Of a stretch of 64,000 nucleotides of DNA, positions 1 to 64,000 are shown piece by piece. This DNA is from a virus. The stretch is taken from positions 11,405-75,404 of IMG/VR virus record IMGVR_UViG_3300024346_000041; one strand, written 5' to 3'. Each line of letters opens with the position of its first letter. Positions within the stretch are counted from its first letter, which is position 1. The notes under the pieces are model-generated. The model was not told where the DNA came from, searched no databases, and was given only the letters and a program-made list of their open reading frames with translations. Made by a program: the position numbers and the translations under genes.

Positions 1-462
1 AATCCAATCGGCTGCAGCTTTAACTTCGCCAGAGTTACGCAAAGGGTAGCTTCTAGACTTGTTACCGTCTTCAAAGTTAACTACCATAGCGAAGTCAGAG
101 TCAGACAAGTCGTTCTCAGAATGTGCTCTGAGGGCTGCGTGCTTTTCTACAAGGCTGTCGACGTCTGCTCGGATTCCAAAGTAGTCAGCAGCTTTAAGTA
201 TTCGTGACTTGATTACAGAAGCCACCTTGCCAAGAGACTGTTCTTGGTCTAAAAAGTAAGACATTGAAACGTATGTTGCAGGCGAGCTGTGGCATGGGAA
301 CTTTAAAGTTCTAGTGTCGCCATAAACGTTAGGAGCTAGGTTGCCTCCTTGTCCTGTAATGTCCGACGTAGAAGCTGACTTAACAAACTCAGGAACTTCG
401 TAAAGCTTAGTCATACTATGCAACCCTACTCCAGCTCCATCATTAGATTGGTCTAAGATCAT
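1..462 (-). CDS. hypothetical phage protein, runs off the left edge (possible DUF6582-like repeats)
   Basis: Manually translated open frame MILDQSNDGAG...PEFVKSAS...KFPCHS...RSYPLRNSGEVKAAADWI, with no stop before position 1; not in the ORF track. Confidence 0.7.
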   Translation of the reverse strand, partial: MILDQSNDGAGVGLHSMTKLYEVPEFVKSASTSDITGQGGNLAPNVYGDTRTLKFPCHSSPATYVSMSYFLDQEQSLGKVASVIKSRILKAADYFGIRADVDSLVEKHAALRAHSENDLSDSDFAMVVNFEDGNKSRSYPLRNSGEVKAAADWI

Positions 463-2953
463 GGCAAATACTCCGATTAGTTTAAACTTCCATGCCGGTG
501 TTAGTTGGAACAAGGTGATGTCTATTCTAAACATCAAACCTAGTAGCAGCGCGCTACCAATTGAAATACCTTGCGCTTTCTGCCCAAGCAATCTTACCAT
601 ATATGACGATTACTCCACAACAGGACAATGGTTTTACTGCAAATCATGCCATAAGTCTGGAGACATGATAGAGCTTATGGCTGGAAAGCTTAAAATAACT
701 GTTAGTGAAGCCATTGCAGCGCTAGTAGCTAGCGGGGATATAGATGACTCGCCAGCTAATTACGGTAAAAAGGTACAAGACCTCTTAATACGAACAATAG
801 GCATGAGAGCCAAAGTACTTGAGTTATGGGAAAGGTGTAAAGAAAACAGCAAGAATATGCTACCAGACCACAGGGTCATAGCAGCTAAGATGGGGCTAAA
901 AATAGGTCATAACTGGGAAACGCTAGGAAGCACTCTTGTAGGGTTTTGCAATAAGCTAGACGTAGATAAAGCCCTTACTATGTCAAACAACGGGCATGAC
1001 CACGTAAACCTAGGAAACAACCGAACATTTACAGGAGAAGGATGGGACGAGGTATGCGTAATACCAGCCTTTGACATGCCAGGAAGAATAAAGACGCTTG
1101 TACTAATAGGAAACCTTGCTAGTCCAGAACTAAGAGTAGTGTGCAGGCACATCTCTTATAAGCTGTGGGGACCACACGACAATGAGTGCGGAATGCTATT
1201 CCTTGAAGAAGCATTAAGATCAAACCATACTAACATAGTTGTAAGCGGAGACATGGTAGACACTGTAAGACTCGCCTTAGACTATGTAGACAGGCACAAC
1301 AGTTTTCCACCTATACTAGCCATACCTGAAGACGAAGCAAGGCTGTCGGATGCATGGAGAGCGCTAAGCTCTGAAAACAAAATTATTACAGTAGTAGGTG
1401 AAAAAGCTGAAACACTGTCAGCGTCAAGCTCTGCGATAAGAATAGCTCAAAACCCAGGGTCTTGGGAGGCTGGATGGATGGGACCCTCAAAGTGGATAGC
1501 TAAAGTACATGCAGCTGGCGTTGTTAAAAAGAAAGTGGAGACGTCTCCACTGGATGTAGGTTGGGCAAGAGTAACTTACAACGGAGTTAGTTACGAAGAA
1601 AGACCAGACGGAATATACTGCAAAGAAAAGCTAATGTGCGATGCTATTCTTAAAATAGACAAGATAGCCATAGAAGGTTCTAAGAACTACTACACAGGAA
1701 GAATAAAATGTGGAGGCTTAGAAGCTCCGTTTAAAACTAACATGACTGCTATAGACCAGGCATTCTCAAAGTGGATTAAGGCATTCTGTATTAAAAACGA
1801 TATGCAACTGCCAGTATGTAACAATGGGTACGCTAAAGTCGCAGCAAAGATAGCTCTGCTTTCTAAACCTCCTGATAGAGAAGTACTTACCGCTGTAGCA
1901 GCAGAGAGGCAAGACATAGAATACAACTTCTGCAAGTTTGAAATAAACTCAAAAGGTGAAGTAATAGACATAAACACCTATAGAAAGCTTAACGGAACTG
2001 AATGCTTTATTAACGAGCCTATGACAGCATTTGAAAAAGGAGCCCTGTCAGACGAGAAGTCTGCTCTAGTATGGGCTGTAATAATACCTTGCATGGCTAA
2101 CGCAATAGCCAGCAAGATAGGCTTAGCTACGGTAGGAATAGGGGTAGACCCAGAATCTTTTGAAGATATTAAATTTATTGGAAATAAACTTGGATGCTAT
2201 ACGAATAAACTTACAGGACCAGTATTCACCAAGTCAGTCATATCTACTACATTATCTGACGAGACTAAAAGCACATTACCTGTAGTAATAGCTCCAGATA
2301 AACCAGACGCTCCTATTCAAAGGCTTGGAGTAGAAAAAGCTTCAGGGGCTAGAAACTGCATAATTCCAATGGACTACATGGCCCTACTTGGTTGCAGGAC
2401 CATATCTAGATGGGTATACCTAAAGCCAAGCGCCGTAGAGATAACCAGAGACACTGAATCAGCTTTAAACAAGCTTGCGCTAAGCTTTCTATCTTGGATG
2501 GCAAAAAGCGGTTACAAGACGGCAGGGTTCGATTTAATACACAAAACAGTTAATGCTTTAGAAGAGTGGTGCAACGCAAACAAGATAGCCACTAGCGGTT
2601 TAATCATGGGAGCTACCATGATAGATTCAGACCTGTCAAACAGCCTAAACAAGTCGATAACAAACTCGTTCACTGCTCTGTGTGGTAAATTTAGCAATAT
2701 GGGTTACTTTGAAAAGTCATGTAAGCGTAAGTCAACAAGAGTGGTTAAGTTTGGAGAATCTATGTGGGTAGAGTGCAGAGAGCTATTTAATGCATGTAAA
2801 GCTCACAACGTACCTCTACTTGAACCAAGCAGGCTAGCTCAAGCACTGTTAGCTACAAAAACAATACTAGACTACGCTAACAATCCAGACACAAGAATAC
2901 CTTGCTGGGTGATAGACCCAATTATCTGGGATGAGTGGTCTACCAAGCTTTAG
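461..2953 (+). CDS. primase-like multidomain protein (CHC2-type Zn finger, degenerate DnaG/TOPRIM-like region, unknown C-terminus)
   Basis: CAFC...FYCKSCHKSGDMIELM resembles the primase Zn-binding domain; IPAFDMPGRI and IVVSGDMVD resemble degenerate DnaG motifs. Confidence 0.55.
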   Translation: MANTPISLNFHAGVSWNKVMSILNIKPSSSALPIEIPCAFCPSNLTIYDDYSTTGQWFYCKSCHKSGDMIELMAGKLKITVSEAIAALVASGDIDDSPANYGKKVQDLLIRTIGMRAKVLELWERCKENSKNMLPDHRVIAAKMGLKIGHNWETLGSTLVGFCNKLDVDKALTMSNNGHDHVNLGNNRTFTGEGWDEVCVIPAFDMPGRIKTLVLIGNLASPELRVVCRHISYKLWGPHDNECGMLFLEEALRSNHTNIVVSGDMVDTVRLALDYVDRHNSFPPILAIPEDEARLSDAWRALSSENKIITVVGEKAETLSASSSAIRIAQNPGSWEAGWMGPSKWIAKVHAAGVVKKKVETSPLDVGWARVTYNGVSYEERPDGIYCKEKLMCDAILKIDKIAIEGSKNYYTGRIKCGGLEAPFKTNMTAIDQAFSKWIKAFCIKNDMQLPVCNNGYAKVAAKIALLSKPPDREVLTAVAAERQDIEYNFCKFEINSKGEVIDINTYRKLNGTECFINEPMTAFEKGALSDEKSALVWAVIIPCMANAIASKIGLATVGIGVDPESFEDIKFIGNKLGCYTNKLTGPVFTKSVISTTLSDETKSTLPVVIAPDKPDAPIQRLGVEKASGARNCIIPMDYMALLGCRTISRWVYLKPSAVEITRDTESALNKLALSFLSWMAKSGYKTAGFDLIHKTVNALEEWCNANKIATSGLIMGATMIDSDLSNSLNKSITNSFTALCGKFSNMGYFEKSCKRKSTRVVKFGESMWVECRELFNACKAHNVPLLEPSRLAQALLATKTILDYANNPDTRIPCWVIDPIIWDEWSTKL
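1534..1551. repeat. dispersed palindrome AGTGGAGACGTCTCCACT
   Basis: Exact 18-bp palindrome inside a CDS, read as VETSPL. Confidence 0.95.
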
Positions 2954-4815
2954 GTGTTCCAGCCTGACATTCCTGATTCCATAGACTGCTCTCTAGTAAC
3001 AGAGTACTTGTCCGTCTTAAAGTCAGGCCACCTTCCTGTCATGTGCCATAAACACAAAGCTCCAATGTTGACTGACTGGGCAAAGTCATCAGACATGGCT
3101 GGGTTTCTCTGAATAGTGTAAATATCAGATCCAGCAGCTGTAGTTGTCTTGTTCTCGATTAAGGCTAAAAAGTCTTGAATAAGGCCAGGGTCTTCAGAGC
3201 TAACGTAATCGTAAGCAAAAAATCTTATCTTCTTAGTTCTAATAGCAGAGCACGTAGTAAGCAGGCTTCTAGTTTTATCAGCTCTGTAGTAAGGCCTAGG
3301 GTGAGTTGGAGAAGCCGGAACGTATGTAAACATACCTTTGCTAGCGGCCCTAACGTACTGCACCGGAAGAAGACTAGACGGCGATATACCCGACTGAACA
3401 AGAACTGTTTCTCTGACTACACCTGCTCCTGAGAAGTCATGAGTTATAAACTCGCATTTGTACATTCTGTAGATCTTTAGGCACTCTGCAGCTTCAGCCA
3501 TGTGATCATGAGGTGTAAGCAGACGCTTAGCCCATATAACCTCTATTAGTCCAGTAGCTGTTATTCCCATTACAGCAAGAACGGTCAAGCTTACGCCCTT
3601 CTCACCGCCGCCACCCCAGTCAACTGCTAGTACTCGATGTGCATACTTTTTAAGCATGTCGTCTTTGCAATTAGTTGATGGGTCTCTAGGGTTGTTTTTA
3701 AGGTCTGGATTTGAAGCTGCTTGTAGTTCAAGCATGGACACAAGCTGTAAGCCTGCTCCAGAGCTTTCACCTAGTACTTCGTTTAAGAACTTCTCATGCG
3801 TATAGTTTCCCATCCCTTCTCTCTTTGCATTCAACTCAGCCCACTTATCAGGTCGTGAGTAGTGAATATGCATAATTGGTTGCGGAATATGATAACCAGC
3901 GTAGTTTAACCTTCTTTCAGGGTGTTTGTGAATCCATCTTCCATTTCTAGGATGAATAATAGCGAAGCATTTAGCACAGACTGTGCCGGGACGCTCTTCG
4001 CATATGTCAGCCCTAACCGGGCCAATCATGGCAATAAGGTCATGGTTAACAGATGAAACATTTAGATACTTGCAGGCGCTACAGGTTATACACCACTCAG
4101 CCTGTGAAGATGACAGCCATTCTCTTTCAATGGTGTTATCAAGTGTCTTAGGGGTTCCAGCTAACTTCATAGTACCCCATTCGCTAGCTGACATGGTTTC
4201 ACGGATAACTGGTATATGGTCACCATCCATATCCTGAACTTCGTCAATAACCACTTGATCAGCACGAATACCACGCACTCGGTCGGCGTCGAGTAAGGCA
4301 AACGAGAACTGCATCATGCTGTTGTTGCGAAAGCTTCGCTGCAAAACGCTGTTCTCTGTCTCTGGGCCTATCAATACTGATTTAACCGGAGACTGCTCTA
4401 TAAAAGGGCGAACGTAGTTACTGGATAGGCGGCGCACCTGTTCAAACAAAGGAGTAATATAAAGGTTTCTAAAGTAAGGTATAGTGGCACAAGTTATAAC
4501 TCCATGCGCCGAGATAACCGTGCTTTTACCAACCTGACGCCCAGTCTTCAATATGGTGCGCCTAGGCATATAAACATTGAAGAGTGACTCAAATTGATAG
4601 TGCTTTTCTAAGCTGTAAGGTTTACCATCGAGATTGAGTATTGCTGGTAGAATACAGGATAGGTTGGGAATACCTCCCTGTTTTATTCTGGCTACTACTT
4701 CGTCTAGGCTCTTTTGGCTTTTAGAGGCTTTATCTGTTGGGTTTGGAGTACTAATCATGTTATACAGAATCTCTGAGAGGGTAGAGGACGAGTATGGTTC
4801 TGACGGATACAGCAT
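2950..4815 (-). CDS. terL: terminase large subunit (GpA-like)
   Basis: Walker A KTGRQVGKST, Walker B VVIDEVQD, GTPKT coupling motif, Cys-rich insert, FLNEVLG, nuclease motif AVDWGGG; true start may be downstream (MISTPNP). Confidence 0.9.
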   Translation of the reverse strand: MLYPSEPYSSSTLSEILYNMISTPNPTDKASKSQKSLDEVVARIKQGGIPNLSCILPAILNLDGKPYSLEKHYQFESLFNVYMPRRTILKTGRQVGKSTVISAHGVITCATIPYFRNLYITPLFEQVRRLSSNYVRPFIEQSPVKSVLIGPETENSVLQRSFRNNSMMQFSFALLDADRVRGIRADQVVIDEVQDMDGDHIPVIRETMSASEWGTMKLAGTPKTLDNTIEREWLSSSQAEWCITCSACKYLNVSSVNHDLIAMIGPVRADICEERPGTVCAKCFAIIHPRNGRWIHKHPERRLNYAGYHIPQPIMHIHYSRPDKWAELNAKREGMGNYTHEKFLNEVLGESSGAGLQLVSMLELQAASNPDLKNNPRDPSTNCKDDMLKKYAHRVLAVDWGGGGEKGVSLTVLAVMGITATGLIEVIWAKRLLTPHDHMAEAAECLKIYRMYKCEFITHDFSGAGVVRETVLVQSGISPSSLLPVQYVRAASKGMFTYVPASPTHPRPYYRADKTRSLLTTCSAIRTKKIRFFAYDYVSSEDPGLIQDFLALIENKTTTAAGSDIYTIQRNPAMSDDFAQSVNIGALCLWHMTGRWPDFKTDKYSVTREQSMESGMSGWNT

Positions 4816-4946
4816 GGCTGATTCAATGGAGCCGATAGGCCTAGCCTGTCTTATAGCTCTATTGATGGTCTTAGCCTTCGCTGGATTCTAGCCTTGTAAG
4901 CCCGTTAGGTACATACACTTACTTTAAAAAAAGAGGTAAAGTTTCA

Positions 4947-5156
4947 ATGGCAAACCGTTCACCTAAGAGGTTTTTAGAGCGTTCAGGATTGATTTCAACC
5001 CAAAGACTGCCAGCTAGTAGACTGGCACTTGGAAACTTAGCTTCCATGAATTATCCACTTAAGCCTCCTTACGATATAGAGCACAATCGACCTAATGAAG
5101 GGTCGCCGCCTCCTGATAGAGGTATATCACGTGAATGGCCCTATGGAACTCTATAA
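4947..5156 (+). CDS. hypothetical protein
   Basis: ORF with an upstream GAGG RBS. Confidence 0.5.
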   Translation: MANRSPKRFLERSGLISTQRLPASRLALGNLASMNYPLKPPYDIEHNRPNEGSPPPDRGISREWPYGTL

Positions 5157-5452
5157 TAATAATGAGCTATAGATTGTACACTCCTGAAGACGATAAGGTA
5201 ACAATAAGCTTTTGGGTAATAGCTGGCGGCCTAGTAGCTGCAGCTGCTCTAAAGTCTATGATTCCTATTTGTTTTAGCTTTGTTCTTTGTTACATATTTT
5301 TACGAACCGATAGTAATATCAATGAGGGTAAGCCTTTCTGGGCGCCAGGGAAGTTTACTCGCCATCTTGACAGCTCCTATATAAGACTAACAAAAGGTCG
5401 ATATAACGGTAGCGGCTATCATCGTAAGAGGAGATCTAAGAACAGGTATTAA
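5135..5452 (+). CDS. small membrane protein
   Basis: Hydrophobic segments followed by a basic tail. Confidence 0.5.
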   Translation: MALWNSIIIMSYRLYTPEDDKVTISFWVIAGGLVAAAALKSMIPICFSFVLCYIFLRTDSNINEGKPFWAPGKFTRHLDSSYIRLTKGRYNGSGYHRKRRSKNRY

Positions 5453-5518
5453 GGAGGACAGACCGATTCCAGCAATAAAGGATCGGTCTGTTATTTTACT
5501 AATCAAGGAAGTCCAAGC

Positions 5519-6091
5519 ATGAAGCTTGTAATAGTAGGATGTGGAAGAAGTGGAACGTCCGCTGTACACTCACAACTAAAAGCTGCTGGGTTCAAAATAG
5601 GTCATGAAGTTTTACAGGAAGACGGAGGAATAGGTTGGCCTATGCTAATGAGTAGGCTCAAAAACATATGGCAGCCTTTAAACCCTACTGTGCTTCATCA
5701 AGTTAGAGAGCCCTGGTCGGCTATATCTAGCCTAACCACTCACAAAATGTCTTTATGGAAAGCTGTGTCAAAAGAATCAGCTGGTTTATTAGAAATAAAA
5801 AATAGCGCTCTAAGGGCAGCTATGTTTTGGATAAATTGGAACAAGCTGTGTATGCAGCTAACTGACAAGTTTTATAGAGTTGAGGACCTTAGGTCAAGCA
5901 GCAGCGAAGGTTACTACTTGCTTACAAGCGCATTAGCAATAAACAAACTACCTAAACCTACAAAAGTAAATTCAAGAAAGCATGCAAAATTAAAAAGAAA
6001 CGACTTTGAAAAGTGGCCAAAAGTAGTAGAAGAAATAGATAATATGTCTCACTTATTTGGGTATTCTAGACTTGATAATTACTCTATATAG
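5519..6091 (+). CDS. sulfotransferase-family protein
   Basis: N-terminal VGCGRSGTS (PAPS-binding loop), HQVREPWSAISS, YRVEDL. Confidence 0.7.
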   Translation: MKLVIVGCGRSGTSAVHSQLKAAGFKIGHEVLQEDGGIGWPMLMSRLKNIWQPLNPTVLHQVREPWSAISSLTTHKMSLWKAVSKESAGLLEIKNSALRAAMFWINWNKLCMQLTDKFYRVEDLRSSSSEGYYLLTSALAINKLPKPTKVNSRKHAKLKRNDFEKWPKVVEEIDNMSHLFGYSRLDNYSI

Positions 6092-6434
6092 CAAGGAGGC
6101 TAGATTGATAGAAGCAATTATAACAACTTTAATAGTTGCATTAGCAAGCAAAGGAACTTTAGATGCTTGGTTTGATGGCACTATATTCTCTACAGCTAGA
6201 GCTCACGCTGAAGCTTGGAGAGAATCTAAATCAGCATACACATCATTGGCTGGAGAACTTTTATCTTGCCGATTTTGTCTTGGATACCACGTATCATTTT
6301 GGATTACAGTTTTATGTTGCTTTAATGGCCTCAGCTTTATACTGTTACTGCCTGTGTGGTTGGCAAGTAGAGCTATTGAGCATGAATTAGAACTAGAGCT
6401 TAGGAGACGTAATGAGCGAAGAGATAATGATTAA
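6057..6434 (+). CDS. DUF1360-like membrane protein
   Basis: GELLSCRFCLGYHVSF motif between hydrophobic helices. Confidence 0.65.
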   Translation: MGILDLIITLYSKEARLIEAIITTLIVALASKGTLDAWFDGTIFSTARAHAEAWRESKSAYTSLAGELLSCRFCLGYHVSFWITVLCCFNGLSFILLLPVWLASRAIEHELELELRRRNERRDND

Positions 6435-6810
6435 ACAGTCGGAAGCAGTAAAAACAGTAAAGCTTAGACACGAAGAAGCTACTGATAGGTTTACTGAAGT
6501 TATAAATGAAGTGCTTGAAAACATTCCTGAAGTTAGATCTGTAGCTTTAGTAATAGACTGGTCAGTAGGGCAGGAACTATTTCCTTACGGAATAATGATA
6601 GGAAGACGCGGGTCAGTAAATAGGCCTGATGAGCTTTATAGCTTGATGATACAAACAGCCAAGCTAGTAAGACACCAGTCCGATGTAATGGCCGGTATAT
6701 TGGCAGGGATGGATAAACTTGCTAGCGATTTAGCTTCGCAAATAACTAAACTTAAGAAAGAGCTAAATAACTCAGAAGCCCAACTAGAAGCTATGAAAGG
6801 CAAAGTTTAA
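6412..6810 (+). CDS. hypothetical protein with C-terminal coiled coil
   Basis: AGGAG RBS; heptad-rich tail. Confidence 0.65.
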   Translation: MSEEIMIKQSEAVKTVKLRHEEATDRFTEVINEVLENIPEVRSVALVIDWSVGQELFPYGIMIGRRGSVNRPDELYSLMIQTAKLVRHQSDVMAGILAGMDKLASDLASQITKLKKELNNSEAQLEAMKGKV

Positions 6811-6811
6811 T

Positions 6812-7024
6812 ATGAAAAAAAGCAGGCAATTAAAGGCGGAAAGGGTTATACTACTTAGTAGCAGAAGGATGGCCTCTAGAATATTTAAGGTACAACCAAG
6901 GGCCATGCCACTAAGCAAATTTAACGAAGACTTCTGTGAAAGGGTACGAGAGTTGTATGAAAGAAAATTCAAGATACCGGACAGGCTTGTAAGAGCCTAC
7001 GACCTTGCAAGCCTAGTCCGGTAA
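6812..7024 (+). CDS. small basic hypothetical protein
   Basis: Tightly coupled to the upstream ORF. Confidence 0.55.
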   Translation: MKKSRQLKAERVILLSSRRMASRIFKVQPRAMPLSKFNEDFCERVRELYERKFKIPDRLVRAYDLASLVR

Positions 7025-7035
7025 GGAAGTGAGGC

Positions 7036-7200
7036 TTGAAAAGTGTCAAAATAGTCGGTGTTGAACTACTCAAGTTTAACAAATACTTAGTCATACCGTC
7101 TTGTAAGCATTCCTTTGTGAATGATACAAGTGTAGTCAAACTAAAGGACGTGCCAGACCGCATAATGTGTTCTCGTTGCAAGTCTATTGATAAGCCCTGA
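7036..7200 (+). CDS. small putative Zn-binding protein (54 aa, not in track)
   Basis: TTG start; MKSVKIVG...SCKH...CSRCKSIDKP. Confidence 0.5.
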   Translation: MKSVKIVGVELLKFNKYLVIPSCKHSFVNDTSVVKLKDVPDRIMCSRCKSIDKP

Positions 7201-7234
7201 TCGAAATCTTAGGCGGGTAACGATTAGGACATGC

Positions 7235-7265
7235 GCCGTGGCTCTCGTTGAGTCACGGCTTTTTT
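7235..7265 (+). terminator. Rho-independent terminator
   Basis: GCCGTGGCTC/GAGTCACGGC stem followed by T6. Confidence 0.8.
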
Positions 7266-7296
7266 CGTATCTACAGTTACTTAAAAGGAGCACATC

Positions 7297-7602
7297 ATGA
7301 AAAGTAAATCAGTTAAAGCTACTAACGAAAATACCTCTAGTAACAATGTTAAAACAATTACAGTTGACAATGCATCAATACTTAAAACAAAAACAGTATA
7401 CGTTCTTGAAAAAAGTGACTTAGACGATTTAATGATAGCTTTAGTAAACTACGTTGAACTTAAAGAAGATATAACCAAAGGTAATTTAGCAATAAAGAAG
7501 TTTAGTATAGATATTACATACGAGCTAAATGGAGAGGTTAATATGAGACAAAGCTATGGAGCATCATCAAATAAAGATGCTTGGAGAAGACCAGCATTAT
7601 AA
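7297..7602 (+). CDS. hypothetical protein (paralog of 7637..8086)
   Basis: AAGGAG RBS; shares MKSKSVKA and DxDDLMxAL with the next ORF. Confidence 0.7.
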   Translation: MKSKSVKATNENTSSNNVKTITVDNASILKTKTVYVLEKSDLDDLMIALVNYVELKEDITKGNLAIKKFSIDITYELNGEVNMRQSYGASSNKDAWRRPAL

Positions 7603-7636
7603 CTACTAACAAAAGTAAAACATTAAAGGAAAAACC

Positions 7637-8086
7637 ATGAAAAGCAAATCAGTAAAAGCTAAAAGTAAAGTAAAAGCTAAAAGCAAAATAGTTAAAACAG
7701 TCAAGAAAACAAAAGTGCCAATCTCAGGTAATCCTCTTTACCTAAAGTTTGGCAGAGACATAGTAGAAATAGAAGGTAACAAACACGGAAAAATAGTTAG
7801 GAAAGAGTTACATATAGACGCTGATAAGATTAAAACAAAAAAAGACGGTAAGTACATTTACAATAGATACGACTACGACGATTTAATGGGAGCTCTAGCA
7901 CGCATGGTAGCCATGTGTAACAGGCGACTTCCACTTGGTAACGATCCAATAGAGATCACAGACTTTTGTATTTCTGTAGCTTATAAGACTACAGAGGTTA
8001 TGAAGCACCCTGACCTTAAAGATATGAGAGCTATGGTCAATGGATCACAAAGATTAGCTTGGTTAAGGCCTGGCGATAAGGAATAA
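7637..8086 (+). CDS. hypothetical protein (paralog of 7297..7602)
   Basis: AAGGA RBS; Lys-rich N-terminus. Confidence 0.7.
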   Translation: MKSKSVKAKSKVKAKSKIVKTVKKTKVPISGNPLYLKFGRDIVEIEGNKHGKIVRKELHIDADKIKTKKDGKYIYNRYDYDDLMGALARMVAMCNRRLPLGNDPIEITDFCISVAYKTTEVMKHPDLKDMRAMVNGSQRLAWLRPGDKE

Positions 8087-8188
8087 CATGAAGGGTTTAC
8101 CGAGACCTTCATGTTGGTTTGGGAGCCCTTGGTGAGATAAGGGCAGCCCGTAGATAGGTTCTGCGGGCATCCCAAACATCTAACTTTT
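8085..8188 (+). ncRNA. putative structured intergenic RNA (long hairpin plus three-way junction)
   Basis: Stems 8085-8094/8106-8115, 8117-8124/8170-8177, 8125-8130/8139-8144 and 8146-8154/8160-8168. Confidence 0.45.
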
Positions 8189-8201
8189 AACAAGGCTAAA
8201 C

Positions 8202-8366
8202 ATGATAGATAAAAAAAGTAAATGTAAATGCCCTAAGTGCAACAGGGTAGTTAAGAAGTTTCATCACTTAGCGTCGTACGCAGACAGGCTCTGCGCAAAA
8301 TGCCTGGATAAACACGTCAACAAGGTTGGAAATTTTAAACCTATAAAGGAGGGTGACGATGAGTAA
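8202..8366 (+). CDS. small Zn-finger protein (54 aa, not in track)
   Basis: MIDKKSKCKCPKC...LCAKC. Confidence 0.55.
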   Translation: MIDKKSKCKCPKCNRVVKKFHHLASYADRLCAKCLDKHVNKVGNFKPIKEGDDE

Positions 8367-8676
8367 TAGCATAGAAGTTCCTGCTCGGGTCTCGTCTTAT
8401 TTAACAAATACACTAAACAGAATGCCGTTCGAGCAGCTTCTCACCCTGTTCTTAAAGGGAGCATGCCGTCATACAGGCATACCTAATACTGGTGAATTAA
8501 ACCTTGAGCTTGAGGCAGTAAAGCTGGAGTGCATAGCACTAGATACATACAAATTTACATTTCGTGTAATACACGAATGCCCAGACGACAGAACGCATTA
8601 CGTGGTTGATAAAACCATAGAGGTCCTATCTGTAGCCGCTGCTGTATGGGGGCGTATAGGAGGTGGTCTACAATGA
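8353..8676 (+). CDS. hypothetical protein
   Basis: AGGAGG RBS. Confidence 0.6.
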   Translation: MTMSNSIEVPARVSSYLTNTLNRMPFEQLLTLFLKGACRHTGIPNTGELNLELEAVKLECIALDTYKFTFRVIHECPDDRTHYVVDKTIEVLSVAAAVWGRIGGGLQ

Positions 8677-8915
8677 CATGGAACCCTAGGCCTTCAGACA
8701 TAGAGTGGACTCGTAACGTCATAGCTATGCTAAAAGAAGGTGGCTCTTGGGTTATTCCTATGACTGGTCAAACCTTTGTAAAACAAGGAGACAAGTTAAT
8801 ACTAATAGACTCAATGCCAACCGACTCTTACGGAGAAGAAGCTCAAGCTGATATGTTTCAAAAAGTTCTTGAGATCGGAAAACAATTAAACATAAAGGTA
8901 GAGAAACAAAAATGA
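8646..8915 (+). CDS. hypothetical protein (likely start MTWNP at 8673)
   Basis: GGAGG RBS and ATGA coupling. Confidence 0.6.
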   Translation: MGAYRRWSTMTWNPRPSDIEWTRNVIAMLKEGGSWVIPMTGQTFVKQGDKLILIDSMPTDSYGEEAQADMFQKVLEIGKQLNIKVEKQK

Positions 8916-9151
8916 CAGTCGACGAAGCAATAGAATTTATGCAAGAGTTAAAAACCCAAGGAAAGAAGCACATAATTGTAGGAGTTTGGACCGCAGATCT
9001 CTTTGAAGTCAAGGATGACGACGCTTGGGGCGAAGTAGCTAAGGACATAGACGACAACGCTACTAGCTTATGGGATGATATGTTTTCAAACCTTCAGTTT
9101 GCAGTTGATAGCGCCTCTGAAGGCGTAACTGTTACACGAACAGAAGAATAA
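8912..9151 (+). CDS. acidic hypothetical protein
   Basis: ATGA overlap with the upstream gene. Confidence 0.6.
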   Translation: MTVDEAIEFMQELKTQGKKHIIVGVWTADLFEVKDDDAWGEVAKDIDDNATSLWDDMFSNLQFAVDSASEGVTVTRTEE

Positions 9152-9153
9152 AC

Positions 9154-9618
9154 ATGAACATCTTCGTGTTATCTGAGAATGTCAAGGAAGCAGCCGAGTG
9201 GCACGTAGATAGACACGTTGTAAAGATGCCTTTAGAGTCAGCACAGATGCTGTGCACAGCTTTAATAATAAACGGCTGCAATGACGTGGCATACAAGCCA
9301 GCTCACGTTAAGCATCCATGCACCTTGTGGGCTGCAGCAACTAGAAGTAACTTCGAGTGGCTGTGCAGGCTGGGTATAGAGTTATGCGCTGAATACACTT
9401 ATAGGTACGGAAGAGAGCATGCTTCAGAGAAAGTAATACGTAGCTGCTATGAGAAGCATAGTAGCATACCTCCAGGTTCGTTGACTAGCTTTGCTCAAGC
9501 TATGCCCATAGAGTACAAAGGGGAGTGCGCTATAACGGCTTACAGGCTGTACTATGTTAAAGGTAAAAGCCACTTGGCTTCTTGGAAGCACAGAAGTAAG
9601 CCTGATTGGTTCTTGTAA
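9154..9618 (+). CDS. pyrimidine-dimer DNA glycosylase / endonuclease V family protein
   Basis: MNIFVL...HVVKMPLESAQML...YKPAHVKHPCTLW...FAQAMP...AYRLYY family signature. Confidence 0.8.
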   Translation: MNIFVLSENVKEAAEWHVDRHVVKMPLESAQMLCTALIINGCNDVAYKPAHVKHPCTLWAAATRSNFEWLCRLGIELCAEYTYRYGREHASEKVIRSCYEKHSSIPPGSLTSFAQAMPIEYKGECAITAYRLYYVKGKSHLASWKHRSKPDWFL

Positions 9619-9904
9619 ACAAGAGGAGACTTACATGGAAGACCCATACAAGGATGAAATAGTAGCGAAAGCTGCTTCAAACAGCTTAAAAGTTCTAGAT
9701 ATGATAATGGAAATCATAAGAAAGGATAGAAAAGCAATAGAGTGCCCAGACTATCAAAGCTTTCTTAGAATGATTCATGATCCAAAATACGCACATATCA
9801 AGGAAGTATTAGATAAAACAAAAGCTGAAATAATTAAAAATGATTTAGATAGAAAAGAGCTAAAGAAAGAAATACTAAAGCAGAGAAACGACCTTAAACG
9901 ATAA
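9554..9904 (+). CDS. hypothetical protein (likely start MEDPY at 9635)
   Basis: GAGGAG RBS before 9635. Confidence 0.55.
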   Translation: MLKVKATWLLGSTEVSLIGSCKQEETYMEDPYKDEIVAKAASNSLKVLDMIMEIIRKDRKAIECPDYQSFLRMIHDPKYAHIKEVLDKTKAEIIKNDLDRKELKKEILKQRNDLKR

Positions 9905-9938
9905 ACTACCAGTTTTAACACCAACCAAAGGAGATACA

Positions 9939-10601
9939 ATGAACGAGCCACAGTACGTAGTAGTAGAATATTATGAATCTGATAGAGGAGGTAAGCCTGG
10001 TGATAAAGGAAATAAGCTAGCTATTCATAGATTAGAAAATGGAGAAGTTGCAGCCGCTGAAGACGGCGCTCCTGAATCACAAGAAGAAGCTTTGAGAATG
10101 CTACAGGCCTTTCACAGGCCAATATACAAATCGATAGACGTTGCTAATGACGAGTGCGACAACGTTCTAGAGTATGCAGGCGATGGAGACGTCTCCACTG
10201 ACGAAGCTTTTAAAGAAGCTAAGTACGAAGTGGAAACCACTATACCCAACATGCTTATAGGTAACATACTAAAAAGCATTCCAACTGGAACTTATCACAA
10301 GCTAGTCCTAGTGGAGTCTTCTAAGCTAAAGTGGTTTATGAAAATTGTTAGCTTCAGAAACTGCGGGGCAAAGGTAAGTGACGAGCTCAAAAGACTTGGA
10401 ATGAAAGTTCCTGACCCTAAGTACTGGGTAGAGTGCTTTATATACAAAACCAAAGAAAAAGAAGAAGGCTTGGACTATGTAGGTAGCTGCTTAGTTGGCA
10501 AAGAGCTAACAGAACTGCATCTTAGTAAATACGCAGCTACAGGAGACGAGCTGTTTAATGACGAGCTATGGGAGGATAACCGTGCCAAAAGTAAAAACTA
10601 A
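9939..10601 (+). CDS. hypothetical protein
   Basis: AAGGAG RBS; contains a palindrome copy at 10184. Confidence 0.7.
   Translation: MNEPQYVVVEYYESDRGGKPGDKGNKLAIHRLENGEVAAAEDGAPESQEEALRMLQAFHRPIYKSIDVANDECDNVLEYAGDGDVSTDEAFKEAKYEVETTIPNMLIGNILKSIPTGTYHKLVLVESSKLKWFMKIVSFRNCGAKVSDELKRLGMKVPDPKYWVECFIYKTKEKEEGLDYVGSCLVGKELTELHLSKYAATGDELFNDELWEDNRAKSKN
10184..10197. repeat. dispersed palindrome core TGGAGACGTCTCCA
   Basis: Inside a CDS, read as GDVST. Confidence 0.95.
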
Positions 10602-10665
10602 ACGTAGACCTAAAGTAAAGGTAAAACCATTAACTAGAATCAGGCGGCCCTCAAAGGCCGCCTGA
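10582..10665 (+). CDS. 27-aa highly basic peptide (not in track)
   Basis: GGAGG-N6-GTG; MPKVKTKRRPKVKVKPLTRIRRPSKAA. Confidence 0.4.
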   Translation: MPKVKTKRRPKVKVKPLTRIRRPSKAA

Positions 10666-10684
10666 CTCATTGGAGGGTATTGTT

Positions 10685-11188
10685 ATGTTGACTAGACTGA
10701 TACTAGCTAGCGTAGTTGTATTGTTTGTATCTGCAAAACCAAGCAGTGCAGGCTGAGGCAGCTCAGCATCATCAGCCAGTTGGGCTGATAAAAAGTTGAC
10801 GGTGGTTGACATAAGATACATGCAGATGCAGGTAGCATCTATAGATAAGTCTAATTCTAAGCCTATGGTAGAGCTAGCTATGAAGTCTGCTGACTTTAGA
10901 GTTAAGTCAGCTGGCTGCATACTTGCTAGAAAGTTTAAAGATGAATACCTAGAAGAGCTAATAGAGGCAGTAGCTGATGATAGCGAACTAGTTAGACAGG
11001 CAAGCAGGGAAAGCTTGATAGTCTTGGCTGTATTATTAAACAATAATAAAAAGTCAGGGTCAGTAGATTTTGGCCCAATCCCTGGTGATAAAACAATGGC
11101 TGGAGCTTGTGCCAGCCAGACCATGTGGAAAGCATGGTTTGCACAAAATAAAGATAAGTTAAACAAACAAAAATCAAAGGAGCAATAA
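10685..11188 (+). CDS. secreted HEAT-repeat protein with an in-frame TGA at codon 24 (candidate selenoprotein, or nonsense allele)
   Basis: GGAGG RBS, ATG 10685, signal peptide MLTRLILASVVVLFVSAKPSSAG, TGA 10754-10756, in frame with track ORF 10796..11188 (LIEAVADDSELVRQASRESL...DFGP...WKAWF). Confidence 0.6.
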
Positions 11189-11404
11189 ATGAGCAATATG
11201 AATGGAGACGTCCTATACAAGCAAACTCAACTGTCGAACAATCCGACAGTTGAGTACCCCTCGAAAGTCGAGCTTACAAAAAATACCAAAGGGTACACGT
11301 GGACTATCTGCCTCAGAGGCAACGATGGTAACGAGCAATCAATGATAAACCGTATGGAAGAACTTAATAAAGAAATGTTGGCTAAATTTAAAGGAGAGCA
11401 GTAA
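11189..11404 (+). CDS. hypothetical protein
   Basis: AAGGAG RBS; SKVELTKNTKGYTWTI. Confidence 0.65.
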   Translation: MSNMNGDVLYKQTQLSNNPTVEYPSKVELTKNTKGYTWTICLRGNDGNEQSMINRMEELNKEMLAKFKGEQ

Positions 11405-11406
11405 CA

Positions 11407-13620
11407 ATGAAAACCAGAGAACATCTAGTCCAACACTTAGATAAGAAAACAGCTAGAAAATACGGTAAGCTACCTAATCCTGATTATCATTTTGAAGCAA
11501 TAACTAAAGTTGACAAAGGCGCTTTAGAGCTTTTGAATAAGCTAGTGCACCTAAAGCCAGAAGAAGTTACAGACGATAACTCAAGATATTTAAGTTTGAG
11601 CTTTGGATCATACTTTAAAATAAATGAAGATGATGCTAGAGAAATAGTTAGCATGCCGTTTCCTGTCTACTTAACAGTGCGAAGTTGTACAAAAGAAGCT
11701 GCATTTATTATTATGGAAGCTAAAAGAGCAGCGGCAGCGCTGGCTCCTATTGATAGATCATACACTCTAAGCCTTCCACAAGAACGTATGCAAGAGCTTA
11801 TCTTAGACGCTGTAAACTCAGGTCTTGAGAAAGACCTAGTTCCTTTTCTATACGATGAAGCTAGAGACACTCCTGTGTCTTCAAACTATTCGTCATTTAG
11901 TGTGCCAGACTTAGAGTTTAAAGACGCAAATCTACTTGCAGCTTTAATAAGAATACAATATCCAAAACTAATAACGTCTACAATATTAGATTTAAAAGGA
12001 AATCATGACGATATTCAAGCAGATATTGATGACTACGACTTTAATACAATACTTACAAACCTTACAAAGGTAACTCCTGAAATATTAGCAGAAGCTATGT
12101 TTATAATTATTAAACAGTATAGAAGGCTAAACCCTTCTCCAACTCCTAAGATGCTGCCAGTTAGCACTACGTCGTTGACCATACATAATAATTTATCAAA
12201 CATACCTCAGGCTCTTTATGATAAAGGAGCAAGTAGACTAGTAAGAACTAAACATGTGGCTGAACGTATAAAGAAAGTTATATCTTTTATGAAGCACATG
12301 AATAAAATCATGGAAGATAAAGACAATGCTATGCCTGGATCGTATCACAACACATCTCCAAACTTTGATACGGTTCTTGCTGTAGAGCAAGGCAGTGTGC
12401 CTTACTCAGAAGACACTATTAACGAGATTATAAGCGTAAGCAAAAGCGGTATACGTATAAAAGGCGCGTCAAGAGCTTGCCAAAATAATGATACTATGTT
12501 CAGCCCTGACGTAATATCACCAAGCACTATAAACTTAAGAAACCTAGACGTAATAAGAAAATACAGTGCAGAAACATCTGTACCTGTTTTTATGGAATCT
12601 GTAGATACATCAGGAGTGGCAGATGCAGGCTTAAGCGAAGGCTTAAAAGGATTTGTAACTACCACACTTATTGCTCCTATTCTTAAAGTACAGCCTAACT
12701 CCTACATGACGTACAAAGATTACCAGTACGCTGACAGACATAGACAGACTGATAAGTTTAGAGAGCATTACTTTAAAATATCAGAAGCTAGTGGCAGGCG
12801 GTTTATGATTAAGCTAGCGCAAGGTATTCCTGTTAAATACGAAGATATCAATCCTATACTTGAAGCTGTAGAAGATATTGAGAACTTAGTACCAGGTAAT
12901 ATTTCTGATATACCTGAAAGAGCTAAGCTCGATGATGCTAATAGCTTAGATCTAGTTTGTGGATTCTTTAGAAAGCACACCGCTATGTCTGAAGATGCAA
13001 TTTACAACTTAGCTAAGGTAATACTGCTTCCTTGTAATCCTATTGGGTCTACGTTAACTTACGACACATACACAAGATATAGGCTGTCTAAGTACATTAT
13101 AGAGGCTACTGCAGGTGCGCTTGTTAATATAGTTATTCCAGCAACCTGCCCAATATCTAAGTCTTTGGTAAAAAGAATAAAGTACTTTAATGACAGGCCA
13201 GCTTGTTCTTTTTCACCAACAATAAGACATAGGTTTACTTTTAAGGGAAGCTGCCTATCGTACAGCCATCTAAACCCATATGACAAACAGTATGGAGACA
13301 GTAACAATAATAAGGCTATAGCAGCAGCTGAAGCTAAAAATCATAAGTATCTTTATGAACAAAATGGAGACATAACAGTTCCTTTTGTAGGATATGACGT
13401 AAACGGAGTTCCAATTGTTAAAACTAAAGAATACTTAGATTTGTTTAGATCTACTGAAAATGGAAACTCAGTAGATATAAGCATATATGGTCACAACCTT
13501 ATAAAGTACGGAACAAGCTTTGGTGACGGGCTGTATCTAAGTATTATCAACTCAGATGAGACTTTAAAAGCATCTAAGGCGTTAGGAAAATCTCCAGTTC
13601 CTGCCGTTGCATCGGTTTAG
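11407..13620 (+). CDS. large hypothetical protein (737 aa)
   Basis: Long ORF with RBS; no motif recognised. Confidence 0.75.
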   Translation: MKTREHLVQHLDKKTARKYGKLPNPDYHFEAITKVDKGALELLNKLVHLKPEEVTDDNSRYLSLSFGSYFKINEDDAREIVSMPFPVYLTVRSCTKEAAFIIMEAKRAAAALAPIDRSYTLSLPQERMQELILDAVNSGLEKDLVPFLYDEARDTPVSSNYSSFSVPDLEFKDANLLAALIRIQYPKLITSTILDLKGNHDDIQADIDDYDFNTILTNLTKVTPEILAEAMFIIIKQYRRLNPSPTPKMLPVSTTSLTIHNNLSNIPQALYDKGASRLVRTKHVAERIKKVISFMKHMNKIMEDKDNAMPGSYHNTSPNFDTVLAVEQGSVPYSEDTINEIISVSKSGIRIKGASRACQNNDTMFSPDVISPSTINLRNLDVIRKYSAETSVPVFMESVDTSGVADAGLSEGLKGFVTTTLIAPILKVQPNSYMTYKDYQYADRHRQTDKFREHYFKISEASGRRFMIKLAQGIPVKYEDINPILEAVEDIENLVPGNISDIPERAKLDDANSLDLVCGFFRKHTAMSEDAIYNLAKVILLPCNPIGSTLTYDTYTRYRLSKYIIEATAGALVNIVIPATCPISKSLVKRIKYFNDRPACSFSPTIRHRFTFKGSCLSYSHLNPYDKQYGDSNNNKAIAAAEAKNHKYLYEQNGDITVPFVGYDVNGVPIVKTKEYLDLFRSTENGNSVDISIYGHNLIKYGTSFGDGLYLSIINSDETLKASKALGKSPVPAVASV

Positions 13621-13628
13621 TAAATACA

Positions 13629-13656
13629 CACGGGCACCCTTTAACAGGCGCCCGTG
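13629..13656. terminator. hairpin between convergent genes
   Basis: CACGGGCACC...GGCGCCCGTG imperfect inverted repeat. Confidence 0.5.
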
Positions 13657-13675
13657 CATACAACCCAAACCCGAC

Positions 13676-13927
13676 TTAGGAGCACTTAGCTCTTGATCTA
13701 CTAAACAGCTTTCTTGTGTTTTTACCACAAGAGGAAGCTTTACAGGCCGGTGTCGATTCCTTAACAGTGGCTGCTGGTTTAACAGCCTCTACCTTCCTGG
13801 CTTCTACAACTGGGCTACTAGCTACAGAACAAGAGCCACCTGAGCAAGAAGACTGTCTTTTTGCAAAGACTCCGTCTACTGACTCGGAACCTAGAGCGAT
13901 ACTTGCAGCCACTACGAATTGAAACAT
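13676..13927 (-). CDS. small secreted Cys-rich protein
   Basis: AGGAGG RBS, short signal-like N-terminus, SCSGGSC and CKASSC motifs. Confidence 0.7.
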   Translation of the reverse strand: MFQFVVAASIALGSESVDGVFAKRQSSCSGGSCSVASSPVVEARKVEAVKPAATVKESTPACKASSCGKNTRKLFSRSRAKCS

Positions 13928-13972
13928 ACTAACCTCCTGTTAAATCTAACCGGCCCTGTTGCCGGAGATGAA

Positions 13973-14000
13973 AGTTTACAAATGTTAATAGGTTTGTCAA
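13973..14000 (-). promoter_or_regulatory. sigma70-like promoter
   Basis: TTGACA-N16-TAAACT on the minus strand, upstream of 13927. Confidence 0.6.
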
Positions 14001-14105
14001 ATATACAAGAATAAAAATAGCTCATTTAAACTCATAAGTCTTTTAACATAAAGAGTTTAAAATTTAGATAAAATTAAGTTTTAACAACAAAATGAAAGGC
14101 AAGTT

Positions 14106-14351
14106 ATGAAAGACAAAAAAGAAATCGAGCAGTTAAGAGCTGAATACATTGAAGCAAAAATGGCAACAATGATAGACGATTGCGAAGGAGCCTCAGCTAA
14201 TTCAGAAATGGCGTTTTATGCTGAAAAAGGATTAGAGATCGAATGCAATGGTCTTACCTTTGTAGAGCTAGAGGCACTTATGATTGAGCTCGCCGAGTTA
14301 AACGGTGAAGACGAGGACGATGAAGAAGACGAAGACGAAGAGTATGAATAA
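14106..14351 (+). CDS. small acidic protein
   Basis: Poly-D/E tail. Confidence 0.65.
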   Translation: MKDKKEIEQLRAEYIEAKMATMIDDCEGASANSEMAFYAEKGLEIECNGLTFVELEALMIELAELNGEDEDDEEDEDEEYE

Positions 14352-14386
14352 CTAAACTTAGTTTAAAAGTGTAACTGTATAAATAC

Positions 14387-14448
14387 TTTGTACAGTAGTT
14401 TGTACACGTTCCACTTAATTCACTATATTCTAAAGAATATAGTATTAT
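14387..14448 (+). repeat. 62-bp perfect inverted repeat, left copy
   Basis: TTTGTACAGTAGTTTGTACACGTTCCACTTAATTCACTATATTCTAAAGAATATAGTATTAT; exact reverse complement at 14849..14910. Confidence 0.95.
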
Positions 14449-14468
14449 ACTTTTTAAAGGACTAAACC

Positions 14469-14852
14469 ATGGCTTGTGTAAGATGTGTAGTTTTAAAAAA
14501 TCATAAGGATAGGAGTGAAGCTGTAAGGTCACAACATTCAAAAATACCTCACTTTGTAAAAATGTCGTGTTCAAAGTTTCAAGTAGCTTTAGGTAAGCAC
14601 CATGAATACGCAATAGATAGGGCTAAAGCACAGTTAACTGAAAAAGGTCTTAATCCTGATGATTTTGACTTTTTAAGTTTTGATTACGTAGAAGGCTACT
14701 TTATGAGAGATATGTTTGAGAGCAGTAACTTTGTAAAAATATGGAGAAATGCTGAATTGTTTAATATTAAACCTTTGGGACCATTTTCACCTTGGTTTTC
14801 CGATGGAGAAGAAGCTGACCAGTTTCCAAATGAATTAGAGTTAAATACATAA
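14469..14852 (+). CDS. hypothetical protein enclosed by the 62-bp inverted repeats
   Basis: AAGGA RBS; stop codon lies inside the right repeat. Confidence 0.65.
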   Translation: MACVRCVVLKNHKDRSEAVRSQHSKIPHFVKMSCSKFQVALGKHHEYAIDRAKAQLTEKGLNPDDFDFLSFDYVEGYFMRDMFESSNFVKIWRNAELFNIKPLGPFSPWFSDGEEADQFPNELELNT

Positions 14853-14910
14853 TACTATATTCTTTAGAATATAGTGAATTAAGTGGAACGTGTACAAACT
14901 ACTGTACAAA
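14849..14910 (-). repeat. 62-bp perfect inverted repeat, right copy
   Basis: Reverse complement of 14387..14448. Confidence 0.95.
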
Positions 14911-14935
14911 ACAAAACCTCATTAAGGATTTTAAC

Positions 14936-15520
14936 ATGATAAAAGACCTAAGACTGAACTTGGACATGGATCAACTCACCGAACTTTTAAACAGTATTGG
15001 TGATAAGGTTAACTTAAACATAGTACTTAGCCCTAGTAACAAAGCTAGGTTTAAATTAGGTAAGGTGGTTAGTCCAAATGAATTTAGAGATGACTTTAGC
15101 GATAACTTTGAAGAGCTAAACTTGCTAGATGTACAACGCGACGGGTGTAGTTTGAGCCTTCCAGCTGTTAAAGAGCCTAAGCTTAACAAACCTAAAAAGC
15201 GTAGGTTTGGAAAACACACTCGTATTACTAGGAAGCATTTAGAACTAAGGGACTCAATGAATATTGCGCATTATAGTGGAAGGCTTTCAGCTCCTAGCAT
15301 GAGAGCTATATTAATTAAAGACTGCGATTTGTTTGATAAAAAGACAAAGAACTTTCTTACTGGGCTAGGTTACATAACTCTTGCTGACGTCACAAAGTCT
15401 ACTGAGGCTTTGATTCTAGGGGCCTGCAGTAGTCTCAAATTCAGCGATTACGTCACTAAGACGGGTCTTGGCAGGGTTATTGAATGTTTAGAGAAAATAG
15501 GTGTGTTTTTGAGAAAGTAG
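14936..15520 (+). CDS. protein with C-terminal RNAP alpha-CTD-like domain
   Basis: LFDKKTKNFLTGLGYITLADVTKSTEALIL...GLGRVIECLEKIGVFL resembles the alpha-CTD helix pattern. Confidence 0.5.
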   Translation: MIKDLRLNLDMDQLTELLNSIGDKVNLNIVLSPSNKARFKLGKVVSPNEFRDDFSDNFEELNLLDVQRDGCSLSLPAVKEPKLNKPKKRRFGKHTRITRKHLELRDSMNIAHYSGRLSAPSMRAILIKDCDLFDKKTKNFLTGLGYITLADVTKSTEALILGACSSLKFSDYVTKTGLGRVIECLEKIGVFLRK

Positions 15521-15867
15521 TAGTTTTACTTTTAAAGGAGAAAGCCATGGATGGACTAGCTACCTGTATTGCAACCGGATTAGTTGGATTTTCTAATGAT
15601 AAGGATCCGGTTGACTTTGTTAAGGACCATATTTTACGTAAAACTATACTTACAAATATTGACTTAGTGTTCAAAGATACAGCTAATGAAATAGTTTTAT
15701 CAGCAACCGCTGATAACGGTAAGTTCTTTAGTTGTTGCATACAAACTCCTAAAGCTCCTGAACAGGAAGAGCTTCTCACAGGCTACATGTCTGAATTAAG
15801 AAAGCAGTTCTGGGAAGCTATGCAAGAATGTGAGAACTTCGTAGCTGGTGAGAGCTTGCAGTGGTAA
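15484..15867 (+). CDS. hypothetical protein (likely start 15547)
   Basis: AAGGAG RBS before MDGLA. Confidence 0.6.
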   Translation: MFRENRCVFEKVVVLLLKEKAMDGLATCIATGLVGFSNDKDPVDFVKDHILRKTILTNIDLVFKDTANEIVLSATADNGKFFSCCIQTPKAPEQEELLTGYMSELRKQFWEAMQECENFVAGESLQW

Positions 15868-16175
15868 AATTTAGGCTGACAAACTCTTACTTGGAGGTAA
15901 GTAGAATGGCTATTGATCTAAATAAAGAAGACGAGCAGTTGGAGACGTCTCCAAAGCTTAGGAAAGAAGGTAAGGTTCAAATAGACAAGGTTATTATTAA
16001 TAACCTTTCTAAACTTGTTACCTACCCTGCTGGGTATATAAAGTCTGAAGCTATAAACGTTTATAGCGACAGGTGGCGGGTTAACATATGGACACTTGGC
16101 GATAACAACGCCAGAGTTGAAGGTTCTTGGTTTGTAGTAGCTGATCCTAAGGGCGCTGTAGTTTCTTTTAACTAG
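15861..16175 (+). CDS. hypothetical protein (likely start MAIDL at 15906)
   Basis: GGAGG RBS; AINVYSDRWRVNIW; contains a palindrome copy at 15939. Confidence 0.6.
   Translation: MVKFRLTNSYLEVSRMAIDLNKEDEQLETSPKLRKEGKVQIDKVIINNLSKLVTYPAGYIKSEAINVYSDRWRVNIWTLGDNNARVEGSWFVVADPKGAVVSFN
15939..15954. repeat. dispersed palindrome TTGGAGACGTCTCCAA
   Basis: Inside a CDS, read as LETSPK. Confidence 0.95.
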
Positions 16176-16272
16176 CGCTTTTAGTAAACGGTTTACTGTC
16201 GTTTACTGCAGAGCTTGTTTAGTACGAGCTCTGCATATGTATTTAATTTAACTACATTTCTAGGATTAATTT

Positions 16273-16995
16273 ATGGCGGTTAGGCGCTCATCTGGTCTAC
16301 GCAAAAAAACTAGCAAACATAACGATTTTGACTACTTTTGGAACAGACACCAAGGAACCGTTGCTTTGTTAGCGGCTACTTTAGTTAAAGATTGCGGTGG
16401 TCATGCAGCAGACTATATGGGCTCTATAGCCCTAACATTTAATACTTTTCTTATAGCTTCAAGAAAAAAAATAAAAAGATATAGTGATCTTAGCTTTAAG
16501 CATTCAGCATTTGCTTTTTGTATTTATTATGTAAAAGCTCATTTTGTAAGATACGACTCTGACCTTATGGCTTCTGAGTGGGTAAACTTTAAAAATGGGT
16601 TAGGAAGCCGTAGTTTAAACTTGTCTAGTTTTAAAGAAAGTAAAGGAAAAAAAGTTAAAGTAACTACGCCTTCTGACTCTGTTATTAAAAATATACGATG
16701 CAGAGAGGCTGAACTTAATTGGGCTTTAGGGTTTATTGAAGAAGCTGGCGGAATAGTTCCTATGTGGGAGCTAGTATCATCTAGGTTAACTGCTAGATAC
16801 AAACTGATAGTTAAATACAGATACATTCTTGAGATGACTTTTCAAGATATAGGAGACATCGTAGGCATATGCAGAGAACGCGTTCGTCAAGTAATTATGA
16901 AGGCTTTAATTATTATTCGTAATACTTTAAGAAGTATTAATAATAAAGAATACCTTCATTTATTTCGAAAAGACAACGTAGGTTTTGAGTACTAA
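16273..16995 (+). CDS. sigma-70-like factor (region 4 HTH)
   Basis: LTARYKLIVKYRY...MTFQDIGDIVGICRERVRQVIMKAL. Confidence 0.75.
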   Translation: MAVRRSSGLRKKTSKHNDFDYFWNRHQGTVALLAATLVKDCGGHAADYMGSIALTFNTFLIASRKKIKRYSDLSFKHSAFAFCIYYVKAHFVRYDSDLMASEWVNFKNGLGSRSLNLSSFKESKGKKVKVTTPSDSVIKNIRCREAELNWALGFIEEAGGIVPMWELVSSRLTARYKLIVKYRYILEMTFQDIGDIVGICRERVRQVIMKALIIIRNTLRSINNKEYLHLFRKDNVGFEY

Positions 16996-17004
16996 CAAAT
17001 CTTA

Positions 17005-17523
17005 TTGAGGTTTATTATGAGTGATTCAATTAGCATGCTTTTTGAAAAGATTCCTATGATCAAGAAGATGATAAAGGCAGTAATGGAAGCTAATGGCGAG
17101 CATCCTCCAGTATTTTTTACATCAGACGGTAAGAAGAAGATTGAAGCTAAGCCTGTGTTTTTTGCTAACGACCGTGATAAGGACGAAGTAATGGCTTCAA
17201 TGAAAGTTAAAATACAAGACGGTTCTGTAAAAGAATATGTGTTTGTTGCTGAGAGCTGGTGCGTAGAGACTGATAAAGAAGAGACTTATAAAGATTACGG
17301 ATCTATATCTAAGCATCCATTAAAGAAAGAGATAATGCTTATGCAGTACTCTTCTCATAAAGAGGAGGTGCTGTACAAAGCGGCCATTATTAGGTCCAAA
17401 GGTGATAAGGTCTCACTAGGAGAATGGGAGACTTTTAGTACTAAATCTATTGATAAATTTGCCTCAAACAACACAGGCAGGTTTAACGATATGTTTGGAA
17501 AAGCCATGTCTGAGTTTAATTAA
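17005..17523 (+). CDS. hypothetical protein
   Basis: ORF with GAGG RBS; YVFVAESW. Confidence 0.65.
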   Translation: MRFIMSDSISMLFEKIPMIKKMIKAVMEANGEHPPVFFTSDGKKKIEAKPVFFANDRDKDEVMASMKVKIQDGSVKEYVFVAESWCVETDKEETYKDYGSISKHPLKKEIMLMQYSSHKEEVLYKAAIIRSKGDKVSLGEWETFSTKSIDKFASNNTGRFNDMFGKAMSEFN

Positions 17524-18337
17524 AAAGAGAAGGCAGACAATGGCAGCTAGCCTCATATCTAGGTTTTATAAAAGCTGTTTTTACTTAGAGTTATTTGCAA
17601 CTGCAGCGCAGCACGGCATCAAAAGCCGTGCTGGCGTTATGTCAAAATTGCTGTACTTGAGAAGTAAAAAAACTAAAGCTTTTTTTAAGGTTTTTGAAAG
17701 ACTACAAGATCTTAAGAAGCGTTATCCGTTTCTATGCCTTTCTTTGAGAAAGTGTACACTTCCTTCTTACCTTAGGTTTTCTAAAGACAAAGATAAGAAG
17801 ACAGCTTACAGATGCAGTAAGATAAGGTATTGCCCATACTGCTGGAACAGGTCTATATGCAGGGCTTACAGGCGTATGACTAATAACCTATCTAAGGGCA
17901 GCGATAAGTATAAAGACTATGGCTTTTTTTACAGTGAAAAAGTTTCTTACATACCTGTAGGATCTAGCAGCAAGGTTATATCTGACAAAGGTTTAAGTAT
18001 GTTTTCTCCAAGATGGAAAATGCGCGCTGCTACTCTTGCCGCTCACAAGGTCGCTGGAATAGCCGAAATGCTTATAGTTCACTCTCACTTATTAAACGGA
18101 GATAGGGTTTACAAGCTTACGCTTAAGCAGGTAGCTTACTGCCACAAAGATTCTAAAACAGCTAAGTCGTCTTTGCATGCGTCTAAAAGATTTGGAAAAG
18201 CTGCTATTAATTTTTGTTGCTTTCCTGTATCGATGCTTTACGATGGCCCGCTAAGGTCTCTTAAGATAGATGAGTCTTTTAGGCGTAGAAGGTTGATAAG
18301 GCAGTACGGATTGTTTTATTCAGCTGATGAACAATAG
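17450..18337 (+). CDS. basic protein with CxxxxxCPxC motif, possibly a degenerate HUH/Rep-like protein
   Basis: YRCSKIRYCPYCWNR and IVHSHLL; likely start MAASL at 17540. Confidence 0.4.
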   Translation: MINLPQTTQAGLTICLEKPCLSLIKKRRQTMAASLISRFYKSCFYLELFATAAQHGIKSRAGVMSKLLYLRSKKTKAFFKVFERLQDLKKRYPFLCLSLRKCTLPSYLRFSKDKDKKTAYRCSKIRYCPYCWNRSICRAYRRMTNNLSKGSDKYKDYGFFYSEKVSYIPVGSSSKVISDKGLSMFSPRWKMRAATLAAHKVAGIAEMLIVHSHLLNGDRVYKLTLKQVAYCHKDSKTAKSSLHASKRFGKAAINFCCFPVSMLYDGPLRSLKIDESFRRRRLIRQYGLFYSADEQ

Positions 18338-18357
18338 TCTATTTTTATAACCATACG

Positions 18358-18846
18358 TTGGTATTAAGAAAGGAATCTTACTCCATGCATAAAGACACTA
18401 AGTTTAAAACCTATGTAGTGTATGTACCTCCTGTGTTTGACAAACTTCCTGATGTCTTGCCAAAATACCCTATGCCTGGAGAGAGTTACAACTATAGCCA
18501 GATGTCTGATGTGATTTCTATATTTGATAAAAGGTGGAAGTCTGCAGGCTCAATACCTGATAGAGAGCCGTTTGCAGTAGCTTCCACCAAGGAAGGAGTA
18601 GAGATTCCTGGGTCAGACCGGATTACTAGAGATATTATATACTCGGCCATAACCAGTGACGCTTACATTGAAGCTGTATCTGAGCGTGAGTCTTCTAATA
18701 AGTTTATTAATGAGTTACTTAGCCTTGACTGTTCTTTGGATGATCAGGATGATCTTGATGAGGTACCTACAACAACGGCTAAGCCACATGGAGGTGGCGA
18801 CAAGTGTCAAAAAGAGAAGAAGAAAAGGGAAAACCCAAAAAGGTAG
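18358..18846 (+). CDS. hypothetical protein
   Basis: ORF in operon context. Confidence 0.6.
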   Translation: MVLRKESYSMHKDTKFKTYVVYVPPVFDKLPDVLPKYPMPGESYNYSQMSDVISIFDKRWKSAGSIPDREPFAVASTKEGVEIPGSDRITRDIIYSAITSDAYIEAVSERESSNKFINELLSLDCSLDDQDDLDEVPTTTAKPHGGGDKCQKEKKKRENPKR

Positions 18847-19055
18847 TTAAAAAGCCTGCAAAGAAAGCTGACAACAGATACAACAAGCGAGCTAACTGTG
18901 GCTATAAAAATTGCCTCAGATGCGGCAAGCAGTTTATGTCTAGTGATGTATGCAGGAACAGGATATGCGTTCCGTGCACTAGGCTTAATTGCAAGGAGTG
19001 GTCTCCTGGCGTGTACCGGTCTGGGCTATCCGTTGATTCAGAAGATAACTCTTAA
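18804..19055 (+). CDS. small Zn-ribbon protein
   Basis: CLRCGKQF...NRICVPC; GGAGG RBS. Confidence 0.6.
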   Translation: MSKREEEKGKPKKVVKKPAKKADNRYNKRANCGYKNCLRCGKQFMSSDVCRNRICVPCTRLNCKEWSPGVYRSGLSVDSEDNS

Positions 19056-19700
19056 CTATTTGTTGTTTCTTAATGAAACGTCAACTATGCTAGTAGCCCT
19101 TGAAATATAGATTTCGTCAGTAATCTCGCAAAACTCAGCTATTTTTTTAACTGTGGTTTTTGTGTTGTCAATGAGGTCGTTGTATGGAACCACTAACGTT
19201 TCTATTCCAACTTCAGCTGCCCAAGCTAGTGTGTCAAGTCTTGCAGCTTCATATCTTCCTATAATTTCAGTAGCTCTTCTGTAATCTACTTTTATAACTT
19301 TGCTCATACTTTTTGCAGACAAGTTTATAGGTCTTGATGTGCTAATTATTTTTAACTTACAGTTCATAAGGTATTCTTTAAAGTCTTGAACAAGGAACAC
19401 CATTCTAGGGTCTTTTAATCCCCACTTAGGCTTTACACATCTTTTTCTTATCAAGCTAGCATAAGCAGGGTTTGGAGCAGACGGTGTGCCTGGTTCAAGC
19501 CCGTCCATTAGGTAAGGTATATTTCCGTACATATTAGCGTGGTGATCTAAGAACTCCATGTCTTCGTAGAACCCTTTTGGGTTTTGCTCCATAGGAGGCA
19601 AAAGCCTATCTCCCATACTTATTCCTAAAGTATGTACTACTCCGGATAATGCGCTTGACCCAGACCTTGGAGTGCTTATTATAGCGTAGCATGTGTTCAT
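19056..19700 (-). CDS. sulfotransferase-family protein
   Basis: STPRSGSSALSG, NPKGFYED, WGLKDPR, VPYNDLI. Confidence 0.8.
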   Translation of the reverse strand: MNTCYAIISTPRSGSSALSGVVHTLGISMGDRLLPPMEQNPKGFYEDMEFLDHHANMYGNIPYLMDGLEPGTPSAPNPAYASLIRKRCVKPKWGLKDPRMVFLVQDFKEYLMNCKLKIISTSRPINLSAKSMSKVIKVDYRRATEIIGRYEAARLDTLAWAAEVGIETLVVPYNDLIDNTKTTVKKIAEFCEITDEIYISRATSIVDVSLRNNK

Positions 19701-19723
19701 GTTTTTCTTTCTAAGGATTTACA

Positions 19724-20539
19724 ATGTCAAAGTCAAAGAAACAACTAGCCGCCTTTACTATAGTCCAAAACGAAGACTTTTTTTTAGATATATGGGTTAA
19801 CTACTATTCTAAGACCATTCCTAAAGAAGATTTATACATACTTAATCATAACTCTGCAACAAAATCTTCATTAGAGTCTTTAGACAGACATAGGAAGGCT
19901 GGAGTTAATATTGTACCGGTGCACAGGTTTTTTAGTTTTGATCATGGATGGTTAAGAGACACAGTTCAATCTTTTCAATCGTTTTTGCTTCAAAGCTATG
20001 ATGTAGTAGCGTTTGCAGAGTCTGACGAGCTACTAATACCTAACCCAGAGCTACATTCTTACGGTCTTAATGAGTACGTGTCTAAGAGGTTTGCTGAGCC
20101 AGGATTGTCACTTTTAAGATGCGTAGGTTTGGCATTAGACCACGACCCATCCAAAGAGCTTTCTATAGATTTGTCAAAACCTATTTTTGATCAAAGAGGT
20201 TTCTGGCGTTACGACACTATTTATAACAAGACTCTTATATCTAAAGTTTCTTGTAAGTGGGATGTTGGTTTTCATATTTTAAATGTACCTTCTACGCCAA
20301 AAGTAAGCGATGATCTTTTTCTCGTGCACCTTCATAAACTTGATTACGACATGTGTAAGAGTAAACACCGTGAACAAGTAAGCAGAACTTGGAATCCGGT
20401 TGACTTAGCTGAAGGCCTTGGTTTTCATAATAGGTTTTTTGATGGTGTTGAATTTGATAAATGGTTCTTTAAAGGTAATCAAGGACCTATTGATTCAAGT
20501 TTAAGACCTATTCCATTATTTATGCGCGGTGTAATATAG
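19724..20539 (+). CDS. glycosyltransferase (GT-A fold, GT2-like)
   Basis: FTIVQNEDFFLDIWVNYY, AESDELL, WDVGFH, LVHLH. Confidence 0.7.
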   Translation: MSKSKKQLAAFTIVQNEDFFLDIWVNYYSKTIPKEDLYILNHNSATKSSLESLDRHRKAGVNIVPVHRFFSFDHGWLRDTVQSFQSFLLQSYDVVAFAESDELLIPNPELHSYGLNEYVSKRFAEPGLSLLRCVGLALDHDPSKELSIDLSKPIFDQRGFWRYDTIYNKTLISKVSCKWDVGFHILNVPSTPKVSDDLFLVHLHKLDYDMCKSKHREQVSRTWNPVDLAEGLGFHNRFFDGVEFDKWFFKGNQGPIDSSLRPIPLFMRGVI

Positions 20540-20549
20540 AAAGGTAGAC

Positions 20550-21752
20550 ATGACTGACAGTCTTAAACCGTTTTATCTTCAAAACTTATCAAAAGTTCCT
20601 TTAGTATATTCTTCCTTAGTAGTACCAACTATAAGGCTGAATGAGATAAGTGATTTTCTTTTAGCGTGGGAATCCTTAGACTGCTTTCCTAACGACGTTC
20701 ACATAGTATATGATGGTCACTCATCAGGTTTTAAAGACTTTAGTGAGCTGTTAGACCTTATTGACATTAAGAAGTATCGTTTGCATTTTCACAGTTGGGA
20801 CTCAACTTACATAGGAAGCTCAGGCTACAATTTAATAGACAATGTTCCTATTCCTATAGACATGCTCGAATATGCAGGGTTTTCTTGTTTTAGTAAAAAA
20901 GATTCAGCAATACGAAGTTACGGGTTTCTTCAAGCTTGTGCTTTAAGCGCTAATAGAAAAAATAACGAATATAGAGAGCACGTTGTATTTACATTAGATG
21001 ATGACTGTCGACCTTCAAAAGGTGAACGAGGCGGAGATTTCTTTAAAGCTCATTTATCAAACTTATTTGATTTTAACGTCTGGTCTTCTACAGTGCCTGG
21101 AGTGCGCGTAAGGGGTGTGCCTTACTTTACTAATACAACTCATTTACATAAACCTTTTGTTTCAATGAGTGTAGGTACGTGGGAGGGAATGCCTGATTTT
21201 GATTCTATACAGAGAATAAGTAACCCAGCCCTTGAGAAAGCAGTACTTCCTTTACTTCACGGTCCTGTGTTAGCTCATCCTTCTGTGGTTTATCCTATAT
21301 GTGGAATGAACTTAGCGTTTATAGACTCGATGTTACCTTATGCTTTATTTCCTCCTATGGGTATGTTGTCTAACTACAAACGATTTGATGATATATGGTT
21401 TGGTCTGTTTGCTCAGGCTGCTCTAAAGCTTAGCGGTGACGCATGGTGTTATGGTTACCCTAACTTAGACCATCTTAGGCTTAGTGACAGAATGAATTGC
21501 TTAGTGGCAGAGGCTTCAGGTATAAGACTTAACGAAGAAGTGTGGAGAGGTATAGAGTGGGTGCTTAGCAACTATGGCAGCCCTCCTGAAGATGCAAAGA
21601 CAGATGCTGGTGTTATGTCTAATTATATAGCTGAAGCAATGATGACACTAACACCAGACAAAAGCGGCTGCTCACAGGAGTGCTGCGACTACTTCAAGCT
21701 TTGGGCTAAAGCTGTTATTGATTGGAACAGGCTTATTATGAAGTATGTTTAA
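20550..21752 (+). CDS. reversibly glycosylated polypeptide / UDP-arabinopyranose mutase-like protein (GT75)
   Basis: [46 protein letters not shown] and RFDDIWFG match plant RGP motifs in order. Confidence 0.8.
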
Positions 21753-21921
21753 GGTTAAACTTGCCAACAGTTTTTGTTTTGTCTTCTAATCTACTAACTA
21801 CTACATGAGCTGGAGCTTCTATTCCTATTTTTACCTGGTTACCACTTATACGAATTATTTTTATTACGATATCGTTTGATATCATTATAGACTCTTCTAC
21901 TTTTCTTGATAGTACTAACAT
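21736..21921 (-). CDS. csrA: carbon storage regulator CsrA/RsmA
   Basis: [14 protein letters not shown]...VKIGIEAP...V.R.E. Confidence 0.9.
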
Positions 21922-21998
21922 TTTAGTTCTCCTAACGTGGTTTTAATTACCGCCCAGTTTATTGTATCTTTTCAAACCCAATTGACAGTGGAGTATTT

Positions 21999-23135
21999 AT
22001 GAAAAATCTTATTAATAATGTTTCTTTGAATTCAAAGCCTTTGGCAGTAGTTACATCTGATTGGCACGTTGCACTTAACGCTTGGAAGAAGTTTCCAAGT
22101 ATAAAAGGCGATGCTGAATACTCTCTTACCCAAATAGTTGATATGGCTATAGGTCTTAACGTACCGTTGATAGCGGCTGGTGATTTGTTTGACATAAAGA
22201 ATCCTGACTCTTACAGCATTCACGTTGTTTCAAATCAGATGGCAAGAATGTATGAAAAAGGATTACCAGTATACTATGTGCAAGGGCAGCACGAGATGTC
22301 AGATCCTACTTGGCTTAGTTTGTTTAAAGGTTGTGAGAATGTTCATAACAAGCACTTTAAAATAAAAGGAGTAGACTTCTTTGGTTACGACTATTTCCTT
22401 CCTAAGTCTGTTGAAGACTCTTACAACAGATTTAAGCCTGCCGACGTTTTAGTTACTCATCAAGTTTGGAGCGAGCTTCTCCCTCATACAGGACAAGAGT
22501 TTTGTTGCTCTTACTCGTTAGTAGAGCACAACCTTAAGTACAAGGCCCTCATAAGTGGAGACTTTCACTCACACTTTGTGTCAGATGTTAACGACATGAA
22601 GTTTGTATCCCCAGGCAGCATATGCCTTCAAGACTTAAAAGAATCTTGCAACAAAGCAGCTTGGATTATGACTGAAGACCTTGGGTTTGTATCAGCACCT
22701 TATAAGACAAGGCGACTAATTCAGTCAGTAATAAACTCAGAAAGCGACCTTCACACTATGGTAAAGGTTGCTGAAAAAGTTGAGTCTGACGACATGCCTA
22801 ACGACATAGGACGGCCTATATTTAGGCTACGTTACTCTACTAAGTTAGATAACGTTAACGCAGCTATAACTTCAGCTTTTAAGGACAAGGCTCACGTGGA
22901 CCTTGTGCCTATAATTGAAGAAATAGTTGACTTGCCATCAGTAGCTTCTGACTTGGACAAGCTAGTAGGATCTTTCGATATAAACTCGTCATTTCATGAG
23001 TCTTTAAAAGACTTTTGCGATGTTACCGAAAGAAGCTACAGCGACCTTATAAAGCTATGGTCTAGTAGGTCTGTGGAGGACTTAAGGGGAGAGTTAGATA
23101 ACATGCTTAGTGACATAAAAAGTGGTGGAACTTGA
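21999..23135 (+). CDS. sbcD: SbcD/Mre11-like metallophosphoesterase nuclease
   Basis: SDWH, AGDLFD, GQHE, GDFH and PGS motifs. Confidence 0.85.
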   Translation: MKNLINNVSLNSKPLAVVTSDWHVALNAWKKFPSIKGDAEYSLTQIVDMAIGLNVPLIAAGDLFDIKNPDSYSIHVVSNQMARMYEKGLPVYYVQGQHEMSDPTWLSLFKGCENVHNKHFKIKGVDFFGYDYFLPKSVEDSYNRFKPADVLVTHQVWSELLPHTGQEFCCSYSLVEHNLKYKALISGDFHSHFVSDVNDMKFVSPGSICLQDLKESCNKAAWIMTEDLGFVSAPYKTRRLIQSVINSESDLHTMVKVAEKVESDDMPNDIGRPIFRLRYSTKLDNVNAAITSAFKDKAHVDLVPIIEEIVDLPSVASDLDKLVGSFDINSSFHESLKDFCDVTERSYSDLIKLWSSRSVEDLRGELDNMLSDIKSGGT

Positions 23136-23206
23136 AAGGTTTATAGGAGATAATGGTAGCTGGCTGCACTCAGTTACCATGTGTCTTCACATAGTGAGGT
23201 AATAAC

Positions 23207-23836
23207 ATGTCTCAAATTTTTAAGTTAGACTTAGATCAAGTTAGATCTGATTTACAGACTGCAAAAGACGAGCTCAAAAAGTCAGTAAGGGCGCTAGAGG
23301 ATAAACGATTAGCGCTTAAAGCTAATACTGGTTGGGACAACACTATTTCTCAAGATCTAGGAACTGCAAGAGCAGCAGTTAATTCGGCAGGTGATTATTA
23401 CAATCAATTAGTTAAGCAGTATAAAGACGTTCCAGACTTGAAGCTGCCTTTACCTCCCACTGTTACTACTGCTAACTCTTTTGGAATTTACGGAAACTTT
23501 AATACATGGGCAATTCCTCCTGAAATTTGTACAGGGTTTCCACCGCCATCTAATACAGCTGAGCCTATTCCTGATCCACCACCAACTAAGCCTGTGGTAG
23601 AGTCTCCATTAGCACCTAGTAACCCAAAGCCTAAGGGTAAGCCTAAGGGTAAGCCTAAGGTACTTCCTCCTAAGACTAAAGGTATTAATAAAGCTAAACC
23701 TAAAAAGCCAGTTTCAGTAAAGAAGCCTGCTACAATTAAAGGAAGCAGGCCAGCTACAAGCATTCCAAAGCCTGCTCCTCCGTTTCCTGTACAGGCACCA
23801 CCAAAGTCTAGCGCCCCTGCAGCACCTAAGGGCTAG
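23207..23836 (+). CDS. coiled-coil plus Pro/Lys-rich protein
   Basis: GAGG RBS; PKGKPKGKPK repeats. Confidence 0.65.
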   Translation: MSQIFKLDLDQVRSDLQTAKDELKKSVRALEDKRLALKANTGWDNTISQDLGTARAAVNSAGDYYNQLVKQYKDVPDLKLPLPPTVTTANSFGIYGNFNTWAIPPEICTGFPPPSNTAEPIPDPPPTKPVVESPLAPSNPKPKGKPKGKPKVLPPKTKGINKAKPKKPVSVKKPATIKGSRPATSIPKPAPPFPVQAPPKSSAPAAPKG

Positions 23837-23893
23837 TATTTTATAATGTAGTACTTAATAAATAATACGTTGTTTTTATTATTAAAATTAAAG

Positions 23894-23932
23894 ATAAGCC
23901 TACCTCTTCTTTGGGGTGGGCTTATTTTGTTT
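23894..23932 (+). terminator. Rho-independent terminator
   Basis: ATAAGCCTACCTC/GGGGTGGGCTTAT stem plus T-rich tail. Confidence 0.65.
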
Positions 23933-23968
23933 AGTATGTATCATTTACCCTATTAGATTGGAGATATT

Positions 23969-26083
23969 ATGAAACTTGAAAAGCTTCGCTTACGTAATTT
24001 CTGTCAGCATCAAGAACTTGATTGGACTTTTCTTGATGGCATAACCGCCATCACAGGACCTAATGGCGGAGGAAAGTCTAACGCTATTAAGGGAGCATAC
24101 GCAGCCCTTACTGGAGACTTCAAGAGAAATGAAGGTGTTCTATCAGAGAACATTAATAAAATATGCTCAGATAAAGATGAGTCATTTGTAGAGCTAACGT
24201 TTTCTACAACAGGCGGCAGGGCTGTTATAAAGAGAAACCTGAGACCTAACAAGCGGTCTTTAATTATAAACTCTATGCCTCCACTTACTGGGGACAGAGA
24301 GGTTACTACTGCTATTGAGGGCTTGGTTGGGGTAAGCTCTAACATATTGTCTGACTACATCTTTGTAGACCAATGGCAAATGTTCAGCATATTTACTTTA
24401 CCTAAGTCTGACAGGCTTTCAGCGCTGCAGTCACTATACGGTTTAGACAAAGCAGAGCTTTGTTACGATGAGATAAATAAATATTCATCTAAGATATTAG
24501 TTCAGGTTCCATCTGAGACCGTAGAGTCCGTATTAGCGCAGATACGAGAGAAGACTTTACTACTTGAATCTATATCGCAATCTTTGAAGGAAGTGTCTTT
24601 AAACGTAGTAGACGACACTAAGCTTCAAAAAGACCTTAGCGAAGTAAGAAGAAAGAAAGATGTAAAACATGACATTAACAAGTGTTCAGAAAGTTTAAGT
24701 TTAGTTTTGTCTGATCTAAGTCAGGCAGAAGAAGCTAGGCCCCCTCTTTCAGCAAAGGTTGATGATCTGTCTTTAGTTAAGGACTCAGATGCGGCTTTAG
24801 CTGAGTATAAAAAGCATCAGTATCAGTGGGGTCTTATACATAAGTACGACAGCAGCAAAGCAGCTAATGAGGCTCAGCTTGCTATAGTTGAAGAAAGCAT
24901 ATCAGTACTAGTTGCGTCTGCTCCTATAAAGCCATCTCCCTACATAGAGTCTAGTGGTTTAGATTTTGAGAAGTACTCACAGTCTGCTGGGGCTTTAGAG
25001 GCCAAGAAGCAGAACTTACTTCAGCTTACTTCAAAGAAAGAATGCCCTGTATGCGGCACCACCGGAGAAGTACTGTTAGCTGCAATAGACGCTATATCTA
25101 AACACCTAGTGGAGACGTCTCCACTAGTAGATCATATGAAGAAGCAATATCAGCTTAGTAGAGAGTACGACACTGCTAACTACAAGCACTCTTCAGACTT
25201 AGCTGGGCTTAACAGTAAGCTTGAGCTGATTAAACTAAGGCTTCAGGCTGAAAGACCTGAGCAGCCTTCTGTCTCTGAAGACGAGGTTAATAAGTTTATT
25301 TCTACCTTTACTGAGCTTAGAACATCTTATGAGTCTTTGTCATCAAAGCTTTCTGCTTTAGACTTTTCAATAACTTCTTTAAAAGCAACCAGAGACTCAC
25401 TTTTGTCTCAGATTGAAACTAGAAGTAAAGAGTGCAACGTAAGTGAAGACTATTGCATGCAAGAAAGAGTATTGTGTGATAGCATCAATTTAGTAAATCA
25501 AGACAGAGAAAAGAAAATACGATTTGAAGAGCAATCAAAAGCAACTGTTGAAACTTTAGATTACTTATACAATAGAAGAGATAAGCTGGTTGGAGACATA
25601 GAAGAAGCTAGGGTTAATAAAGTTGCTAAGGATCATTTTGAAAATCTTAAAGAAGTTATGCATAAGTCTAACTTACCGAAGAGACTTACGGTAAACTACT
25701 TAAAGAGGACAGTGATTAAGTTGAATGAGTATCTAGAAGACTTTAACGCTCCGTTCAGAGTTTACTCTGATGATGAGTTGGTCTTCTGGGCAAAGTTTAA
25801 TGACGGAAGAGATTTACCAGCTGCTAGATTGTCAGGCGGTGAGAAGGTTGTTCTGGCTCTTGCATTCAGGCTAGCTGTTCAGTTTGGAGTAGCTTCAGGT
25901 GTAAACCTGTTAGTACTTGATGAACCAACCGTAGGTCTAGACGATGACAACATCGAATGTTTAGACACAGCTTTCAATAGACTAAGAGCTATGTCTAAGT
26001 CCTCTGGACTGCAAGTTATTGTAGTCAGTCACGAGAAAGCTATGGAGCGCATGTGCGATCATACGCTGACTCTTTATAAATAG
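23969..26083 (+). CDS. sbcC: SbcC/Rad50-like SMC ATPase
   Basis: GPNGGGKS, CPVC zinc hook, LSGGE signature, LVLDEPT. Confidence 0.9.
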   Translation: MKLEKLRLRNFCQHQELDWTFLDGITAITGPNGGGKSNAIKGAYAALTGDFKRNEGVLSENINKICSDKDESFVELTFSTTGGRAVIKRNLRPNKRSLIINSMPPLTGDREVTTAIEGLVGVSSNILSDYIFVDQWQMFSIFTLPKSDRLSALQSLYGLDKAELCYDEINKYSSKILVQVPSETVESVLAQIREKTLLLESISQSLKEVSLNVVDDTKLQKDLSEVRRKKDVKHDINKCSESLSLVLSDLSQAEEARPPLSAKVDDLSLVKDSDAALAEYKKHQYQWGLIHKYDSSKAANEAQLAIVEESISVLVASAPIKPSPYIESSGLDFEKYSQSAGALEAKKQNLLQLTSKKECPVCGTTGEVLLAAIDAISKHLVETSPLVDHMKKQYQLSREYDTANYKHSSDLAGLNSKLELIKLRLQAERPEQPSVSEDEVNKFISTFTELRTSYESLSSKLSALDFSITSLKATRDSLLSQIETRSKECNVSEDYCMQERVLCDSINLVNQDREKKIRFEEQSKATVETLDYLYNRRDKLVGDIEEARVNKVAKDHFENLKEVMHKSNLPKRLTVNYLKRTVIKLNEYLEDFNAPFRVYSDDELVFWAKFNDGRDLPAARLSGGEKVVLALAFRLAVQFGVASGVNLLVLDEPTVGLDDDNIECLDTAFNRLRAMSKSSGLQVIVVSHEKAMERMCDHTLTLYK
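25106..25127. repeat. dispersed palindrome CTAGTGGAGACGTCTCCACTAG (22 bp)
   Basis: Inside sbcC, read as LVETSPLV. Confidence 0.95.
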
Positions 26084-26090
26084 GTGATAG

Positions 26091-27005
26091 ATGGGTACAA
26101 CAGTAGAAGGTTCGGTTTTCAAGCTTGCCTTAGACAGCAACAGTGAGGTGTGGGTTATAGAAGGCGACAGAATGCCTTACAGCACTAAGCTTACTGTTGA
26201 GGGTTACATAGACAAGCTTGAGACCTCTGGAAACTGCCCTGATAAGATTCGTGTTTTAGGTAGTGGTTCAAACGCCGGTATGATTGTAAGATTGTACCGG
26301 CTTAAAGTTAAGCACAGGCTCAAGTCTCTTGAGATAGGCAGCCCAATCATAGTATCTAACAACGATGCGCCGGCTAATCTTATTAAGATGAGAATGGCTT
26401 CAGCTATTCCGTCTTTAGGTGGTTGGCATGAGGCTGATATGTTAGATTGCGCTTCATACGGGGTTGGGGCTCTTATAAGATCAGAGACAGAAGGCTCTCA
26501 CATAAAAGCTTGTGAGCTAATGAAGCAGCATCCTGTATGGAACTATGTAAGCTTCATACCTCATATAGATGACATGTTCTTCACAAAGGTTATGGCTAGA
26601 ATAGGTGACCCAAGGTGGTATATAGACCCTAACCATCCATCTAGGCTTTCAAGGTTGTATTCTTGGCTTGGCTTGTGCAATGGACCACAGACTGACGATA
26701 AGCTTGTAAAGAAGTTTGACGTTTACTCCTGTTGGTCTAAAGGTCTGTCAGCTTCTATATCCGAGATGGCTAGGCCTGGTTGGTTTATTATAAGAGAAGG
26801 CAGTACTAAATGGGCAAACCACAAGCCTTGGGTTAGTTCGTTAAGAATGTCTCAGCTCTTTATCAAGTTTGTACGTATGGCTTGGATGGACAGCATATAC
26901 CCATATCCAAACCCTTGGATGGAAAAAGTGTTTGATCCAGATCTTTTCTTTTCACAAGAGAAGGATTCAATAGGTCTGGCTATTCACCTGAGCAAGTTGA
27001 AGTAG
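26091..27005 (+). CDS. IS110/Piv-family transposase-like protein, probably degenerate or domesticated
   Basis: HPVWNYVSFIPHI...ARIGDPRWY...RLYSWLGL resembles the IS110 C-terminal domain. Confidence 0.5.
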   Translation: MGTTVEGSVFKLALDSNSEVWVIEGDRMPYSTKLTVEGYIDKLETSGNCPDKIRVLGSGSNAGMIVRLYRLKVKHRLKSLEIGSPIIVSNNDAPANLIKMRMASAIPSLGGWHEADMLDCASYGVGALIRSETEGSHIKACELMKQHPVWNYVSFIPHIDDMFFTKVMARIGDPRWYIDPNHPSRLSRLYSWLGLCNGPQTDDKLVKKFDVYSCWSKGLSASISEMARPGWFIIREGSTKWANHKPWVSSLRMSQLFIKFVRMAWMDSIYPYPNPWMEKVFDPDLFFSQEKDSIGLAIHLSKLK

Positions 27006-27099
27006 TGTACATGTAAGTTTATTTTTAATATTATTAAGTTTAACTTGCTAGCATGTAACGCTTTGTAATTAATTACAAAACTTGTTTTAAGTTCAGTAA

Positions 27100-27128
27100 T
27101 TGACTCAACTCTACTATCAAAATAGAAT
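27100..27128 (+). promoter_or_regulatory. sigma70-like promoter for the replication operon
   Basis: TTGACT-N17-TAGAAT; 18-bp palindrome TTTGTAATTAATTACAAA at 27062..27079 just upstream. Confidence 0.65.
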
Positions 27129-27227
27129 CCGAAAGACCTACTTAGTAAAAACAAAAGTAGCAATCACTGGTATTTCCAGAGGTTGCCATAAGCCTATTAT
27201 TTCAAGTTATATTTCGAAGGAGCGATT

Positions 27228-28781
27228 ATGAGTGAAGTTTTATTTACTATAGGTAACTCTCTTTTGCAAGTGTCAGTACCAGGAATGAGTTCTTTGCCTG
27301 AAGATTTATCTAAGAGTTTAGAAAGCAGGCTTTGTTACACTCACAACACATACAACCAGCCTACTTACTTTTCAAAGAAAGGTGGAATAACTACAGAGAT
27401 AAGAAGAGTGTTTCAGTATGACGGCCTTAATAACTTAGTTTGCCCAGCTGGGTTTCTATCAAAGATAAAAGCCGATGCAGAACTACTAGGATACAAGGTT
27501 TCAATTGTAGACATAGACAAAGAGTACCACAGCGGACCAGCCTTTAAATACGACATAATGCGGTTGAAGGGAAGGATGGAGCTTAGGGACAAACAGGATG
27601 AGTGCTTGGCAGCTATACTTACTTCTCGCGGCGGTATTATTGTAGGGCCTACAGGCTTTGGCAAAACGTTCATGTTTGCAGCAGTATGTTTAGCTTATCC
27701 AAACGCCAAGATTCAAATAGTAACTAGAAGAGTAGACGTTATGCGCCGCATTCACTCTGGGTTGTCAAAGTTTATACCTGCTCTTGGAATGGTTGGTAGC
27801 GGAAAGAAGACTTGGGATAGAATCACAGTTATTACTGCTGATAGCATGCATAGGATATCCCACGAAGGCGAAGGTCTGGCAGACATACTTCTTTACGATG
27901 AAGCACACGAAGCTGTAGCGCCAACGTATCAGCATGAGCTAGGTAAGTTTATGAGGACCCGTAAGTTTGGGTTCACTGCTTCTCCAGACGGAAGAATGGA
28001 TGGAGCTCATTTCATGCTAGAAGCAATATTTGGACCTAGGATATTCGAACTATCATATAGCGACGCTGTAAGTGTAGACCTTGTAGTCCCTATTAAGGTT
28101 GAGTGGGTGTATGTAAAAGGTAATGGCCCAAGCGCATTCTCAGATATGAGCGGAGTCTCTAAGGAGAGATGGGGCATATGGAGAAATGAAGAAAGAAATA
28201 AGGCTATAGCAGCAAAGGCTAGAGAATACGATAACGATGATCAGGTTTTAATTATGGTTAAGTCGATAGAACACGCTATACACCTTAAACAGTTTCTACC
28301 TGAGTTTCAGATGTGTTATGACTCAATGGATCCTGCAGATTACCAATCTTATGTAAACAAAGAACTTATCGATCCAGTTGCTGAGCCTTTAATGACACCT
28401 GCTAGAAGAGAAGAGATGAGGCTTGGCTTTGAGAGGGCTACTTTAAAAAAAGTTATAAGCACTGACGTGTGGTCTACAGGTGTAGACTTTGCACAACTTT
28501 GCGTGTTGATACGAGCAGATGCTAGATCTAGCAAGATAGTAGACATTCAGGCTCCAGGTAGAGTTGCTAGAAAGCATGACGAGTCAGGTAAAAAGTTTGG
28601 TTTGGTTGTTGATTTTATGGATGCCTTCGATTTTACTTTTCTTAATAGAAGTAAGAGTAGAAGAGCAAGCTACAAGCAGATGGGTTGGGCTGAGAAGTTT
28701 ATTAAAACAGATGTAGCTAAGACATTTTTTGAAGTAGATATATTAGATGAAGCGTTTGATTCAGTAGATGAAGAACTTTAA
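27228..28781 (+). CDS. superfamily II helicase (UvsW/XPB-like)
   Basis: GPTGFGKT, DEAH, TAS, STGVD, QAPGRVAR. Confidence 0.9.
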   Translation: MSEVLFTIGNSLLQVSVPGMSSLPEDLSKSLESRLCYTHNTYNQPTYFSKKGGITTEIRRVFQYDGLNNLVCPAGFLSKIKADAELLGYKVSIVDIDKEYHSGPAFKYDIMRLKGRMELRDKQDECLAAILTSRGGIIVGPTGFGKTFMFAAVCLAYPNAKIQIVTRRVDVMRRIHSGLSKFIPALGMVGSGKKTWDRITVITADSMHRISHEGEGLADILLYDEAHEAVAPTYQHELGKFMRTRKFGFTASPDGRMDGAHFMLEAIFGPRIFELSYSDAVSVDLVVPIKVEWVYVKGNGPSAFSDMSGVSKERWGIWRNEERNKAIAAKAREYDNDDQVLIMVKSIEHAIHLKQFLPEFQMCYDSMDPADYQSYVNKELIDPVAEPLMTPARREEMRLGFERATLKKVISTDVWSTGVDFAQLCVLIRADARSSKIVDIQAPGRVARKHDESGKKFGLVVDFMDAFDFTFLNRSKSRRASYKQMGWAEKFIKTDVAKTFFEVDILDEAFDSVDEEL

Positions 28782-28807
28782 ACCTTTTTAAAAGAATTGA
28801 GTACATC

Positions 28808-29551
28808 ATGACAGAAGAAGTTAAGAAGAAAAAATTACAAGAAAAAGGACCTAAGGTATGGGTAATTGTTTTAGGTTATAAGAACATGCCTTCTTGGAGA
28901 AATATTGGCGGAGTAGAACCTTATTTTGAAGACACGATATATTGCCCTACTATTACAAGTGTATCAAAGAAGGTTATAGACAGCATGGCTTATGCGTCTG
29001 GCGGTGACCCTGAGCTCATGAACTTTTTGCTTAAAGACGACTCTCCTGAGTTTAGAAAAATGCTAGCTATATTGATGAGTAATAAATATGCAGTTTTTAA
29101 GTATTCAGATAAGTTTGATACTACTATCACTTTAACTTTAGAGCACATGGAGTGTGTTTATATACAGCCAACCGCTGTTTCAGGTTACCCATCAGTAGTT
29201 GCTGCATCTAATTTCATAGAAGTAACTGCTATTAATGCTTTTATTACAGATGGTGATGTATTTTTAGAAAATGAAAAATTGTTTTTAAATGAAGAACCTT
29301 ACTATGAGGAGTACGAGTTAACTTACTTAAAAATAGACTCCATAGTAGGCATAGCTGATGACTACAATCTTGCAAAAAAGTTTAAAGTAAAGTTTGGTTC
29401 AGACAGTTGTAAACTTGGAAGCACTATCTACACTAATATTCCTAAGTTAAGGTATCTTAGAGTATTAGAGCCTTCGGCTGTTGTCCTAGCTAGGATGAGA
29501 GCTGTCGAATTTGAGAAGCAAGACATGCTAGCTCTTGAAGGCGTAAAGTAA
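28808..29551 (+). CDS. hypothetical protein
   Basis: ORF in the replication operon. Confidence 0.65.
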   Translation: MTEEVKKKKLQEKGPKVWVIVLGYKNMPSWRNIGGVEPYFEDTIYCPTITSVSKKVIDSMAYASGGDPELMNFLLKDDSPEFRKMLAILMSNKYAVFKYSDKFDTTITLTLEHMECVYIQPTAVSGYPSVVAASNFIEVTAINAFITDGDVFLENEKLFLNEEPYYEEYELTYLKIDSIVGIADDYNLAKKFKVKFGSDSCKLGSTIYTNIPKLRYLRVLEPSAVVLARMRAVEFEKQDMLALEGVK

Positions 29552-30249
29552 TGGAGTCTATTGGAACTTTAGCTCTTGAAGCAAGACGTCTTTATTGCAT
29601 GTTTATGCGTGACTACCTCCTAAAGACTAAGGGGGTCGTGTCTAACTACGGTTCCAGAGTAATACCTAATTACGATGGAACCTCTGTTTTAAGACCTAGG
29701 CCAGGAGAGGCTATACTTCATAAATATGGTAAAGACTACAAGCCTGTCTGGCCTTTAATAGCTAAATGTTCAATTGATAACAAAGTTTCATTGATAGAAC
29801 TAATAAGAACTCAATTTGATACTTCTATGGGAGGGCCGCCTGCAGCTAGCGCATGTTACACAGAGAGGGCAGTGTCGATAACCAACTCTAGCAGAGAAGC
29901 TGAAAGACAAGAGACTCATAATTTAATAATGTCTTATAAGAAGATTGTTGAGGTTAACCTTGTAAACTCTATGCACCTTATAAAGAACTCTCGTTCTTTT
30001 TTGGACGTCATAGTGAGTAGCGATGTGTCTTGTTTCTTCAAAGTAAACTCTATGATGTTTATGGATGAGTCAGTAGACATACCCTCTAGCATGGTAAGCA
30101 CAGCTATTAAAGATTATTTAATGAGAGTCGATGTCTATGGGACAGTTATACCAGACATTATACATAAATTGTTTATAAACAAAGCTCTTTCAGCTTTAAA
30201 TCAGGAGAGGTCTAAGCTTCTAATTAATACCAAAAGCATAGTTTTGTAA
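29551..30249 (+). CDS. hypothetical protein
   Basis: TAATG coupling; directly upstream of the helicase. Confidence 0.65.
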   Translation: MESIGTLALEARRLYCMFMRDYLLKTKGVVSNYGSRVIPNYDGTSVLRPRPGEAILHKYGKDYKPVWPLIAKCSIDNKVSLIELIRTQFDTSMGGPPAASACYTERAVSITNSSREAERQETHNLIMSYKKIVEVNLVNSMHLIKNSRSFLDVIVSSDVSCFFKVNSMMFMDESVDIPSSMVSTAIKDYLMRVDVYGTVIPDIIHKLFINKALSALNQERSKLLINTKSIVL

Positions 30250-30261
30250 CACGGAGGTCAT

Positions 30262-31920
30262 ATGCATGATAAATCTGAAAGTTTAGTGGACACCACTATA
30301 GAGACGGTCTACAGGCTTGATTCAACTACAGTAGACTTTATGGTAAAGCATCTTATAGCTGATCGTCTGCTTATACTTGAGTCATTAGAGTATTTTAACA
30401 CAGGATACTTTAGTCATGATGAGCGGGCTTACAGAGTTATCGTTAACGGTATTAAGCTTTACATGAAGACGGTTTACAAAGACCTAACGCTTACAGCTGA
30501 AATATTTAAAACTATAACTATAGATGATGACGAGCTTAGAGGAGGCACTCATGAATCAGCTCAACTTAAGCAGTCTGTGTTTCAAATAATAGACGAGGCT
30601 TTCTTAGTTCCTAAGGACAACATAGAAGCTAACCGTCATATATGTAGAGAGGTTATTCAAAGGTTTTTAACTGAGAGAGGCGTACACGATAAGCTGTATA
30701 GTCACTTTAGTAAGACATCATCTGTTCAATCGGTGTCTAAAGACCCTTCCATATTGTTAGGTCATTTTAGCAAAATATACAACAACTTTAAAGGAGCTGG
30801 CTCATCAGCAATGTGTGAGTCTATTCCAGATGTTTGGAAACCTAACATAGCTATAGGAGCTCCAATGGGACTACCTTACTTTGACAAGTTTATGACAGGA
30901 GGGGTTGCAGCTGGAGATATTTACGGTCTTCTTGCTGGTACAGGTGCAGGTAAGACTTGGATGGGTATAAACATTATAGCCAACCATTGTTTTACTGAGC
31001 GAGCTAGAGAGATTCTATGTTTAGCTGAAGGAAGGCCTTATAAGCGTAAAGTAGGAGTTTATGCTAACTACGAAGGTAACATAGATTCTATAAGACTTAG
31101 ACTTGCTGCAACTGTGTCTAAAACCCCATTAAATACTATTAAGGCTCACGTTATTAATGGAGCTCTTCTTTCAACTAGTGGCAACCTTAAAGATTATGAG
31201 CTAAAAAGATACTCAGGAGTTATAGAAGAGGTTCTTAGGATTTCAGAGTCAGATAGGTTTAGGGATACGAAATCCTTAGTTAACACGTATGTTCAACTTC
31301 TTGACATGAGTGGCTCTGGAGGTACTAAGCTTGGACATGGTTATACCTCTGAGCTTACAGCTCAAGTTGACAAGCTAGTTAACTTTAAGAACGTTGAGAT
31401 AGCCTTGATGGTTGTCGACTACGTTAAGCTTATTGTTGACAGGCATATATCAGCTAAGGGTATAAAAGTTGAGAATATGCGCCACTACATACGAAAGCTT
31501 GCTGAGGATGTATCAGTCAATATAGGTCTTAGCTATAACTGCTGCGTTTGGCTTCTGCATCAGCTTAGTGGAGAAGCTAATAGTATTAAAGCTCATAAGC
31601 CTCTTCATCACTCTATGGCTAGTGAGTGTAAAGATTTTGCTGAGAACTGTCATAGAATGTTCTGCCTTGGGCAGAAGGATTTAAACAGCGGATGTCAAAG
31701 ACTTGACGCCACTAAATATAGGGAGGATGAACACACTTCTAAGAATTGTGCAGTTATAAAGTTTGAAGCTGATTCATGTACTTACTCTTTAAACAACGAA
31801 TGGGTAATAGATGAGCAGGCAGGTTTTATAAGGGCTTCATTCTCAGGCAGTTCTATGGATGTCCCAACAAGCCGAAGTTACAAAGCAGCTTCTAATGATT
31901 ACTCTGACAGGGATTCCTAG
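30262..31920 (+). CDS. replicative DnaB-like (SF4) helicase
   Basis: AGTGAGKT, MVVDYV, LHQL; adjacent to primase. Confidence 0.8.
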   Translation: MHDKSESLVDTTIETVYRLDSTTVDFMVKHLIADRLLILESLEYFNTGYFSHDERAYRVIVNGIKLYMKTVYKDLTLTAEIFKTITIDDDELRGGTHESAQLKQSVFQIIDEAFLVPKDNIEANRHICREVIQRFLTERGVHDKLYSHFSKTSSVQSVSKDPSILLGHFSKIYNNFKGAGSSAMCESIPDVWKPNIAIGAPMGLPYFDKFMTGGVAAGDIYGLLAGTGAGKTWMGINIIANHCFTERAREILCLAEGRPYKRKVGVYANYEGNIDSIRLRLAATVSKTPLNTIKAHVINGALLSTSGNLKDYELKRYSGVIEEVLRISESDRFRDTKSLVNTYVQLLDMSGSGGTKLGHGYTSELTAQVDKLVNFKNVEIALMVVDYVKLIVDRHISAKGIKVENMRHYIRKLAEDVSVNIGLSYNCCVWLLHQLSGEANSIKAHKPLHHSMASECKDFAENCHRMFCLGQKDLNSGCQRLDATKYREDEHTSKNCAVIKFEADSCTYSLNNEWVIDEQAGFIRASFSGSSMDVPTSRSYKAASNDYSDRDS

Positions 31921-31931
31921 AAAGGAAAGCC

Positions 31932-32990
31932 ATGAGCACTTCGACTAGTTACGATGATGTATTGTGCCCTGAACTATACTTTAAGCTTAAGAAGTTGTTT
32001 GGTCAGGTCTATGTTAATAATAGAGGGGTCGGCATGGTGATGCGCCCCTCATCTAATGGAGAGAGGCCTACCTCTATAGTAAATGGAGAATATTACAGGG
32101 TCTGCTGCCCTTTTTGTAAAGAGACAAGACATAGGTTGTACATAAACCATAGATGGTTTGAATATAGGCATATGGCAAACTGTTTTAACGAGACAGCATG
32201 TACTAGAGGCGAGTTAGGTAAGCTTAACCTAGACCAGCTTCACATGTGGCTTTTTAACACGTCTTCTAAGATAACTCTTTCAGTAGTTGATAAGCCTATG
32301 TCTTCTGAAGCATTGATTTCACTTACTGAGTGCAGAGCTCCTGAAAGGCTTACAAGTCTATCGGCTCTTAGTAAGGACCACGAAGCCGTAAAGTATGTTG
32401 AGTCTAGAGGGTACAATCCAGTCGTGCTTGATAAGTACTTAGGCGTAGGCTGGATAGACGATATGGCGATTCCAACTCTTAAGGAACGTTTGTACATACC
32501 TATATTTCAAGGCTCAAAGCTAATGGGTTATCAAGCAAGAATAATTTACGATGACCCATTGAAAAAGAAGCAGAAGTATATAAACCCAGTCGGAATGAAG
32601 AAGTCTATGCTTCTTTATAACATAGACAATGCAAAGCTACAGCCAATGATAGTAGTCTGCGAAGGTCCTATAGATGTTTGGTCTGTAGGTCCAGCAGGTG
32701 TCGCTATTTTTGGAAGTGATTGCAGCTCTGGGCAGCTTGCTTTGATAGGGCAGAATTTTAATGGCAAGCCCATAGCTATAGCTTTGGATGGAGACGTAGC
32801 TTACAAAGCTGAGTCTTTAGTTGACAAGCTTCAGCAGGCAGCTCCAAGGTCTAAGATTATAAGAGTTAATATGGCTAAGGATGAAGACCCTGGTTCTTTA
32901 AAGATGGAGTTGTGGAGACGTCTCCAATCTCAGTTTCAAGACATAGGAGAAGCGATGCCAGAAGTATCAAAGGAGTGGCCTAATGATTGA
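31932..32990 (+). CDS. DNA primase
   Basis: CPFC Zn motif, YVESRG, GYQAR, TOPRIM CEGPID and ALDGD, EDPG. Confidence 0.85.
   Translation: MSTSTSYDDVLCPELYFKLKKLFGQVYVNNRGVGMVMRPSSNGERPTSIVNGEYYRVCCPFCKETRHRLYINHRWFEYRHMANCFNETACTRGELGKLNLDQLHMWLFNTSSKITLSVVDKPMSSEALISLTECRAPERLTSLSALSKDHEAVKYVESRGYNPVVLDKYLGVGWIDDMAIPTLKERLYIPIFQGSKLMGYQARIIYDDPLKKKQKYINPVGMKKSMLLYNIDNAKLQPMIVVCEGPIDVWSVGPAGVAIFGSDCSSGQLALIGQNFNGKPIAIALDGDVAYKAESLVDKLQQAAPRSKIIRVNMAKDEDPGSLKMELWRRLQSQFQDIGEAMPEVSKEWPND
32913..32926. repeat. dispersed palindrome core
   Basis: Inside primase, read as WRRLQ. Confidence 0.95.
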
Positions 32991-35900
32991 TTTAATAAAA
33001 GACTTTAAAAGCATATGCACTTATAGAAACTTTCTTTTGCTACAGGAGGGGACAGGTCCTTTAATAAACTACCCTTTTATATTTCCTTCTAAGAATAAGC
33101 ATATAGTAGCAAAGCCAGGGCCTGACTTTTATCAGTGTGCTGATAAGTTAGCAGGCCCTGAGTATCCGGAAGCAGTAGATTTCTACTCTGACTTTCTTTA
33201 CTTTAGGGCTTTGTACTGCCAAAACTTTAGTCTTCCAGTTTTGTTTAATGGAAACATATTAAACGTAAACATGGTTCCTGGTAGCGGTTGGATGGACAAC
33301 TGCAGGCCTGGTCCTTTTAGGAAGTTTAAATGCATGGTAGTTGGTAAGTGTGCTTCCAACTTAGACGTAGCTCATGGAAAGATAGTTTTAGGTAATAATA
33401 AGAGTCAGTTATACAGTCACCTTTCAAATATTAAAGGGCTATCTGCTGCAGATTTTTATATGACTTGTTCTGTAAAACATACGCTGCTTGATCCTGCTAG
33501 CAATGCTCTTAAAGCAAATTGGATACATAACTGTGCTCCGCTGCTAAAGATAGAGATGGCATTGGTTAAGCCTGACTTCATGCTTCTACTTGGTGACGAG
33601 GCTATCAAGGCTGTCCTTGGTAGAGACAAGCGCTTACATACATCTACTGGTAAAGTGTTTGAAGTTAACATTCCTTTGCCTGATGGATCTTTTCACACAG
33701 CAAAGGCTATAACCTGCGTTAACCCAGCTTACGTTCTTAGATACCCTGAGCATAGTGATAGATTTGAAGCTTCTTTGAACCACTTCTCTGCGTTATGCAA
33801 TGACGTAGAGTTCTTGTCTAAAGAAACTAATATAAATCACTTTGCCGTTAGAACTAGCGAAGAGCTTTTAAAAGTTAGAGACGAGATACTTAAAGATACT
33901 GCACCAGTAGTAGCGGTTGACCTTGAGTGGAATGGTGCATGGCCTGGAGATAAGAACTCTTACGTTAGGACAGTGCAGCTATCTTGGAAGTCTGGAGTTG
34001 CTTGCAGTATAATCGTAAATCAGGCTGGAGGAGGCTTTGTATTTGACGGAGGCCCTGACGCTTTAAGCTCTATACTAAACTCAATATTCTATCCAGAAGA
34101 TGGAAGGCACATCAGAGTTGTAGGTCATTACCTTACTTCTGACTTGCCTTGGCTCAAGTCTATAGGTGTTGATCTTTCAAGCTTATTTGTAGCTCCAGAG
34201 GACGACCCCGTAAGCATGTACGGTCCTGACTATAAGTTTGGTTTTGAAAAGACTAAAGACTTTGGCGGTTTTGATACACTTCTAGCTGCTCACTCTGTAA
34301 ATGAGACTGACTACTTTAATTTAGAGGAGCAGGCTGTAAGGTACTGCGGAGTACCGAGATGGGAAGGGCCTATTCTTGATTGGCGTAAGTCTCACTGTAG
34401 GGCTAAGGGTATAAAAGATTCAGAGCTGGAAGGATACGGAGACTGCCCTGATGATGTCATTATACCTTATGGTTGTTATGACGCAGATGTTACAAGAAGG
34501 CTCTTTGACTACTACAACGGCCATGGCAGTGTTAAGGGTAAGCTTGACGCTGATAAGTACGGTAATAACTGTAGGCCTGCTTTTTGGCTGTCTTCAAGAG
34601 CGTATCCTGCGTTCATAGAGATGCACGAAAAAGGAATATTAATAGATAAAGCAAGAGTGTTAGAGCTTACTGACTCTTACAACCTTCTTTATGAAAACTT
34701 GATGGTTAAGATAAGAGCCGTCATACATTGGCCCGACTATAATCCATCAAGTACATTTCATAACAGAGAGCTTCTTTTTGGTGAGGAGCTATCTGGTAAG
34801 AGGGACATAAACGGCGGGTTCATAAAACAAAGACCTGACGATGCTATGACTCTTTCTTTAACACCTTATAAGAGTACTGGTACAGGATCTAAAGGTAAAC
34901 TGTGGGCTGACCTTATAACCAAAAGGGAAGAGCACATGTATACCGCTGCCGTAGACAAGGAGACTCTTACCATATTGGCAGAAAAGCACCCAGTAGTGGC
35001 TATGCTTAGAGACATAAGGTCGCTTCATTACTTACGGACTACTGTTCTTAGAGGTCCAGACTTTGATGACGCAGGTAATGAGAAGACTGATTCTGAAGGT
35101 GACATAGTTTATGACAAGGGCATTCTCTCGTACATGAATGCTGACGACAGAGTTAGATCTATGTTTAGCCAGACTAAAGAAACAGGCCGTGCTTCTTCAT
35201 CTAGGCCAAATATGCAGAACCTCGGAAAGACTATAGAAGAAAAGTACAAAGGTATATTTAAGCTGCATGGTAAAGACCTTGGAATGAACTATACGTATCC
35301 TCTCAGGTCTGTGATAAGTGCAAGGCCTGGAACTGTACTGGTAGAGGCTGACTATACTGGCGCTGAACTGGCAATCATGGCTTGGCAGTCTGGTGATAAG
35401 AACATGATTGACCATGTTCGTAGAGCTAACCTTCCAGAGGATCACCCAGACCACTACGACATCCATAGTAATGTGGCTGTAAATACATTTAGGTTGAATT
35501 GCCCAGCTACCAAGAAAGGACTCAAGGATATAGGTAAGTCAGGTATTAGAACAGCTGCTAAAGCTGTGGTATTTGGTTACGCCTATGGTCAGGGGGCTGA
35601 CTCTACCGCTAGAAAAGCTAAGCAAGAGGGTGTCATAATATCTGTAAGAGAAGCTCAAGAGCTTATAGATGGTTTGGTTGCAATGTACCCTAAGCTTCCT
35701 TTGTACTTCAATGAGTGCAAGTCTAGAGTCAAACACCCAGGCTGGATGAGCAATGCTTTTGGAAGATACAGGAGATTTTCTCCTAGTGAAGATAGGCTTG
35801 TCGTGGCTGAGTATGAACGACAAAGCATGAATTTTCCAATCCAATCTGCGGTAGCTGACGCTATGTCATGCGCCCTAGATCACATATACAGCTACAGAAG

Positions 35901-36189
35901 CGCTGCACCAGTAGGCATGACCTACGACATAATACTTCAGGTTCACGATGCCGTGATTCTTGAGGTTCCATATGCTTGTGTAGAGTGGGTAGTTGATACT
36001 GTCTTGCCGGTCTGTATGAGTGACAAGGTTGAAATTAGATCTTGTAATTTAGACGGAACGATGAGGAGCGGTAGTAACGGTCCTTTTCATCTAGGTATAG
36101 CAACGGAGGTATTCACTAAGTGGTCGATACCGCTTACCAAAGAGGACTGTAAAGTTATGGGCATACCTGAGAGGTTTGCCCAGCATTAG
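32983..36189 (+). CDS. polA: family A DNA polymerase with N-terminal uracil-DNA-glycosylase-like domain and 3'-5' exonuclease
   Basis: UDG-like LVKPDFMLLLG and NPAYVLRYP; exonuclease AVDLE and YDAD; TGRASS, ADYTGAEL, RTAAKAVVFGYAYG, QVHDA. Confidence 0.92.
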   Translation: MIDLIKDFKSICTYRNFLLLQEGTGPLINYPFIFPSKNKHIVAKPGPDFYQCADKLAGPEYPEAVDFYSDFLYFRALYCQNFSLPVLFNGNILNVNMVPGSGWMDNCRPGPFRKFKCMVVGKCASNLDVAHGKIVLGNNKSQLYSHLSNIKGLSAADFYMTCSVKHTLLDPASNALKANWIHNCAPLLKIEMALVKPDFMLLLGDEAIKAVLGRDKRLHTSTGKVFEVNIPLPDGSFHTAKAITCVNPAYVLRYPEHSDRFEASLNHFSALCNDVEFLSKETNINHFAVRTSEELLKVRDEILKDTAPVVAVDLEWNGAWPGDKNSYVRTVQLSWKSGVACSIIVNQAGGGFVFDGGPDALSSILNSIFYPEDGRHIRVVGHYLTSDLPWLKSIGVDLSSLFVAPEDDPVSMYGPDYKFGFEKTKDFGGFDTLLAAHSVNETDYFNLEEQAVRYCGVPRWEGPILDWRKSHCRAKGIKDSELEGYGDCPDDVIIPYGCYDADVTRRLFDYYNGHGSVKGKLDADKYGNNCRPAFWLSSRAYPAFIEMHEKGILIDKARVLELTDSYNLLYENLMVKIRAVIHWPDYNPSSTFHNRELLFGEELSGKRDINGGFIKQRPDDAMTLSLTPYKSTGTGSKGKLWADLITKREEHMYTAAVDKETLTILAEKHPVVAMLRDIRSLHYLRTTVLRGPDFDDAGNEKTDSEGDIVYDKGILSYMNADDRVRSMFSQTKETGRASSSRPNMQNLGKTIEEKYKGIFKLHGKDLGMNYTYPLRSVISARPGTVLVEADYTGAELAIMAWQSGDKNMIDHVRRANLPEDHPDHYDIHSNVAVNTFRLNCPATKKGLKDIGKSGIRTAAKAVVFGYAYGQGADSTARKAKQEGVIISVREAQELIDGLVAMYPKLPLYFNECKSRVKHPGWMSNAFGRYRRFSPSEDRLVVAEYERQSMNFPIQSAVADAMSCALDHIYSYRSAAPVGMTYDIILQVHDAVILEVPYACVEWVVDTVLPVCMSDKVEIRSCNLDGTMRSGSNGPFHLGIATEVFTKWSIPLTKEDCKVMGIPERFAQH

Positions 36190-36198
36190 GAGGATGAC

Positions 36199-36738
36199 AT
36201 GTACGAGTTGAATAAGAGAGATAAAGCTGCAATTAGAGCTGCTGAACTACTAGGTCCACATAGTGCAGCAGCTGTAAGGGAAATGCTTATAAAAGAAGGA
36301 AACGCTAGACTTAAGATGGATAGGCGTATGGAGATGCTAATGTCAGGTTCTCAAGCTGCGGAGGATATGATCTTAGCAGAAGATGCTATGGAAGAGGATG
36401 CCATGGAAAAAGACAAAAGAACTTTAAAAGAAAAAAGAAAATGGGCCGACGATGAAGACCCTATTCACCAATGTTGCGTATGTAACAAGTCATTGCCACA
36501 GCATCATTGGCAACTACCAAATACTGGTACGGACCACGGCGAGGAGTGTTATTTCTGCGACATGCCTACGTGTCTAGAGTGCATAGACCATGATGCACCG
36601 CATGCTATAGGAAATGATGAATTAGAGGGGGAGACAGTATGCAAGTCTTGCTGCGAGAAACAAGTTAAACTACGTGATGGTAAAGACCAAGACGATGAAG
36701 ACGATTCTATAGCTGAGGCGGAAGACCACCCAAGCTAG
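36199..36738 (+). CDS. Cys-rich Zn-finger protein
   Basis: Several CxxC pairs; AGGAGG RBS. Confidence 0.65.
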   Translation: MYELNKRDKAAIRAAELLGPHSAAAVREMLIKEGNARLKMDRRMEMLMSGSQAAEDMILAEDAMEEDAMEKDKRTLKEKRKWADDEDPIHQCCVCNKSLPQHHWQLPNTGTDHGEECYFCDMPTCLECIDHDAPHAIGNDELEGETVCKSCCEKQVKLRDGKDQDDEDDSIAEAEDHPS

Positions 36739-36813
36739 TGTTAACCTAAGCTGTATAACCTATGATCCCAAAATATCTTTTGGGATTATACTTTTATTAA
36801 AAAGGATGACAAC

Positions 36814-37326
36814 ATGGCAGCAATTGACGTGTGGTACACGATAGAAGATAAAAACTTATATAAGACTGAAGAAAATGATGGAGCTCGTTATGTGCGTAAA
36901 GGAGCAGAACGCACAAAAACTCTTCTATGCACAGTTGAACAGGCTGCAGGACATTACCCACGTGAGCTTGCTAAAGCATACCCAGTAAAGTCCATGACTG
37001 ACGAACAGAAGGATAGAGCGGTAGTTGAACAGCCTAAGATGGATGTTAGACCTGCTCTTCGGTCTAGTGATAATACAGAGTGCTCGTGTTGTAAAGACGT
37101 TATAACCCATGCCAGAGTATTGAGCACGGCTCGTTACCCTATTTTATGCCTCATATGCTACCGCGAGTTACACCTAGGCAAGATTGTAAATCAAAACATA
37201 TCGTTCTTTGGGGGTAGGTTAGACTACAACTTTGAAAAGCATGAGAACGAAATGAGCGGACTCCAATCTAACGCTATAAGAGCTATGGAAGGACCTGATG
37301 GTATTTTTGATGACATTTTTATTTAA
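36814..37326 (+). CDS. hypothetical protein with Zn ribbon
   Basis: CSCC...CLIC. Confidence 0.6.
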   Translation: MAAIDVWYTIEDKNLYKTEENDGARYVRKGAERTKTLLCTVEQAAGHYPRELAKAYPVKSMTDEQKDRAVVEQPKMDVRPALRSSDNTECSCCKDVITHARVLSTARYPILCLICYRELHLGKIVNQNISFFGGRLDYNFEKHENEMSGLQSNAIRAMEGPDGIFDDIFI

Positions 37327-37341
37327 TCAAAAGGAGATTAA

Positions 37342-37818
37342 ATGAGCTGTAACTTAATAGAACTTACAGAGGCATTAAGCAACCTGTCTATACTAATAAA
37401 TGTAGACCATATTGTAAGCGTAAGCTCGGTTAGATGCGTAGAAATGCGAACTAGATACGTTAGGCGTCCATCGTCTAGAGTTGCTTGCTCTCAAGGTGTC
37501 AGCTTTGATGTATTGGAAAGCGTAAAGGACATTTATCATAAATATTTACAAATTAATAAAAGCGACGAGGCTTATAAGTCAATAGTTAGTCAGGACCATA
37601 TTCTAAACAAGCCAATATTTCCTACGTTAAAACTTAATACTAGAACTGTTAGATCTATTTTGCATGAATTTAAGGGTACAACTCTTTCAGAGTTTATACA
37701 GTTATCTGCTGTAGACATTCTTGATTGGAGAAACGTGGGTGTAATTTCTCTTGCGCAGCTTCGTGCTGAGCTAAAGAGAGTAGGCCTAAGCCTTAAGGGA
37801 GATGAATGTGTTTCATAA
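37342..37818 (+). CDS. FlbD-like N-terminus fused to an RNAP alpha-CTD-like domain
   Basis: ILINVDHIVSV; LKLNTRTVRSI...DILDWRNVGVISLAQLRAELKRVGLSL. Confidence 0.7.
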   Translation: MSCNLIELTEALSNLSILINVDHIVSVSSVRCVEMRTRYVRRPSSRVACSQGVSFDVLESVKDIYHKYLQINKSDEAYKSIVSQDHILNKPIFPTLKLNTRTVRSILHEFKGTTLSEFIQLSAVDILDWRNVGVISLAQLRAELKRVGLSLKGDECVS

Positions 37819-37848
37819 ATTTAACTTAAACGTGAAAGGGTTATAGCC

Positions 37849-38295
37849 ATGGGCGTATGTAAATTTAAAGTTAGCGAAGTGTTAAGGTGTGTAGTTCACG
37901 CTGTAAAGAACACTCCAGACGACGGGTTCTCTGTTCCGTCAGTACTATTAGTGCACGATAGCGGCGTGTACATTATGAGCAATGCTAGCCCTGCTGATTT
38001 AGAAGGACCAAAATCATACGTAGCCTATGCTGAAGGCTGCAATCCTAGTAAAGACAGTGACTACTATCAAACTGCTAGAAGCTTGGTAGGCGGAGATGAC
38101 TTTGGAGAGGTTATAAAGCTTGATGAATCAACTATATCTAATTTTGCATCATATAAAGATCTATCCGTGTTAGTTACTGATAGTAATATAGAATTTACTT
38201 TTTCAAATCCAAATAGCAAGAAACCGACTGAGCCTTTGGCTGAACTGTGCTCATCTCTTGAGACAGCACTTAAGAACGCTAATTACATTGAGTAA
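37849..38295 (+). CDS. DUF3085-like protein
   Basis: LLVHDSGVYIMSN, AYAEGCNP, GGDDFGE. Confidence 0.75.
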   Translation: MGVCKFKVSEVLRCVVHAVKNTPDDGFSVPSVLLVHDSGVYIMSNASPADLEGPKSYVAYAEGCNPSKDSDYYQTARSLVGGDDFGEVIKLDESTISNFASYKDLSVLVTDSNIEFTFSNPNSKKPTEPLAELCSSLETALKNANYIE

Positions 38296-38309
38296 CTAAA
38301 GGAGTAAAA

Positions 38310-38507
38310 ATGGAATATCAAGTGATAGTTTCCGACAATGCTTACGAGCTTACAAAGGAAATAAAAGATCTTATCAGTAATGGATGGGAGATTAGAGGAT
38401 CTCATCAGGTAGCTCTTCGTAGAGTTCAAAATAGGTTCTCTGGAGAGCGGCATATGGATAGTTTGAATCAGCTTGAGTACTCTCAAACTATGATTAAAAA
38501 GGAATAA
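38310..38507 (+). CDS. DUF1737-like small protein
   Basis: YQVI...LISNGWEIRGS...YSQTMIK. Confidence 0.6.
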   Translation: MEYQVIVSDNAYELTKEIKDLISNGWEIRGSHQVALRRVQNRFSGERHMDSLNQLEYSQTMIKKE

Positions 38508-38512
38508 TAATT

Positions 38513-38944
38513 ATGGCAGAGCCTCTAGTTCACTCGCTTAGCTCGGCTAGGCAGTTTGGCGGTAAGCCTGAAGATTATATAGCAATCCACGAGAAGATGG
38601 ATTGCAGTAAGAAGTACTGCGGAGATAACCGACATAGAGCACTTACACATAGCCACTTTTGGATATACGAAGTAATGGAGCCCATTTTCGGAAAGACAAT
38701 TACAAACAGCGACGGAAAGATAGTCAGCATATATAGAATATGTGAACAGCATATCAATGAGGACTTTAAGTTTAAGTTCTTTCCAAACGTGATGGATTAT
38801 CTTTCTGAGATGAATCTCACTCCTTGGATGAATAATGCTATGGGGCCAGCCCCTAGAACTAAGACATACTTGGCCGATTCTGAATCTGAACTTAGAAAAG
38901 TAACTAGAACAATTAACCTGCAATCAATTGGAGAAACAAAATGA
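38513..38944 (+). CDS. DUF6915-like protein
   Basis: HSLSSARQFGGKPEDY.AIH..MD, RHRALTH, EQHINED. Confidence 0.75.
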   Translation: MAEPLVHSLSSARQFGGKPEDYIAIHEKMDCSKKYCGDNRHRALTHSHFWIYEVMEPIFGKTITNSDGKIVSIYRICEQHINEDFKFKFFPNVMDYLSEMNLTPWMNNAMGPAPRTKTYLADSESELRKVTRTINLQSIGETK

Positions 38945-39549
38945 CTAGTGACGATATTATGACTTATATTGAAAACGCTGCTAAAACTTACAATTTAATT
39001 GGAAGTTTTAGTACAGACTTTTCAGGCGCAGGTGACTCATTTAGCGACTTTGACTCTACGTCTGTAACTTGCATACATTGCGGTGTGACTAGAACTTCTT
39101 ACGATTTAATATACAGAAGCTCTCCTGTTAGAATGATTCCAGCTCATGATACAAAATGCCCATGTTCAATAAGCAGTGCTTTGGCTGCTGAGTTTGAGCA
39201 GCAGGCTTTAGACGTCATTTGTTTTACCCCTGTTGATACTAGAACTACAGCTCCACTTTCTAATGTAAATTTATGGGCTGCTAAAGAAGATCTTTTGTTT
39301 CAAATTATAGATCTTGATGCTAGGTCTGATTTTAATAATGACGGATGCAGAGGCGCTATAAGCATTTATTTTAACACCTTAACAGTAGATATAGAGGTCT
39401 CAGAATACGAGCAAGTTTGTAACGACTTAGGTACTAACACTTACGACAAAAGTTATTTTACTGGAGTTAAAGAGCCTGAAGTTAGTAAGGATCCAAAAGT
39501 AGATGTAGATGCTTTAGGCGACTTTAAAACATGGTTAACGCCTTCATAG
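38941..39549 (+). CDS. DUF6878-like protein
   Basis: FSGAGDS and FNNDGCRG motifs; coupled to the DUF6915-like gene. Confidence 0.5.
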   Translation: MTSDDIMTYIENAAKTYNLIGSFSTDFSGAGDSFSDFDSTSVTCIHCGVTRTSYDLIYRSSPVRMIPAHDTKCPCSISSALAAEFEQQALDVICFTPVDTRTTAPLSNVNLWAAKEDLLFQIIDLDARSDFNNDGCRGAISIYFNTLTVDIEVSEYEQVCNDLGTNTYDKSYFTGVKEPEVSKDPKVDVDALGDFKTWLTPS

Positions 39550-39616
39550 TTATTTTGTTTACATCGCAAATACGAATGGTAAACTGTGCCCTTATTAACT
39601 TTGTAAGGGGTCAACT

Positions 39617-40120
39617 ATGATAGCTTTCTGTGGATACGGCAGGTCTGGTAAAGACACGTCTGCTTATATGTTTTCTAAGATTACAGGTATTCCATACGCA
39701 GGCAGCATATCTTGGATGCACAAAGAGATAGTCGCTGCAAAACTAGGTATTCCTGACCAGTTAGCCTGGGACACTAGGCATGAAATAAGAGAAGACTGGA
39801 AGCGAATACTAGAAGAGTACAGGGGTGATGACCCTGCCAAATTAATCAGGACTTGTTTAAAATTTAGCCCTATTGTGTGTGGTGCAAGAACTTTTTTAGA
39901 GTTACAAGCTGCTTTACAGGAAGGACTTATAAAAATAGCAGTTTGGGTTGATAGGCCAGGTATTGCCAAAGACCCAACGGTAACCTATACTTCTTCTAAC
40001 TGCACTCATGTTTTGAACAACGCTGGAGACTTAAGAGAACTTAACAACCAGATAGCGGCATTCATAAGTGTAAATTTTTCTAACGGGTCTAACGGTCTAA
40101 TGGTTCCTAGTGGTCTTTAG
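39617..40120 (+). CDS. deoxynucleoside monophosphate kinase-like P-loop protein
   Basis: IAFCGYGRSGKDT, WVDRPG, LNNAG. Confidence 0.7.
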   Translation: MIAFCGYGRSGKDTSAYMFSKITGIPYAGSISWMHKEIVAAKLGIPDQLAWDTRHEIREDWKRILEEYRGDDPAKLIRTCLKFSPIVCGARTFLELQAALQEGLIKIAVWVDRPGIAKDPTVTYTSSNCTHVLNNAGDLRELNNQIAAFISVNFSNGSNGLMVPSGL

Positions 40121-40260
40121 ATGAATCGAGTCTACGTGACGTACAGCACATCGACAATTCGTTTTAAAAATCCAAAAAGTCTATTAGGCTATTTAAATCC
40201 GTCACACAGTGTTCCGGAACAGCGCCGTGCTGTTCCAATTTTTTCATTTGGAGGTCTTTT

Positions 40261-41547
40261 ATGTCTTTAGGTATTAGTTTGCCAAACTTTGATTCTAGGC
40301 CAGATTCTAATAGGGGTGACCATACCCTTAAGTCAGGAGCTGGTATCATTATGCGTCCTTCGTGGACAAAGAGTGATGCTACTGTAATTCGCCCATTTCC
40401 TTGTACAGAAGGCAATAGCTTTCAACCTGCAAGGTATAGCGAATCTGAGTGTTCTAAGTGGTTTTTTGAGTGCACCATGGTATCAAGCTTTGGTAACCCT
40501 CAGAAAAGCTGGATTGCTTACGATCCAGAGGACCACAACTACGAGGTAAGGAGCAATCCTAGTGTTATGGTGTATGACTTGGCTTATCAGGTAGCCAACA
40601 ACACTAATGTACGCGGTCCTCAAGAGTGGGCTCTTGCTATTAAAGGCGGAGCTGGTAAGTCTGCTACTGTTTCTAAGCCTGATAGAGTGCTTATTGTAAG
40701 ATGTGCAGTTTATGAGTACAAAGGGGAACCAAAACAACCTGTGGATGGGCTAGCTCCTCATCACCAGACTGTTTTTATGGTACTCAAAAAGTCAGCTGCT
40801 CAAGCACTTATTAGAGAGGTAAGCTTGTTAAAGCCTGACGGTGCTAGTTCTACTGGTAACGTCAATGACAAGTTTAAGAGTGGTGACGTAGTATCCGTTA
40901 AGGACGGAGCATTCCTAGTCTTTTACGAGATTGGTATGACTCCAAGAGGTTATGAAGCTCCTGCTTTATCTCCAGCTAGCTACGGCAAGCCACAGGGCAA
41001 AGGCTACGATTGTTTAATCAGCAAGACGTACAGAGGCCAACCAGCCAGCTTTACTGATGCAGAGATAGAGATCGTAGCTAGAAGGACTGCTACCCCTATT
41101 AGAGACAACCTAAACTTCCCTTCTGACGAGGAGCAGATTAGGTATGTAGTTGATAGTATGAGAGGACAAGCTGCTCACGCTGGTCTAGTAGTTCATGCTT
41201 TACGTGATAGATATGAACGTTTCTTGCCTAACGACTTCCTAAACTTTGGTAATGAATACCTTAGGCAGGTTGGTTTAATGGCTACAGCCGTATCTAACCC
41301 AGGTTATGCTCAGCCTGTACTTCCTACTTACCCTGCACCTGTGTACGCTCCAGCTCAGGCGTATGCTCCAACTCCTGTTCAGGCTCCTGCTCAGGCTACG
41401 GTTAAGGCTGCTCCACAAGCTTATCCAGATCCACAGAAGATTGTTAACGCAGCAGCAGCTGCGCCAGAGATCGACTTAGATAAGGATGCACTTATGGCTC
41501 AGCTAAGAGAGTTAAGGGCTAAAGCTGGAATTACTGACGCTAAGTAG
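40261..41547 (+). CDS. probable single-stranded DNA-binding protein
   Basis: VIRPFP N-terminal motif, Pro/Ala-rich tail, position directly before recA. Confidence 0.45.
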   Translation: MSLGISLPNFDSRPDSNRGDHTLKSGAGIIMRPSWTKSDATVIRPFPCTEGNSFQPARYSESECSKWFFECTMVSSFGNPQKSWIAYDPEDHNYEVRSNPSVMVYDLAYQVANNTNVRGPQEWALAIKGGAGKSATVSKPDRVLIVRCAVYEYKGEPKQPVDGLAPHHQTVFMVLKKSAAQALIREVSLLKPDGASSTGNVNDKFKSGDVVSVKDGAFLVFYEIGMTPRGYEAPALSPASYGKPQGKGYDCLISKTYRGQPASFTDAEIEIVARRTATPIRDNLNFPSDEEQIRYVVDSMRGQAAHAGLVVHALRDRYERFLPNDFLNFGNEYLRQVGLMATAVSNPGYAQPVLPTYPAPVYAPAQAYAPTPVQAPAQATVKAAPQAYPDPQKIVNAAAAAPEIDLDKDALMAQLRELRAKAGITDAK

Positions 41548-41558
41548 TAGTTAACCTA

Positions 41559-41585
41559 AGACCCTCCAGAGTTACTGGAGGGTCT
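41559..41585. terminator. strong hairpin between the putative SSB gene and recA
   Basis: AGACCCTCCAG/CTGGAGGGTCT 11-bp stem; no T tract. Confidence 0.5.
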
Positions 41586-41616
41586 ATAATACATATATAA
41601 ATAAGGAGATAGATAC

Positions 41617-42828
41617 ATGGCTAAGAGAAAGTGGGACCCAGACGTAAAGATAACAGCATCTGACTTTTTTTCTTCACAGATGACATCTTCACAGGCTGAG
41701 CTTGGACGTAACGACACTTATATTGGATCAGAGTCTCAAAGGGTTATCATAGGCATTCCATTGCCTGCGTTTAGCCTAAGATACTTGTTCCAAAACGACT
41801 GTTTTCCATTAAGCAGGATGACAGAACTGTATGGTATCAACGAGTCTTGTAAGTCAGCAATGTTGTATGAGATGTTTAGATGGCATGTTAATGCAGGTGG
41901 TGGGTACATCTTCAACCTAGCCGAACCTAAAGATAGCCCTGATCTTAGGTCTAGTATAATTGGCCATGAGGCTGATAGAAAGTGGCCAACTCAGACTTGT
42001 AACAGCATAGAGGATTGGCAGGAGAACATAACAAAATGGCTTAAAGAAAGTAGAAAAGCTTTTTCTGAGTCAGGGTCTTGCCCTTTTCCTGGAGCCATTG
42101 GAGTCGACTCTTTAACAGCTGTTGCAACTAGAGCAGAGATTGCTGCGATATGGGAAAAGGGTTTTGCACAGATAAACTTTGCAAAAGGTGCAAACATTAT
42201 TAACACCTATTGTAAGTTTGTGTTTTCAGAGATTAGAGTGTGGCCTTTTAGCTTCATTGGAGTTAACCATATGAAGGTAGGTAAGGACGCAAACGGTATT
42301 CCAGAGTATAAGATACCTGGAGGCCAATCGTTAGATTTTTATGCTACTTTTAAAATAAGAATGCAAAGGAAGGACGACATAGACAGGCTTGATGAGTCTG
42401 GTCGTTTAATTAAGTTTATTATGGATAAGAACAGCCTTGGAACGGCTCCAGAGCGAAGGTCCATACTAGCTCCTATGAAGTGGACATTTGACGAGAATGG
42501 AGTTCAAACCACTTGGTGGGATTGGCATGAGGCAAGCATACGCATCATAGAAGGAATGACTTCAGTACGTAAGAAGGTTATTACTGACATCACAGGACTT
42601 AAAAACATTGATAAGTCACGCAGGACTGCTGACTGCTCAAAGTTGGGCTTGGTAGGAGCTAGCTGGACTGAAGTAGGAGCAGCTATTGACGCAGACGTAG
42701 CTATGAGAGAAGAACTTGACGCTTCTCAAGGTATACGAAAGCGTAGACCTTTTGTTTTAGGCGTTCCCTACTCAACTCAGATGAGGGAAGCATGTGAAGC
42801 TGGAGAAGTTGAGAAAGTGGGTGTGTAA
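41617..42828 (+). CDS. recA: RecA/UvsX-like recombinase
   Basis: RMTELYGINESCKS (variant Walker A), GVDSL, PGGQSLDFYAT, KNS. Confidence 0.8.
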   Translation: MAKRKWDPDVKITASDFFSSQMTSSQAELGRNDTYIGSESQRVIIGIPLPAFSLRYLFQNDCFPLSRMTELYGINESCKSAMLYEMFRWHVNAGGGYIFNLAEPKDSPDLRSSIIGHEADRKWPTQTCNSIEDWQENITKWLKESRKAFSESGSCPFPGAIGVDSLTAVATRAEIAAIWEKGFAQINFAKGANIINTYCKFVFSEIRVWPFSFIGVNHMKVGKDANGIPEYKIPGGQSLDFYATFKIRMQRKDDIDRLDESGRLIKFIMDKNSLGTAPERRSILAPMKWTFDENGVQTTWWDWHEASIRIIEGMTSVRKKVITDITGLKNIDKSRRTADCSKLGLVGASWTEVGAAIDADVAMREELDASQGIRKRRPFVLGVPYSTQMREACEAGEVEKVGV

Positions 42829-43386
42829 ATGGTAAGTAGTGAAGAGTTTTTCAGCAAGAGGCCGGTAGGAATAGATTCGGAGGCTGTCTCAGTTGAGGCA
42901 GCCTTAAGAGTCCTTGTTAATAGGTTTCCTTGCATTGGTTCGTTTCCTCATCTTAAGAGGCTTTGCAAAGAACAAACTGGTGATACCAAGGTTACATTAT
43001 CTTGGTTTTACGAAGAGTATCCTAATTTTCCAATTAGGGTAGTTTATAAAAACATTCCATGGATAAGAGACATGTGGGCTGGTTTACATAGCGGTTTTAA
43101 GAAGACCGAACTATATGCTGCTTGGAAAAGTAATGAAGACGCCATCAAGCTTAGCGGTGTTGATGACTTTCTTACAAAGCCTACAGCAGTAGTGTTCAAC
43201 TGGCCCAGTTGGAAGATGTGTTGTATCCATAACTTAGAGTCGAAACAATTTGGCGGTTCTTGGTACAGCGTGGCCGCCGCCAAAGACGATGACTGCTTAA
43301 AGATCTACAAGTCTTTAAAGAACGGAGAAAGCTTTGTGATCGAGCCGTTCGAGCAGCTTCTTGATTCGATCACATGGTCTAATTAA
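42829..43386 (+). CDS. hypothetical protein
   Basis: Coupled to recA. Confidence 0.6.
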   Translation: MVSSEEFFSKRPVGIDSEAVSVEAALRVLVNRFPCIGSFPHLKRLCKEQTGDTKVTLSWFYEEYPNFPIRVVYKNIPWIRDMWAGLHSGFKKTELYAAWKSNEDAIKLSGVDDFLTKPTAVVFNWPSWKMCCIHNLESKQFGGSWYSVAAAKDDDCLKIYKSLKNGESFVIEPFEQLLDSITWSN

Positions 43387-43400
43387 CGAAAGGATTTCTA

Positions 43401-43784
43401 ATGAAAGATAACAGTAAAACTGGTGGAAACTTGTATGTAGAGATGAGCAGGTCTGCCAACATACCTTTAGAGGTTAGTGACAGCCCATCATGTGCAGCTT
43501 CCGCTCCTTATAAGTACTTGGAGGTTGCTCTACAGTATGTACCTTCTTGTGACAAAGAAGTAGCTAGCACTTTAGAGGCTTTTGACCGAGATTGGTTCAA
43601 GACTCTTGTAGACTTTAACCCTTCTATAAATAACCTTGGCGATGCTGTAAAGGAAGCGGCCAATGCTCTCATTTCTCAAGTTAACCCAGCCCAAGTAGAG
43701 ATGCTTGTTAGCTTGTCTAATGACGTGGACAAGCTTGGGTTTTGTAGTAAGACTGTTAAGTTTTCATGGTCTAAACCAGAGTAA
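43401..43784 (+). CDS. hypothetical protein
   Basis: AAGGA RBS. Confidence 0.6.
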   Translation: MKDNSKTGGNLYVEMSRSANIPLEVSDSPSCAASAPYKYLEVALQYVPSCDKEVASTLEAFDRDWFKTLVDFNPSINNLGDAVKEAANALISQVNPAQVEMLVSLSNDVDKLGFCSKTVKFSWSKPE

Positions 43785-43790
43785 CCCACC

Positions 43791-44981
43791 ATGGCTACAA
43801 GATCCCCTAGTAACGAACCTACCAACCTCGCCGTCTCCTTACGGGGTGCGTTGTTTCATAGAACCGACTATGAAAAGCTAGTTAATGTTTTAGCTGACTG
43901 TGAAAGGACTACTGATTCTTGGATGATAGACTCCGAGGATCAGCTTGTACTTTCTAGAAAAGCTTTAACAGCTGGGGGTGATCGTATCTCATGGTTGGCT
44001 ATGCGCCAGATTTGCAAAGCTCTATCTGCAGGTCTGGCGTCTTCTCTTGCCGACTTATTAGGAATGAGAAGATCTGCAGACGCCATGGATAAACCGTCAA
44101 AAGTTAAAGCAGACCCTGATGAAGACTTTACAGTCGGAGAGGCTGCATCCTTATACAACCTTGTTCTTAAGAAAAGGTTTGGTAGATTGTTTGGTTTCCA
44201 GGCCATTAGAAACTCTGAGACGAGAGTCATAGAGGCTCTAGTAGGCAATAGGTACAGGAGGTTATCCAATAGTGATTTTTTATCGGCTGTTTCTAGTGTT
44301 ATGGGTTCTTGTAGCGTAAGTCTTTCTTTCTTCTCTGCTGAGCTGTCCGGAAGACGCGTATCCCTAGTATACTCTACGAACGGCTACGATGAGACAGGGC
44401 TTACACCAGGCATAAGGCTTGTTAATAGCGAGATAGGAGACTCGGCCATAAAAGCGGCTGTAGTACTTATTGATAGCAAAGGAGCCACTATGCAGTCTTC
44501 TTATGGAAGAATGGGAAGAGTAGCTCATTCAGGAAGAGACCTTCTTGGTAAGTTATCTCAACTCATTGTAGGTGTAGTAGCTAAGCTTGAAAACAAGACA
44601 TTTTCTAAAGAGTCTATTGCTAAGAAAGAGTCAGACGCTCAGAGTAGGCTTCTAGGTTTTACAGGTGAAGAGAAGGATGAAGCTAGGTTTCGTTCGTTAG
44701 TTGAGTTCTTAACTGACAGGGGTGGTCTTACTTACTTTATGTCTAGACGGTGCCTGTCTATGGTTCTTACTGGTGATGAACCTGCTTCAAACAACTTCCT
44801 CATGCTAGATAGATCTAAGAACTGGCCAAGTAGGTCTGCTATGGACTTGGTACGTTCTATAACTATGGAGAGTCTTGAGCAGAGATCTCTCAACTTCTCC
44901 AACACGGACAAATACGAGCGAATAGCTTGGAATTTGTTTTTTAACAGGTTGGTTTTGCCGGATATTGTTTCCGGTGAATAG
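43791..44981 (+). CDS. DUF932-like protein
   Basis: RYRRLSNSDFL and GIRLVNSEIGDSA motifs. Confidence 0.55.
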   Translation: MATRSPSNEPTNLAVSLRGALFHRTDYEKLVNVLADCERTTDSWMIDSEDQLVLSRKALTAGGDRISWLAMRQICKALSAGLASSLADLLGMRRSADAMDKPSKVKADPDEDFTVGEAASLYNLVLKKRFGRLFGFQAIRNSETRVIEALVGNRYRRLSNSDFLSAVSSVMGSCSVSLSFFSAELSGRRVSLVYSTNGYDETGLTPGIRLVNSEIGDSAIKAAVVLIDSKGATMQSSYGRMGRVAHSGRDLLGKLSQLIVGVVAKLENKTFSKESIAKKESDAQSRLLGFTGEEKDEARFRSLVEFLTDRGGLTYFMSRRCLSMVLTGDEPASNNFLMLDRSKNWPSRSAMDLVRSITMESLEQRSLNFSNTDKYERIAWNLFFNRLVLPDIVSGE

Positions 44982-45008
44982 TCTTTTCTTTTACAACTGA
45001 GGTGATTC

Positions 45009-45917
45009 ATGAAAGACAAATTAGAAGCAATTGAAAAAGATACTGAGTTGGCTGCAAATCAGCATGTCAAATCAAGTGAACCCAATAAGCCAGATATAAC
45101 TGATTCTATGAGCGACGAGCTATTTGAGATTTACGAGAAGGAAAAGAAAGCTTACCAAGAGTTTAGAGACGATATGATTAGCTTTAACTACGACAGGGGT
45201 AGCGTAGCTAGAACTGTCAGAGGTAATCCTAAGCTTGGAGATAAAGCTGTAGAACAACTTTCTAAGGCTCTTTCAGTTGATAAATCAACTGTCTATAAGA
45301 CTATTACTTTTAGCTCTATGTATACAACTAAGTCAGAGCTTAACAAGGTAGTACAGCGAGCTAAGGATTCTGGGTTTGTATTAACTTGGTCTCACTTCGC
45401 TAGCGTTATGCATCTTCCGAGTTCTTCAGAAACAGACCCACATGATAATAGAAGAAAGATGATAGACAAGGCTATATCTGGTAAGCTTTCGGTTAGAGAT
45501 CTTATGTCTGAGATCAAGACTGAGTTCGGCGGTACCACTGCTAAGAGGACTGCTAACAGAGGGTCAGAGGTATCTTCTTCTATCAAGCAGGTCATCAGCG
45601 GTACTGAAAGGTATCAGGCAAAGATTAAGGCTCAAGTTGAAAACATATTGGCTGACTTTACTGAAGTCGTAAACCAGATAGAAAAACCTGATGAGTTTTT
45701 ATCAAAAGTAGAGGAGATGCATGAGACTGTAGCCACCCTTAGTTCCATGTTGGCTAGGATTTTAGTATTTACTGAAAACCTTCCATCTGTTACCAAGAAG
45801 GCCATAGAAGAAAGAGATGCCGCTAAGAAGGCACTAACCGATACTGACAAGTCTGAAGCGCTATCCAAGACTAAGTCAAGGAGGCCAGCGTCTATAGACT
45901 CTAAGTTAAGTAGCTGA
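45009..45917 (+). CDS. ParB/Spo0J-DBD-like (YhcG-N/DUF1016-like) HTH protein with coiled-coil C-terminus
   Basis: GDKAVEQLSKALSVDKSTVYK HTH, LTWSHF, AISGKLSVRDLMSEIK. Confidence 0.55.
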   Translation: MKDKLEAIEKDTELAANQHVKSSEPNKPDITDSMSDELFEIYEKEKKAYQEFRDDMISFNYDRGSVARTVRGNPKLGDKAVEQLSKALSVDKSTVYKTITFSSMYTTKSELNKVVQRAKDSGFVLTWSHFASVMHLPSSSETDPHDNRRKMIDKAISGKLSVRDLMSEIKTEFGGTTAKRTANRGSEVSSSIKQVISGTERYQAKIKAQVENILADFTEVVNQIEKPDEFLSKVEEMHETVATLSSMLARILVFTENLPSVTKKAIEERDAAKKALTDTDKSEALSKTKSRRPASIDSKLSS

Positions 45918-45924
45918 GGTTATA

Positions 45925-46674
45925 TTGAGCACTACGATATGCTGTTTGATGTACGGAGACTACCCTAAGCTGGCTTTAAGGTGTTTAAACCCTATAAGCC
46001 AGCTTTATAAAAGCGGAGTCGAAGTTAGAATAGGACTAAACGAAACGTCTGAGGCTACCAATAAGGTAGTCTCAGATCTTTTCATTAATAGCGACAGGTT
46101 AGTCAACCTTAGCTTTAACCCACAGATATTCAAATACCCTATGATGGATAGGCTTTTCAAGGCAAAGCCTATTACCACCGACTACGTTATGTGGTTCGAT
46201 GACGATAGCTTTATAAAGGACTCTAATCCATTGGCGTGGCTGTCAGCTACTGAGAAGTTTATGAACGATAGCGAATCAGACATGGCAGGCGCTATATACC
46301 ACATACCCATATTACCAGGACAGACCGAGTGGAGACGTCTCCACTGCGACTGGTTTGTAAGTGGACCTCTTCCTGGAAGACCAGAGATGACAAAGTTTGC
46401 TACAGGAGGTTGGTGGATTATTAAGACAAGTGTGATAAACAAGTATAAGTGGCCTCATCCAATGCTTAAGCATTGCGGAGGGGATGTCCTTTTAGGCGAG
46501 CTAATAAGGCATCAAGGTCTTAAACTTTCAAGCTATAAGGCTGGCGTCGCTGTAAACGCAGACGATAACGGAAAAGAATCTGCATCTGATAGACGAGGCT
46601 ATAACGAGCCACCTCTTGGTTCTAAGAAGTCTCAGATTGAAGTATGGAATGACAGATTTAAGAAAGAAGGGTGA
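45925..46674 (+). CDS. glycosyltransferase (GT-A fold)
   Basis: YVMWFDDDSF, FATGGWW, GGDVLLG. Confidence 0.7.
   Translation: MSTTICCLMYGDYPKLALRCLNPISQLYKSGVEVRIGLNETSEATNKVVSDLFINSDRLVNLSFNPQIFKYPMMDRLFKAKPITTDYVMWFDDDSFIKDSNPLAWLSATEKFMNDSESDMAGAIYHIPILPGQTEWRRLHCDWFVSGPLPGRPEMTKFATGGWWIIKTSVINKYKWPHPMLKHCGGDVLLGELIRHQGLKLSSYKAGVAVNADDNGKESASDRRGYNEPPLGSKKSQIEVWNDRFKKEG
46328..46345. repeat. dispersed palindrome AGTGGAGACGTCTCCACT
   Basis: Inside a glycosyltransferase gene, read as EWRRLHC. Confidence 0.95.
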
Positions 46675-46677
46675 TTA

Positions 46678-47586
46678 ATGTTTAGCAGGAGGCTTAGTGA
46701 TGAGAAGGTTAAGGTGTCTTCGTCGAAAATACTCAACACTCGCAAGCGGGTTGTTGATGCTCTCATTCCTTTTTGTGGCAGCATTCTTACAAGCGATTCT
46801 ATTAGTTCTGCTTCAGCTGCTTTATCATTTTGTATTCCAAAGGCATGCATAGACTTTGCTTTCTCTCAAGATATGCTTCTTAGATATTTAAGGCAGCCTA
46901 TTACAGTACGCGACGTAGAGGCTATAGCTGCAAAGATAGCTGGTAACATGCCTCTTCTAATGCAAGGCGAACAGGTTAAAGATACTGACTGGAGAATAAG
47001 GTCTGACTGGGGCCTTATAAAGATAGTAAGCATAGAGAAGGCTGTGAGGTTGTTTAAAGACGGGAATAAGCAGAGAGGCATATGGGTAGACCTTGATGTT
47101 ATGAGCGGGCCAGCTAGCTCAATGCTATATAGAAGGTTTTGGTCATCAGACATGTGCAACTATGCAAAGTATAGAATAGGTTTTAGTAGAAGCGAAGATA
47201 ATAATAAATACCCATATCTAGATGAATCTAACTTTACAAGTCTGTACTTCCTAGGTTACTTTGATCACCTAGCGGTTAGGGAAAAGCCTGACTACACAGA
47301 ATTTCTATGTAATGACTATGTAGTATCTAAGAACAGAGAATTGCTTAGAAAGCGGTACAGGGCTATACATAGGAATGAAGAATTTACTTGTCCACGTGAG
47401 TACCCTGTAACAGTTAATTGTCATAGGTGCCCAGCAGGTTTAAGTGAATGCGAGGCAGCTACTCATCTGAACACCTATCAAGAAAAGCACTGTGAAGTGT
47501 GTAATAAGGTGTCTTGGGTAGACCCAGGAAAGCCAGGTAAGTGTGTTGATTGCGTAATCAGTACTAGTTTAAACTTAGTAGATTAA
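46678..47586 (+). CDS. hypothetical protein with Cys-rich C-terminus
   Basis: CP...CHRCP...CEVC...CVDC. Confidence 0.65.
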   Translation: MFSRRLSDEKVKVSSSKILNTRKRVVDALIPFCGSILTSDSISSASAALSFCIPKACIDFAFSQDMLLRYLRQPITVRDVEAIAAKIAGNMPLLMQGEQVKDTDWRIRSDWGLIKIVSIEKAVRLFKDGNKQRGIWVDLDVMSGPASSMLYRRFWSSDMCNYAKYRIGFSRSEDNNKYPYLDESNFTSLYFLGYFDHLAVREKPDYTEFLCNDYVVSKNRELLRKRYRAIHRNEEFTCPREYPVTVNCHRCPAGLSECEAATHLNTYQEKHCEVCNKVSWVDPGKPGKCVDCVISTSLNLVD

Positions 47587-47597
47587 AGGAGAAAGTT

Positions 47598-48101
47598 TTG
47601 GCAACTAACATTTTAGGTCATGTGGATCGCAGGAGATATAACCCTTCAAGAGACATAGCATATTGCTGGCCTAGTATCATGCAGTCTGCCATGGACAGGG
47701 TAAGCAAGGGCACAGGCCTCCCATGGTTTATGAGCTTAGTTAAAAAGCACCAAGTAACTGATGAGGCGCTTTCAAAAACTGCTAAGGCCATTGCGCACTA
47801 CATGGCTGCTTGTAACAAACCTGACGAATGTCCAAGTAATGTTAAGGATGCTATGGAAAAATCAGGATTATTTGAGTGTGATGAGACAGCAAAGATGTTA
47901 CTCTACGCCGCCTTAGGTGAAACAATGATGGCAGCCTTTTATTCATCTATACGAGACGTCCTTGTAGAAGATGAGCCTTCACCTTTGAATGATAAGAGGC
48001 TAATTGAGCTGGTTGGATCTTCAATGGACAGGATTTTCTATAGTAGAAGGTCAGCTTTGGGAAGGGTATGCGATAAGGTTGTTTCTTTTTTTAAAAAATA
48101 G
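47598..48101 (+). CDS. hypothetical protein
   Basis: AAGGAG RBS, TTG start. Confidence 0.65.
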   Translation: MATNILGHVDRRRYNPSRDIAYCWPSIMQSAMDRVSKGTGLPWFMSLVKKHQVTDEALSKTAKAIAHYMAACNKPDECPSNVKDAMEKSGLFECDETAKMLLYAALGETMMAAFYSSIRDVLVEDEPSPLNDKRLIELVGSSMDRIFYSRRSALGRVCDKVVSFFKK

Positions 48102-48113
48102 TTAGGAAGTCTT

Positions 48114-48896
48114 ATGGTAGATGAAGAGTCTGATGTGTGGATGGCAAAGGTAGTATCTAAGCTTGGACCTCTACCTTCCAACTACATAGTGTTTGATGTT
48201 GAGTCAACAGGCTTAGATTTATCAAACGATTTAGTGGTGCAGTTGGGGTACGTACTGGTACACAATCGCACCTTGGTAGACTGCGGTAGTTTTATAGTAG
48301 ACTGGACTCATAATAGCAGCCCAGACTTCTGTTCTTGGCTTGATAACCGCATGGCTTTTACTAAGAATGCTATGGACTCTAAGAACCCTGGAGAACTTGG
48401 CACCTCCGTATATAAGCACAGCATTGAAAGAATGAAGCAACATGGCATACCTGCCTATGATGCTTTCACTCACTTTATGGACATAGTTAAACTGTGTAAG
48501 TCTAATAAATTTAGCTTTATAGCGCATAACGGTCTTAGGTTTGATCAGCCAATGATAGATAGGTGTGTAAAGCAGCTTAGAGGCGACAACGAGAGCTTCA
48601 GCATTGAAGGCTCAGGTATGAGCTACTTTGACACTATGGGACTAGAGCGTGGAAGTCAGTGTAAGCTAACTCCTAACCCTGGTGACGATTGGTTCAGCTT
48701 TAACGTAAGGCTTATAAAAGAAGGTGGAAGGCTTTACAGCTCTTTAGACAAACACTGCTCTAAGAAGTACGATTTAGTGAATAAGCACAGCCTTCAAGGA
48801 AGTGCTCACGAGGCTGACTTTGACTGTAAGCTTACTCACCATCTTTTTGAAGAGTTTAGAGAGATGTCTGAACGAGGTTTTAAGAAAGTAAACTAA
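48114..48896 (+). CDS. DEDDh 3'-5' exonuclease (DnaQ-like)
   Basis: VFDVESTG, AHNGLRFD, AHEADFD. Confidence 0.85.
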   Translation: MVDEESDVWMAKVVSKLGPLPSNYIVFDVESTGLDLSNDLVVQLGYVLVHNRTLVDCGSFIVDWTHNSSPDFCSWLDNRMAFTKNAMDSKNPGELGTSVYKHSIERMKQHGIPAYDAFTHFMDIVKLCKSNKFSFIAHNGLRFDQPMIDRCVKQLRGDNESFSIEGSGMSYFDTMGLERGSQCKLTPNPGDDWFSFNVRLIKEGGRLYSSLDKHCSKKYDLVNKHSLQGSAHEADFDCKLTHHLFEEFREMSERGFKKVN

Positions 48897-48907
48897 TAGG
48901 GGTTTGA

Positions 48908-49519
48908 ATGAAACATGACATGGAAAGATGCCCAGACGCTTTAAAGTCAAAGGTATCTTCAGAGAGACCTGAAGGTACTATGACAGTTCTGGGATTAGAT
49001 TTAGGTACATCTTGTGGCTACTCTTATTGTTTTTTAACTAAAGGCTCTTCTGATAGAAGAATGCACGCTGGTCAGCTGGACTTATCAGCTGGCCCATATG
49101 ACTCAGGGGCTATAAGGTTTATAAGGCTAAGGCACTTTCTAGCCGCTATCAAGCCGGACCTTGTGGCATTTGAAGACGTCAGGTACACTCCTCCGAATAC
49201 AGGCTTTCAAAGCGTTGGTGCTTTGTTAGCTAGGGCAGCCCCCGCTTGCGAGTGGTTTGGTGCTCTTAAGGCTACTGTGGCTACTTGGTGTGAGGCGCAG
49301 GGAATACCTAGTACAGGCATTCCTATCGGCACTATTAAGAAAAGGGCAACTGGAAAAGGAAACGCCAATAAGAGCGATATTATTGCTGCGTGCAATAAAG
49401 AGTTTGGTTTTAACTTTGAAGTAGAAGGCTATGAAAGCACCGGTGTGGATAACATAGCTGATGCAGTTTATGTTTGCTCTGTTTTGATAGAGCAGTATGG
49501 TTCAGGATTAGAGTTTTAA
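48908..49519 (+). CDS. ruvC: RuvC-like Holliday junction resolvase
   Basis: VLGLDLGT, VAFEDV, IKKRATGKGNANK, DNIADA. Confidence 0.85.
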   Translation: MKHDMERCPDALKSKVSSERPEGTMTVLGLDLGTSCGYSYCFLTKGSSDRRMHAGQLDLSAGPYDSGAIRFIRLRHFLAAIKPDLVAFEDVRYTPPNTGFQSVGALLARAAPACEWFGALKATVATWCEAQGIPSTGIPIGTIKKRATGKGNANKSDIIAACNKEFGFNFEVEGYESTGVDNIADAVYVCSVLIEQYGSGLEF

Positions 49520-49536
49520 TTATATGAAAGGGTTAT

Positions 49537-50532
49537 ATGAAGAAGTCGTTTGATAGTTCAAGTCAAGTAAAGGCTGCAGAAACAATATTGTCAGCTCCCA
49601 GCGCAGAATCCACAACAGCTTACTTTATGGACGCTTTAAGGTTATCCCAGATGCTGCAGTGGAGGGCCATAGAGGACCTAGAGGCTCAAGCTAAAGCTGC
49701 AGGCGCATCAGAGGAAGCTATAGTAAGGCTTAAGAAGGACGTGCTATCTTTAGCTAGGACCACCCCTATTGATAAGTGCATGCTTCCAAAGACTTGTATG
49801 AGAGTAGCCGGTTATCTTGCAAAGTCTATTCCTAACCACAAGAGGGATATGACATCAAACTTAAGCAAGAAGACTGCTGCCCTTAAAAATGTGATAGTAG
49901 GTGCAGATAAGAAGCGTAACCAGGCTTATAGGTTTGATGCAGGAATGACTGATCCTATATCTGCGTCTATTCCCATGATTGTATTTGGAAAGAGAAAAGA
50001 TCTGGACTGTGTTATATCTCACATTCTAAATTGCGCTGAGAACAACTTACAGAACTGTTTGCACCTTAGCATGAAATCTTACAACAAGAAGTTTAACAAG
50101 TATTACAGGAAGATACATCCAGACGATTGGACTGACAAGCTAAGGTCAAAGGATGGTTTGTTCTCTTTGATCAAAGAGTCAAGCAAGCTAACTCCACTAA
50201 ACCTTCTGCTAGTAGATGAGCTATGTCATGGGTTTAACCCAAAGGCCACAGCTGCTGAGCGCAGGCTCGGATCTAAGATAGGAAGAAAGGGTAGGTATAA
50301 GGAAGCTCTGTGCTGCTTTAAGAGATGTAGGACAAACACCTCAGTAAAAGGTATCTGCACTATAGCGTTCCACTCCACTGACAGTAACATTGGAGAGCAG
50401 AATCAAGAAGTAACTAAATCTTTTTACGACTTAGGTTCTCCGTTCGATTGTTTGTCAGATAAGAAGTCAGTGTGGTTGGTAGACCGCTTAGGTAATGTAA
50501 CCTTAACTATTGCAAGGGCTGACCATGAATAA
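49537..50532 (+). CDS. hypothetical protein
   Basis: Long ORF; LLLVDE without a Walker A. Confidence 0.6.
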   Translation: MKKSFDSSSQVKAAETILSAPSAESTTAYFMDALRLSQMLQWRAIEDLEAQAKAAGASEEAIVRLKKDVLSLARTTPIDKCMLPKTCMRVAGYLAKSIPNHKRDMTSNLSKKTAALKNVIVGADKKRNQAYRFDAGMTDPISASIPMIVFGKRKDLDCVISHILNCAENNLQNCLHLSMKSYNKKFNKYYRKIHPDDWTDKLRSKDGLFSLIKESSKLTPLNLLLVDELCHGFNPKATAAERRLGSKIGRKGRYKEALCCFKRCRTNTSVKGICTIAFHSTDSNIGEQNQEVTKSFYDLGSPFDCLSDKKSVWLVDRLGNVTLTIARADHE

Positions 50533-51187
50533 TAAGAAGCTAAGCCAAGAGGAGATAGAGTCTAGGCTTGAAGGTGTACCAGAAACTACGCTAGAAGGTA
50601 GAGTACCTGTATCCGAAGGTGTAGTCGATGGCGGCATAGACAACCCAACATTAGAGGATCTTAAGAAACTACCTCCTTTAAAAAGGGTTGAGCTTTCAGA
50701 CTCACTTCATAGCCTTTCTAATGACTTTGTATTCTTTAACCACACAGCCCTGTTCTCCAAAGGAGGACTAGACTTTGACCCTCTTAAGGAGTATCAGATA
50801 TGGGCTGATAATCAGGACTTGGTCAGCTATGTTATCTTTAACAGAAGCATATTTAGTGGCCTTGATTATCCTGATAACAGTGGCGGTCATGACTGTATGC
50901 TCTCATTTGTTCCAATAGAGCACTGGCATGTTATAGAAAAAGCTATAGGCAAGTTTACAATACTTAATCGTGCAAAAGGTCATATGTTTCTTTGTGAGAT
51001 GGTCAAGGTTAGAATACCAGACCCTAAGCAACCGAGCTTGACTATAGAGCCTTATCTGTGGAAGATGAACGGCTCAAGCCATAGCTGGGATTACAAAGGC
51101 TTTCCAGTTCCTAAACTAGTTAAGTTACCAGCTAGCTATGAAGCTAAGTATTTAATGAAAGTAGTAAACAATGAACCATCCAACTGA
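50510..51187 (+). CDS. hypothetical protein
   Basis: Operon context. Confidence 0.6.
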   Translation: MQGLTMNNKKLSQEEIESRLEGVPETTLEGRVPVSEGVVDGGIDNPTLEDLKKLPPLKRVELSDSLHSLSNDFVFFNHTALFSKGGLDFDPLKEYQIWADNQDLVSYVIFNRSIFSGLDYPDNSGGHDCMLSFVPIEHWHVIEKAIGKFTILNRAKGHMFLCEMVKVRIPDPKQPSLTIEPYLWKMNGSSHSWDYKGFPVPKLVKLPASYEAKYLMKVVNNEPSN

Positions 51188-51467
51188 TTTTATATATCGC
51201 AAAACAAAAACGTTCGTAGAGGAGAGAGTTTACGAACGACCTGCTGGAGCTACTCCAGACGATTGGAGGCTTGTACGCATAAACGAGCCATTGGACGACA
51301 CTATCAACGAGTGGCTGTTAAATAACCAGTTTACCATTGTTGCAACATCTGCTCCTGGAATGGACAGCAGATGGTTAGACAAGGAGATGACCAGAAGGTC
51401 AGTTCTGGTGGCCATAACCGTTATTTATGAAGGTAACCAAAATGGACAATGGCCTGAACGAAAGTGA
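51171..51467 (+). CDS. hypothetical protein
   Basis: Operon context. Confidence 0.55.
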   Translation: MNHPTDFIYRKTKTFVEERVYERPAGATPDDWRLVRINEPLDDTINEWLLNNQFTIVATSAPGMDSRWLDKEMTRRSVLVAITVIYEGNQNGQWPERK

Positions 51468-51783
51468 TTCGGGCCAGACAGCGAAGGATTTATATCACAT
51501 CGTTGTTGTACCCTCTCATGGTTATCCTGAGTGTTTATCTTTCAATAGCAAGGAAGACTTTGTAGAGAAGCTCCGTTCTTACAACGGCAAGCGGGTGAGT
51601 TGTCACGTTTTTTATGGAGAGCGGATGCACATATCCCTTCCTCCACGCAAGCTAATCAATTCAGATGGACAGGTAGAGGCTGACCTTTCTTACGAGCCTA
51701 AGAGTACAGAATTAGACCCTAACGGCTCCATGTTTGACGACATGGAGGTGTTTGACGACGATGATGAGTACTTCAAGTCTTAG
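51427..51783 (+). CDS. hypothetical protein with acidic tail
   Basis: Operon context. Confidence 0.55.
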   Translation: MKVTKMDNGLNESDSGQTAKDLYHIVVVPSHGYPECLSFNSKEDFVEKLRSYNGKRVSCHVFYGERMHISLPPRKLINSDGQVEADLSYEPKSTELDPNGSMFDDMEVFDDDDEYFKS

Positions 51784-51786
51784 CTA

Positions 51787-51818
51787 AATCCAGACCATAA
51801 ATGCGTCATAATATAGTG
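51787..51818 (+). promoter_or_regulatory. repeated phage promoter-like motif (copy C)
   Basis: AATCCAGACCATAAATGCGTCATAATATAGTG, 28/32 identical to 63421..63452. Confidence 0.7.
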
Positions 51819-51848
51819 CTACCTTATGGGTGGCAGAAAGGGGCGGCC

Positions 51849-52133
51849 ATGTTTGAAAACATTGTGGCAGGCCTTGTAATAACCTCCTTTGTAGTGACCC
51901 TTTTATGGGTCAACTTTTCAAAGGGTAAATCTGGGCGGGTAGCCCAAGACGGTGCGGGCCCTGGTTACAGGCCCCACGTTCAATACGCCGGAGCACTACG
52001 AGAAGTGGTCCGGCGGAAGGCTCAGAGTGATGGCCAAGTGGCCTGTACTCTGAGGCCTGATACGAAAGGGGCCCCAAGGCCCCAGCTTACTGTCTCGAAA
52101 GACAGTATTCTATGGGTAAAGAAGAAATTTTAA
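51849..52133 (+). CDS. small membrane-anchored protein
   Basis: The track ATG at 51801 lies inside the promoter motif; GAAAGGGG precedes ATG 51849; N-terminal TM helix. Confidence 0.5.
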   Translation: MFENIVAGLVITSFVVTLLWVNFSKGKSGRVAQDGAGPGYRPHVQYAGALREVVRRKAQSDGQVACTLRPDTKGAPRPQLTVSKDSILWVKKKF

Positions 52134-52798
52134 AGGAGTCTATTATGTCCCAGCAGCTAAAGGATTTGGCCCTTGTTACTCTGACCCCCAGCGCATGGGA
52201 GGAGTCTTTTAAGGAAGAATTTTCTCCAGTAGGCCAGATTGGTGTTATCGTTGGATACCCCAACGGCGTCGTTGGGGTTTTCAGTAGGTCGAAGACCTAC
52301 CCATATAGCTACGTGGCCCGTCAGGCTGTTGACCCCTTAGGAAAGGTCTTTAGAACTTTCTGCAAAAGAAGCCCTTCAAATAGAAGGGCTTTTGATAAAG
52401 CCTTGGATAGATTCGAGACTGGTGACCTCATACCACAGGCGGTGCAACTGCCTGTGGGTTACGGAATGATGTCGTCTTCGGACGACATCAGTCTTGAGTC
52501 ATTGGCTTTGGCTTCTGGGGCTGAAGCTCCAGAGGCCTTAGAGGCTGCACTTCTAGGTTCCATCAAGTTGATGGCGCCATACAGGATGGCGCCATGCGCC
52601 ATTCTTGAGGATTCAGTTTTGTCGGAGCCAGCTAGAATCTACGAGTGCGTAGACACACTCATAGATGCAGATGGGCTTCCCAACCCTCAAGTCGTTACCA
52701 GAGCTTCTCTCGAAGCCGCTGGACTTGGTCTGGAGGAGCTGTACAAGTTCTTCCAGCCTAATAGGGTAAGGCTGCCACGGCAGTCTGTCACCAAGTAA
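52112..52798 (+). CDS. hypothetical protein (likely start 52145)
   Basis: AAGGAG RBS before 52145; more GC-rich than its neighbours. Confidence 0.65.
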   Translation: MGKEEILKESIMSQQLKDLALVTLTPSAWEESFKEEFSPVGQIGVIVGYPNGVVGVFSRSKTYPYSYVARQAVDPLGKVFRTFCKRSPSNRRAFDKALDRFETGDLIPQAVQLPVGYGMMSSSDDISLESLALASGAEAPEALEAALLGSIKLMAPYRMAPCAILEDSVLSEPARIYECVDTLIDADGLPNPQVVTRASLEAAGLGLEELYKFFQPNRVRLPRQSVTK

Positions 52799-52803
52799 AA
52801 CTC

Positions 52804-52853
52804 ACAATCCGATTCCCTCTTAGGAGGGCGTCGGATTGTTTTTTTAGCTATCA
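52804..52853 (+). terminator. Rho-independent terminator ending in TTTTTTAGCTATCA
   Basis: ACAATCCGA/TCGGATTGT stem and T tract; same tail at 63385..63398. Confidence 0.8.
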
Positions 52854-53062
52854 GCTATGGTCTTCAAATGGATCTGACAATAAGATGTCAAGTATAAGCG
52901 GTATGCCTATCCATAAAAGATAGACGGCAGCTAAGGTAAGCAGTATGCTACAAAAACTACATATATCTATCTCTTCGTACGATATCATGTTGCTTATTAT
53001 CCTAATAAACAGTAAAACCCTGTGTTAGGTAAGGAATAGTTAAACTTAGGAAGGATTCACTA

Positions 53063-53824
53063 ATGTCAGATTCAAGACTAGCACCAGTTACAGGAGGGTC
53101 TACTATAGACCACAGCAGAAAAGTTACTAAGATGATCGTAGACCCACATGAGAGCGACTCCTTTGTTATTGATTTAAATACTATTAAGTCACCAGACAAC
53201 CCTTATAAGGTTAAAGATGATGGCAGTCAAGATCTTAGAAAGTTAGCTCAAGCAGAAAGGTCCAAGATGATATCTGACAATTTAAGAAGGTTTTCTACTA
53301 CTTCTTCATCTACTACACCTCCCAGTCTAGGCACAGTAGCATCTACCATCGATGGGGCTAATCATGTTCATCCTGCTGCGCAGCTACCAGAGGCGTCAGT
53401 TACGCCTCCTATGGTAAGGGTGTATTTTGACATGCCAAGCTTAGCTACTTTAAATTACAAGTATCACGGGGCTGCAATAACTCCAGGTTACTTAGTACTT
53501 ACTACTGACATGCGTTACGCAGGTCCTGGAGAGTTTTATCCGTTTACCAGCAAGTTAGCTAATGAAGCTGACGCTTACATAGGCGTAATGGTTGAAGGTA
53601 TAGACAGCCTATTTATAGTTAAGCCTCCAATTCTTCAGCATAAGTTTGGTCCCTACGAGCATTGCTTAGTACCTATCTCTCAAGAGAAGCCTATGCCGCC
53701 TGAGCTAATAAAAGAGCTAGTTGAAGATAAGCCAGTGGAGACGTCTCCACAAGAAGAGTATGATGATAGCGCTGTAAAAAGCGACGTTGACTCTGCAAAA
53801 GTTATAGAAGAAGGCGTCCTTTAA
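53063..53824 (+). CDS. hypothetical protein upstream of the portal
   Basis: AAGGA RBS; palindrome copy at 53735. Confidence 0.65.
   Translation: MSDSRLAPVTGGSTIDHSRKVTKMIVDPHESDSFVIDLNTIKSPDNPYKVKDDGSQDLRKLAQAERSKMISDNLRRFSTTSSSTTPPSLGTVASTIDGANHVHPAAQLPEASVTPPMVRVYFDMPSLATLNYKYHGAAITPGYLVLTTDMRYAGPGEFYPFTSKLANEADAYIGVMVEGIDSLFIVKPPILQHKFGPYEHCLVPISQEKPMPPELIKELVEDKPVETSPQEEYDDSAVKSDVDSAKVIEEGVL
53735..53750. repeat. dispersed palindrome GTGGAGACGTCTCCAC
   Basis: Inside a CDS, read as VETSPQ. Confidence 0.95.
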
Positions 53825-53864
53825 TACTTAAAATATAGTAAAGAGGCAGGAGGCCTATCTTACA

Positions 53865-55772
53865 ATGGCTGATTATTCTGAAGGTGCGTTAGGTAGAGGA
53901 TGGGCCCTTAACAATAGGGGAGATGAGCCTTTTCCAGACCCGTTCATGGATTACGCTAGCACCGTTATGCCTGAGAACATACGGGACGCTTTGCGCTACT
54001 GCGAATTTATATTCAATTCCAACTCTATGATCAGAGAAGCCGCTAGGCGTATTCTCAGTTATTTTATAACCGAGATAGAGATTAAGGGCGTAGGTAACAA
54101 GAACATAGGCGACGACGAGAAGGAGAAGTACGAGACGTTCTTGAACGAAACCTTAGACATAAGAACCATTCTTCACTCTGTAGGTTTAGACTTCTTGTGC
54201 TACGGTAACAGCTTTACCACTCTTGTTGTACCTTTTAGACGCTACTTGGCCTGCCCACAGTGCCACCTTGATGTTCCTTTAAAAGAAGTAATCAATAACT
54301 CTAATTTCTCATTCAAGTGGAAGATGCCAGACTTTAGTGCTAACTGCCCTAAATGTAAGTACACAGGCATTTGGAAAAGAACAGACAGAAGAACCAACGA
54401 GATAGACGAAGTAAGAGTAAGGAGATGGCCTGCAGTAGAGATGGAGATCAGGCACGACCCTGTACGTGACAATCGAGATTACCTCTGGCGTATACCAGAG
54501 GACTATAGAATGCAAGTAAGGAGAGGTGATCCACAGGTGCTTGAAACAGTACCTTGGGAGATCGTAGAGGCTGTAGCAGCTAATGGCTTCTTATTGTTTG
54601 ATAAGGGTGCCATTCACCATATGTACGAGCCAACCCTTTCAGGTGTAAGGTCTAGAGGTTGGGGTATCTCTAGAACTCTGGTTAACTTTAGGCACGCTTG
54701 GTATTGCCAAGTTCTTCACAGATACAATGAAGCTATAGCGCTAGACTACGTTATTCCGTTTAGGGTTCTAAGCCCTCAACCTCAGTCAAGCTCTCTGCCA
54801 GAAGGTGGAGACCCTTTAATGAACATGGACCTAGGAGGCCTTCGAGGGCAGGTTCAAGCTATGCTTAGGAAGAGAAGGAAGGATCCAGCAGCTTGGCACT
54901 TTCTTAGCACTCCTATTCAGTATCAATCGCTAGGAGGAGAGGCAAAGAACCTAGCACCTAATGACTTACTAGAGTCAGGTATCAACATGTTGCTTAACGG
55001 GTTTGGTATGCCTGCAGAGCTATACCGTGGGACATTGAATCTTCAAGCTGCTCTTCCAGCTATTAGGCTGTTTGAGTCTAGCTGGTACTATCTAGTGCAT
55101 TGCCTAAACGCTTTCCTTAGGCAGCTGACCAAGGACATAGGCGACGCGTTTGGATGGGAGCCTGCGGTATGCAAGCTAATCAGGCCAAGTATTCTAGACG
55201 ATGTACAGCTTATTATGTCCAAGATGCAGTTGATGCAGTCACAGCAGGTAAGCCAGACTGGCGTGCTTAGAAGCCTTGGACTTAACTTCAAGGATGAGCA
55301 GCGTCAGATGATGGAAGAAGAGAGGTTTAAACAAGAAGAGCAGGCTAAGATGCAAGAGGACATGGATCAGTCTGCACTTATGGAGCAAATGGCTCCACCT
55401 GTTATTGATCAGATTCAGCAAGGGCAGCAAGGGCAAGAAGGCCAGCAGCCTCCAGGCTATGGAGCTCCTCCGGCTCCAGGTCAGGCTCCTCCGGCTGGAG
55501 CAGCTGGAGCAGCAGCTCAAGGTATGTCGTTGGCTACGCCTACGTCTCCTAATCAAAAAGTAACTCCTCAGGATTTGCAAGCTAAGGCACAGGCCCTTGC
55601 AGACCAACTCATGTCTATGCCTGAGTCTCAGAGGCAATCTGAGATGACTAAGCTTAAGTCTCAAGACCCAGTTATTCATAGCTTGGTTAAACAGACTATA
55701 GGAAACATTAGGCAGCAGGCTCAGACAGCAGGTGCTAGATCTATACTACAGCAGCAATATGGGGTTATTTAA
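53865..55772 (+). CDS. probable portal protein
   Basis: Size, DFLCYGN motif, CxxC insert, Gln/Pro-rich C-terminal tail; terminase in the same genome. Confidence 0.6.
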   Translation: MADYSEGALGRGWALNNRGDEPFPDPFMDYASTVMPENIRDALRYCEFIFNSNSMIREAARRILSYFITEIEIKGVGNKNIGDDEKEKYETFLNETLDIRTILHSVGLDFLCYGNSFTTLVVPFRRYLACPQCHLDVPLKEVINNSNFSFKWKMPDFSANCPKCKYTGIWKRTDRRTNEIDEVRVRRWPAVEMEIRHDPVRDNRDYLWRIPEDYRMQVRRGDPQVLETVPWEIVEAVAANGFLLFDKGAIHHMYEPTLSGVRSRGWGISRTLVNFRHAWYCQVLHRYNEAIALDYVIPFRVLSPQPQSSSLPEGGDPLMNMDLGGLRGQVQAMLRKRRKDPAAWHFLSTPIQYQSLGGEAKNLAPNDLLESGINMLLNGFGMPAELYRGTLNLQAALPAIRLFESSWYYLVHCLNAFLRQLTKDIGDAFGWEPAVCKLIRPSILDDVQLIMSKMQLMQSQQVSQTGVLRSLGLNFKDEQRQMMEEERFKQEEQAKMQEDMDQSALMEQMAPPVIDQIQQGQQGQEGQQPPGYGAPPAPGQAPPAGAAGAAAQGMSLATPTSPNQKVTPQDLQAKAQALADQLMSMPESQRQSEMTKLKSQDPVIHSLVKQTIGNIRQQAQTAGARSILQQQYGVI

Positions 55773-56296
55773 TGAACGTTATTAGTAGCTTTTTAAGCAT
55801 GCTATTCGATGTTTCATCGAGACGCAGGCAAGGCAGGGATGCAGACATGCCAACTAGCAAAGAGTGCAATACGATGTTGGACCTACACAACAAGACTAGG
55901 AGCGTGTACGACTTAGCTCCTTTAGCGATTAGCGAAAGCTGCTGCACAGTGGCTCAAGCTCACGCAGTGTGGATGGCTAACACGCAATCAGTTTCTCACC
56001 TAGGTTTCAGCTTCTTTGGTCCTTCTCAAAGACTTACTATAGTAGGCGAGGACCCTTCAAACATAGGAGAGTGTATATCATTCTCCATGACAAATGACCC
56101 ATCATCTGTAATGAAGTCTTGGTTCAACTCTACAACTCATAGACCAATCATTTTAGGTGACTACACTCAATTTGGAATGGGTAGGGCTTGTAGCAAGGAT
56201 GGATACAACTTTTGGTGCGCTGTGTATATAGACGGTGTTAGAACTAGCGATGCCCCTAAGCTAGCCATGTCTGACAGCTTAGTTGACGTAGATTAA
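55772..56296 (+). CDS. CAP/SCP (YkwD-like) domain protein
   Basis: HNKTR...L.PL, AQAHAVWMA, GECI, WFNSTTHRPIILG..TQFGMG. Confidence 0.8.
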   Translation: MNVISSFLSMLFDVSSRRRQGRDADMPTSKECNTMLDLHNKTRSVYDLAPLAISESCCTVAQAHAVWMANTQSVSHLGFSFFGPSQRLTIVGEDPSNIGECISFSMTNDPSSVMKSWFNSTTHRPIILGDYTQFGMGRACSKDGYNFWCAVYIDGVRTSDAPKLAMSDSLVDVD

Positions 56297-56318
56297 ACTA
56301 TTTAAAGAAAGGTATGAC

Positions 56319-57086
56319 ATGAACGACGATAGCGTGATGATGGCGACTGTTGTTTCCACATCAAACAGAAATGAAGCTTGGTCTAAGCTTCAGTCATTCT
56401 TCTTAGACAGGTCTATTGGTGTTAAGCTTACTAAGCACGTAGTACTTAATGCTGCTATGGAAGAGCCTTGGGTTGAAAAAGGCTACAAAGTCATAGCTTC
56501 ATTTAAAAACAACAAGGGTCATGCTGATGGTATTAAGCCAATAATAAAGGCTTTCAAAGAAAGCGACCACAAGTGGTTACTGTTGCTAGATAGCGACGCT
56601 TTTCCTTTTAGGGCAGATTGGTTTTACGTATGTAAGCGAATGATGGAGATGAAGGATAGAAACGCTGCTGCAGTAGTAAGGTTTGAAAACTTTGATGCGT
56701 TCCCTCACCCTTGCGTTTTCTTAGCTAGTAAAGAGTTTTTCGATTCTGATGCGAGCTTTGATCCAAAGTCTACATTTAATCTGCTTGGTAAGGAAGTAAG
56801 TGATGTTGGTACAGGCCTTGTTCCTTTCATGAATAAGATTGTACCTTTGATAAGAACAAACAAGGTAAATTACCATCCGTTGCTTGGAGCAGTATATGGT
56901 CATATGTTTTATCACCACGGAGCAGGTAGTAGATTCCCTAAGTTAACAAGGCTAGCTGTGTCTGGAATGTGCGATCACTATATTCGCATTGAAGACCACG
57001 ACATTGCTGAGGGTAAGATGCTTAAGAAGCTTGTAGAGAGCCCTGGCACTTACCTAGACGTTTTAGTTAACGGCATCAATTTATGA
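56319..57086 (+). CDS. glycosyltransferase (GT-A fold)
   Basis: LLLDSDAFP, PHPC, FYHHGAGSR. Confidence 0.65.
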   Translation: MNDDSVMMATVVSTSNRNEAWSKLQSFFLDRSIGVKLTKHVVLNAAMEEPWVEKGYKVIASFKNNKGHADGIKPIIKAFKESDHKWLLLLDSDAFPFRADWFYVCKRMMEMKDRNAAAVVRFENFDAFPHPCVFLASKEFFDSDASFDPKSTFNLLGKEVSDVGTGLVPFMNKIVPLIRTNKVNYHPLLGAVYGHMFYHHGAGSRFPKLTRLAVSGMCDHYIRIEDHDIAEGKMLKKLVESPGTYLDVLVNGINL

Positions 57087-57697
57087 GTTTGAATCTAATC
57101 AATTTCTTTGATTGGTTTAAATCTAATCTGTTTTACAAGCCTTGGCTAGTAGTAGGTAAAGGGCCGTCATTTGACAGGGTAGCAGATATAGACTTAAACG
57201 ACTACCACGTAGTAGGTTTAAACCACGTCATGTTTAAGATACCATGCCTACTAGGTCACGTTATTGATTTTGATGTGATCAAATTGTCGGTAAACAATAA
57301 CCTTTGCCGACATATTGTAACACCTTGGGAGCCTCACGTTAACTTTGTACCTTGCGGTTCGACAGCTGCTAACTTGTTTTCTGATAATAGCTTAAGTATA
57401 AATGTTCCGGTCTTATGGTACAATAGTTCTCGTTCAAAAGAGATCATGATTCAGTCAGGCCCTGTGGTTAGAGTAAAGCTATTTAGTGCTGTAGCCGTTG
57501 TTAACCTATTAGCCAGCGCCGGAGTAAAAGACATATTAACCCTCGGAGTAGATGAGGGTGATCAGTATTCTTCTGCTTTTGATGATGAGTCTAGGCTGTC
57601 AAACGGGCGTACTTCATTTAAGGGTCAGGTCAAAGAGTTTAAGATAGCTTCCAAAACCTTCGGAGTTAGTGTAAAACCTTTATTCAAAGTTCGTTAG
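57083..57697 (+). CDS. Maf/DUF115-like glycosyltransferase-related protein
   Basis: LVVGKGPS, VVGLNH, ILTLGVD. Confidence 0.6.
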   Translation: MSLNLINFFDWFKSNLFYKPWLVVGKGPSFDRVADIDLNDYHVVGLNHVMFKIPCLLGHVIDFDVIKLSVNNNLCRHIVTPWEPHVNFVPCGSTAANLFSDNSLSINVPVLWYNSSRSKEIMIQSGPVVRVKLFSAVAVVNLLASAGVKDILTLGVDEGDQYSSAFDDESRLSNGRTSFKGQVKEFKIASKTFGVSVKPLFKVR

Positions 57698-57728
57698 TTC
57701 ACGCAAACGCGTTTCCGCGAACTAACGA
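57691..57728. repeat. 38-bp near-perfect palindrome
   Basis: TCGTTAGTTCACGCAAACG|CGTTTCCGCGAACTAACGA, two mismatched pairs. Confidence 0.8.
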
Positions 57729-57766
57729 CCTAGCTAAGTTAACTTTACTGGACTAAGGATTAGGCT

Positions 57767-58531
57767 ATGACACAAGAAACTATACGTATATTTGTAGGAA
57801 CTGAAGAGAAGACTAAAATACCTCTCGATGTTCTTAGTCATTCTATACGAAGACATTGCTCTATGCCTGTAGAGATAACTCCTATGGAGGGACCCAAGTG
57901 GCAAGTTCCAAGAGGTTTACATCAAGGAACTGGGTTCAGCCTTCGCAGGTTTATGATTCCAGCTGCGTGTGGATTTGAAGGCCGCGCCATATACCTTGAC
58001 GCTGACCAGTTAGTGCTAGGGGATATAGCTGAGCTTTGGGGTTATTCAAAGCTTATGAGCAGCAATCAATCAGTAGCTTGTACTTACCAAGTGGACAAAT
58101 TTAAGCCTAACGACCCTTGGCCTAATACATCAGTCATGGTCATAAACTGTGAATCTTGTGGATGGATTCCTGAAGAGCTTTGGAACACTTTAAAGAATGG
58201 GTATTCTTATCCTAACTTCATGCACCTTACATTTATGAAAGACATGCCAATGAAGATTCCAAACTATTGGAACCACCTCAATGTATACGAGACCTCTACT
58301 ACTAGGCTCATTCATTACACAAAAGAGCCTGAGCAGCCTTGGTATAAGCCAGATCATCCTTTAGCTGGAATGTGGGAATCGGAGCTTATTAGGGCTATAG
58401 CCAGTAAGTGTGTACTTAGAGGTGACTTTGTACACGCTCTTAGACTGTGGTCAGCCCCTAGGCTAGATAATAGATTGAAGCAGGGGCTACACCCATACTA
58501 TGAGAAGCATCTAAAAAGCTTTACAGACTAA
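57767..58531 (+). CDS. GT8-like glycosyltransferase
   Basis: IFVG, TGFSLRRF, AIYLDADQ, TSVMVINC, WNHL, IHYT. Confidence 0.8.
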   Translation: MTQETIRIFVGTEEKTKIPLDVLSHSIRRHCSMPVEITPMEGPKWQVPRGLHQGTGFSLRRFMIPAACGFEGRAIYLDADQLVLGDIAELWGYSKLMSSNQSVACTYQVDKFKPNDPWPNTSVMVINCESCGWIPEELWNTLKNGYSYPNFMHLTFMKDMPMKIPNYWNHLNVYETSTTRLIHYTKEPEQPWYKPDHPLAGMWESELIRAIASKCVLRGDFVHALRLWSAPRLDNRLKQGLHPYYEKHLKSFTD

Positions 58532-58540
58532 CGGTGGACA

Positions 58541-60457
58541 ATGAGAATAAAAGCCCTGTTTAACAAACATATCGGTAAAGACATATATGTGGTAGGCACA
58601 GGGCCCACTGTTAGGCTACTTCCAAAAGGATTTTTTAAAGGAAGAATAACTATAGGCCTTAACCAGGCTTATAAAGTTATGGAACCTACATACAATCTGA
58701 CAGCTCATCCAGAGCTAGAAGTTGAATATAGATCTCTTTTAAGAAAAGGAAAGGTAAAGAAAACTACTTGGGTCGTAAAGCATAAGACTCCTACTTATTT
58801 AAAGTTAGAAGATAAGGCAAGATACGTATTTCACACCTCAGACGATTGGAAAGACTTTATAGGAGCTAAGCCTGACGTTTTGTTTCTTGGAAAGGGTATA
58901 CAGCTAACTGCTATAGATTTAGCCTGTCGCATGCGTGCTAGATCTGTTATTCTAGTTGGAGTAGACCTAGGGTCTGTAGCTGGGGACCACCACGGGCATA
59001 ACCAGCATGTTAGATTTAATGGCCTTCCTGCTTCAGAAGTCTATAGAGAGTATAGACTATGGACCTATAGGGCTAGAAAGCTAGCTAGAGAAAAGTTAGG
59101 AATAGCTGTATTATCGCTATCTCCCTTGTTAGGGTGTGGCGGCGATGTGCATCAAGAAGATTATGCACAGTTTATAAAAGAACTTGGTTTGTTGGGGTTA
59201 CCTAGACCTCAAGACATATCCAGGTACAAAAGAGTTGGAATAGATTTACCTTTAAATCAGGAGTCGAGAATGACAAGCAGGTACGACCATCTTACGTCAG
59301 CGATTAAGGACACCATTAACAACAGTAAGAATAATAAGCCTTACCGTATAGTTGAGGTTGGAGTACATAACGCAGACAGGTCAGCAGCCTTGGTAGCTTT
59401 GGCTAAGAGGCTTGGTAGAACTAACATTGAGTTCTACGGGTTTGATATGTTTGAAGACGCTACAGAACAGATTAAAGAAAGGGAGCACTTACAGGGTCAA
59501 TCTGATCCAGTAAGCAGAGATTTAGCCAGACAGAAGATTACAGCTGCAGGAGCCAGCTTAGTACAGCTTGTTAAAGGTGATACTAGAGTCACGCTTCCTA
59601 CAGCTAGCGCTGACATGCCAAACGTTACCATAGTCAGTATTGATGGAGGAAGATCGCCTGAGACCATTGCGTCTGATTTGATGTTTCTTCTTAGAGTATG
59701 TGTGCCTGGTACTAAGATAGTAATTAATAACTGCATTCAGTCTAACTACTGTGTAGGTTCAGCTTTCCTTAGCAAGTCCTACAGCCTTTTGAAAGACAAC
59801 TACGGAGTCACAGTAGACGAAGTGTTGCCAGAGGATGAAGTTGGAGGCGTTAACGTAAGATGTATTGTAGCATCTTGTTCTTACCAGCTTACTCCTAGCA
59901 AGCTTAGCGGTCTTGATAGCCTTCTTCTATTGGAGGCGTCTCCACTACCAGACCCAGAGCCAAAAGAAGCTAATCCAATCGACACCTTTATCGACAATGT
60001 ACCTTCTGTCGATGAGCTAGTTGAAGTTAATTCGGTTAAAGAGGAGGAGGCCAGCCCAGCAGCTGTTGAGACGTTTCCAGCCTCTGGTGGCTGTTGTAAT
60101 ACCGACGTACAATCAGTTCGATTATGCGAGGATAGCTGTGGAAAGCCTGCTGGCGAGCTCTGCGAACAGCTTGGCGGTAGTTGTGGACGACGGGAGCCCC
60201 GAGTGGAATCCTGCCATGTGGGAGAAGTATCCGAAGCACCGTCTGCTCCTGTACAGATTCGAGAAGAACGACAAGAATCTGACAAGGTCGTGGAACAAGG
60301 GAATACAGTTAGCCCTGAGCCTGAATCCAAAGATAATAGTGTCGGGGAACTCAGACCTGAAGTTTCCACAGAATTGGATACTGGGAATCGAAGAGGCTCT
60401 AGAAGGCGCCGCAGGCGTAGTGGGACCGACGACGAATGCACCGGGCCACAGAGCTAG
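58541..60457 (+). CDS. DUF115/Maf-like domain fused to a class I SAM methyltransferase and an overprinted acidic tail
   Basis: YVVGTGPT...ILVGVD; internal AGGAG-ATG at 59270; IVEVGVHNA, YGFDMFE, KGDT, IDGG. Confidence 0.65.
   Translation: MRIKALFNKHIGKDIYVVGTGPTVRLLPKGFFKGRITIGLNQAYKVMEPTYNLTAHPELEVEYRSLLRKGKVKKTTWVVKHKTPTYLKLEDKARYVFHTSDDWKDFIGAKPDVLFLGKGIQLTAIDLACRMRARSVILVGVDLGSVAGDHHGHNQHVRFNGLPASEVYREYRLWTYRARKLAREKLGIAVLSLSPLLGCGGDVHQEDYAQFIKELGLLGLPRPQDISRYKRVGIDLPLNQESRMTSRYDHLTSAIKDTINNSKNNKPYRIVEVGVHNADRSAALVALAKRLGRTNIEFYGFDMFEDATEQIKEREHLQGQSDPVSRDLARQKITAAGASLVQLVKGDTRVTLPTASADMPNVTIVSIDGGRSPETIASDLMFLLRVCVPGTKIVINNCIQSNYCVGSAFLSKSYSLLKDNYGVTVDEVLPEDEVGGVNVRCIVASCSYQLTPSKLSGLDSLLLLEASPLPDPEPKEANPIDTFIDNVPSVDELVEVNSVKEEEASPAAVETFPASGGCCNTDVQSVRLCEDSCGKPAGELCEQLGGSCGRREPRVESCHVGEVSEAPSAPVQIREERQESDKVVEQGNTVSPEPESKDNSVGELRPEVSTELDTGNRRGSRRRRRRSGTDDECTGPQS
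59931..59944. repeat. dispersed palindrome, one mismatch (TGGAGGCGTCTCCA)
   Basis: Inside a CDS, read as LEASPL. Confidence 0.7.
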
Positions 60458-60815
60458 TCAGAGCGTAGGCAAGTATTACCCAGGGTTTAAAGTTAATGAC
60501 TCAGACGACTACATATCAAAGGTATCGTCTGAGTTGTTTCGTCTTCAATCAGGTAAAACTGTAAGCTCACCTCTAAACGGTTTCTGCATAGCAGCTAAGG
60601 CAGTTACATGGCTAAAAGGATCTATGGGGCCAGGGCTGTTCTTCAATCCAAAGTATAAGATGACTCGTAACGAAGACGAGCTAATGGGCAGATGGAAGAG
60701 GCTAGGTATAACTAGCGCAGTAGCTTGCTCAAGCTTCGTGTTTCATTACCGAGGTGTTACCAGAAAGCCTAGTGGTAAGGGAGCTGGTAAGGGTCATTTG
60801 AGGATTGACTCATGA
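60021..60815 (+). CDS. GT2 glycosyltransferase (5' part overlaps the upstream gene)
   Basis: VVIPTYNQ, VVDDGS, SWNKG, GNSD, NGFC, FVFHY; exact start uncertain. Confidence 0.8.
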   Translation: MKLIRLKRRRPAQQLLRRFQPLVAVVIPTYNQFDYARIAVESLLASSANSLAVVVDDGSPEWNPAMWEKYPKHRLLLYRFEKNDKNLTRSWNKGIQLALSLNPKIIVSGNSDLKFPQNWILGIEEALEGAAGVVGPTTNAPGHRASQSVGKYYPGFKVNDSDDYISKVSSELFRLQSGKTVSSPLNGFCIAAKAVTWLKGSMGPGLFFNPKYKMTRNEDELMGRWKRLGITSAVACSSFVFHYRGVTRKPSGKGAGKGHLRIDS

Positions 60816-61438
60816 GGTACTGGAAGCCAAAGCCGAACATACCAGCCAGTGCCAAGGTAGGCATATCTTTAGTCACATACAATCAAGGCAATTCTCTGGC
60901 ATCTCTCATATACGCATTGAAGGCACAGACTTACAAGAACTTTAAAGCTTACATATCACATGATGGGCCATGGGCTGATGATGAGTCTTTGTCAGCCTGT
61001 AAGTCAGCAATTGGTGGGGACTCAAGGTTTGATTTATCGTGCACGCCTTTTAGGGTTGGAAAGCATGGGCATAACATGAGGCAGCCTGGTTTAGACAGGG
61101 CTGTTAATGACGGATGTGACTGGTTATGCACTATGAACGCAGACTGCTGGTATGTTCCTGTATACTTTGAATGGATGTTATCTAAGGCTTACTCCGATAA
61201 GGCTAGCTTCGTCTACTGTAACATGGTACATAGTCACAAGTTGTGGGCTCCAGTTAGCACTGCCCTAATGAGAGGGCGAATTGATGGAGGCGCTTGGATA
61301 GCGAGCGCTTGCCTGTGCAGTAAGGTTAAGTGGGATAGCACAGATTTCGCTGCTGACTGGTTTTTTGTAAATAACCTTTCAACTTTGCCAGAGTTCAAGC
61401 CTGCCAAGGTAGAAGGCTATTTATTTACGCATAACTGA
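60812..61438 (+). CDS. GT2 glycosyltransferase
   Basis: LVTYNQ, QTYKNF..YISHDGP, NADCWY, AADW. Confidence 0.75.
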   Translation: MRYWKPKPNIPASAKVGISLVTYNQGNSLASLIYALKAQTYKNFKAYISHDGPWADDESLSACKSAIGGDSRFDLSCTPFRVGKHGHNMRQPGLDRAVNDGCDWLCTMNADCWYVPVYFEWMLSKAYSDKASFVYCNMVHSHKLWAPVSTALMRGRIDGGAWIASACLCSKVKWDSTDFAADWFFVNNLSTLPEFKPAKVEGYLFTHN

Positions 61439-61448
61439 TAGGCTCATA

Positions 61449-62489
61449 ATGAGAATAGGATTCGATATTCAGTATAAGCCTCACGATGCCGTATATGCGG
61501 CAATGCGTTTGTCTGATTCATTACGTGCTATAGGGTATGAGACCACTCTGTTCAGTAAGCTTAAGCGCGGGCACACGTACGGTTGCGATTGGGATTCGGT
61601 TGTAGTCACACCTGATGTCATGAGCTACCAGCAGTGGCTCAAAGGCATTACTCACATCATATGGCCTGTGCCTCCAGACAAAGATCTAATTCATAAGGTT
61701 GGTAAGAACATAGTAACAATAGCTCTAGCCCCTTGGGACTGCCTTCCAGCCTATAGTAGAAAGTCATTTAAGCTATGTGCTCACACTGTAGCTCCAAGCC
61801 CTAGTAACGCTCAGACTTTAAAGAAAGACTTTGATCTTAAGAACGTATCCACTGTTGAGTGGGACAGCTTAATACCTTTTACTAGGAAAGACGTTGGAAG
61901 CGTAGACATGTCTAAGCCCAAGGTGCTTATACCTCTGCACTCCACTCAAGGCCTTAGATGCGACATAGACGCTTTATTCGATGTAGCCCTTGGCGTAAAC
62001 AAGCTATGCCCTCATGCTGAGCTGTCTATATCATATAGCCCTAGGTGTATGTCTTGGGAGGTTGTAAGAGAGCTAAGGCACTTCTTTAAAAAGAACCATC
62101 AGATAAAGCCTATTATAGACTCAACCACATGTGTAAGCTCTCTTCTGCTGTATGGCAATCACGACCTAGTCATATGGCCTGCTGAGATCGAAGGGTTTGG
62201 TTTAGTTGGCATAGAGTCTTTGTATATGGGTACTCCTGTCATAGCCTATAACATACCACCTATGTCCAATATAATAGTTGATGGTTCTAACGGAATATTA
62301 GTATCATGTGACCAAGGTGGATCTACCAACGGTGTAGTGTTTGCTAAGCCTGATGCTAATAGGTTCTTTAATGCGGCTGCTGATATCATCAATCACGGCT
62401 TAGACAACCTTAATAAGAATACCAAGCTTGGTCGTAAGGCTAAGCGTAACAAGTTTAATGCATCTTGGAAGAAGATTATAGAGGGGTAG
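61449..62489 (+). CDS. GT4 (GT-B) glycosyltransferase
   Basis: EGFGLVGIESLYMGTPVIAYNIPPMSNIIVDGSNG. Confidence 0.8.
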   Translation: MRIGFDIQYKPHDAVYAAMRLSDSLRAIGYETTLFSKLKRGHTYGCDWDSVVVTPDVMSYQQWLKGITHIIWPVPPDKDLIHKVGKNIVTIALAPWDCLPAYSRKSFKLCAHTVAPSPSNAQTLKKDFDLKNVSTVEWDSLIPFTRKDVGSVDMSKPKVLIPLHSTQGLRCDIDALFDVALGVNKLCPHAELSISYSPRCMSWEVVRELRHFFKKNHQIKPIIDSTTCVSSLLLYGNHDLVIWPAEIEGFGLVGIESLYMGTPVIAYNIPPMSNIIVDGSNGILVSCDQGGSTNGVVFAKPDANRFFNAAADIINHGLDNLNKNTKLGRKAKRNKFNASWKKIIEG

Positions 62490-62492
62490 CTT

Positions 62493-62858
62493 ATGGACGT
62501 CCTAGCTGTAAGAAAAGAAGAGAAGTTATGGGGCCGCAACCATATCATTCACTTAGATAACTCCTTTCAGATATGCCACATACACATCCTCAAGGGCGGG
62601 TACTGCTCTAATCACTTTCATCAGAGCAAGTGGAATCAATTCTATATCGTCTCGGGTAAGCTAATGGTCAGCTGCTATAACCCAGATGGCACTATAAAGA
62701 GCACCATCATTCTTAGACCTACCGAGTGCATCAAGATACCACCAGGCTTAAACCATAAGTTCGAAGCTATAGAAGAGACTGAAGCTTTAGAGATCTATTG
62801 GCCTGAGCTATCGGAGCACGATATCGTGCGTACAGACATAGGCGGCATCAAGTCTTAA
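62493..62858 (+). CDS. cupin (mannose-6-phosphate isomerase-like)
   Basis: KLWG, CSNHFH..KWNQFYIVSG, IPPGLNHKF, DIVR. Confidence 0.75.
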   Translation: MDVLAVRKEEKLWGRNHIIHLDNSFQICHIHILKGGYCSNHFHQSKWNQFYIVSGKLMVSCYNPDGTIKSTIILRPTECIKIPPGLNHKFEAIEETEALEIYWPELSEHDIVRTDIGGIKS

Positions 62859-62876
62859 TCCTAATCAACAGTAATT

Positions 62877-62920
62877 GTCCTACTGTCCTATCGTCCTACT
62901 GTCCTATTATTTTATAGGAC
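62877..62920. repeat. four 8-bp tandem repeats GTCCTA(CT/TC/CT/TT) plus an inverted copy ATAGGAC
   Basis: Direct reading of the sequence. Confidence 0.8.
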
Positions 62921-62924
62921 GGCT

Positions 62925-62969
62925 AGTGGAGACGTCTCCACTTAATTCAACCAATAAGTGCGTCATAAT
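62925..62969 (+). promoter_or_regulatory. palindrome plus promoter module (copy A)
   Basis: 43/45 identical to 63402..63446; ends in TGCGTCATAAT. Confidence 0.8.
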
Positions 62970-63034
62970 GAGGTGTATACGTAGGTATTAGTAGATGAGC
63001 TCCAAAGCTCATCGCCTGCGTTATCATTAGTTAC

Positions 63035-63346
63035 ATGGAGGTTAGTATGAAGACTTTATCACTATTACCTTGCGTAAAATTGTCTGACTCCCTGCGTAGA
63101 GCAGGGTTCAAACGCGTCGTTGGGTATGGACCGCACACCGCAGAGATCCGCAGCACAAAGAGAAAATGCGGAGTTAGCGTCGACGTCGACGTAGACGCAC
63201 AGCAATTCTCTTGTGTGTTGCTAAACGATTGGGATGACTCATGCTGTATGTACATGTCGTCAAACTCACAGCAAGACCAGTTCTCCAGCGAGAGCTGGGA
63301 TGAGCTAATTGATTGGATCAAGCAATCCCCAAGAAGGATTGCTTAG
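63035..63346 (+). CDS. hypothetical protein (single-gene cassette; likely start 63047)
   Basis: GGAGG RBS; lies between a promoter module and a terminator. Confidence 0.55.
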   Translation: MEVSMKTLSLLPCVKLSDSLRRAGFKRVVGYGPHTAEIRSTKRKCGVSVDVDVDAQQFSCVLLNDWDDSCCMYMSSNSQQDQFSSESWDELIDWIKQSPRRIA

Positions 63347-63354
63347 TTACGATT

Positions 63355-63398
63355 CACATCATGCCTTCGGGCATGGTGTGTTTCTTTTTTAGCTATCA
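63355..63398 (+). terminator. Rho-independent terminator with C(UUCG)G loop, ending in TTTTTTAGCTATCA
   Basis: CACATCATGCC-TTCG-GGCATGGTGTG plus T tract. Confidence 0.85.
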
Positions 63399-63401
63399 AC
63401 C

Positions 63402-63452
63402 AGTGGAGACGTCTCCACTTAATCCAACCTATAAGTGCGTCATAATATAGTG
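63402..63452 (+). promoter_or_regulatory. palindrome plus promoter module (copy B)
   Basis: AGTGGAGACGTCTCCACTTAATCCAACCTATAAGTGCGTCATAATATAGTG. Confidence 0.8.
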
Positions 63453-63538
63453 GTTACACGTACCTGTAAAAACGTGAGCAGTCCTACGAACTTTTCGTTG
63501 GCTGTGTTTGAATGTTTATATTTCAAGGAGATTGCACT

Positions 63539-64000
63539 ATGGATAATTTAAAGAACTTTCAAGAACTAGAGGACGGTTGGTGTTCTTTTGAGACCACCGG
63601 AGACGCAGCGGCCGACATCTGGGCCCGTTTGGTTAACAGAGAATACCGGTTGGAAACCGGATTTCGTCGGCATTTTACAGCAATCTCAGAAGTAACATCA
63701 TTAACGAAGGAATGGGCCGATGTGCTTCTTGCACATGCCAAAATGGTAGAGGGCGACGATGCACCAGTTGCAATGATAGAGGAAGGAGAAGAATGTATAA
63801 CTCTAGGCTGGGACGGTACATTTACACCTGGCCGTAAGGTTAGGGTAGAGATATTTTCGGAGGACTCTGAAAAAAAAGAGGTGGCTTACGTAAGATACTG
63901 TACCGGAACCGGAAAGACCTCTAAGTTTTTAAGTAGTATTTTTGAAGAGTCTATAGCTAAATCAGAATACAGAGTCATTCCTAAAGCGTTAGCTAGAGAT
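63539..64000 (+). CDS. hypothetical protein, runs off the right edge
   Basis: AAGGAG RBS; MDNLKNFQELEDGW..., open to the window end. Confidence 0.7.
   Translation, partial: MDNLKNFQELEDGWCSFETTGDAAADIWARLVNREYRLETGFRRHFTAISEVTSLTKEWADVLLAHAKMVEGDDAPVAMIEEGEECITLGWDGTFTPGRKVRVEIFSEDSEKKEVAYVRYCTGTGKTSKFLSSIFEESIAKSEYRVIPKALARD

Follow-up and report, generated by a model that had tools for sequence, protein, structure and literature searches.

The genome of an uncultured phage (~190 kb) carries an evenly spaced palindromic word that, judging from the sequence pattern, probably constitutes a lattice of protein-binding sites on the DNA. The window, a stretch of 64,000 nucleotides within a 75-kb IMG/VR contig, contains nine exact copies of the core TGGAGACGTCTCCA, and in 100 dinucleotide-preserving shuffles of the window the mean is 0.08 matches and the maximum is 1. 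Our overall reading, which we favour by a modest margin, is that a phage-encoded dimer, with the 302-aa protein listed in Table 1 as the best candidate, reads the lattice and uses its sites as organizing or marking anchors.

The repeated word and its distribution

All nine exact copies of the core in the original prediction were recovered; the starts given there are those of the maximal palindromes (14–22 bp), and the core starts are listed separately in Table 1. The window scan also returned the predicted one-mismatch copy, and a two-mismatch copy lies at 60066. The full word is an 18-bp palindrome, A-K-TGGAGACGTCTCCA-M-T. Its two-fold symmetry runs through the central ACGT in 47 of the 47 copies examined, among which nothing is conserved beyond 18 bp. 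The proposed co-variation of the flanks (GT..AC versus TT..AA) does not hold, since the left/right flank pairs over 59 sites in five genomes (G/C 28, G/A 14, T/C 9 and T/A 3) match the product of their marginals. Flanks that vary independently would be the pattern expected of two independent half-site contacts.

Genome-wide counts were made in G1, a near-complete relative (92% complete, ~190 kb), which has 23 exact sites; G2, a relative at 69% identity, has 14, with 0.00 expected in each. Ten or more independent IMG/VR contigs, drawn from different samples, contain the word, so an assembly artefact can be dismissed. A search of 185,579 prokaryote species genomes gave only seven unrelated single matches to the 18-mer, and it never occurs more than once in any of these genomes. 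The word is the phage clade's own and is not a host system, in line with the phage specificity first proposed. The distant relative G6 (154 kb, 60% GC) has a different lattice word, CAAAGATATCTTTG; WWAGATATCTWW occurs 30 times in it and W3GATATCW3 40 times, and this second lattice also uses three frames and is evenly spaced (CV 0.61, p 0.0004). Genomes G7, G8 and G9 have no strict palindrome lattice, and show an excess of degenerate W3-GATATC-W3 that is weakly conserved among the three.

Table 1. Palindromic sites and the candidate reader gene in the window, with the sites found at orthologous positions in relatives
Feature	Position	Strand	Core start	Context	Orthologous positions
18-bp palindrome AGTGGAGACGTCTCCACT	1534–1551		1536	830-aa ORF 461–2953, reads VETSP	retained in G1 (174093), G2, G10
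14-bp core only	10184–10197		10184	220-aa ORF 9939–10601, reads GDVST	lineage-specific: G1 (163795); 2-mismatch version in G2, none in G16
16-bp palindrome	15939–15954		15940	104-aa ORF 15861–16175, reads ETSP	G1 (158093); 1-mismatch sites in G2, G16
22-bp palindrome	25106–25127		25110	SbcC/Rad50-like ATPase gene 23969–26083 (Pfam), reads VETSP	
Lattice site	32913–32926		32913	C-terminal end of primase gene 31932–32990 (PHROG), reads WRRLQ; 57 bp before DNA polymerase start	G1 (141075); retained in all four other lineages
Candidate reader, 302 aa	45009–45917	+		invariant helix-turn-helix, predicted ParB/Noc/KorB-type fold, coiled coil	
18-bp palindrome	46328–46345		46330	249-aa ORF 45925–46674, reads EWRRLH; 411 bp past stop of candidate reader gene	full 18-mer at same codon in G2, G10, G16, G17; not at homologous position of in-genome paralogue, nor of G6–G9
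16-bp palindrome	53735–53750		53736	253-aa ORF 53063–53824, reads VETSP	G1 (118555); retained in G10, G16, G17
Degenerate site TGGAGGCGTCTCCA, 1 mismatch	59931–59944			638-aa ORF 58541–60457	same 1-mismatch site in G1 (112363); a 1-mismatch site in G16
Intergenic site	62925–62942		62927	abuts promoter-like module (CTTAATTCAACC..TAAGTGCGTCATAAT, to 62969)	
Intergenic site	63402–63419		63404	between terminator-like hairpin (63355–63380, plus T run) and second promoter-like module copy (to 63446)	

Conservation at orthologous codons and spacing

Seven of the exact copies lie within plus-strand ORFs in all three phases, where they read (V/L)ETSP, GDVST or WRRL(H/Q); the genes include the SbcC-like ATPase and the primase, and the intragenic gaps, put at about 6–13 kb beforehand, measure 5.8–13.4 kb. 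Overall, ~80–85% of sites are intragenic, at arbitrary relative positions. Orthologous sites were compared among five lineages at ~70% DNA identity. Of 46 site-by-genome comparisons, 32 show the word at the same codon, against a chance expectation of ~2, as calculated from 0.7^14 when a single mismatch is tolerated. The codons around retained sites diverge, and all three reading frames are used. Same-codon retention across three frames thus bears out the proposal that selection acts on the double-stranded DNA independently of the reading frame, and the word persists at orthologous positions in diverged genomes. Regarding the origin of sites, the copy in the SbcC gene is missing from the G2, G10, G16 and G17 orthologues without any indel (VETSP versus ILEPT); it was therefore gained by substitution in the G0/G1 lineage. 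Indels are common beside the sites.

The gaps between sites are more even than random placement gives. In G1 their CV is 0.47 (p<1e-4), compared with 0.96 for random placement, and the gaps are also even in G16 (0.46, p 0.0009), G17 (0.36, p<1e-4) and G2 (0.59, p 0.007).

A candidate reader and its relation to known systems

Perfect palindromes of 14–18 bp, dispersed evenly in coding DNA, have the format of the dimer-read sites of ParB, Noc, MatP and KorB, and a protein with a predicted ParB/Noc-type DNA-binding fold is indeed encoded within the window. We consider that this 302-aa protein may be the reader of the lattice, with a confidence just short of even; since most phage genes have no recognizable domain, another protein may take this part. 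The predicted ParB/Noc/KorB-type fold spans residues ~32–176 and a C-terminal coiled coil spans 184–288. Homologues of the protein drop to 36–40% identity, and its helix-turn-helix (HTH), invariant in the alignment (LSxALxVDKSTVYKTITFS), is better conserved than any other part; the motifs LTWSHF and KLSVR are also found. Pfam gives only a weak, sub-threshold match to DUF1016_N (E 1.3e-4), and sequence searches of the PDB gave only coiled-coil noise. With the AF2 model (pLDDT 75.8), the top Foldseek matches are all ParB, Noc or Spo0J. VIA-align superposes the ParB, Spo0J and Noc DNA-binding domains, the best structural matches, with Z 8.2–9.2 over 100–119 residues; in an unbiased structure search, the ParB DNA-binding domain and Spo0J rank first and second and that of KorB (1r71) reaches Z 6.7 with 109 of 114 residues aligned. 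The match was repeated with an independent model of a barely alignable positional orthologue in G7, and Z values of 8–9 (6–8 for the orthologue) are middling for helical domains by the tool's own scale.

The distribution of the gene also points to this protein. Its close homologues are confined to contigs that bear the word, and a full site lies 410–520 bp downstream of the reader gene in every genome with a close homologue. Members of the protein family also occur in G7, G8 and G9, the genomes without a strict palindrome lattice, and this other clade combines a divergent DNA-binding domain with a different, GATATC-centred word; the co-variation of domain type and word covers two clades only, and the corresponding region is missing from the G6 contig. 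Membership of the parS/ParB family, which the original prediction implied, is not supported: neither the ParB N-terminal CTPase domain nor ParA was found in any relative, and the candidate reader is therefore not a member of the parABS or KorB systems.

The ParB–parS and Noc–NBS systems, and in format also MatP–matS and SlmA–SBS, share with the phage lattice perfect palindromes of 14–16 bp that are read by dimers and tolerated in coding DNA. However, the phage lattice differs from ParB–parS and Noc–NBS in having no CTPase domain, no ParA and no clustering near the origin, and its word does not resemble parS or NBS in sequence. The phage genome also appears lytic, and neither integrase nor partition genes are among the Pfam matches listed for it. 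Plasmid RK2 (60 kb) has 12 OB sites, some beside promoters and some far from any. KorB–OB of this IncP-1 plasmid likewise repeats one palindromic word over a mobile genome, at one per few kilobases, and KorB has the same type of HTH DNA-binding domain (PMC11790492). However, KorB carries a ParB N-terminal domain, acts as a CTP-dependent sliding clamp and has the partners KorA and IncC (ParA) (PMC11790492), neither the ParB_N domain nor ParA is present in the phage, the words are unrelated and the phage sites are mostly intragenic and evenly spaced.

The closest published analogue is the repeat of the Cluster O mycobacteriophages (Corndog and relatives), an invariant, phage-specific 17-bp inverted repeat, TGTTCGGNNNCCGAACA, present in more than 30 copies per genome and absent from the host genomes checked (PMC4351075). 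Some copies fall within coding sequence, and the majority are not near promoters; the authors predict binding of a dimeric protein and assign no function, and these phages also encode a protein with a ParB-like domain (PMC4351075). The Cluster O repeat differs in its 3-bp asymmetric spacer, its density of one copy every 2 kb of a 70-kb genome and its mostly intergenic or gene-start positions, and even spacing, conservation at orthologous codons and word switching are not reported for it (PMC4351075). Word, phage group and host are all unrelated to those here. The stoperators of Cluster A mycobacteriophages are also many dispersed copies of a short word bound by one phage protein (L5 gp71), but they are asymmetric, transcription-oriented and intergenic and belong to temperate phages (PMC4351075), whereas the lattice here is symmetric and mostly intragenic.

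Proposed role and alternative explanations

In the mechanism that we propose, a symmetric dimer of the phage protein would occupy each site, with each subunit contacting one half-site and the long coiled coil after the HTH domain holding the two subunits together. Since the candidate reader lacks a CTPase domain and ParA is missing from the phage, each dimer would be expected to act as a fixed anchor rather than to load as a sliding clamp or drive partition. With ~25 anchors ~7.7 kb apart, a bound dimer would lie near every part of the 190-kb genome. The anchors may organize the replicating phage DNA by bridging or compaction through the coiled coils, or they may mark the DNA as phage for the machinery of replication, recombination or packaging; the candidate reader gene lies among the genes of this machinery. 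Organization or marking, as opposed to regulation or cleavage, is a tentative assignment, for which we draw on the even spacing, the intragenic positions and the neighbourhood of the reader gene.

The strongest alternative, though an unlikely one, is that a global transcription regulator, repressor or activator, uses the sites as operators and so times or silences phage genes. Known dispersed sites of this kind include the operators of phage P1 C1 and phiC31's conserved inverted repeats, and KorB on RK2 is a further precedent. Both G1 and the window show the palindrome in fixed register just upstream of a −35-like TTAAT in a repeated promoter-like module, with its centre ~42 bp before the predicted start, and some intergenic sites of G2 directly precede ribosome-binding sites. 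Intergenic sites are over-represented ~3-fold (4 of 26 sites against ~5% non-coding DNA). Nevertheless, most sites are intragenic, at arbitrary positions, and even spacing would not be anticipated for operators. The modules are near-identical duplicates that a consensus scan does not call sigma-70 promoters, only three of the seven in G1 carry the palindrome, and the arrangement does not occur in G2. The operator role originally suggested for these modules is thus local at most and does not extend to the lattice in general. Sites distant from promoters are also known for KorB (PMC11790492), but long-range action of that style needs the CTPase clamp domain that is absent here.

Slightly less probable again is that the word is recognized by a phage site-specific nuclease or nickase, whose regular breaks or nicks would start recombination-dependent replication, load clamps or resemble the nicks in T5-like virions. 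Even spacing would suit such entry points, SbcCD-like, RecA-like and helicase genes are among those of the phage, and HNH-type matches exist in the clade. The genomes of T5-like phages carry localized single-strand interruptions at asymmetric, strand-specific sites, and here too a short word recurs at kilobase intervals in a large phage genome. However, the word here is a perfect palindrome, so both strands would be cut and the genome fragmented ~25 times; the phage nick sites known to us are all asymmetric and strand-specific. Moreover, no nuclease gene consistently adjoins a site, the HNH match is strong in G2 only, and neither Pfam nor the AF2 model reveals a nuclease domain in the candidate reader.

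We regard it as improbable that the phage copies the site of a host protein, such as a MetJ-like repressor, to recruit or titrate it. The central AGACGTCT matches the E. coli met-box consensus over all 8 bp, the phage encodes many SAM-consuming methyltransferases, and the two clades, whose different GC contents indicate probably different hosts, use different words. MetJ, however, requires tandem met boxes, whereas the boxes here are single; the conserved word reaches 5 bp further on each side, and the prokaryote survey speaks against a host site. The chance that the word acts as an RNA hairpin, a signal for processing, stability or pausing in long co-directional transcripts, seems smaller still. 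The 18-mer can form a 7-bp hairpin (−9.6 kcal/mol) and every site is transcribed, given that the phage genes are nearly all on one strand; but the loop ACGT is invariant and self-complementary, as a symmetric DNA site demands and a hairpin does not, no folding is predicted for the second lattice word AAAGAUAUCUUU (0.0 kcal/mol), and no T-run or other RNA signal lies 3′ of the sites. Least probable is a functionless by-product, either a small mobile palindromic insertion, as the indels beside the sites might suggest, or a footprint of restriction–modification or repair bias, as the AatII (GACGTC) and Esp3I (CGTCTC) sites in the word might suggest: orthologous conservation, in place of new scatter in each genome, already goes most of the way to refuting it, the gain in the SbcC gene left the length unchanged, the sites are spaced more regularly than at random, and outside the word GACGTC, GAGACG and CGTCTC are near or above the composition expectation rather than avoided.

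Architecture and distribution of the word

The parent of the window is a 75,404-bp IMG/VR virus contig that is 36% complete by CheckV; the window covers its bases 11405-75404. The window contains nine exact copies of the 14-mer TGGAGACGTCTCCA, as originally predicted, against a mean of 0.08 matches in 100 dinucleotide-preserving shuffles. The palindrome start positions proposed for these copies are the exact starts of the maximal palindromes, which are 14–22 bp long, and the one-mismatch copy claimed in addition is present, together with a two-mismatch copy. A tenth site is located in the same contig upstream of the window. Seven exact copies are inside ORFs of the + strand, with each of the three codon phases represented, and encode (V/L)ETSP, GDVST or WRRL(H/Q), and the final two are intergenic; the intragenic placement, including an SbcC/Rad50-like ATPase gene and a primase gene, agrees with the original prediction. 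In a logo built from 47 copies in three genomes, the word is a perfect palindrome of 18 bp, A-[G/T]-TGGAGACGTCTCCA-[C/A]-T, in which the 14-bp core is invariant and no conservation is seen beyond 18 bp (full 18-mer, AGTGGAGACGTCTCCACT). Co-variation of the flanks had been claimed, but over 59 sites the flanking base on one side varies without regard to that on the other, which fits two separate half-site contacts. The cis-sites of ParB, Noc and KorB are palindromes of 14–16 bp read by a dimer, and the word has this format, here with 18 bp.

The near-complete relative G1 (190,371 bp, 92% complete) shows ~90% DNA identity to the phage of the window and carries 23 exact sites, spread over 15–185 kb, and three one-mismatch sites, 22 of the 26 (~85%) being intragenic. 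The same word is found in the lineages G2 (181 kb), G10, G16 and G17, which are ~69–71% identical to G1. The nearest cultured terminase relatives, Salmonella phage Arash and Vibrio phage D69, show only ~29% identity, and a megablast search of 12 kb of the window (40000-52000) against GenBank phages gave no match. Among 185,579 prokaryote species genomes, the 18-mer occurs in seven unrelated stretches, mostly from high-GC taxa, with one copy each, and by tblastx none of them is similar to this phage. A host origin of the word was rejected on these isolated single matches, and its predicted phage specificity is borne out, since it is never multi-copy in the prokaryote genomes searched. The word is a practical marker by which metagenomic fragments of the clade can be recognised.

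Coordinates of the features in the window, its contig and two relatives (G1 and G2); L-numbers denote loci
Feature	Coordinates	Strand	Remarks
Candidate reader	window 45009-45917	+	302 aa; invariant HTH; moderate structural match to ParB-type DNA-binding domains; coiled coil
Exact copies of TGGAGACGTCTCCA	window 1536, 10184, 15940, 25110, 32913, 46330, 53736, 62927, 63404		
One-mismatch copy	window 59931		
Two-mismatch copy	window 60066		
Cupin	window 62493-62858		
271-aa protein	window 19724-20539		
GT9+GT2 glycosyltransferase	contig 820-2745 (L001:342-2267)		two domains
CsrA homologue	window 21736-21921	-	61 aa
TAA(G/A)TGCGTCATAAT	window 62955-62969, 63432-63446, ~51798-51812		CTTAAT ~9 nt upstream
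Terminator	window 63355-63380		
Intergenic site shared by G1 and G2	G1 80188 (L125:188); G2 156237		
Intergenic sites before genes	G2 162869, 44543 (L139, L133)		
Tandem 9-bp repeats	G1 L121:1014-1100, 4857-4910		CCTTGATAT/G

Selection on the DNA word

The gaps between the G1 sites have a coefficient of variation (CV) of 0.47, compared with 0.96 under random placement (p<1e-4), and the longest gap is 16 kb versus 29 kb expected. Even spacing is repeated in G16 (CV 0.46), G17 (0.36) and G2 (0.59), with p<0.01 in each. We also mapped each G1 site via its protein onto the four other lineages and counted only the comparisons with a homologue. With up to one mismatch allowed, the word occupies the orthologous place in 32 of 46 comparisons; our own calculation gives a chance expectation of ~2 of 46 at 70% identity. 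The codons neighbouring the sites differ freely between the lineages.

The SbcC site (window 25110) is missing in all four other lineages with no indel, the peptides being VETSP versus ILEPT. The counterpart of site 10184 in G2 is a two-mismatch version, and the WRRLH site beside the candidate reader gene is replaced by ordinary sequence at the homologous position of an in-genome paralogue and of distant relatives. The sites thus turn over by substitution, and the SbcC site is a gain without an indel. Even spacing, orthologous retention and substitution turnover are three independent indications that selection is on the word as DNA and prevails over the protein sequence, as the original prediction held. 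A single exact word has been retained codon for codon over a long time in essential genes that are unrelated to one another, and the price is that amino acids there are fixed.

The candidate reader and the second word

The gene of the candidate reader is located in a replication/recombination module with RecA-like, helicase, polymerase, primase and SbcCD genes. The protein has 16 homologues, 14 of which were aligned with it (alignment A4); related loci were taken from IMG/VR. The helix-turn-helix LSxALxVDKSTVYKTITFS is invariant, with D91, S93, T94, Y96, K97 and T98 among the invariant residues, and LTWSHF and KLSVR come after it; identity over the whole protein goes down to 40%, and the C-terminal half is variable. 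Close homologues occur solely in word-bearing contigs, and in each of these contigs the full 18-mer lies 410–520 bp past the stop of the gene. The Pfam match of the candidate reader to DUF1016_N is sub-threshold, and no sequence-level match to the PDB was found. In its AlphaFold model (pLDDT 75.8), residues 1–30 are disordered and the fold begins with the DNA-binding domain, in a helical domain (32–176) that precedes a long coiled coil (184–288). The top Foldseek matches of the model are ParB, Noc and Spo0J. VIA-align superposes it on the DNA-binding domains of ParB, Spo0J and Noc with Z values of 8.2–9.2, which are moderate for helical domains, and an rmsd of 3.2–3.9 for 100–119 residues; the values are lower for other DNA binders, namely SopB (Z 5.7) and VirB. 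A Foldseek-independent search of 48,161 chains placed the parS-bound ParB DNA-binding domain and Spo0J at ranks 1 and 2. The KorB DNA-binding domain is aligned for 109 of 114 residues with a Z of 6.7.

The ParB N-terminal CTP-binding domain (PF02195) was not found by six-frame searches of G1, G2, G3, G6 and G7, in which the controls were positive. For a ParA/IncC-type ATPase, searches of G0, G1, G2, G7 and G16 gave no match with PF13614 and, with PF01656, only a 14.9-bit sub-threshold match in G1. Because both the ParB N-terminal domain and ParA are missing, the system is not parABS or KorB-type; of the parS-like system first proposed, the dimer-type palindrome format stands. The Pfam inventory of 188 G1 ORFs contains few DNA-binding domains and no classical repressor; it yielded Sigma70_r3 and Sigma70_r4, a weak HNH, a weak HTH_35 and CsrA. 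Six-frame searches with HTH_35 and HNH returned nothing useful, and only four ORFs of 35–62 aa are conserved between G1 and G2, none of them an evident DNA binder. A reader was also sought by phylogenetic profiling, among genes that both lattice-bearing clades have and lattice-free G7 lacks; this recovered only sugar-pathway genes (cupin, glycosyltransferases and O-methyltransferases).

As a separate observation, a sugar-pathway set with the cupin, the 271-aa protein and the two-domain glycosyltransferase is common to G1, G2 and G6 and missing from G7, and O-methyltransferases of the set lie elsewhere in G1. This pattern could have arisen by chance, or it could be connected with glycosylation of DNA or virions. 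The homologue of CsrA, an RNA-binding global regulator, is kept in G2, and its G1 copy matches Pfam CsrA with an E value of 5e-21; with a CsrA of its own, the phage could redirect translation in the host.

The terminase relatives at ~52–55% identity are ~200-kb high-GC phages. One of them, G6 (154 kb, 60% GC), carries 30 copies of a different word, WWAGATATCTWW (consensus CAAAGATATCTTTG). W3-GATATC-W3 is present there in 40 copies, where about 0.2 are expected. The G6 sites are mostly intragenic in three frames (KDIF, ERYL and KISF) and evenly spaced (CV 0.61, p 0.0004). In the two-domain glycosyltransferase, the G6 and G1 sites are ~15 bp or less apart in homologous position with different words, and AGA-YR-TCT is the frame common to both words. 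No strict palindrome lattice was found in G7, a complete genome with terminal repeats, or in G8 and G9. GATATC is 1.8 to 2.5 times as frequent as expected in these three genomes (~55% GC), and W3-GATATC-W3 occurs 21, 12 and 10 times, respectively, with <1 expected, at sites that are mildly conserved among them. This excess (L228-L237 in G7, L246-L255 in G8 and L256-L265 in G9) resembles a relaxed form of the strict lattice of G6. When viral contigs were scanned for this G6 word, an AT-rich 14-mer, the matches were mostly single chance ones, with no further G6-type genome among the matches listed. GATATC-N3-GATATC in G1 and CCTGTTGCGCC in G7–G9 were rejected as lattices, since both are tandem coding repeats; the latter encodes collagen-like GXY repeats.

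In G7, G8 and G9, a profile search revealed a syntenic ORF (~300 aa) whose C-terminal part is weakly similar to the candidate reader. Its family has >240 members, many of which match DUF1016_N. The alignment of this family with the candidate reader is collinear but weak (hhalign E 0.0056, probability 6.6%), and the recognition-helix sequences are quite different. An independent model of the G7 orthologue matches Spo0J (Z 7.8) and the DNA-binding domains of ParB (6.6) and KorB (5.8). A weak tblastn match of the candidate reader in G6 was discarded, as the 135-aa ORF in which it falls is unrelated. The two words are accompanied by two types of DNA-binding domain, as would be expected of a reader that co-evolves with its word, in a comparison of two clades only, where the G6 contig is without the relevant region.

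Function of the lattice and comparison with known systems

In the proposed mechanism, two subunits with ParB-type HTH domains, joined by the coiled coil, would bind each palindrome, with one half-site per subunit. Since it has no CTPase domain, the reader would not form the sliding clamp of ParB and KorB and would stay at its sites. The even spacing implies an action of limited range and a whole genome that needs coverage; together with the place of the gene in the replication/recombination module, it leads us to prefer a role of the sites as anchors, through which replicating phage DNA would be organised or marked. The protein is a plausible reader, mechanistically unlike ParB and KorB, and the function of the lattice is one that we infer. 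More tentatively, as a possibility to which we give somewhat less than even weight, a ~200-kb uncultured phage family may carry an 'address lattice', in which a clade-specific palindrome every 4–8 kb in coding DNA would be read by a CTPase-less coiled-coil dimer with a ParB DNA-binding domain, and, between clades, the AGACGTCT core would have given way to the AGATATCT core along with a change of this domain. If true, this would be an undescribed kind of phage genome-organising system that shares the fold of ParB, Noc and KorB but not their mechanism.

One rival to anchoring is that the sites undergo programmed cleavage or nicking. Another rival takes the sites as a global operator network. The promoter-like module CTTAATYCAACC..TAAGTGCGTCATAAT has seven copies in G1, and the palindrome adjoins three of them, which are near-identical duplicates; the intergenic sites of G2 lie in other contexts. 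An operator role at the two promoter modules of the window, as first suggested, is possible locally but is not the general function. The original observation is confirmed, and its interpretation is supported in part; parABS membership, flank co-variation and a general operator role are not supported.

A further rival is that the word acts as an RNA hairpin. The 18-mer would indeed fold, with a predicted −9.6 kcal/mol; however, the central ACGT is invariant and self-complementary, which a two-fold symmetric duplex site needs and a hairpin loop does not, and the word of the second lattice shows no fold. We therefore regard the word as a double-stranded DNA site. Hijacking of a host protein is another rival, given the central AGACGTCT, which equals the met box of MetJ. 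MetJ operators are tandem arrays of at least two 8-bp AGACGTCT boxes, whereas each site here has a single box, with conservation reaching past it and no tandem boxes at the sites; nine of the ten AGACGTCT in the window are inside exact lattice sites. The last rival is a functionless by-product. A mobile palindromic insertion (RPE- or MITE-like) does not fit the orthologous positions in five lineages and the indel-free SbcC gain, and restriction avoidance or targeting is rejected because GACGTC, GAGACG and CGTCTC are not avoided outside the word.

Among known systems, KorB-OB on RK2 is similar in having many sites of one word and, going by moderate structural matches of the candidate reader, in the type of DNA-binding domain. 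However, KorB relies on a CTP clamp and partner proteins (PMC11790492), and the candidate reader has no CTPase domain. The closest published case is the Cluster O mycobacteriophages, which contain 34 copies of TGTTCGGNNNCCGAACA, some in coding regions; in that study the repeat, which has no known function, is predicted to be bound by a dimeric protein, and a ParB-like protein is encoded by these phages (PMC4351075). Both cases show many invariant inverted repeats genome-wide (23 exact in G1) that are not tied to promoters and that are absent from the host or, for the present word, from the prokaryote genomes searched as a multi-copy word. They differ in word architecture, density and position, the phages are unrelated and the words are different; even spacing, orthologous-codon conservation and word switching are not reported for Cluster O (PMC4351075). 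The Cluster A stoperators are asymmetric, transcription-oriented and intergenic, whereas the present sites are perfectly palindromic and ~85% of them are intragenic. Our literature search did not find the 12-mer of the word in a phage context, nor did general searches find a description of such a lattice. The lattice is robust and, in the literature searched, undescribed.

Phage genomes of ~200 kb replicate, transcribe, recombine and package within minutes, and the organisation of their intracellular DNA is almost uncharted. The present case is unusually clean, with an exact conserved word, even spacing and a single plausible reader encoded nearby. Confirmation of the reader would mean that the DNA-binding module of ParB is able to act without the CTP switch as a genome-wide anchor, and it would also give a handle on unexplained dispersed repeats such as those of Cluster O.

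Several minor features were observed at the intergenic sites and elsewhere. A sigma-70 scan did not call the promoter-like modules and found a terminator. The promoter-like word TAA(G/A)TGCGTCATAAT has seven copies in G1; given the Sigma70_r3 and Sigma70_r4 matches in G1 ORFs, it may represent the kind of promoter that a phage sigma factor uses. At the intergenic site shared by G1 and G2, ~40 nt are conserved after the word (ATGTTGGTAGTTCGGTGTAACCCATARCCGGGTTAATACCCGG), including a hairpin-like segment, and ARAGORN found no tRNA beside it. An ATG directly follows the word there, and GGAG within the word itself lies 9 nt before this ATG. The two other G2 sites are just upstream of the ribosome-binding site and start codon of the next gene, with GGAG/GGAGG after the word. 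The tandem 9-bp repeats of G1 are in ORFs near the contig end, which are probably repeat-rich fibre-type genes.

Follow-up and report, generated by a model that had tools for sequence, protein, structure and literature searches.

Introduction

Does a phage gene whose reading frame is interrupted by a single UGA, directly after its signal-peptide part, encode a selenoprotein? Cellular genes and a small number of animal viruses are known to use selenocysteine (Sec), and our literature search found no paper describing a bacteriophage selenoprotein. The gene in question lies in a 64,000-nt stretch of phage DNA (hereafter the window), which derives from a 75-kb IMG/VR virus record rated 36% complete and encodes a large terminase subunit. 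A sequence-only reading of the window had proposed that the gene starts upstream of the open reading frame (ORF) called there, runs through one in-frame TGA that is followed by a hairpin, and relies on the Sec machinery of the host to yield an exported HEAT-repeat protein. We consider it highly probable that this UGA undergoes programmed recoding of some kind. Within that broader conclusion, we lean, with modest confidence and on comparative sequence evidence, towards decoding of the UGA as Sec by host SelB/SECIS-type insertion, which would make the gene one for an exported selenoprotein.

Sequences and relatives

Six DNA-read records carry the gene, i.e., the window and five others. L001 and L002 are IMG/VR relatives of the window with 93% amino acid identity. 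L006 is a 1.9-kb metagenome contig whose orthologue is 62% identical to the window protein and which has two downstream genes in common with the window (synteny). L017 and L018 are records of 39 and 116 kb, rated by CheckV as 9% and 24% complete, whose homologue is ~30% identical. A record of the L018 type that reaches 116 kb and yet is only 24% complete points to a very large phage, much larger than that of the window. A near-identical relative of the window, G001, spans 190 kb and is rated 92% complete. The Cys-type homologue discussed below comes from L027, an IMG/VR record of a 275-kb phage from the same lake sample as L001. In addition, three other public sequencing runs (X3, X5 and X15, the last being a lake metatranscriptome library) were used.

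The following searches were negative: GenBank phages searched by DNA and by tblastn gave no match to it, a PHROGs search with the protein gave none, genome contigs searched with A7 and P0098 gave none, and neither did viral contigs searched with A6, A7, A10 and P0021. Applied to the neighboring genes, PHROGs returned nothing beyond a DNA-binding protein and the terminase. The L017/L018 records (G003, G004) have a GC content of 55% and carry tRNA-Met and tRNA-Glu (L020 1203-1274 and 13371-13443); a tRNA with anticodon UCA is absent from them. On the − strand of L018, the frame 461..2413 joins across two TGAs under table 4.

One reading frame across the UGA

The features of the gene in the window are as follows.

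10672..10676, + strand: Shine-Dalgarno sequence GGAGG, 8 nt before the ATG, read directly; the same in L001 and L002
10685, + strand: start codon ATG, which opens the 23-codon signal-peptide part
10685..10753, + strand: signal-peptide coding part, 23 codons, ending ..S-S-A-G; same build with diverged sequence in L006 and L017
10754..10756, + strand: in-frame UGA, proposed selenocysteine codon, residue 24; same column in all six DNA records
10757..10819, + strand: linker codons 25-45, from the UGA to the first in-frame ATG; translated only with UGA readthrough
10771..10789, + strand: SECIS-like hairpin with a 7-bp stem and the loop AGUUG, which starts 21 nt past the UGA
10802..11185, + strand: HEAT-like alpha-helical repeat domain, residues 40-167, with the conserved motif DFGP...W..W
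11186..11188, + strand: TAA stop; the frame is open from the TGA onward for 143 codons

The start proposed in the sequence-only reading, an ATG at 10685 with a GGAGG ribosome-binding site and a clean signal peptide, was recovered as claimed, and so was the single in-frame TGA after the signal peptide. The signal peptide has one Arg and an 11-residue hydrophobic core with a mean Kyte-Doolittle value of 3.3, and the signal peptidase I site is likely to lie after the Ala of ..S-S-A-G. The TGA stands in the context A-G-*-G-S, encoded by GGC-TGA-GGC. The ORF called under table 11 (10796..11188) begins at a TTG which is ATA in the orthologue of L006.

The TGA occupies the same column in the window, L001, L002, L006, L017 and L018, over identities from 93% down to ~30%, an outcome in favor of the earlier reading, which had proposed this check. 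It is also unchanged in contigs covering the codon in runs X3, X5 and X15, with no TGC, TGT or TGG, so that three independent runs confirm the base itself. Sequencing error and a recent nonsense mutation are ruled out by this conservation together with the independent runs. In X15, a 928-nt contig compared with window 10600-11250 covers the whole gene in an L001-like variant with the TGA intact; as DNA carry-over is possible, this contig is a weak hint of gene expression and cannot show transcription.

The gene of L006 consists of an ATG, a 23-codon signal peptide ending ..S-K-A-G, the TGA, and then G-S-N-N-S-S-A-S-W-A-D-K-K; its final TGA overlaps the ATG of the next gene, showing that TGA is a working stop there. 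In L017 and L018, the signal peptide ends ..L-E-A-G and is followed by the TGA, 38 codons, the domain and a TGA stop. Thus, signal peptide, UGA, linker and domain stand in one frame in three divergent lineages. Over the 21 linker codons, comparison of the window with L006 gives pN 0.24 and pS 0.60, the domain having pN 0.22. No in-frame start codon occurs between the UGA and the first ATG in L006 or L017, and no conserved ribosome-binding site was seen before the internal ATG in the window and L006. The homologues without the TGA are continuous proteins that open with a signal peptide. The gene is one continuous, conserved reading frame across the UGA.

Two further ideas about this region were dropped. 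A ribosomal hop across the stop between the two Gly codons (GGC-TGA-GGC) is ruled out by L017, where the codon after the TGA is AAC, and extra synonymous-site conservation of the 5′ part relative to L001 was left unused, the 98% identity there not being distinct from that of nearby bins.

Three other features of the surroundings were recorded. Upstream of the ribosome-binding site, and past the TAA (10599-601) that ends the preceding gene, a 10-bp G+C-rich hairpin with the loop CUCAAA lies at 10640-10665. L001 and L002 have the same stem but a different loop, and the lack of a following U-tract means that the hairpin is not a classic terminator. Inside the small gene at 11189..11404, a 14-bp inverted repeat (11225-11255) is terminator-like on the − strand and also follows the TGA trinucleotide at 11199. 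On the − strand, a 189-codon antisense ORF (10651-11220) extends over the full length of the gene; given the homologues and the confident fold of the + strand product, this ORF is in all likelihood spurious.

The hairpin after the UGA

According to the bSECISearch consensus, the apical loop of a bacterial SECIS lies 16-37 nt from the UGA and has a G among its first two bases. In the window, a perfect 7-bp stem (ATCAGCC/GGCTGAT, 10771-77 and 10783-89) begins 14 nt past the TGA, exactly where the sequence-only reading had placed it, and the hairpin folded alone has −10.4 kcal/mol with a z of −3.7. It is also kept in L001 and L002, and in L006 it recurs with 7 bp, −9.7 kcal/mol and the loop AGUUG unchanged and again 21 nt away. 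The fourth stem pair is A-U in the window and U-G in L006, both changes being synonymous and at third positions. The hairpin is conserved with a compensatory change, this covariation being a single pair in a single comparison. How readily such a structure arises by chance was assessed with set limits (at least 7 perfect bp, a G in the first two loop bases and a loop 13-37 nt past the TGA), under which a comparable hairpin follows 17 of the 2182 TGA trinucleotides in the window (0.8%).

In L017 and L018, an unrelated 10-bp hairpin with the loop GUUU begins 3-4 nt after the TGA. However, the loop of this first L017 hairpin lies only 13 nt past the UGA, i.e., outside the 16-37 nt range, which counts against Sec. 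A second hairpin in L017/L018 has 5 bp of G+C and the loop GGUC, which lies 35 nt past the UGA. By this consensus, a loop at 16-37 nt with an early G is found in the window, in L006 and in the second hairpin of L017, and all three loops (AGUUG, GUUU and GGUC) contain GU. In the Cys-type L027, no structure follows either Cys codon (−1.6 kcal/mol, z +0.6). A hairpin of the right kind is thus present in each TGA lineage and missing in the Cys form of L027. A bulged U as in E. coli fdhF is found in none of the hairpins, which also counts against Sec, and no Rfam family matched at permissive E-values. Two other structures in the window were set aside, namely a small hairpin that contains the TGA itself and is not conserved in L006, and a third hairpin at 10795-10810 that is absent in L006.

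A bacterial SECIS lies directly downstream of the UGA and has an apical loop with a conserved G (PMC1794560), and the consensus models for bacterial SECIS elements are loose (PMC12013277).

Residues of homologues at the UGA column

A profile search of 1.84 billion representatives returned 53 homologues, which fall into three groups. In five clusters (P0015, P0022, P0025, P0029 and P0125), a W is printed at the UGA column, in the contexts ..K-A-G-W, ..Q-A-G-W, ..K-A-E-W and ..S-A-G-W. All 14 full-length W forms come from contigs of at most 5.4 kb, whereas 12 of the 16 truncated forms of the same clusters, which start past the column, come from contigs of 6.4-91 kb (Fisher p 2e-5, Mann-Whitney p 3e-5). 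Since W appears only on short contigs and truncated calls on longer ones, these W are probably TGA as well, i.e., a TGA that the gene caller's table-4 model probably read as W on short contigs. If so, the TGA would be conserved in eight lineages.

The phage homologues without the TGA carry CxxxxC, CC or CxxC in the same linker, and two of the W forms read W-x4-C-P, in parallel to C-x4-C-P. Seven distant homologues (high-GC and Gln-rich, one of them on a 110-kb contig) have a signal peptide ending ..A-Q-C-x-H-G-G, in which the Cys lies two residues after the signal-peptide Ala and thus matches A-G-U, in a short region aligned by position only. The pairing of TGA with Cys, which had been suggested as a check of the Sec proposal, is therefore seen as a Cys at the equivalent place in distant homologues. 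It resembles the TGA/Cys pattern by which selenoproteins are recognized, with the Cys forms aligned by position rather than by a robust alignment. No Cys form was found among the close relatives, the Cys forms all being distant, and a word search with residues 1-60 alone came back empty, so that the close subfamily has no recorded Cys or W form. Since L027, with its C-x4-C-P, is from the lake sample of L001, Sec-type and Cys-type versions would coexist in one habitat.

Some members of the high-GC, Gln-rich group have N-terminal segments rich in Met, His and Cys, a hint of metal binding. In three distant homologues (P0047, P0050 and P0059), such segments are very rich in these residues, with M-G-M-C and H-H-H-H runs; they resemble copper- or metal-binding motifs of periplasmic proteins and could be a clue to the role of the N-terminal Cys/Sec.

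Selenocysteine or another reading of the UGA

The main rival to Sec insertion is programmed low-level readthrough of the UGA by a near-cognate tRNA, mainly that for Trp, with the hairpin possibly helping. It would be selenium-free, with a low and constant share of the ribosomes reading on to yield the exported protein, as for the A1 protein of Q-beta. UGA is the leakiest bacterial stop codon, the phage is without Sec genes, the database homologues are printed with W at the column, and a conserved UGA with a hairpin suits a readthrough signal as well as it suits a SECIS. However, the W forms are confined to short contigs, with truncated forms on the long ones, and TGG, which is one transition away and would be expected if Trp were tolerated, occurs in none of the six DNA records. 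Moreover, the distant homologues have Cys at the site, not Trp, and termination at the UGA would leave nothing but a signal peptide, whereas in known readthrough genes both products work. We regard near-cognate readthrough as rather unlikely. Within recoding, Sec is preferred because the codon is always TGA, TGG was never verified although it is so close, relatives carry Cys, and a hairpin follows the TGA.

Alternatively, the UGA could be a true stop, so that a 23-residue hydrophobic leader peptide would be made alone, as an upstream ORF or a small membrane peptide, and the HEAT-like protein would be a separate cytoplasmic product of re-initiation or of an internal start, with the hairpin being regulatory. 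Gene callers annotate the locus in this way on long contigs, with products of 120-155 aa, and two candidate starts, TTG 10796 and ATG 10820, are present downstream in the window. However, the 21-38 codons from the UGA to the ATG show synonymous changes and conservation at the protein level, with no start in L006 and L017, the TTG is not kept in L006, the internal ATG lacks a conserved ribosome-binding site, and a lone signal peptide makes little sense as a product. Because the homologues without the TGA are continuous signal-peptide proteins, the fused protein is the ancestral design. A true stop is, in our view, improbable.

TGA is a normal stop elsewhere in this phage, as the sequence-only reading had stated: it ends 10 of the 68 long + strand ORFs in the window, including those at 23135 and 45917. 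ARAGORN found no tRNA genes in the window or in the 190-kb G001, and in that relative no further split gene was convincing; its other TGA-split ORFs were rejected, being a glycosyltransferase preceded by non-coding sequence and a frame on the antisense strand. Phages with a reassigned codon are expected to show many in-frame TGAs, TGA rarely used as a stop, and a suppressor tRNA, and the window shows none of these traits. Genome-wide recoding is excluded. Although recoded phages exist and the gene looks broken under table 11, reassignment of TGA (to Trp or Gly, genome-wide or in late genes), a decaying pseudogene or an assembly error is hardly credible, since TGA ends those ORFs and also terminates this very gene in both L006 and L017, the 92%-complete relative is devoid of tRNA genes and hence of a suppressor tRNA, the gene is the sole convincing split gene in 190 kb, the TGA recurs in six assemblies and three further runs, and purifying selection acts on both sides of it.

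The proposed selenoprotein and its decoding

From the comparisons above we infer SelB dependence, Sec as the inserted residue, export, the cleavage site and the role of Sec, each set out here in conditional terms. The segment 10685-11188 would encode one exported protein of 167 residues, comprising a cleavable signal peptide, Sec24, a short Ser-rich linker and the HEAT-like domain, so placed that Sec would probably be the second residue of the mature protein. Host SelB and Sec-tRNA(Sec) would decode the UGA, and the hairpin 14 nt downstream would recruit SelB as an in-ORF SECIS of the bacterial type. The phage would contribute the mRNA signals only; a search of five phage records turned up neither tRNA-Sec nor selA, selB or selD in any of them. 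Since just a 23-residue signal peptide would be made without Sec decoding, the amount of exported protein would depend on the selenium status of the host. The UGA, the hairpin and the Cys of distant homologues support the earlier proposal that the phage uses the host's Sec machinery for an exported protein, a proposal that we keep conditional. The alternative put forward in that reading, export made dependent on selenium, would follow from the same mechanism. As a guess, Sec may serve as a reactive selenol, i.e., a redox group or a metal ligand, at the free N-terminus of a periplasmic protein-binding module.

Sec-competent hosts are plausible. Some planctomycetes have complete sets of Sec-insertion genes (PMC4807772), and the Atlas clusters that look like the protein are mostly from Planctomycetota. 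The taxa of these look-alike clusters are no more than a hint of a planctomycete host.

The proposed HEAT repeats held in part. AlphaFold2 gives a confident all-helical repeat model of six helices, with a mean pLDDT of 82 and values above 90 for the greater part of residues 40-160, and HEAT_2 is found in the nearest Atlas clusters. However, the match to Pfam HEAT_2 (PF13646) reaches 17.4 bits at an E-value of 0.005, below the gathering cut-off of 27.7 bits, so that the protein falls outside the family as defined by Pfam. A Foldseek search against the PDB gave no hit with E ≤0.001, the best rows being alphaRep and MTH187 with E-values above 0.1. The helical-repeat fold is common to the phage protein and to HEAT_2 and PBS-lyase HEAT-like proteins (alphaRep and MTH187-like folds); unlike HEAT_2 proteins, the phage family is marked by a DFGP...W..W motif of its own and by a Cys/Sec segment at the N-terminus.

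A lipoprotein processed by Lgt and LspA, with a modified Cys or Sec, was considered and rejected, as the sequences depart from the lipobox L-[AS]-[GA]-C, in which the modified Cys is preceded by Leu or a different hydrophobic residue at −3 and by a small one at −1. The TGA and W forms have S, K, E or Q at −3; at −1, the Cys forms have Q and P0025 has E. The resemblance to a lipobox is limited to the A-G before the UGA.

Relation to known systems and significance

The closest parallel is with bacterial SelB/SECIS genes, of which E. coli fdhF is the archetype. Like them, the phage gene has an in-frame UGA within a conserved ORF and a hairpin directly 3′ of it, the loop has an early G (here GU) at 21 nt, the UGA is conserved, and other homologues have Cys. 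We note several differences. First, the phage gene is phage-carried and comes without Sec machinery of its own. Second, the Sec would adjoin a signal-peptide cleavage site instead of being part of an oxidoreductase active site. Third, the phage hairpins are without the bulged U, and the L017 hairpin lies nearer to the UGA than the consensus allows. As far as found, the protein family is new to the selenoproteome.

Among viruses, the glutathione peroxidase homologues of the molluscum contagiosum and fowlpox viruses are UGA-Sec genes that rely wholly on host machinery. The phage gene resembles them in being virus-encoded and in leaning on the host for Sec. However, the eukaryotic-virus genes are captured host genes with a eukaryotic SECIS in the 3′-UTR or the ORF, whereas the phage gene has a bacterial-type hairpin in its coding region and encodes a non-enzyme helical-repeat protein. 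Phage genes whose full product needs UGA as a sense codon are a further parallel. The A1 protein of Q-beta arises by insertion of Trp, and the long and the short product both work; in recoded phages, which reassign TGA or TAG in late genes, in-frame stops are numerous and suppressor tRNAs usual. Here, in contrast to both, the question is of a single codon of a single gene in a phage without tRNA genes, and homologues carry Cys.

Even with tRNA-Trp as the decoder of the UGA, a readthrough signal that is deeply conserved and linked to a hairpin would be unusual for DNA phages. Returning to Sec insertion, the fuller proposal would be that exported selenoproteins form a family in large aquatic phages, with Sec at mature residue 2 ahead of a HEAT-like binding module, made by SelB and tRNA(Sec) hijacked through the phage's own SECIS hairpins and in selenium-replete, Sec-competent hosts only, in which the N-terminal selenol would be a periplasmic warhead or metal ligand; in our judgement the case for this full picture is evenly balanced. 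If true, this would be the first bacteriophage selenoprotein family, and the bacterial-type selenoproteome would gain an exported family that is not enzymatic. Gene callers would systematically truncate such genes, all the long-contig homologues found here being miscalled. Phages would then exploit the most specialized decoding machinery of the host with an RNA signal of ~20 nt, and these uncultured large phages would be restricted to Sec-decoding hosts, so that the gene would be a marker of host range.
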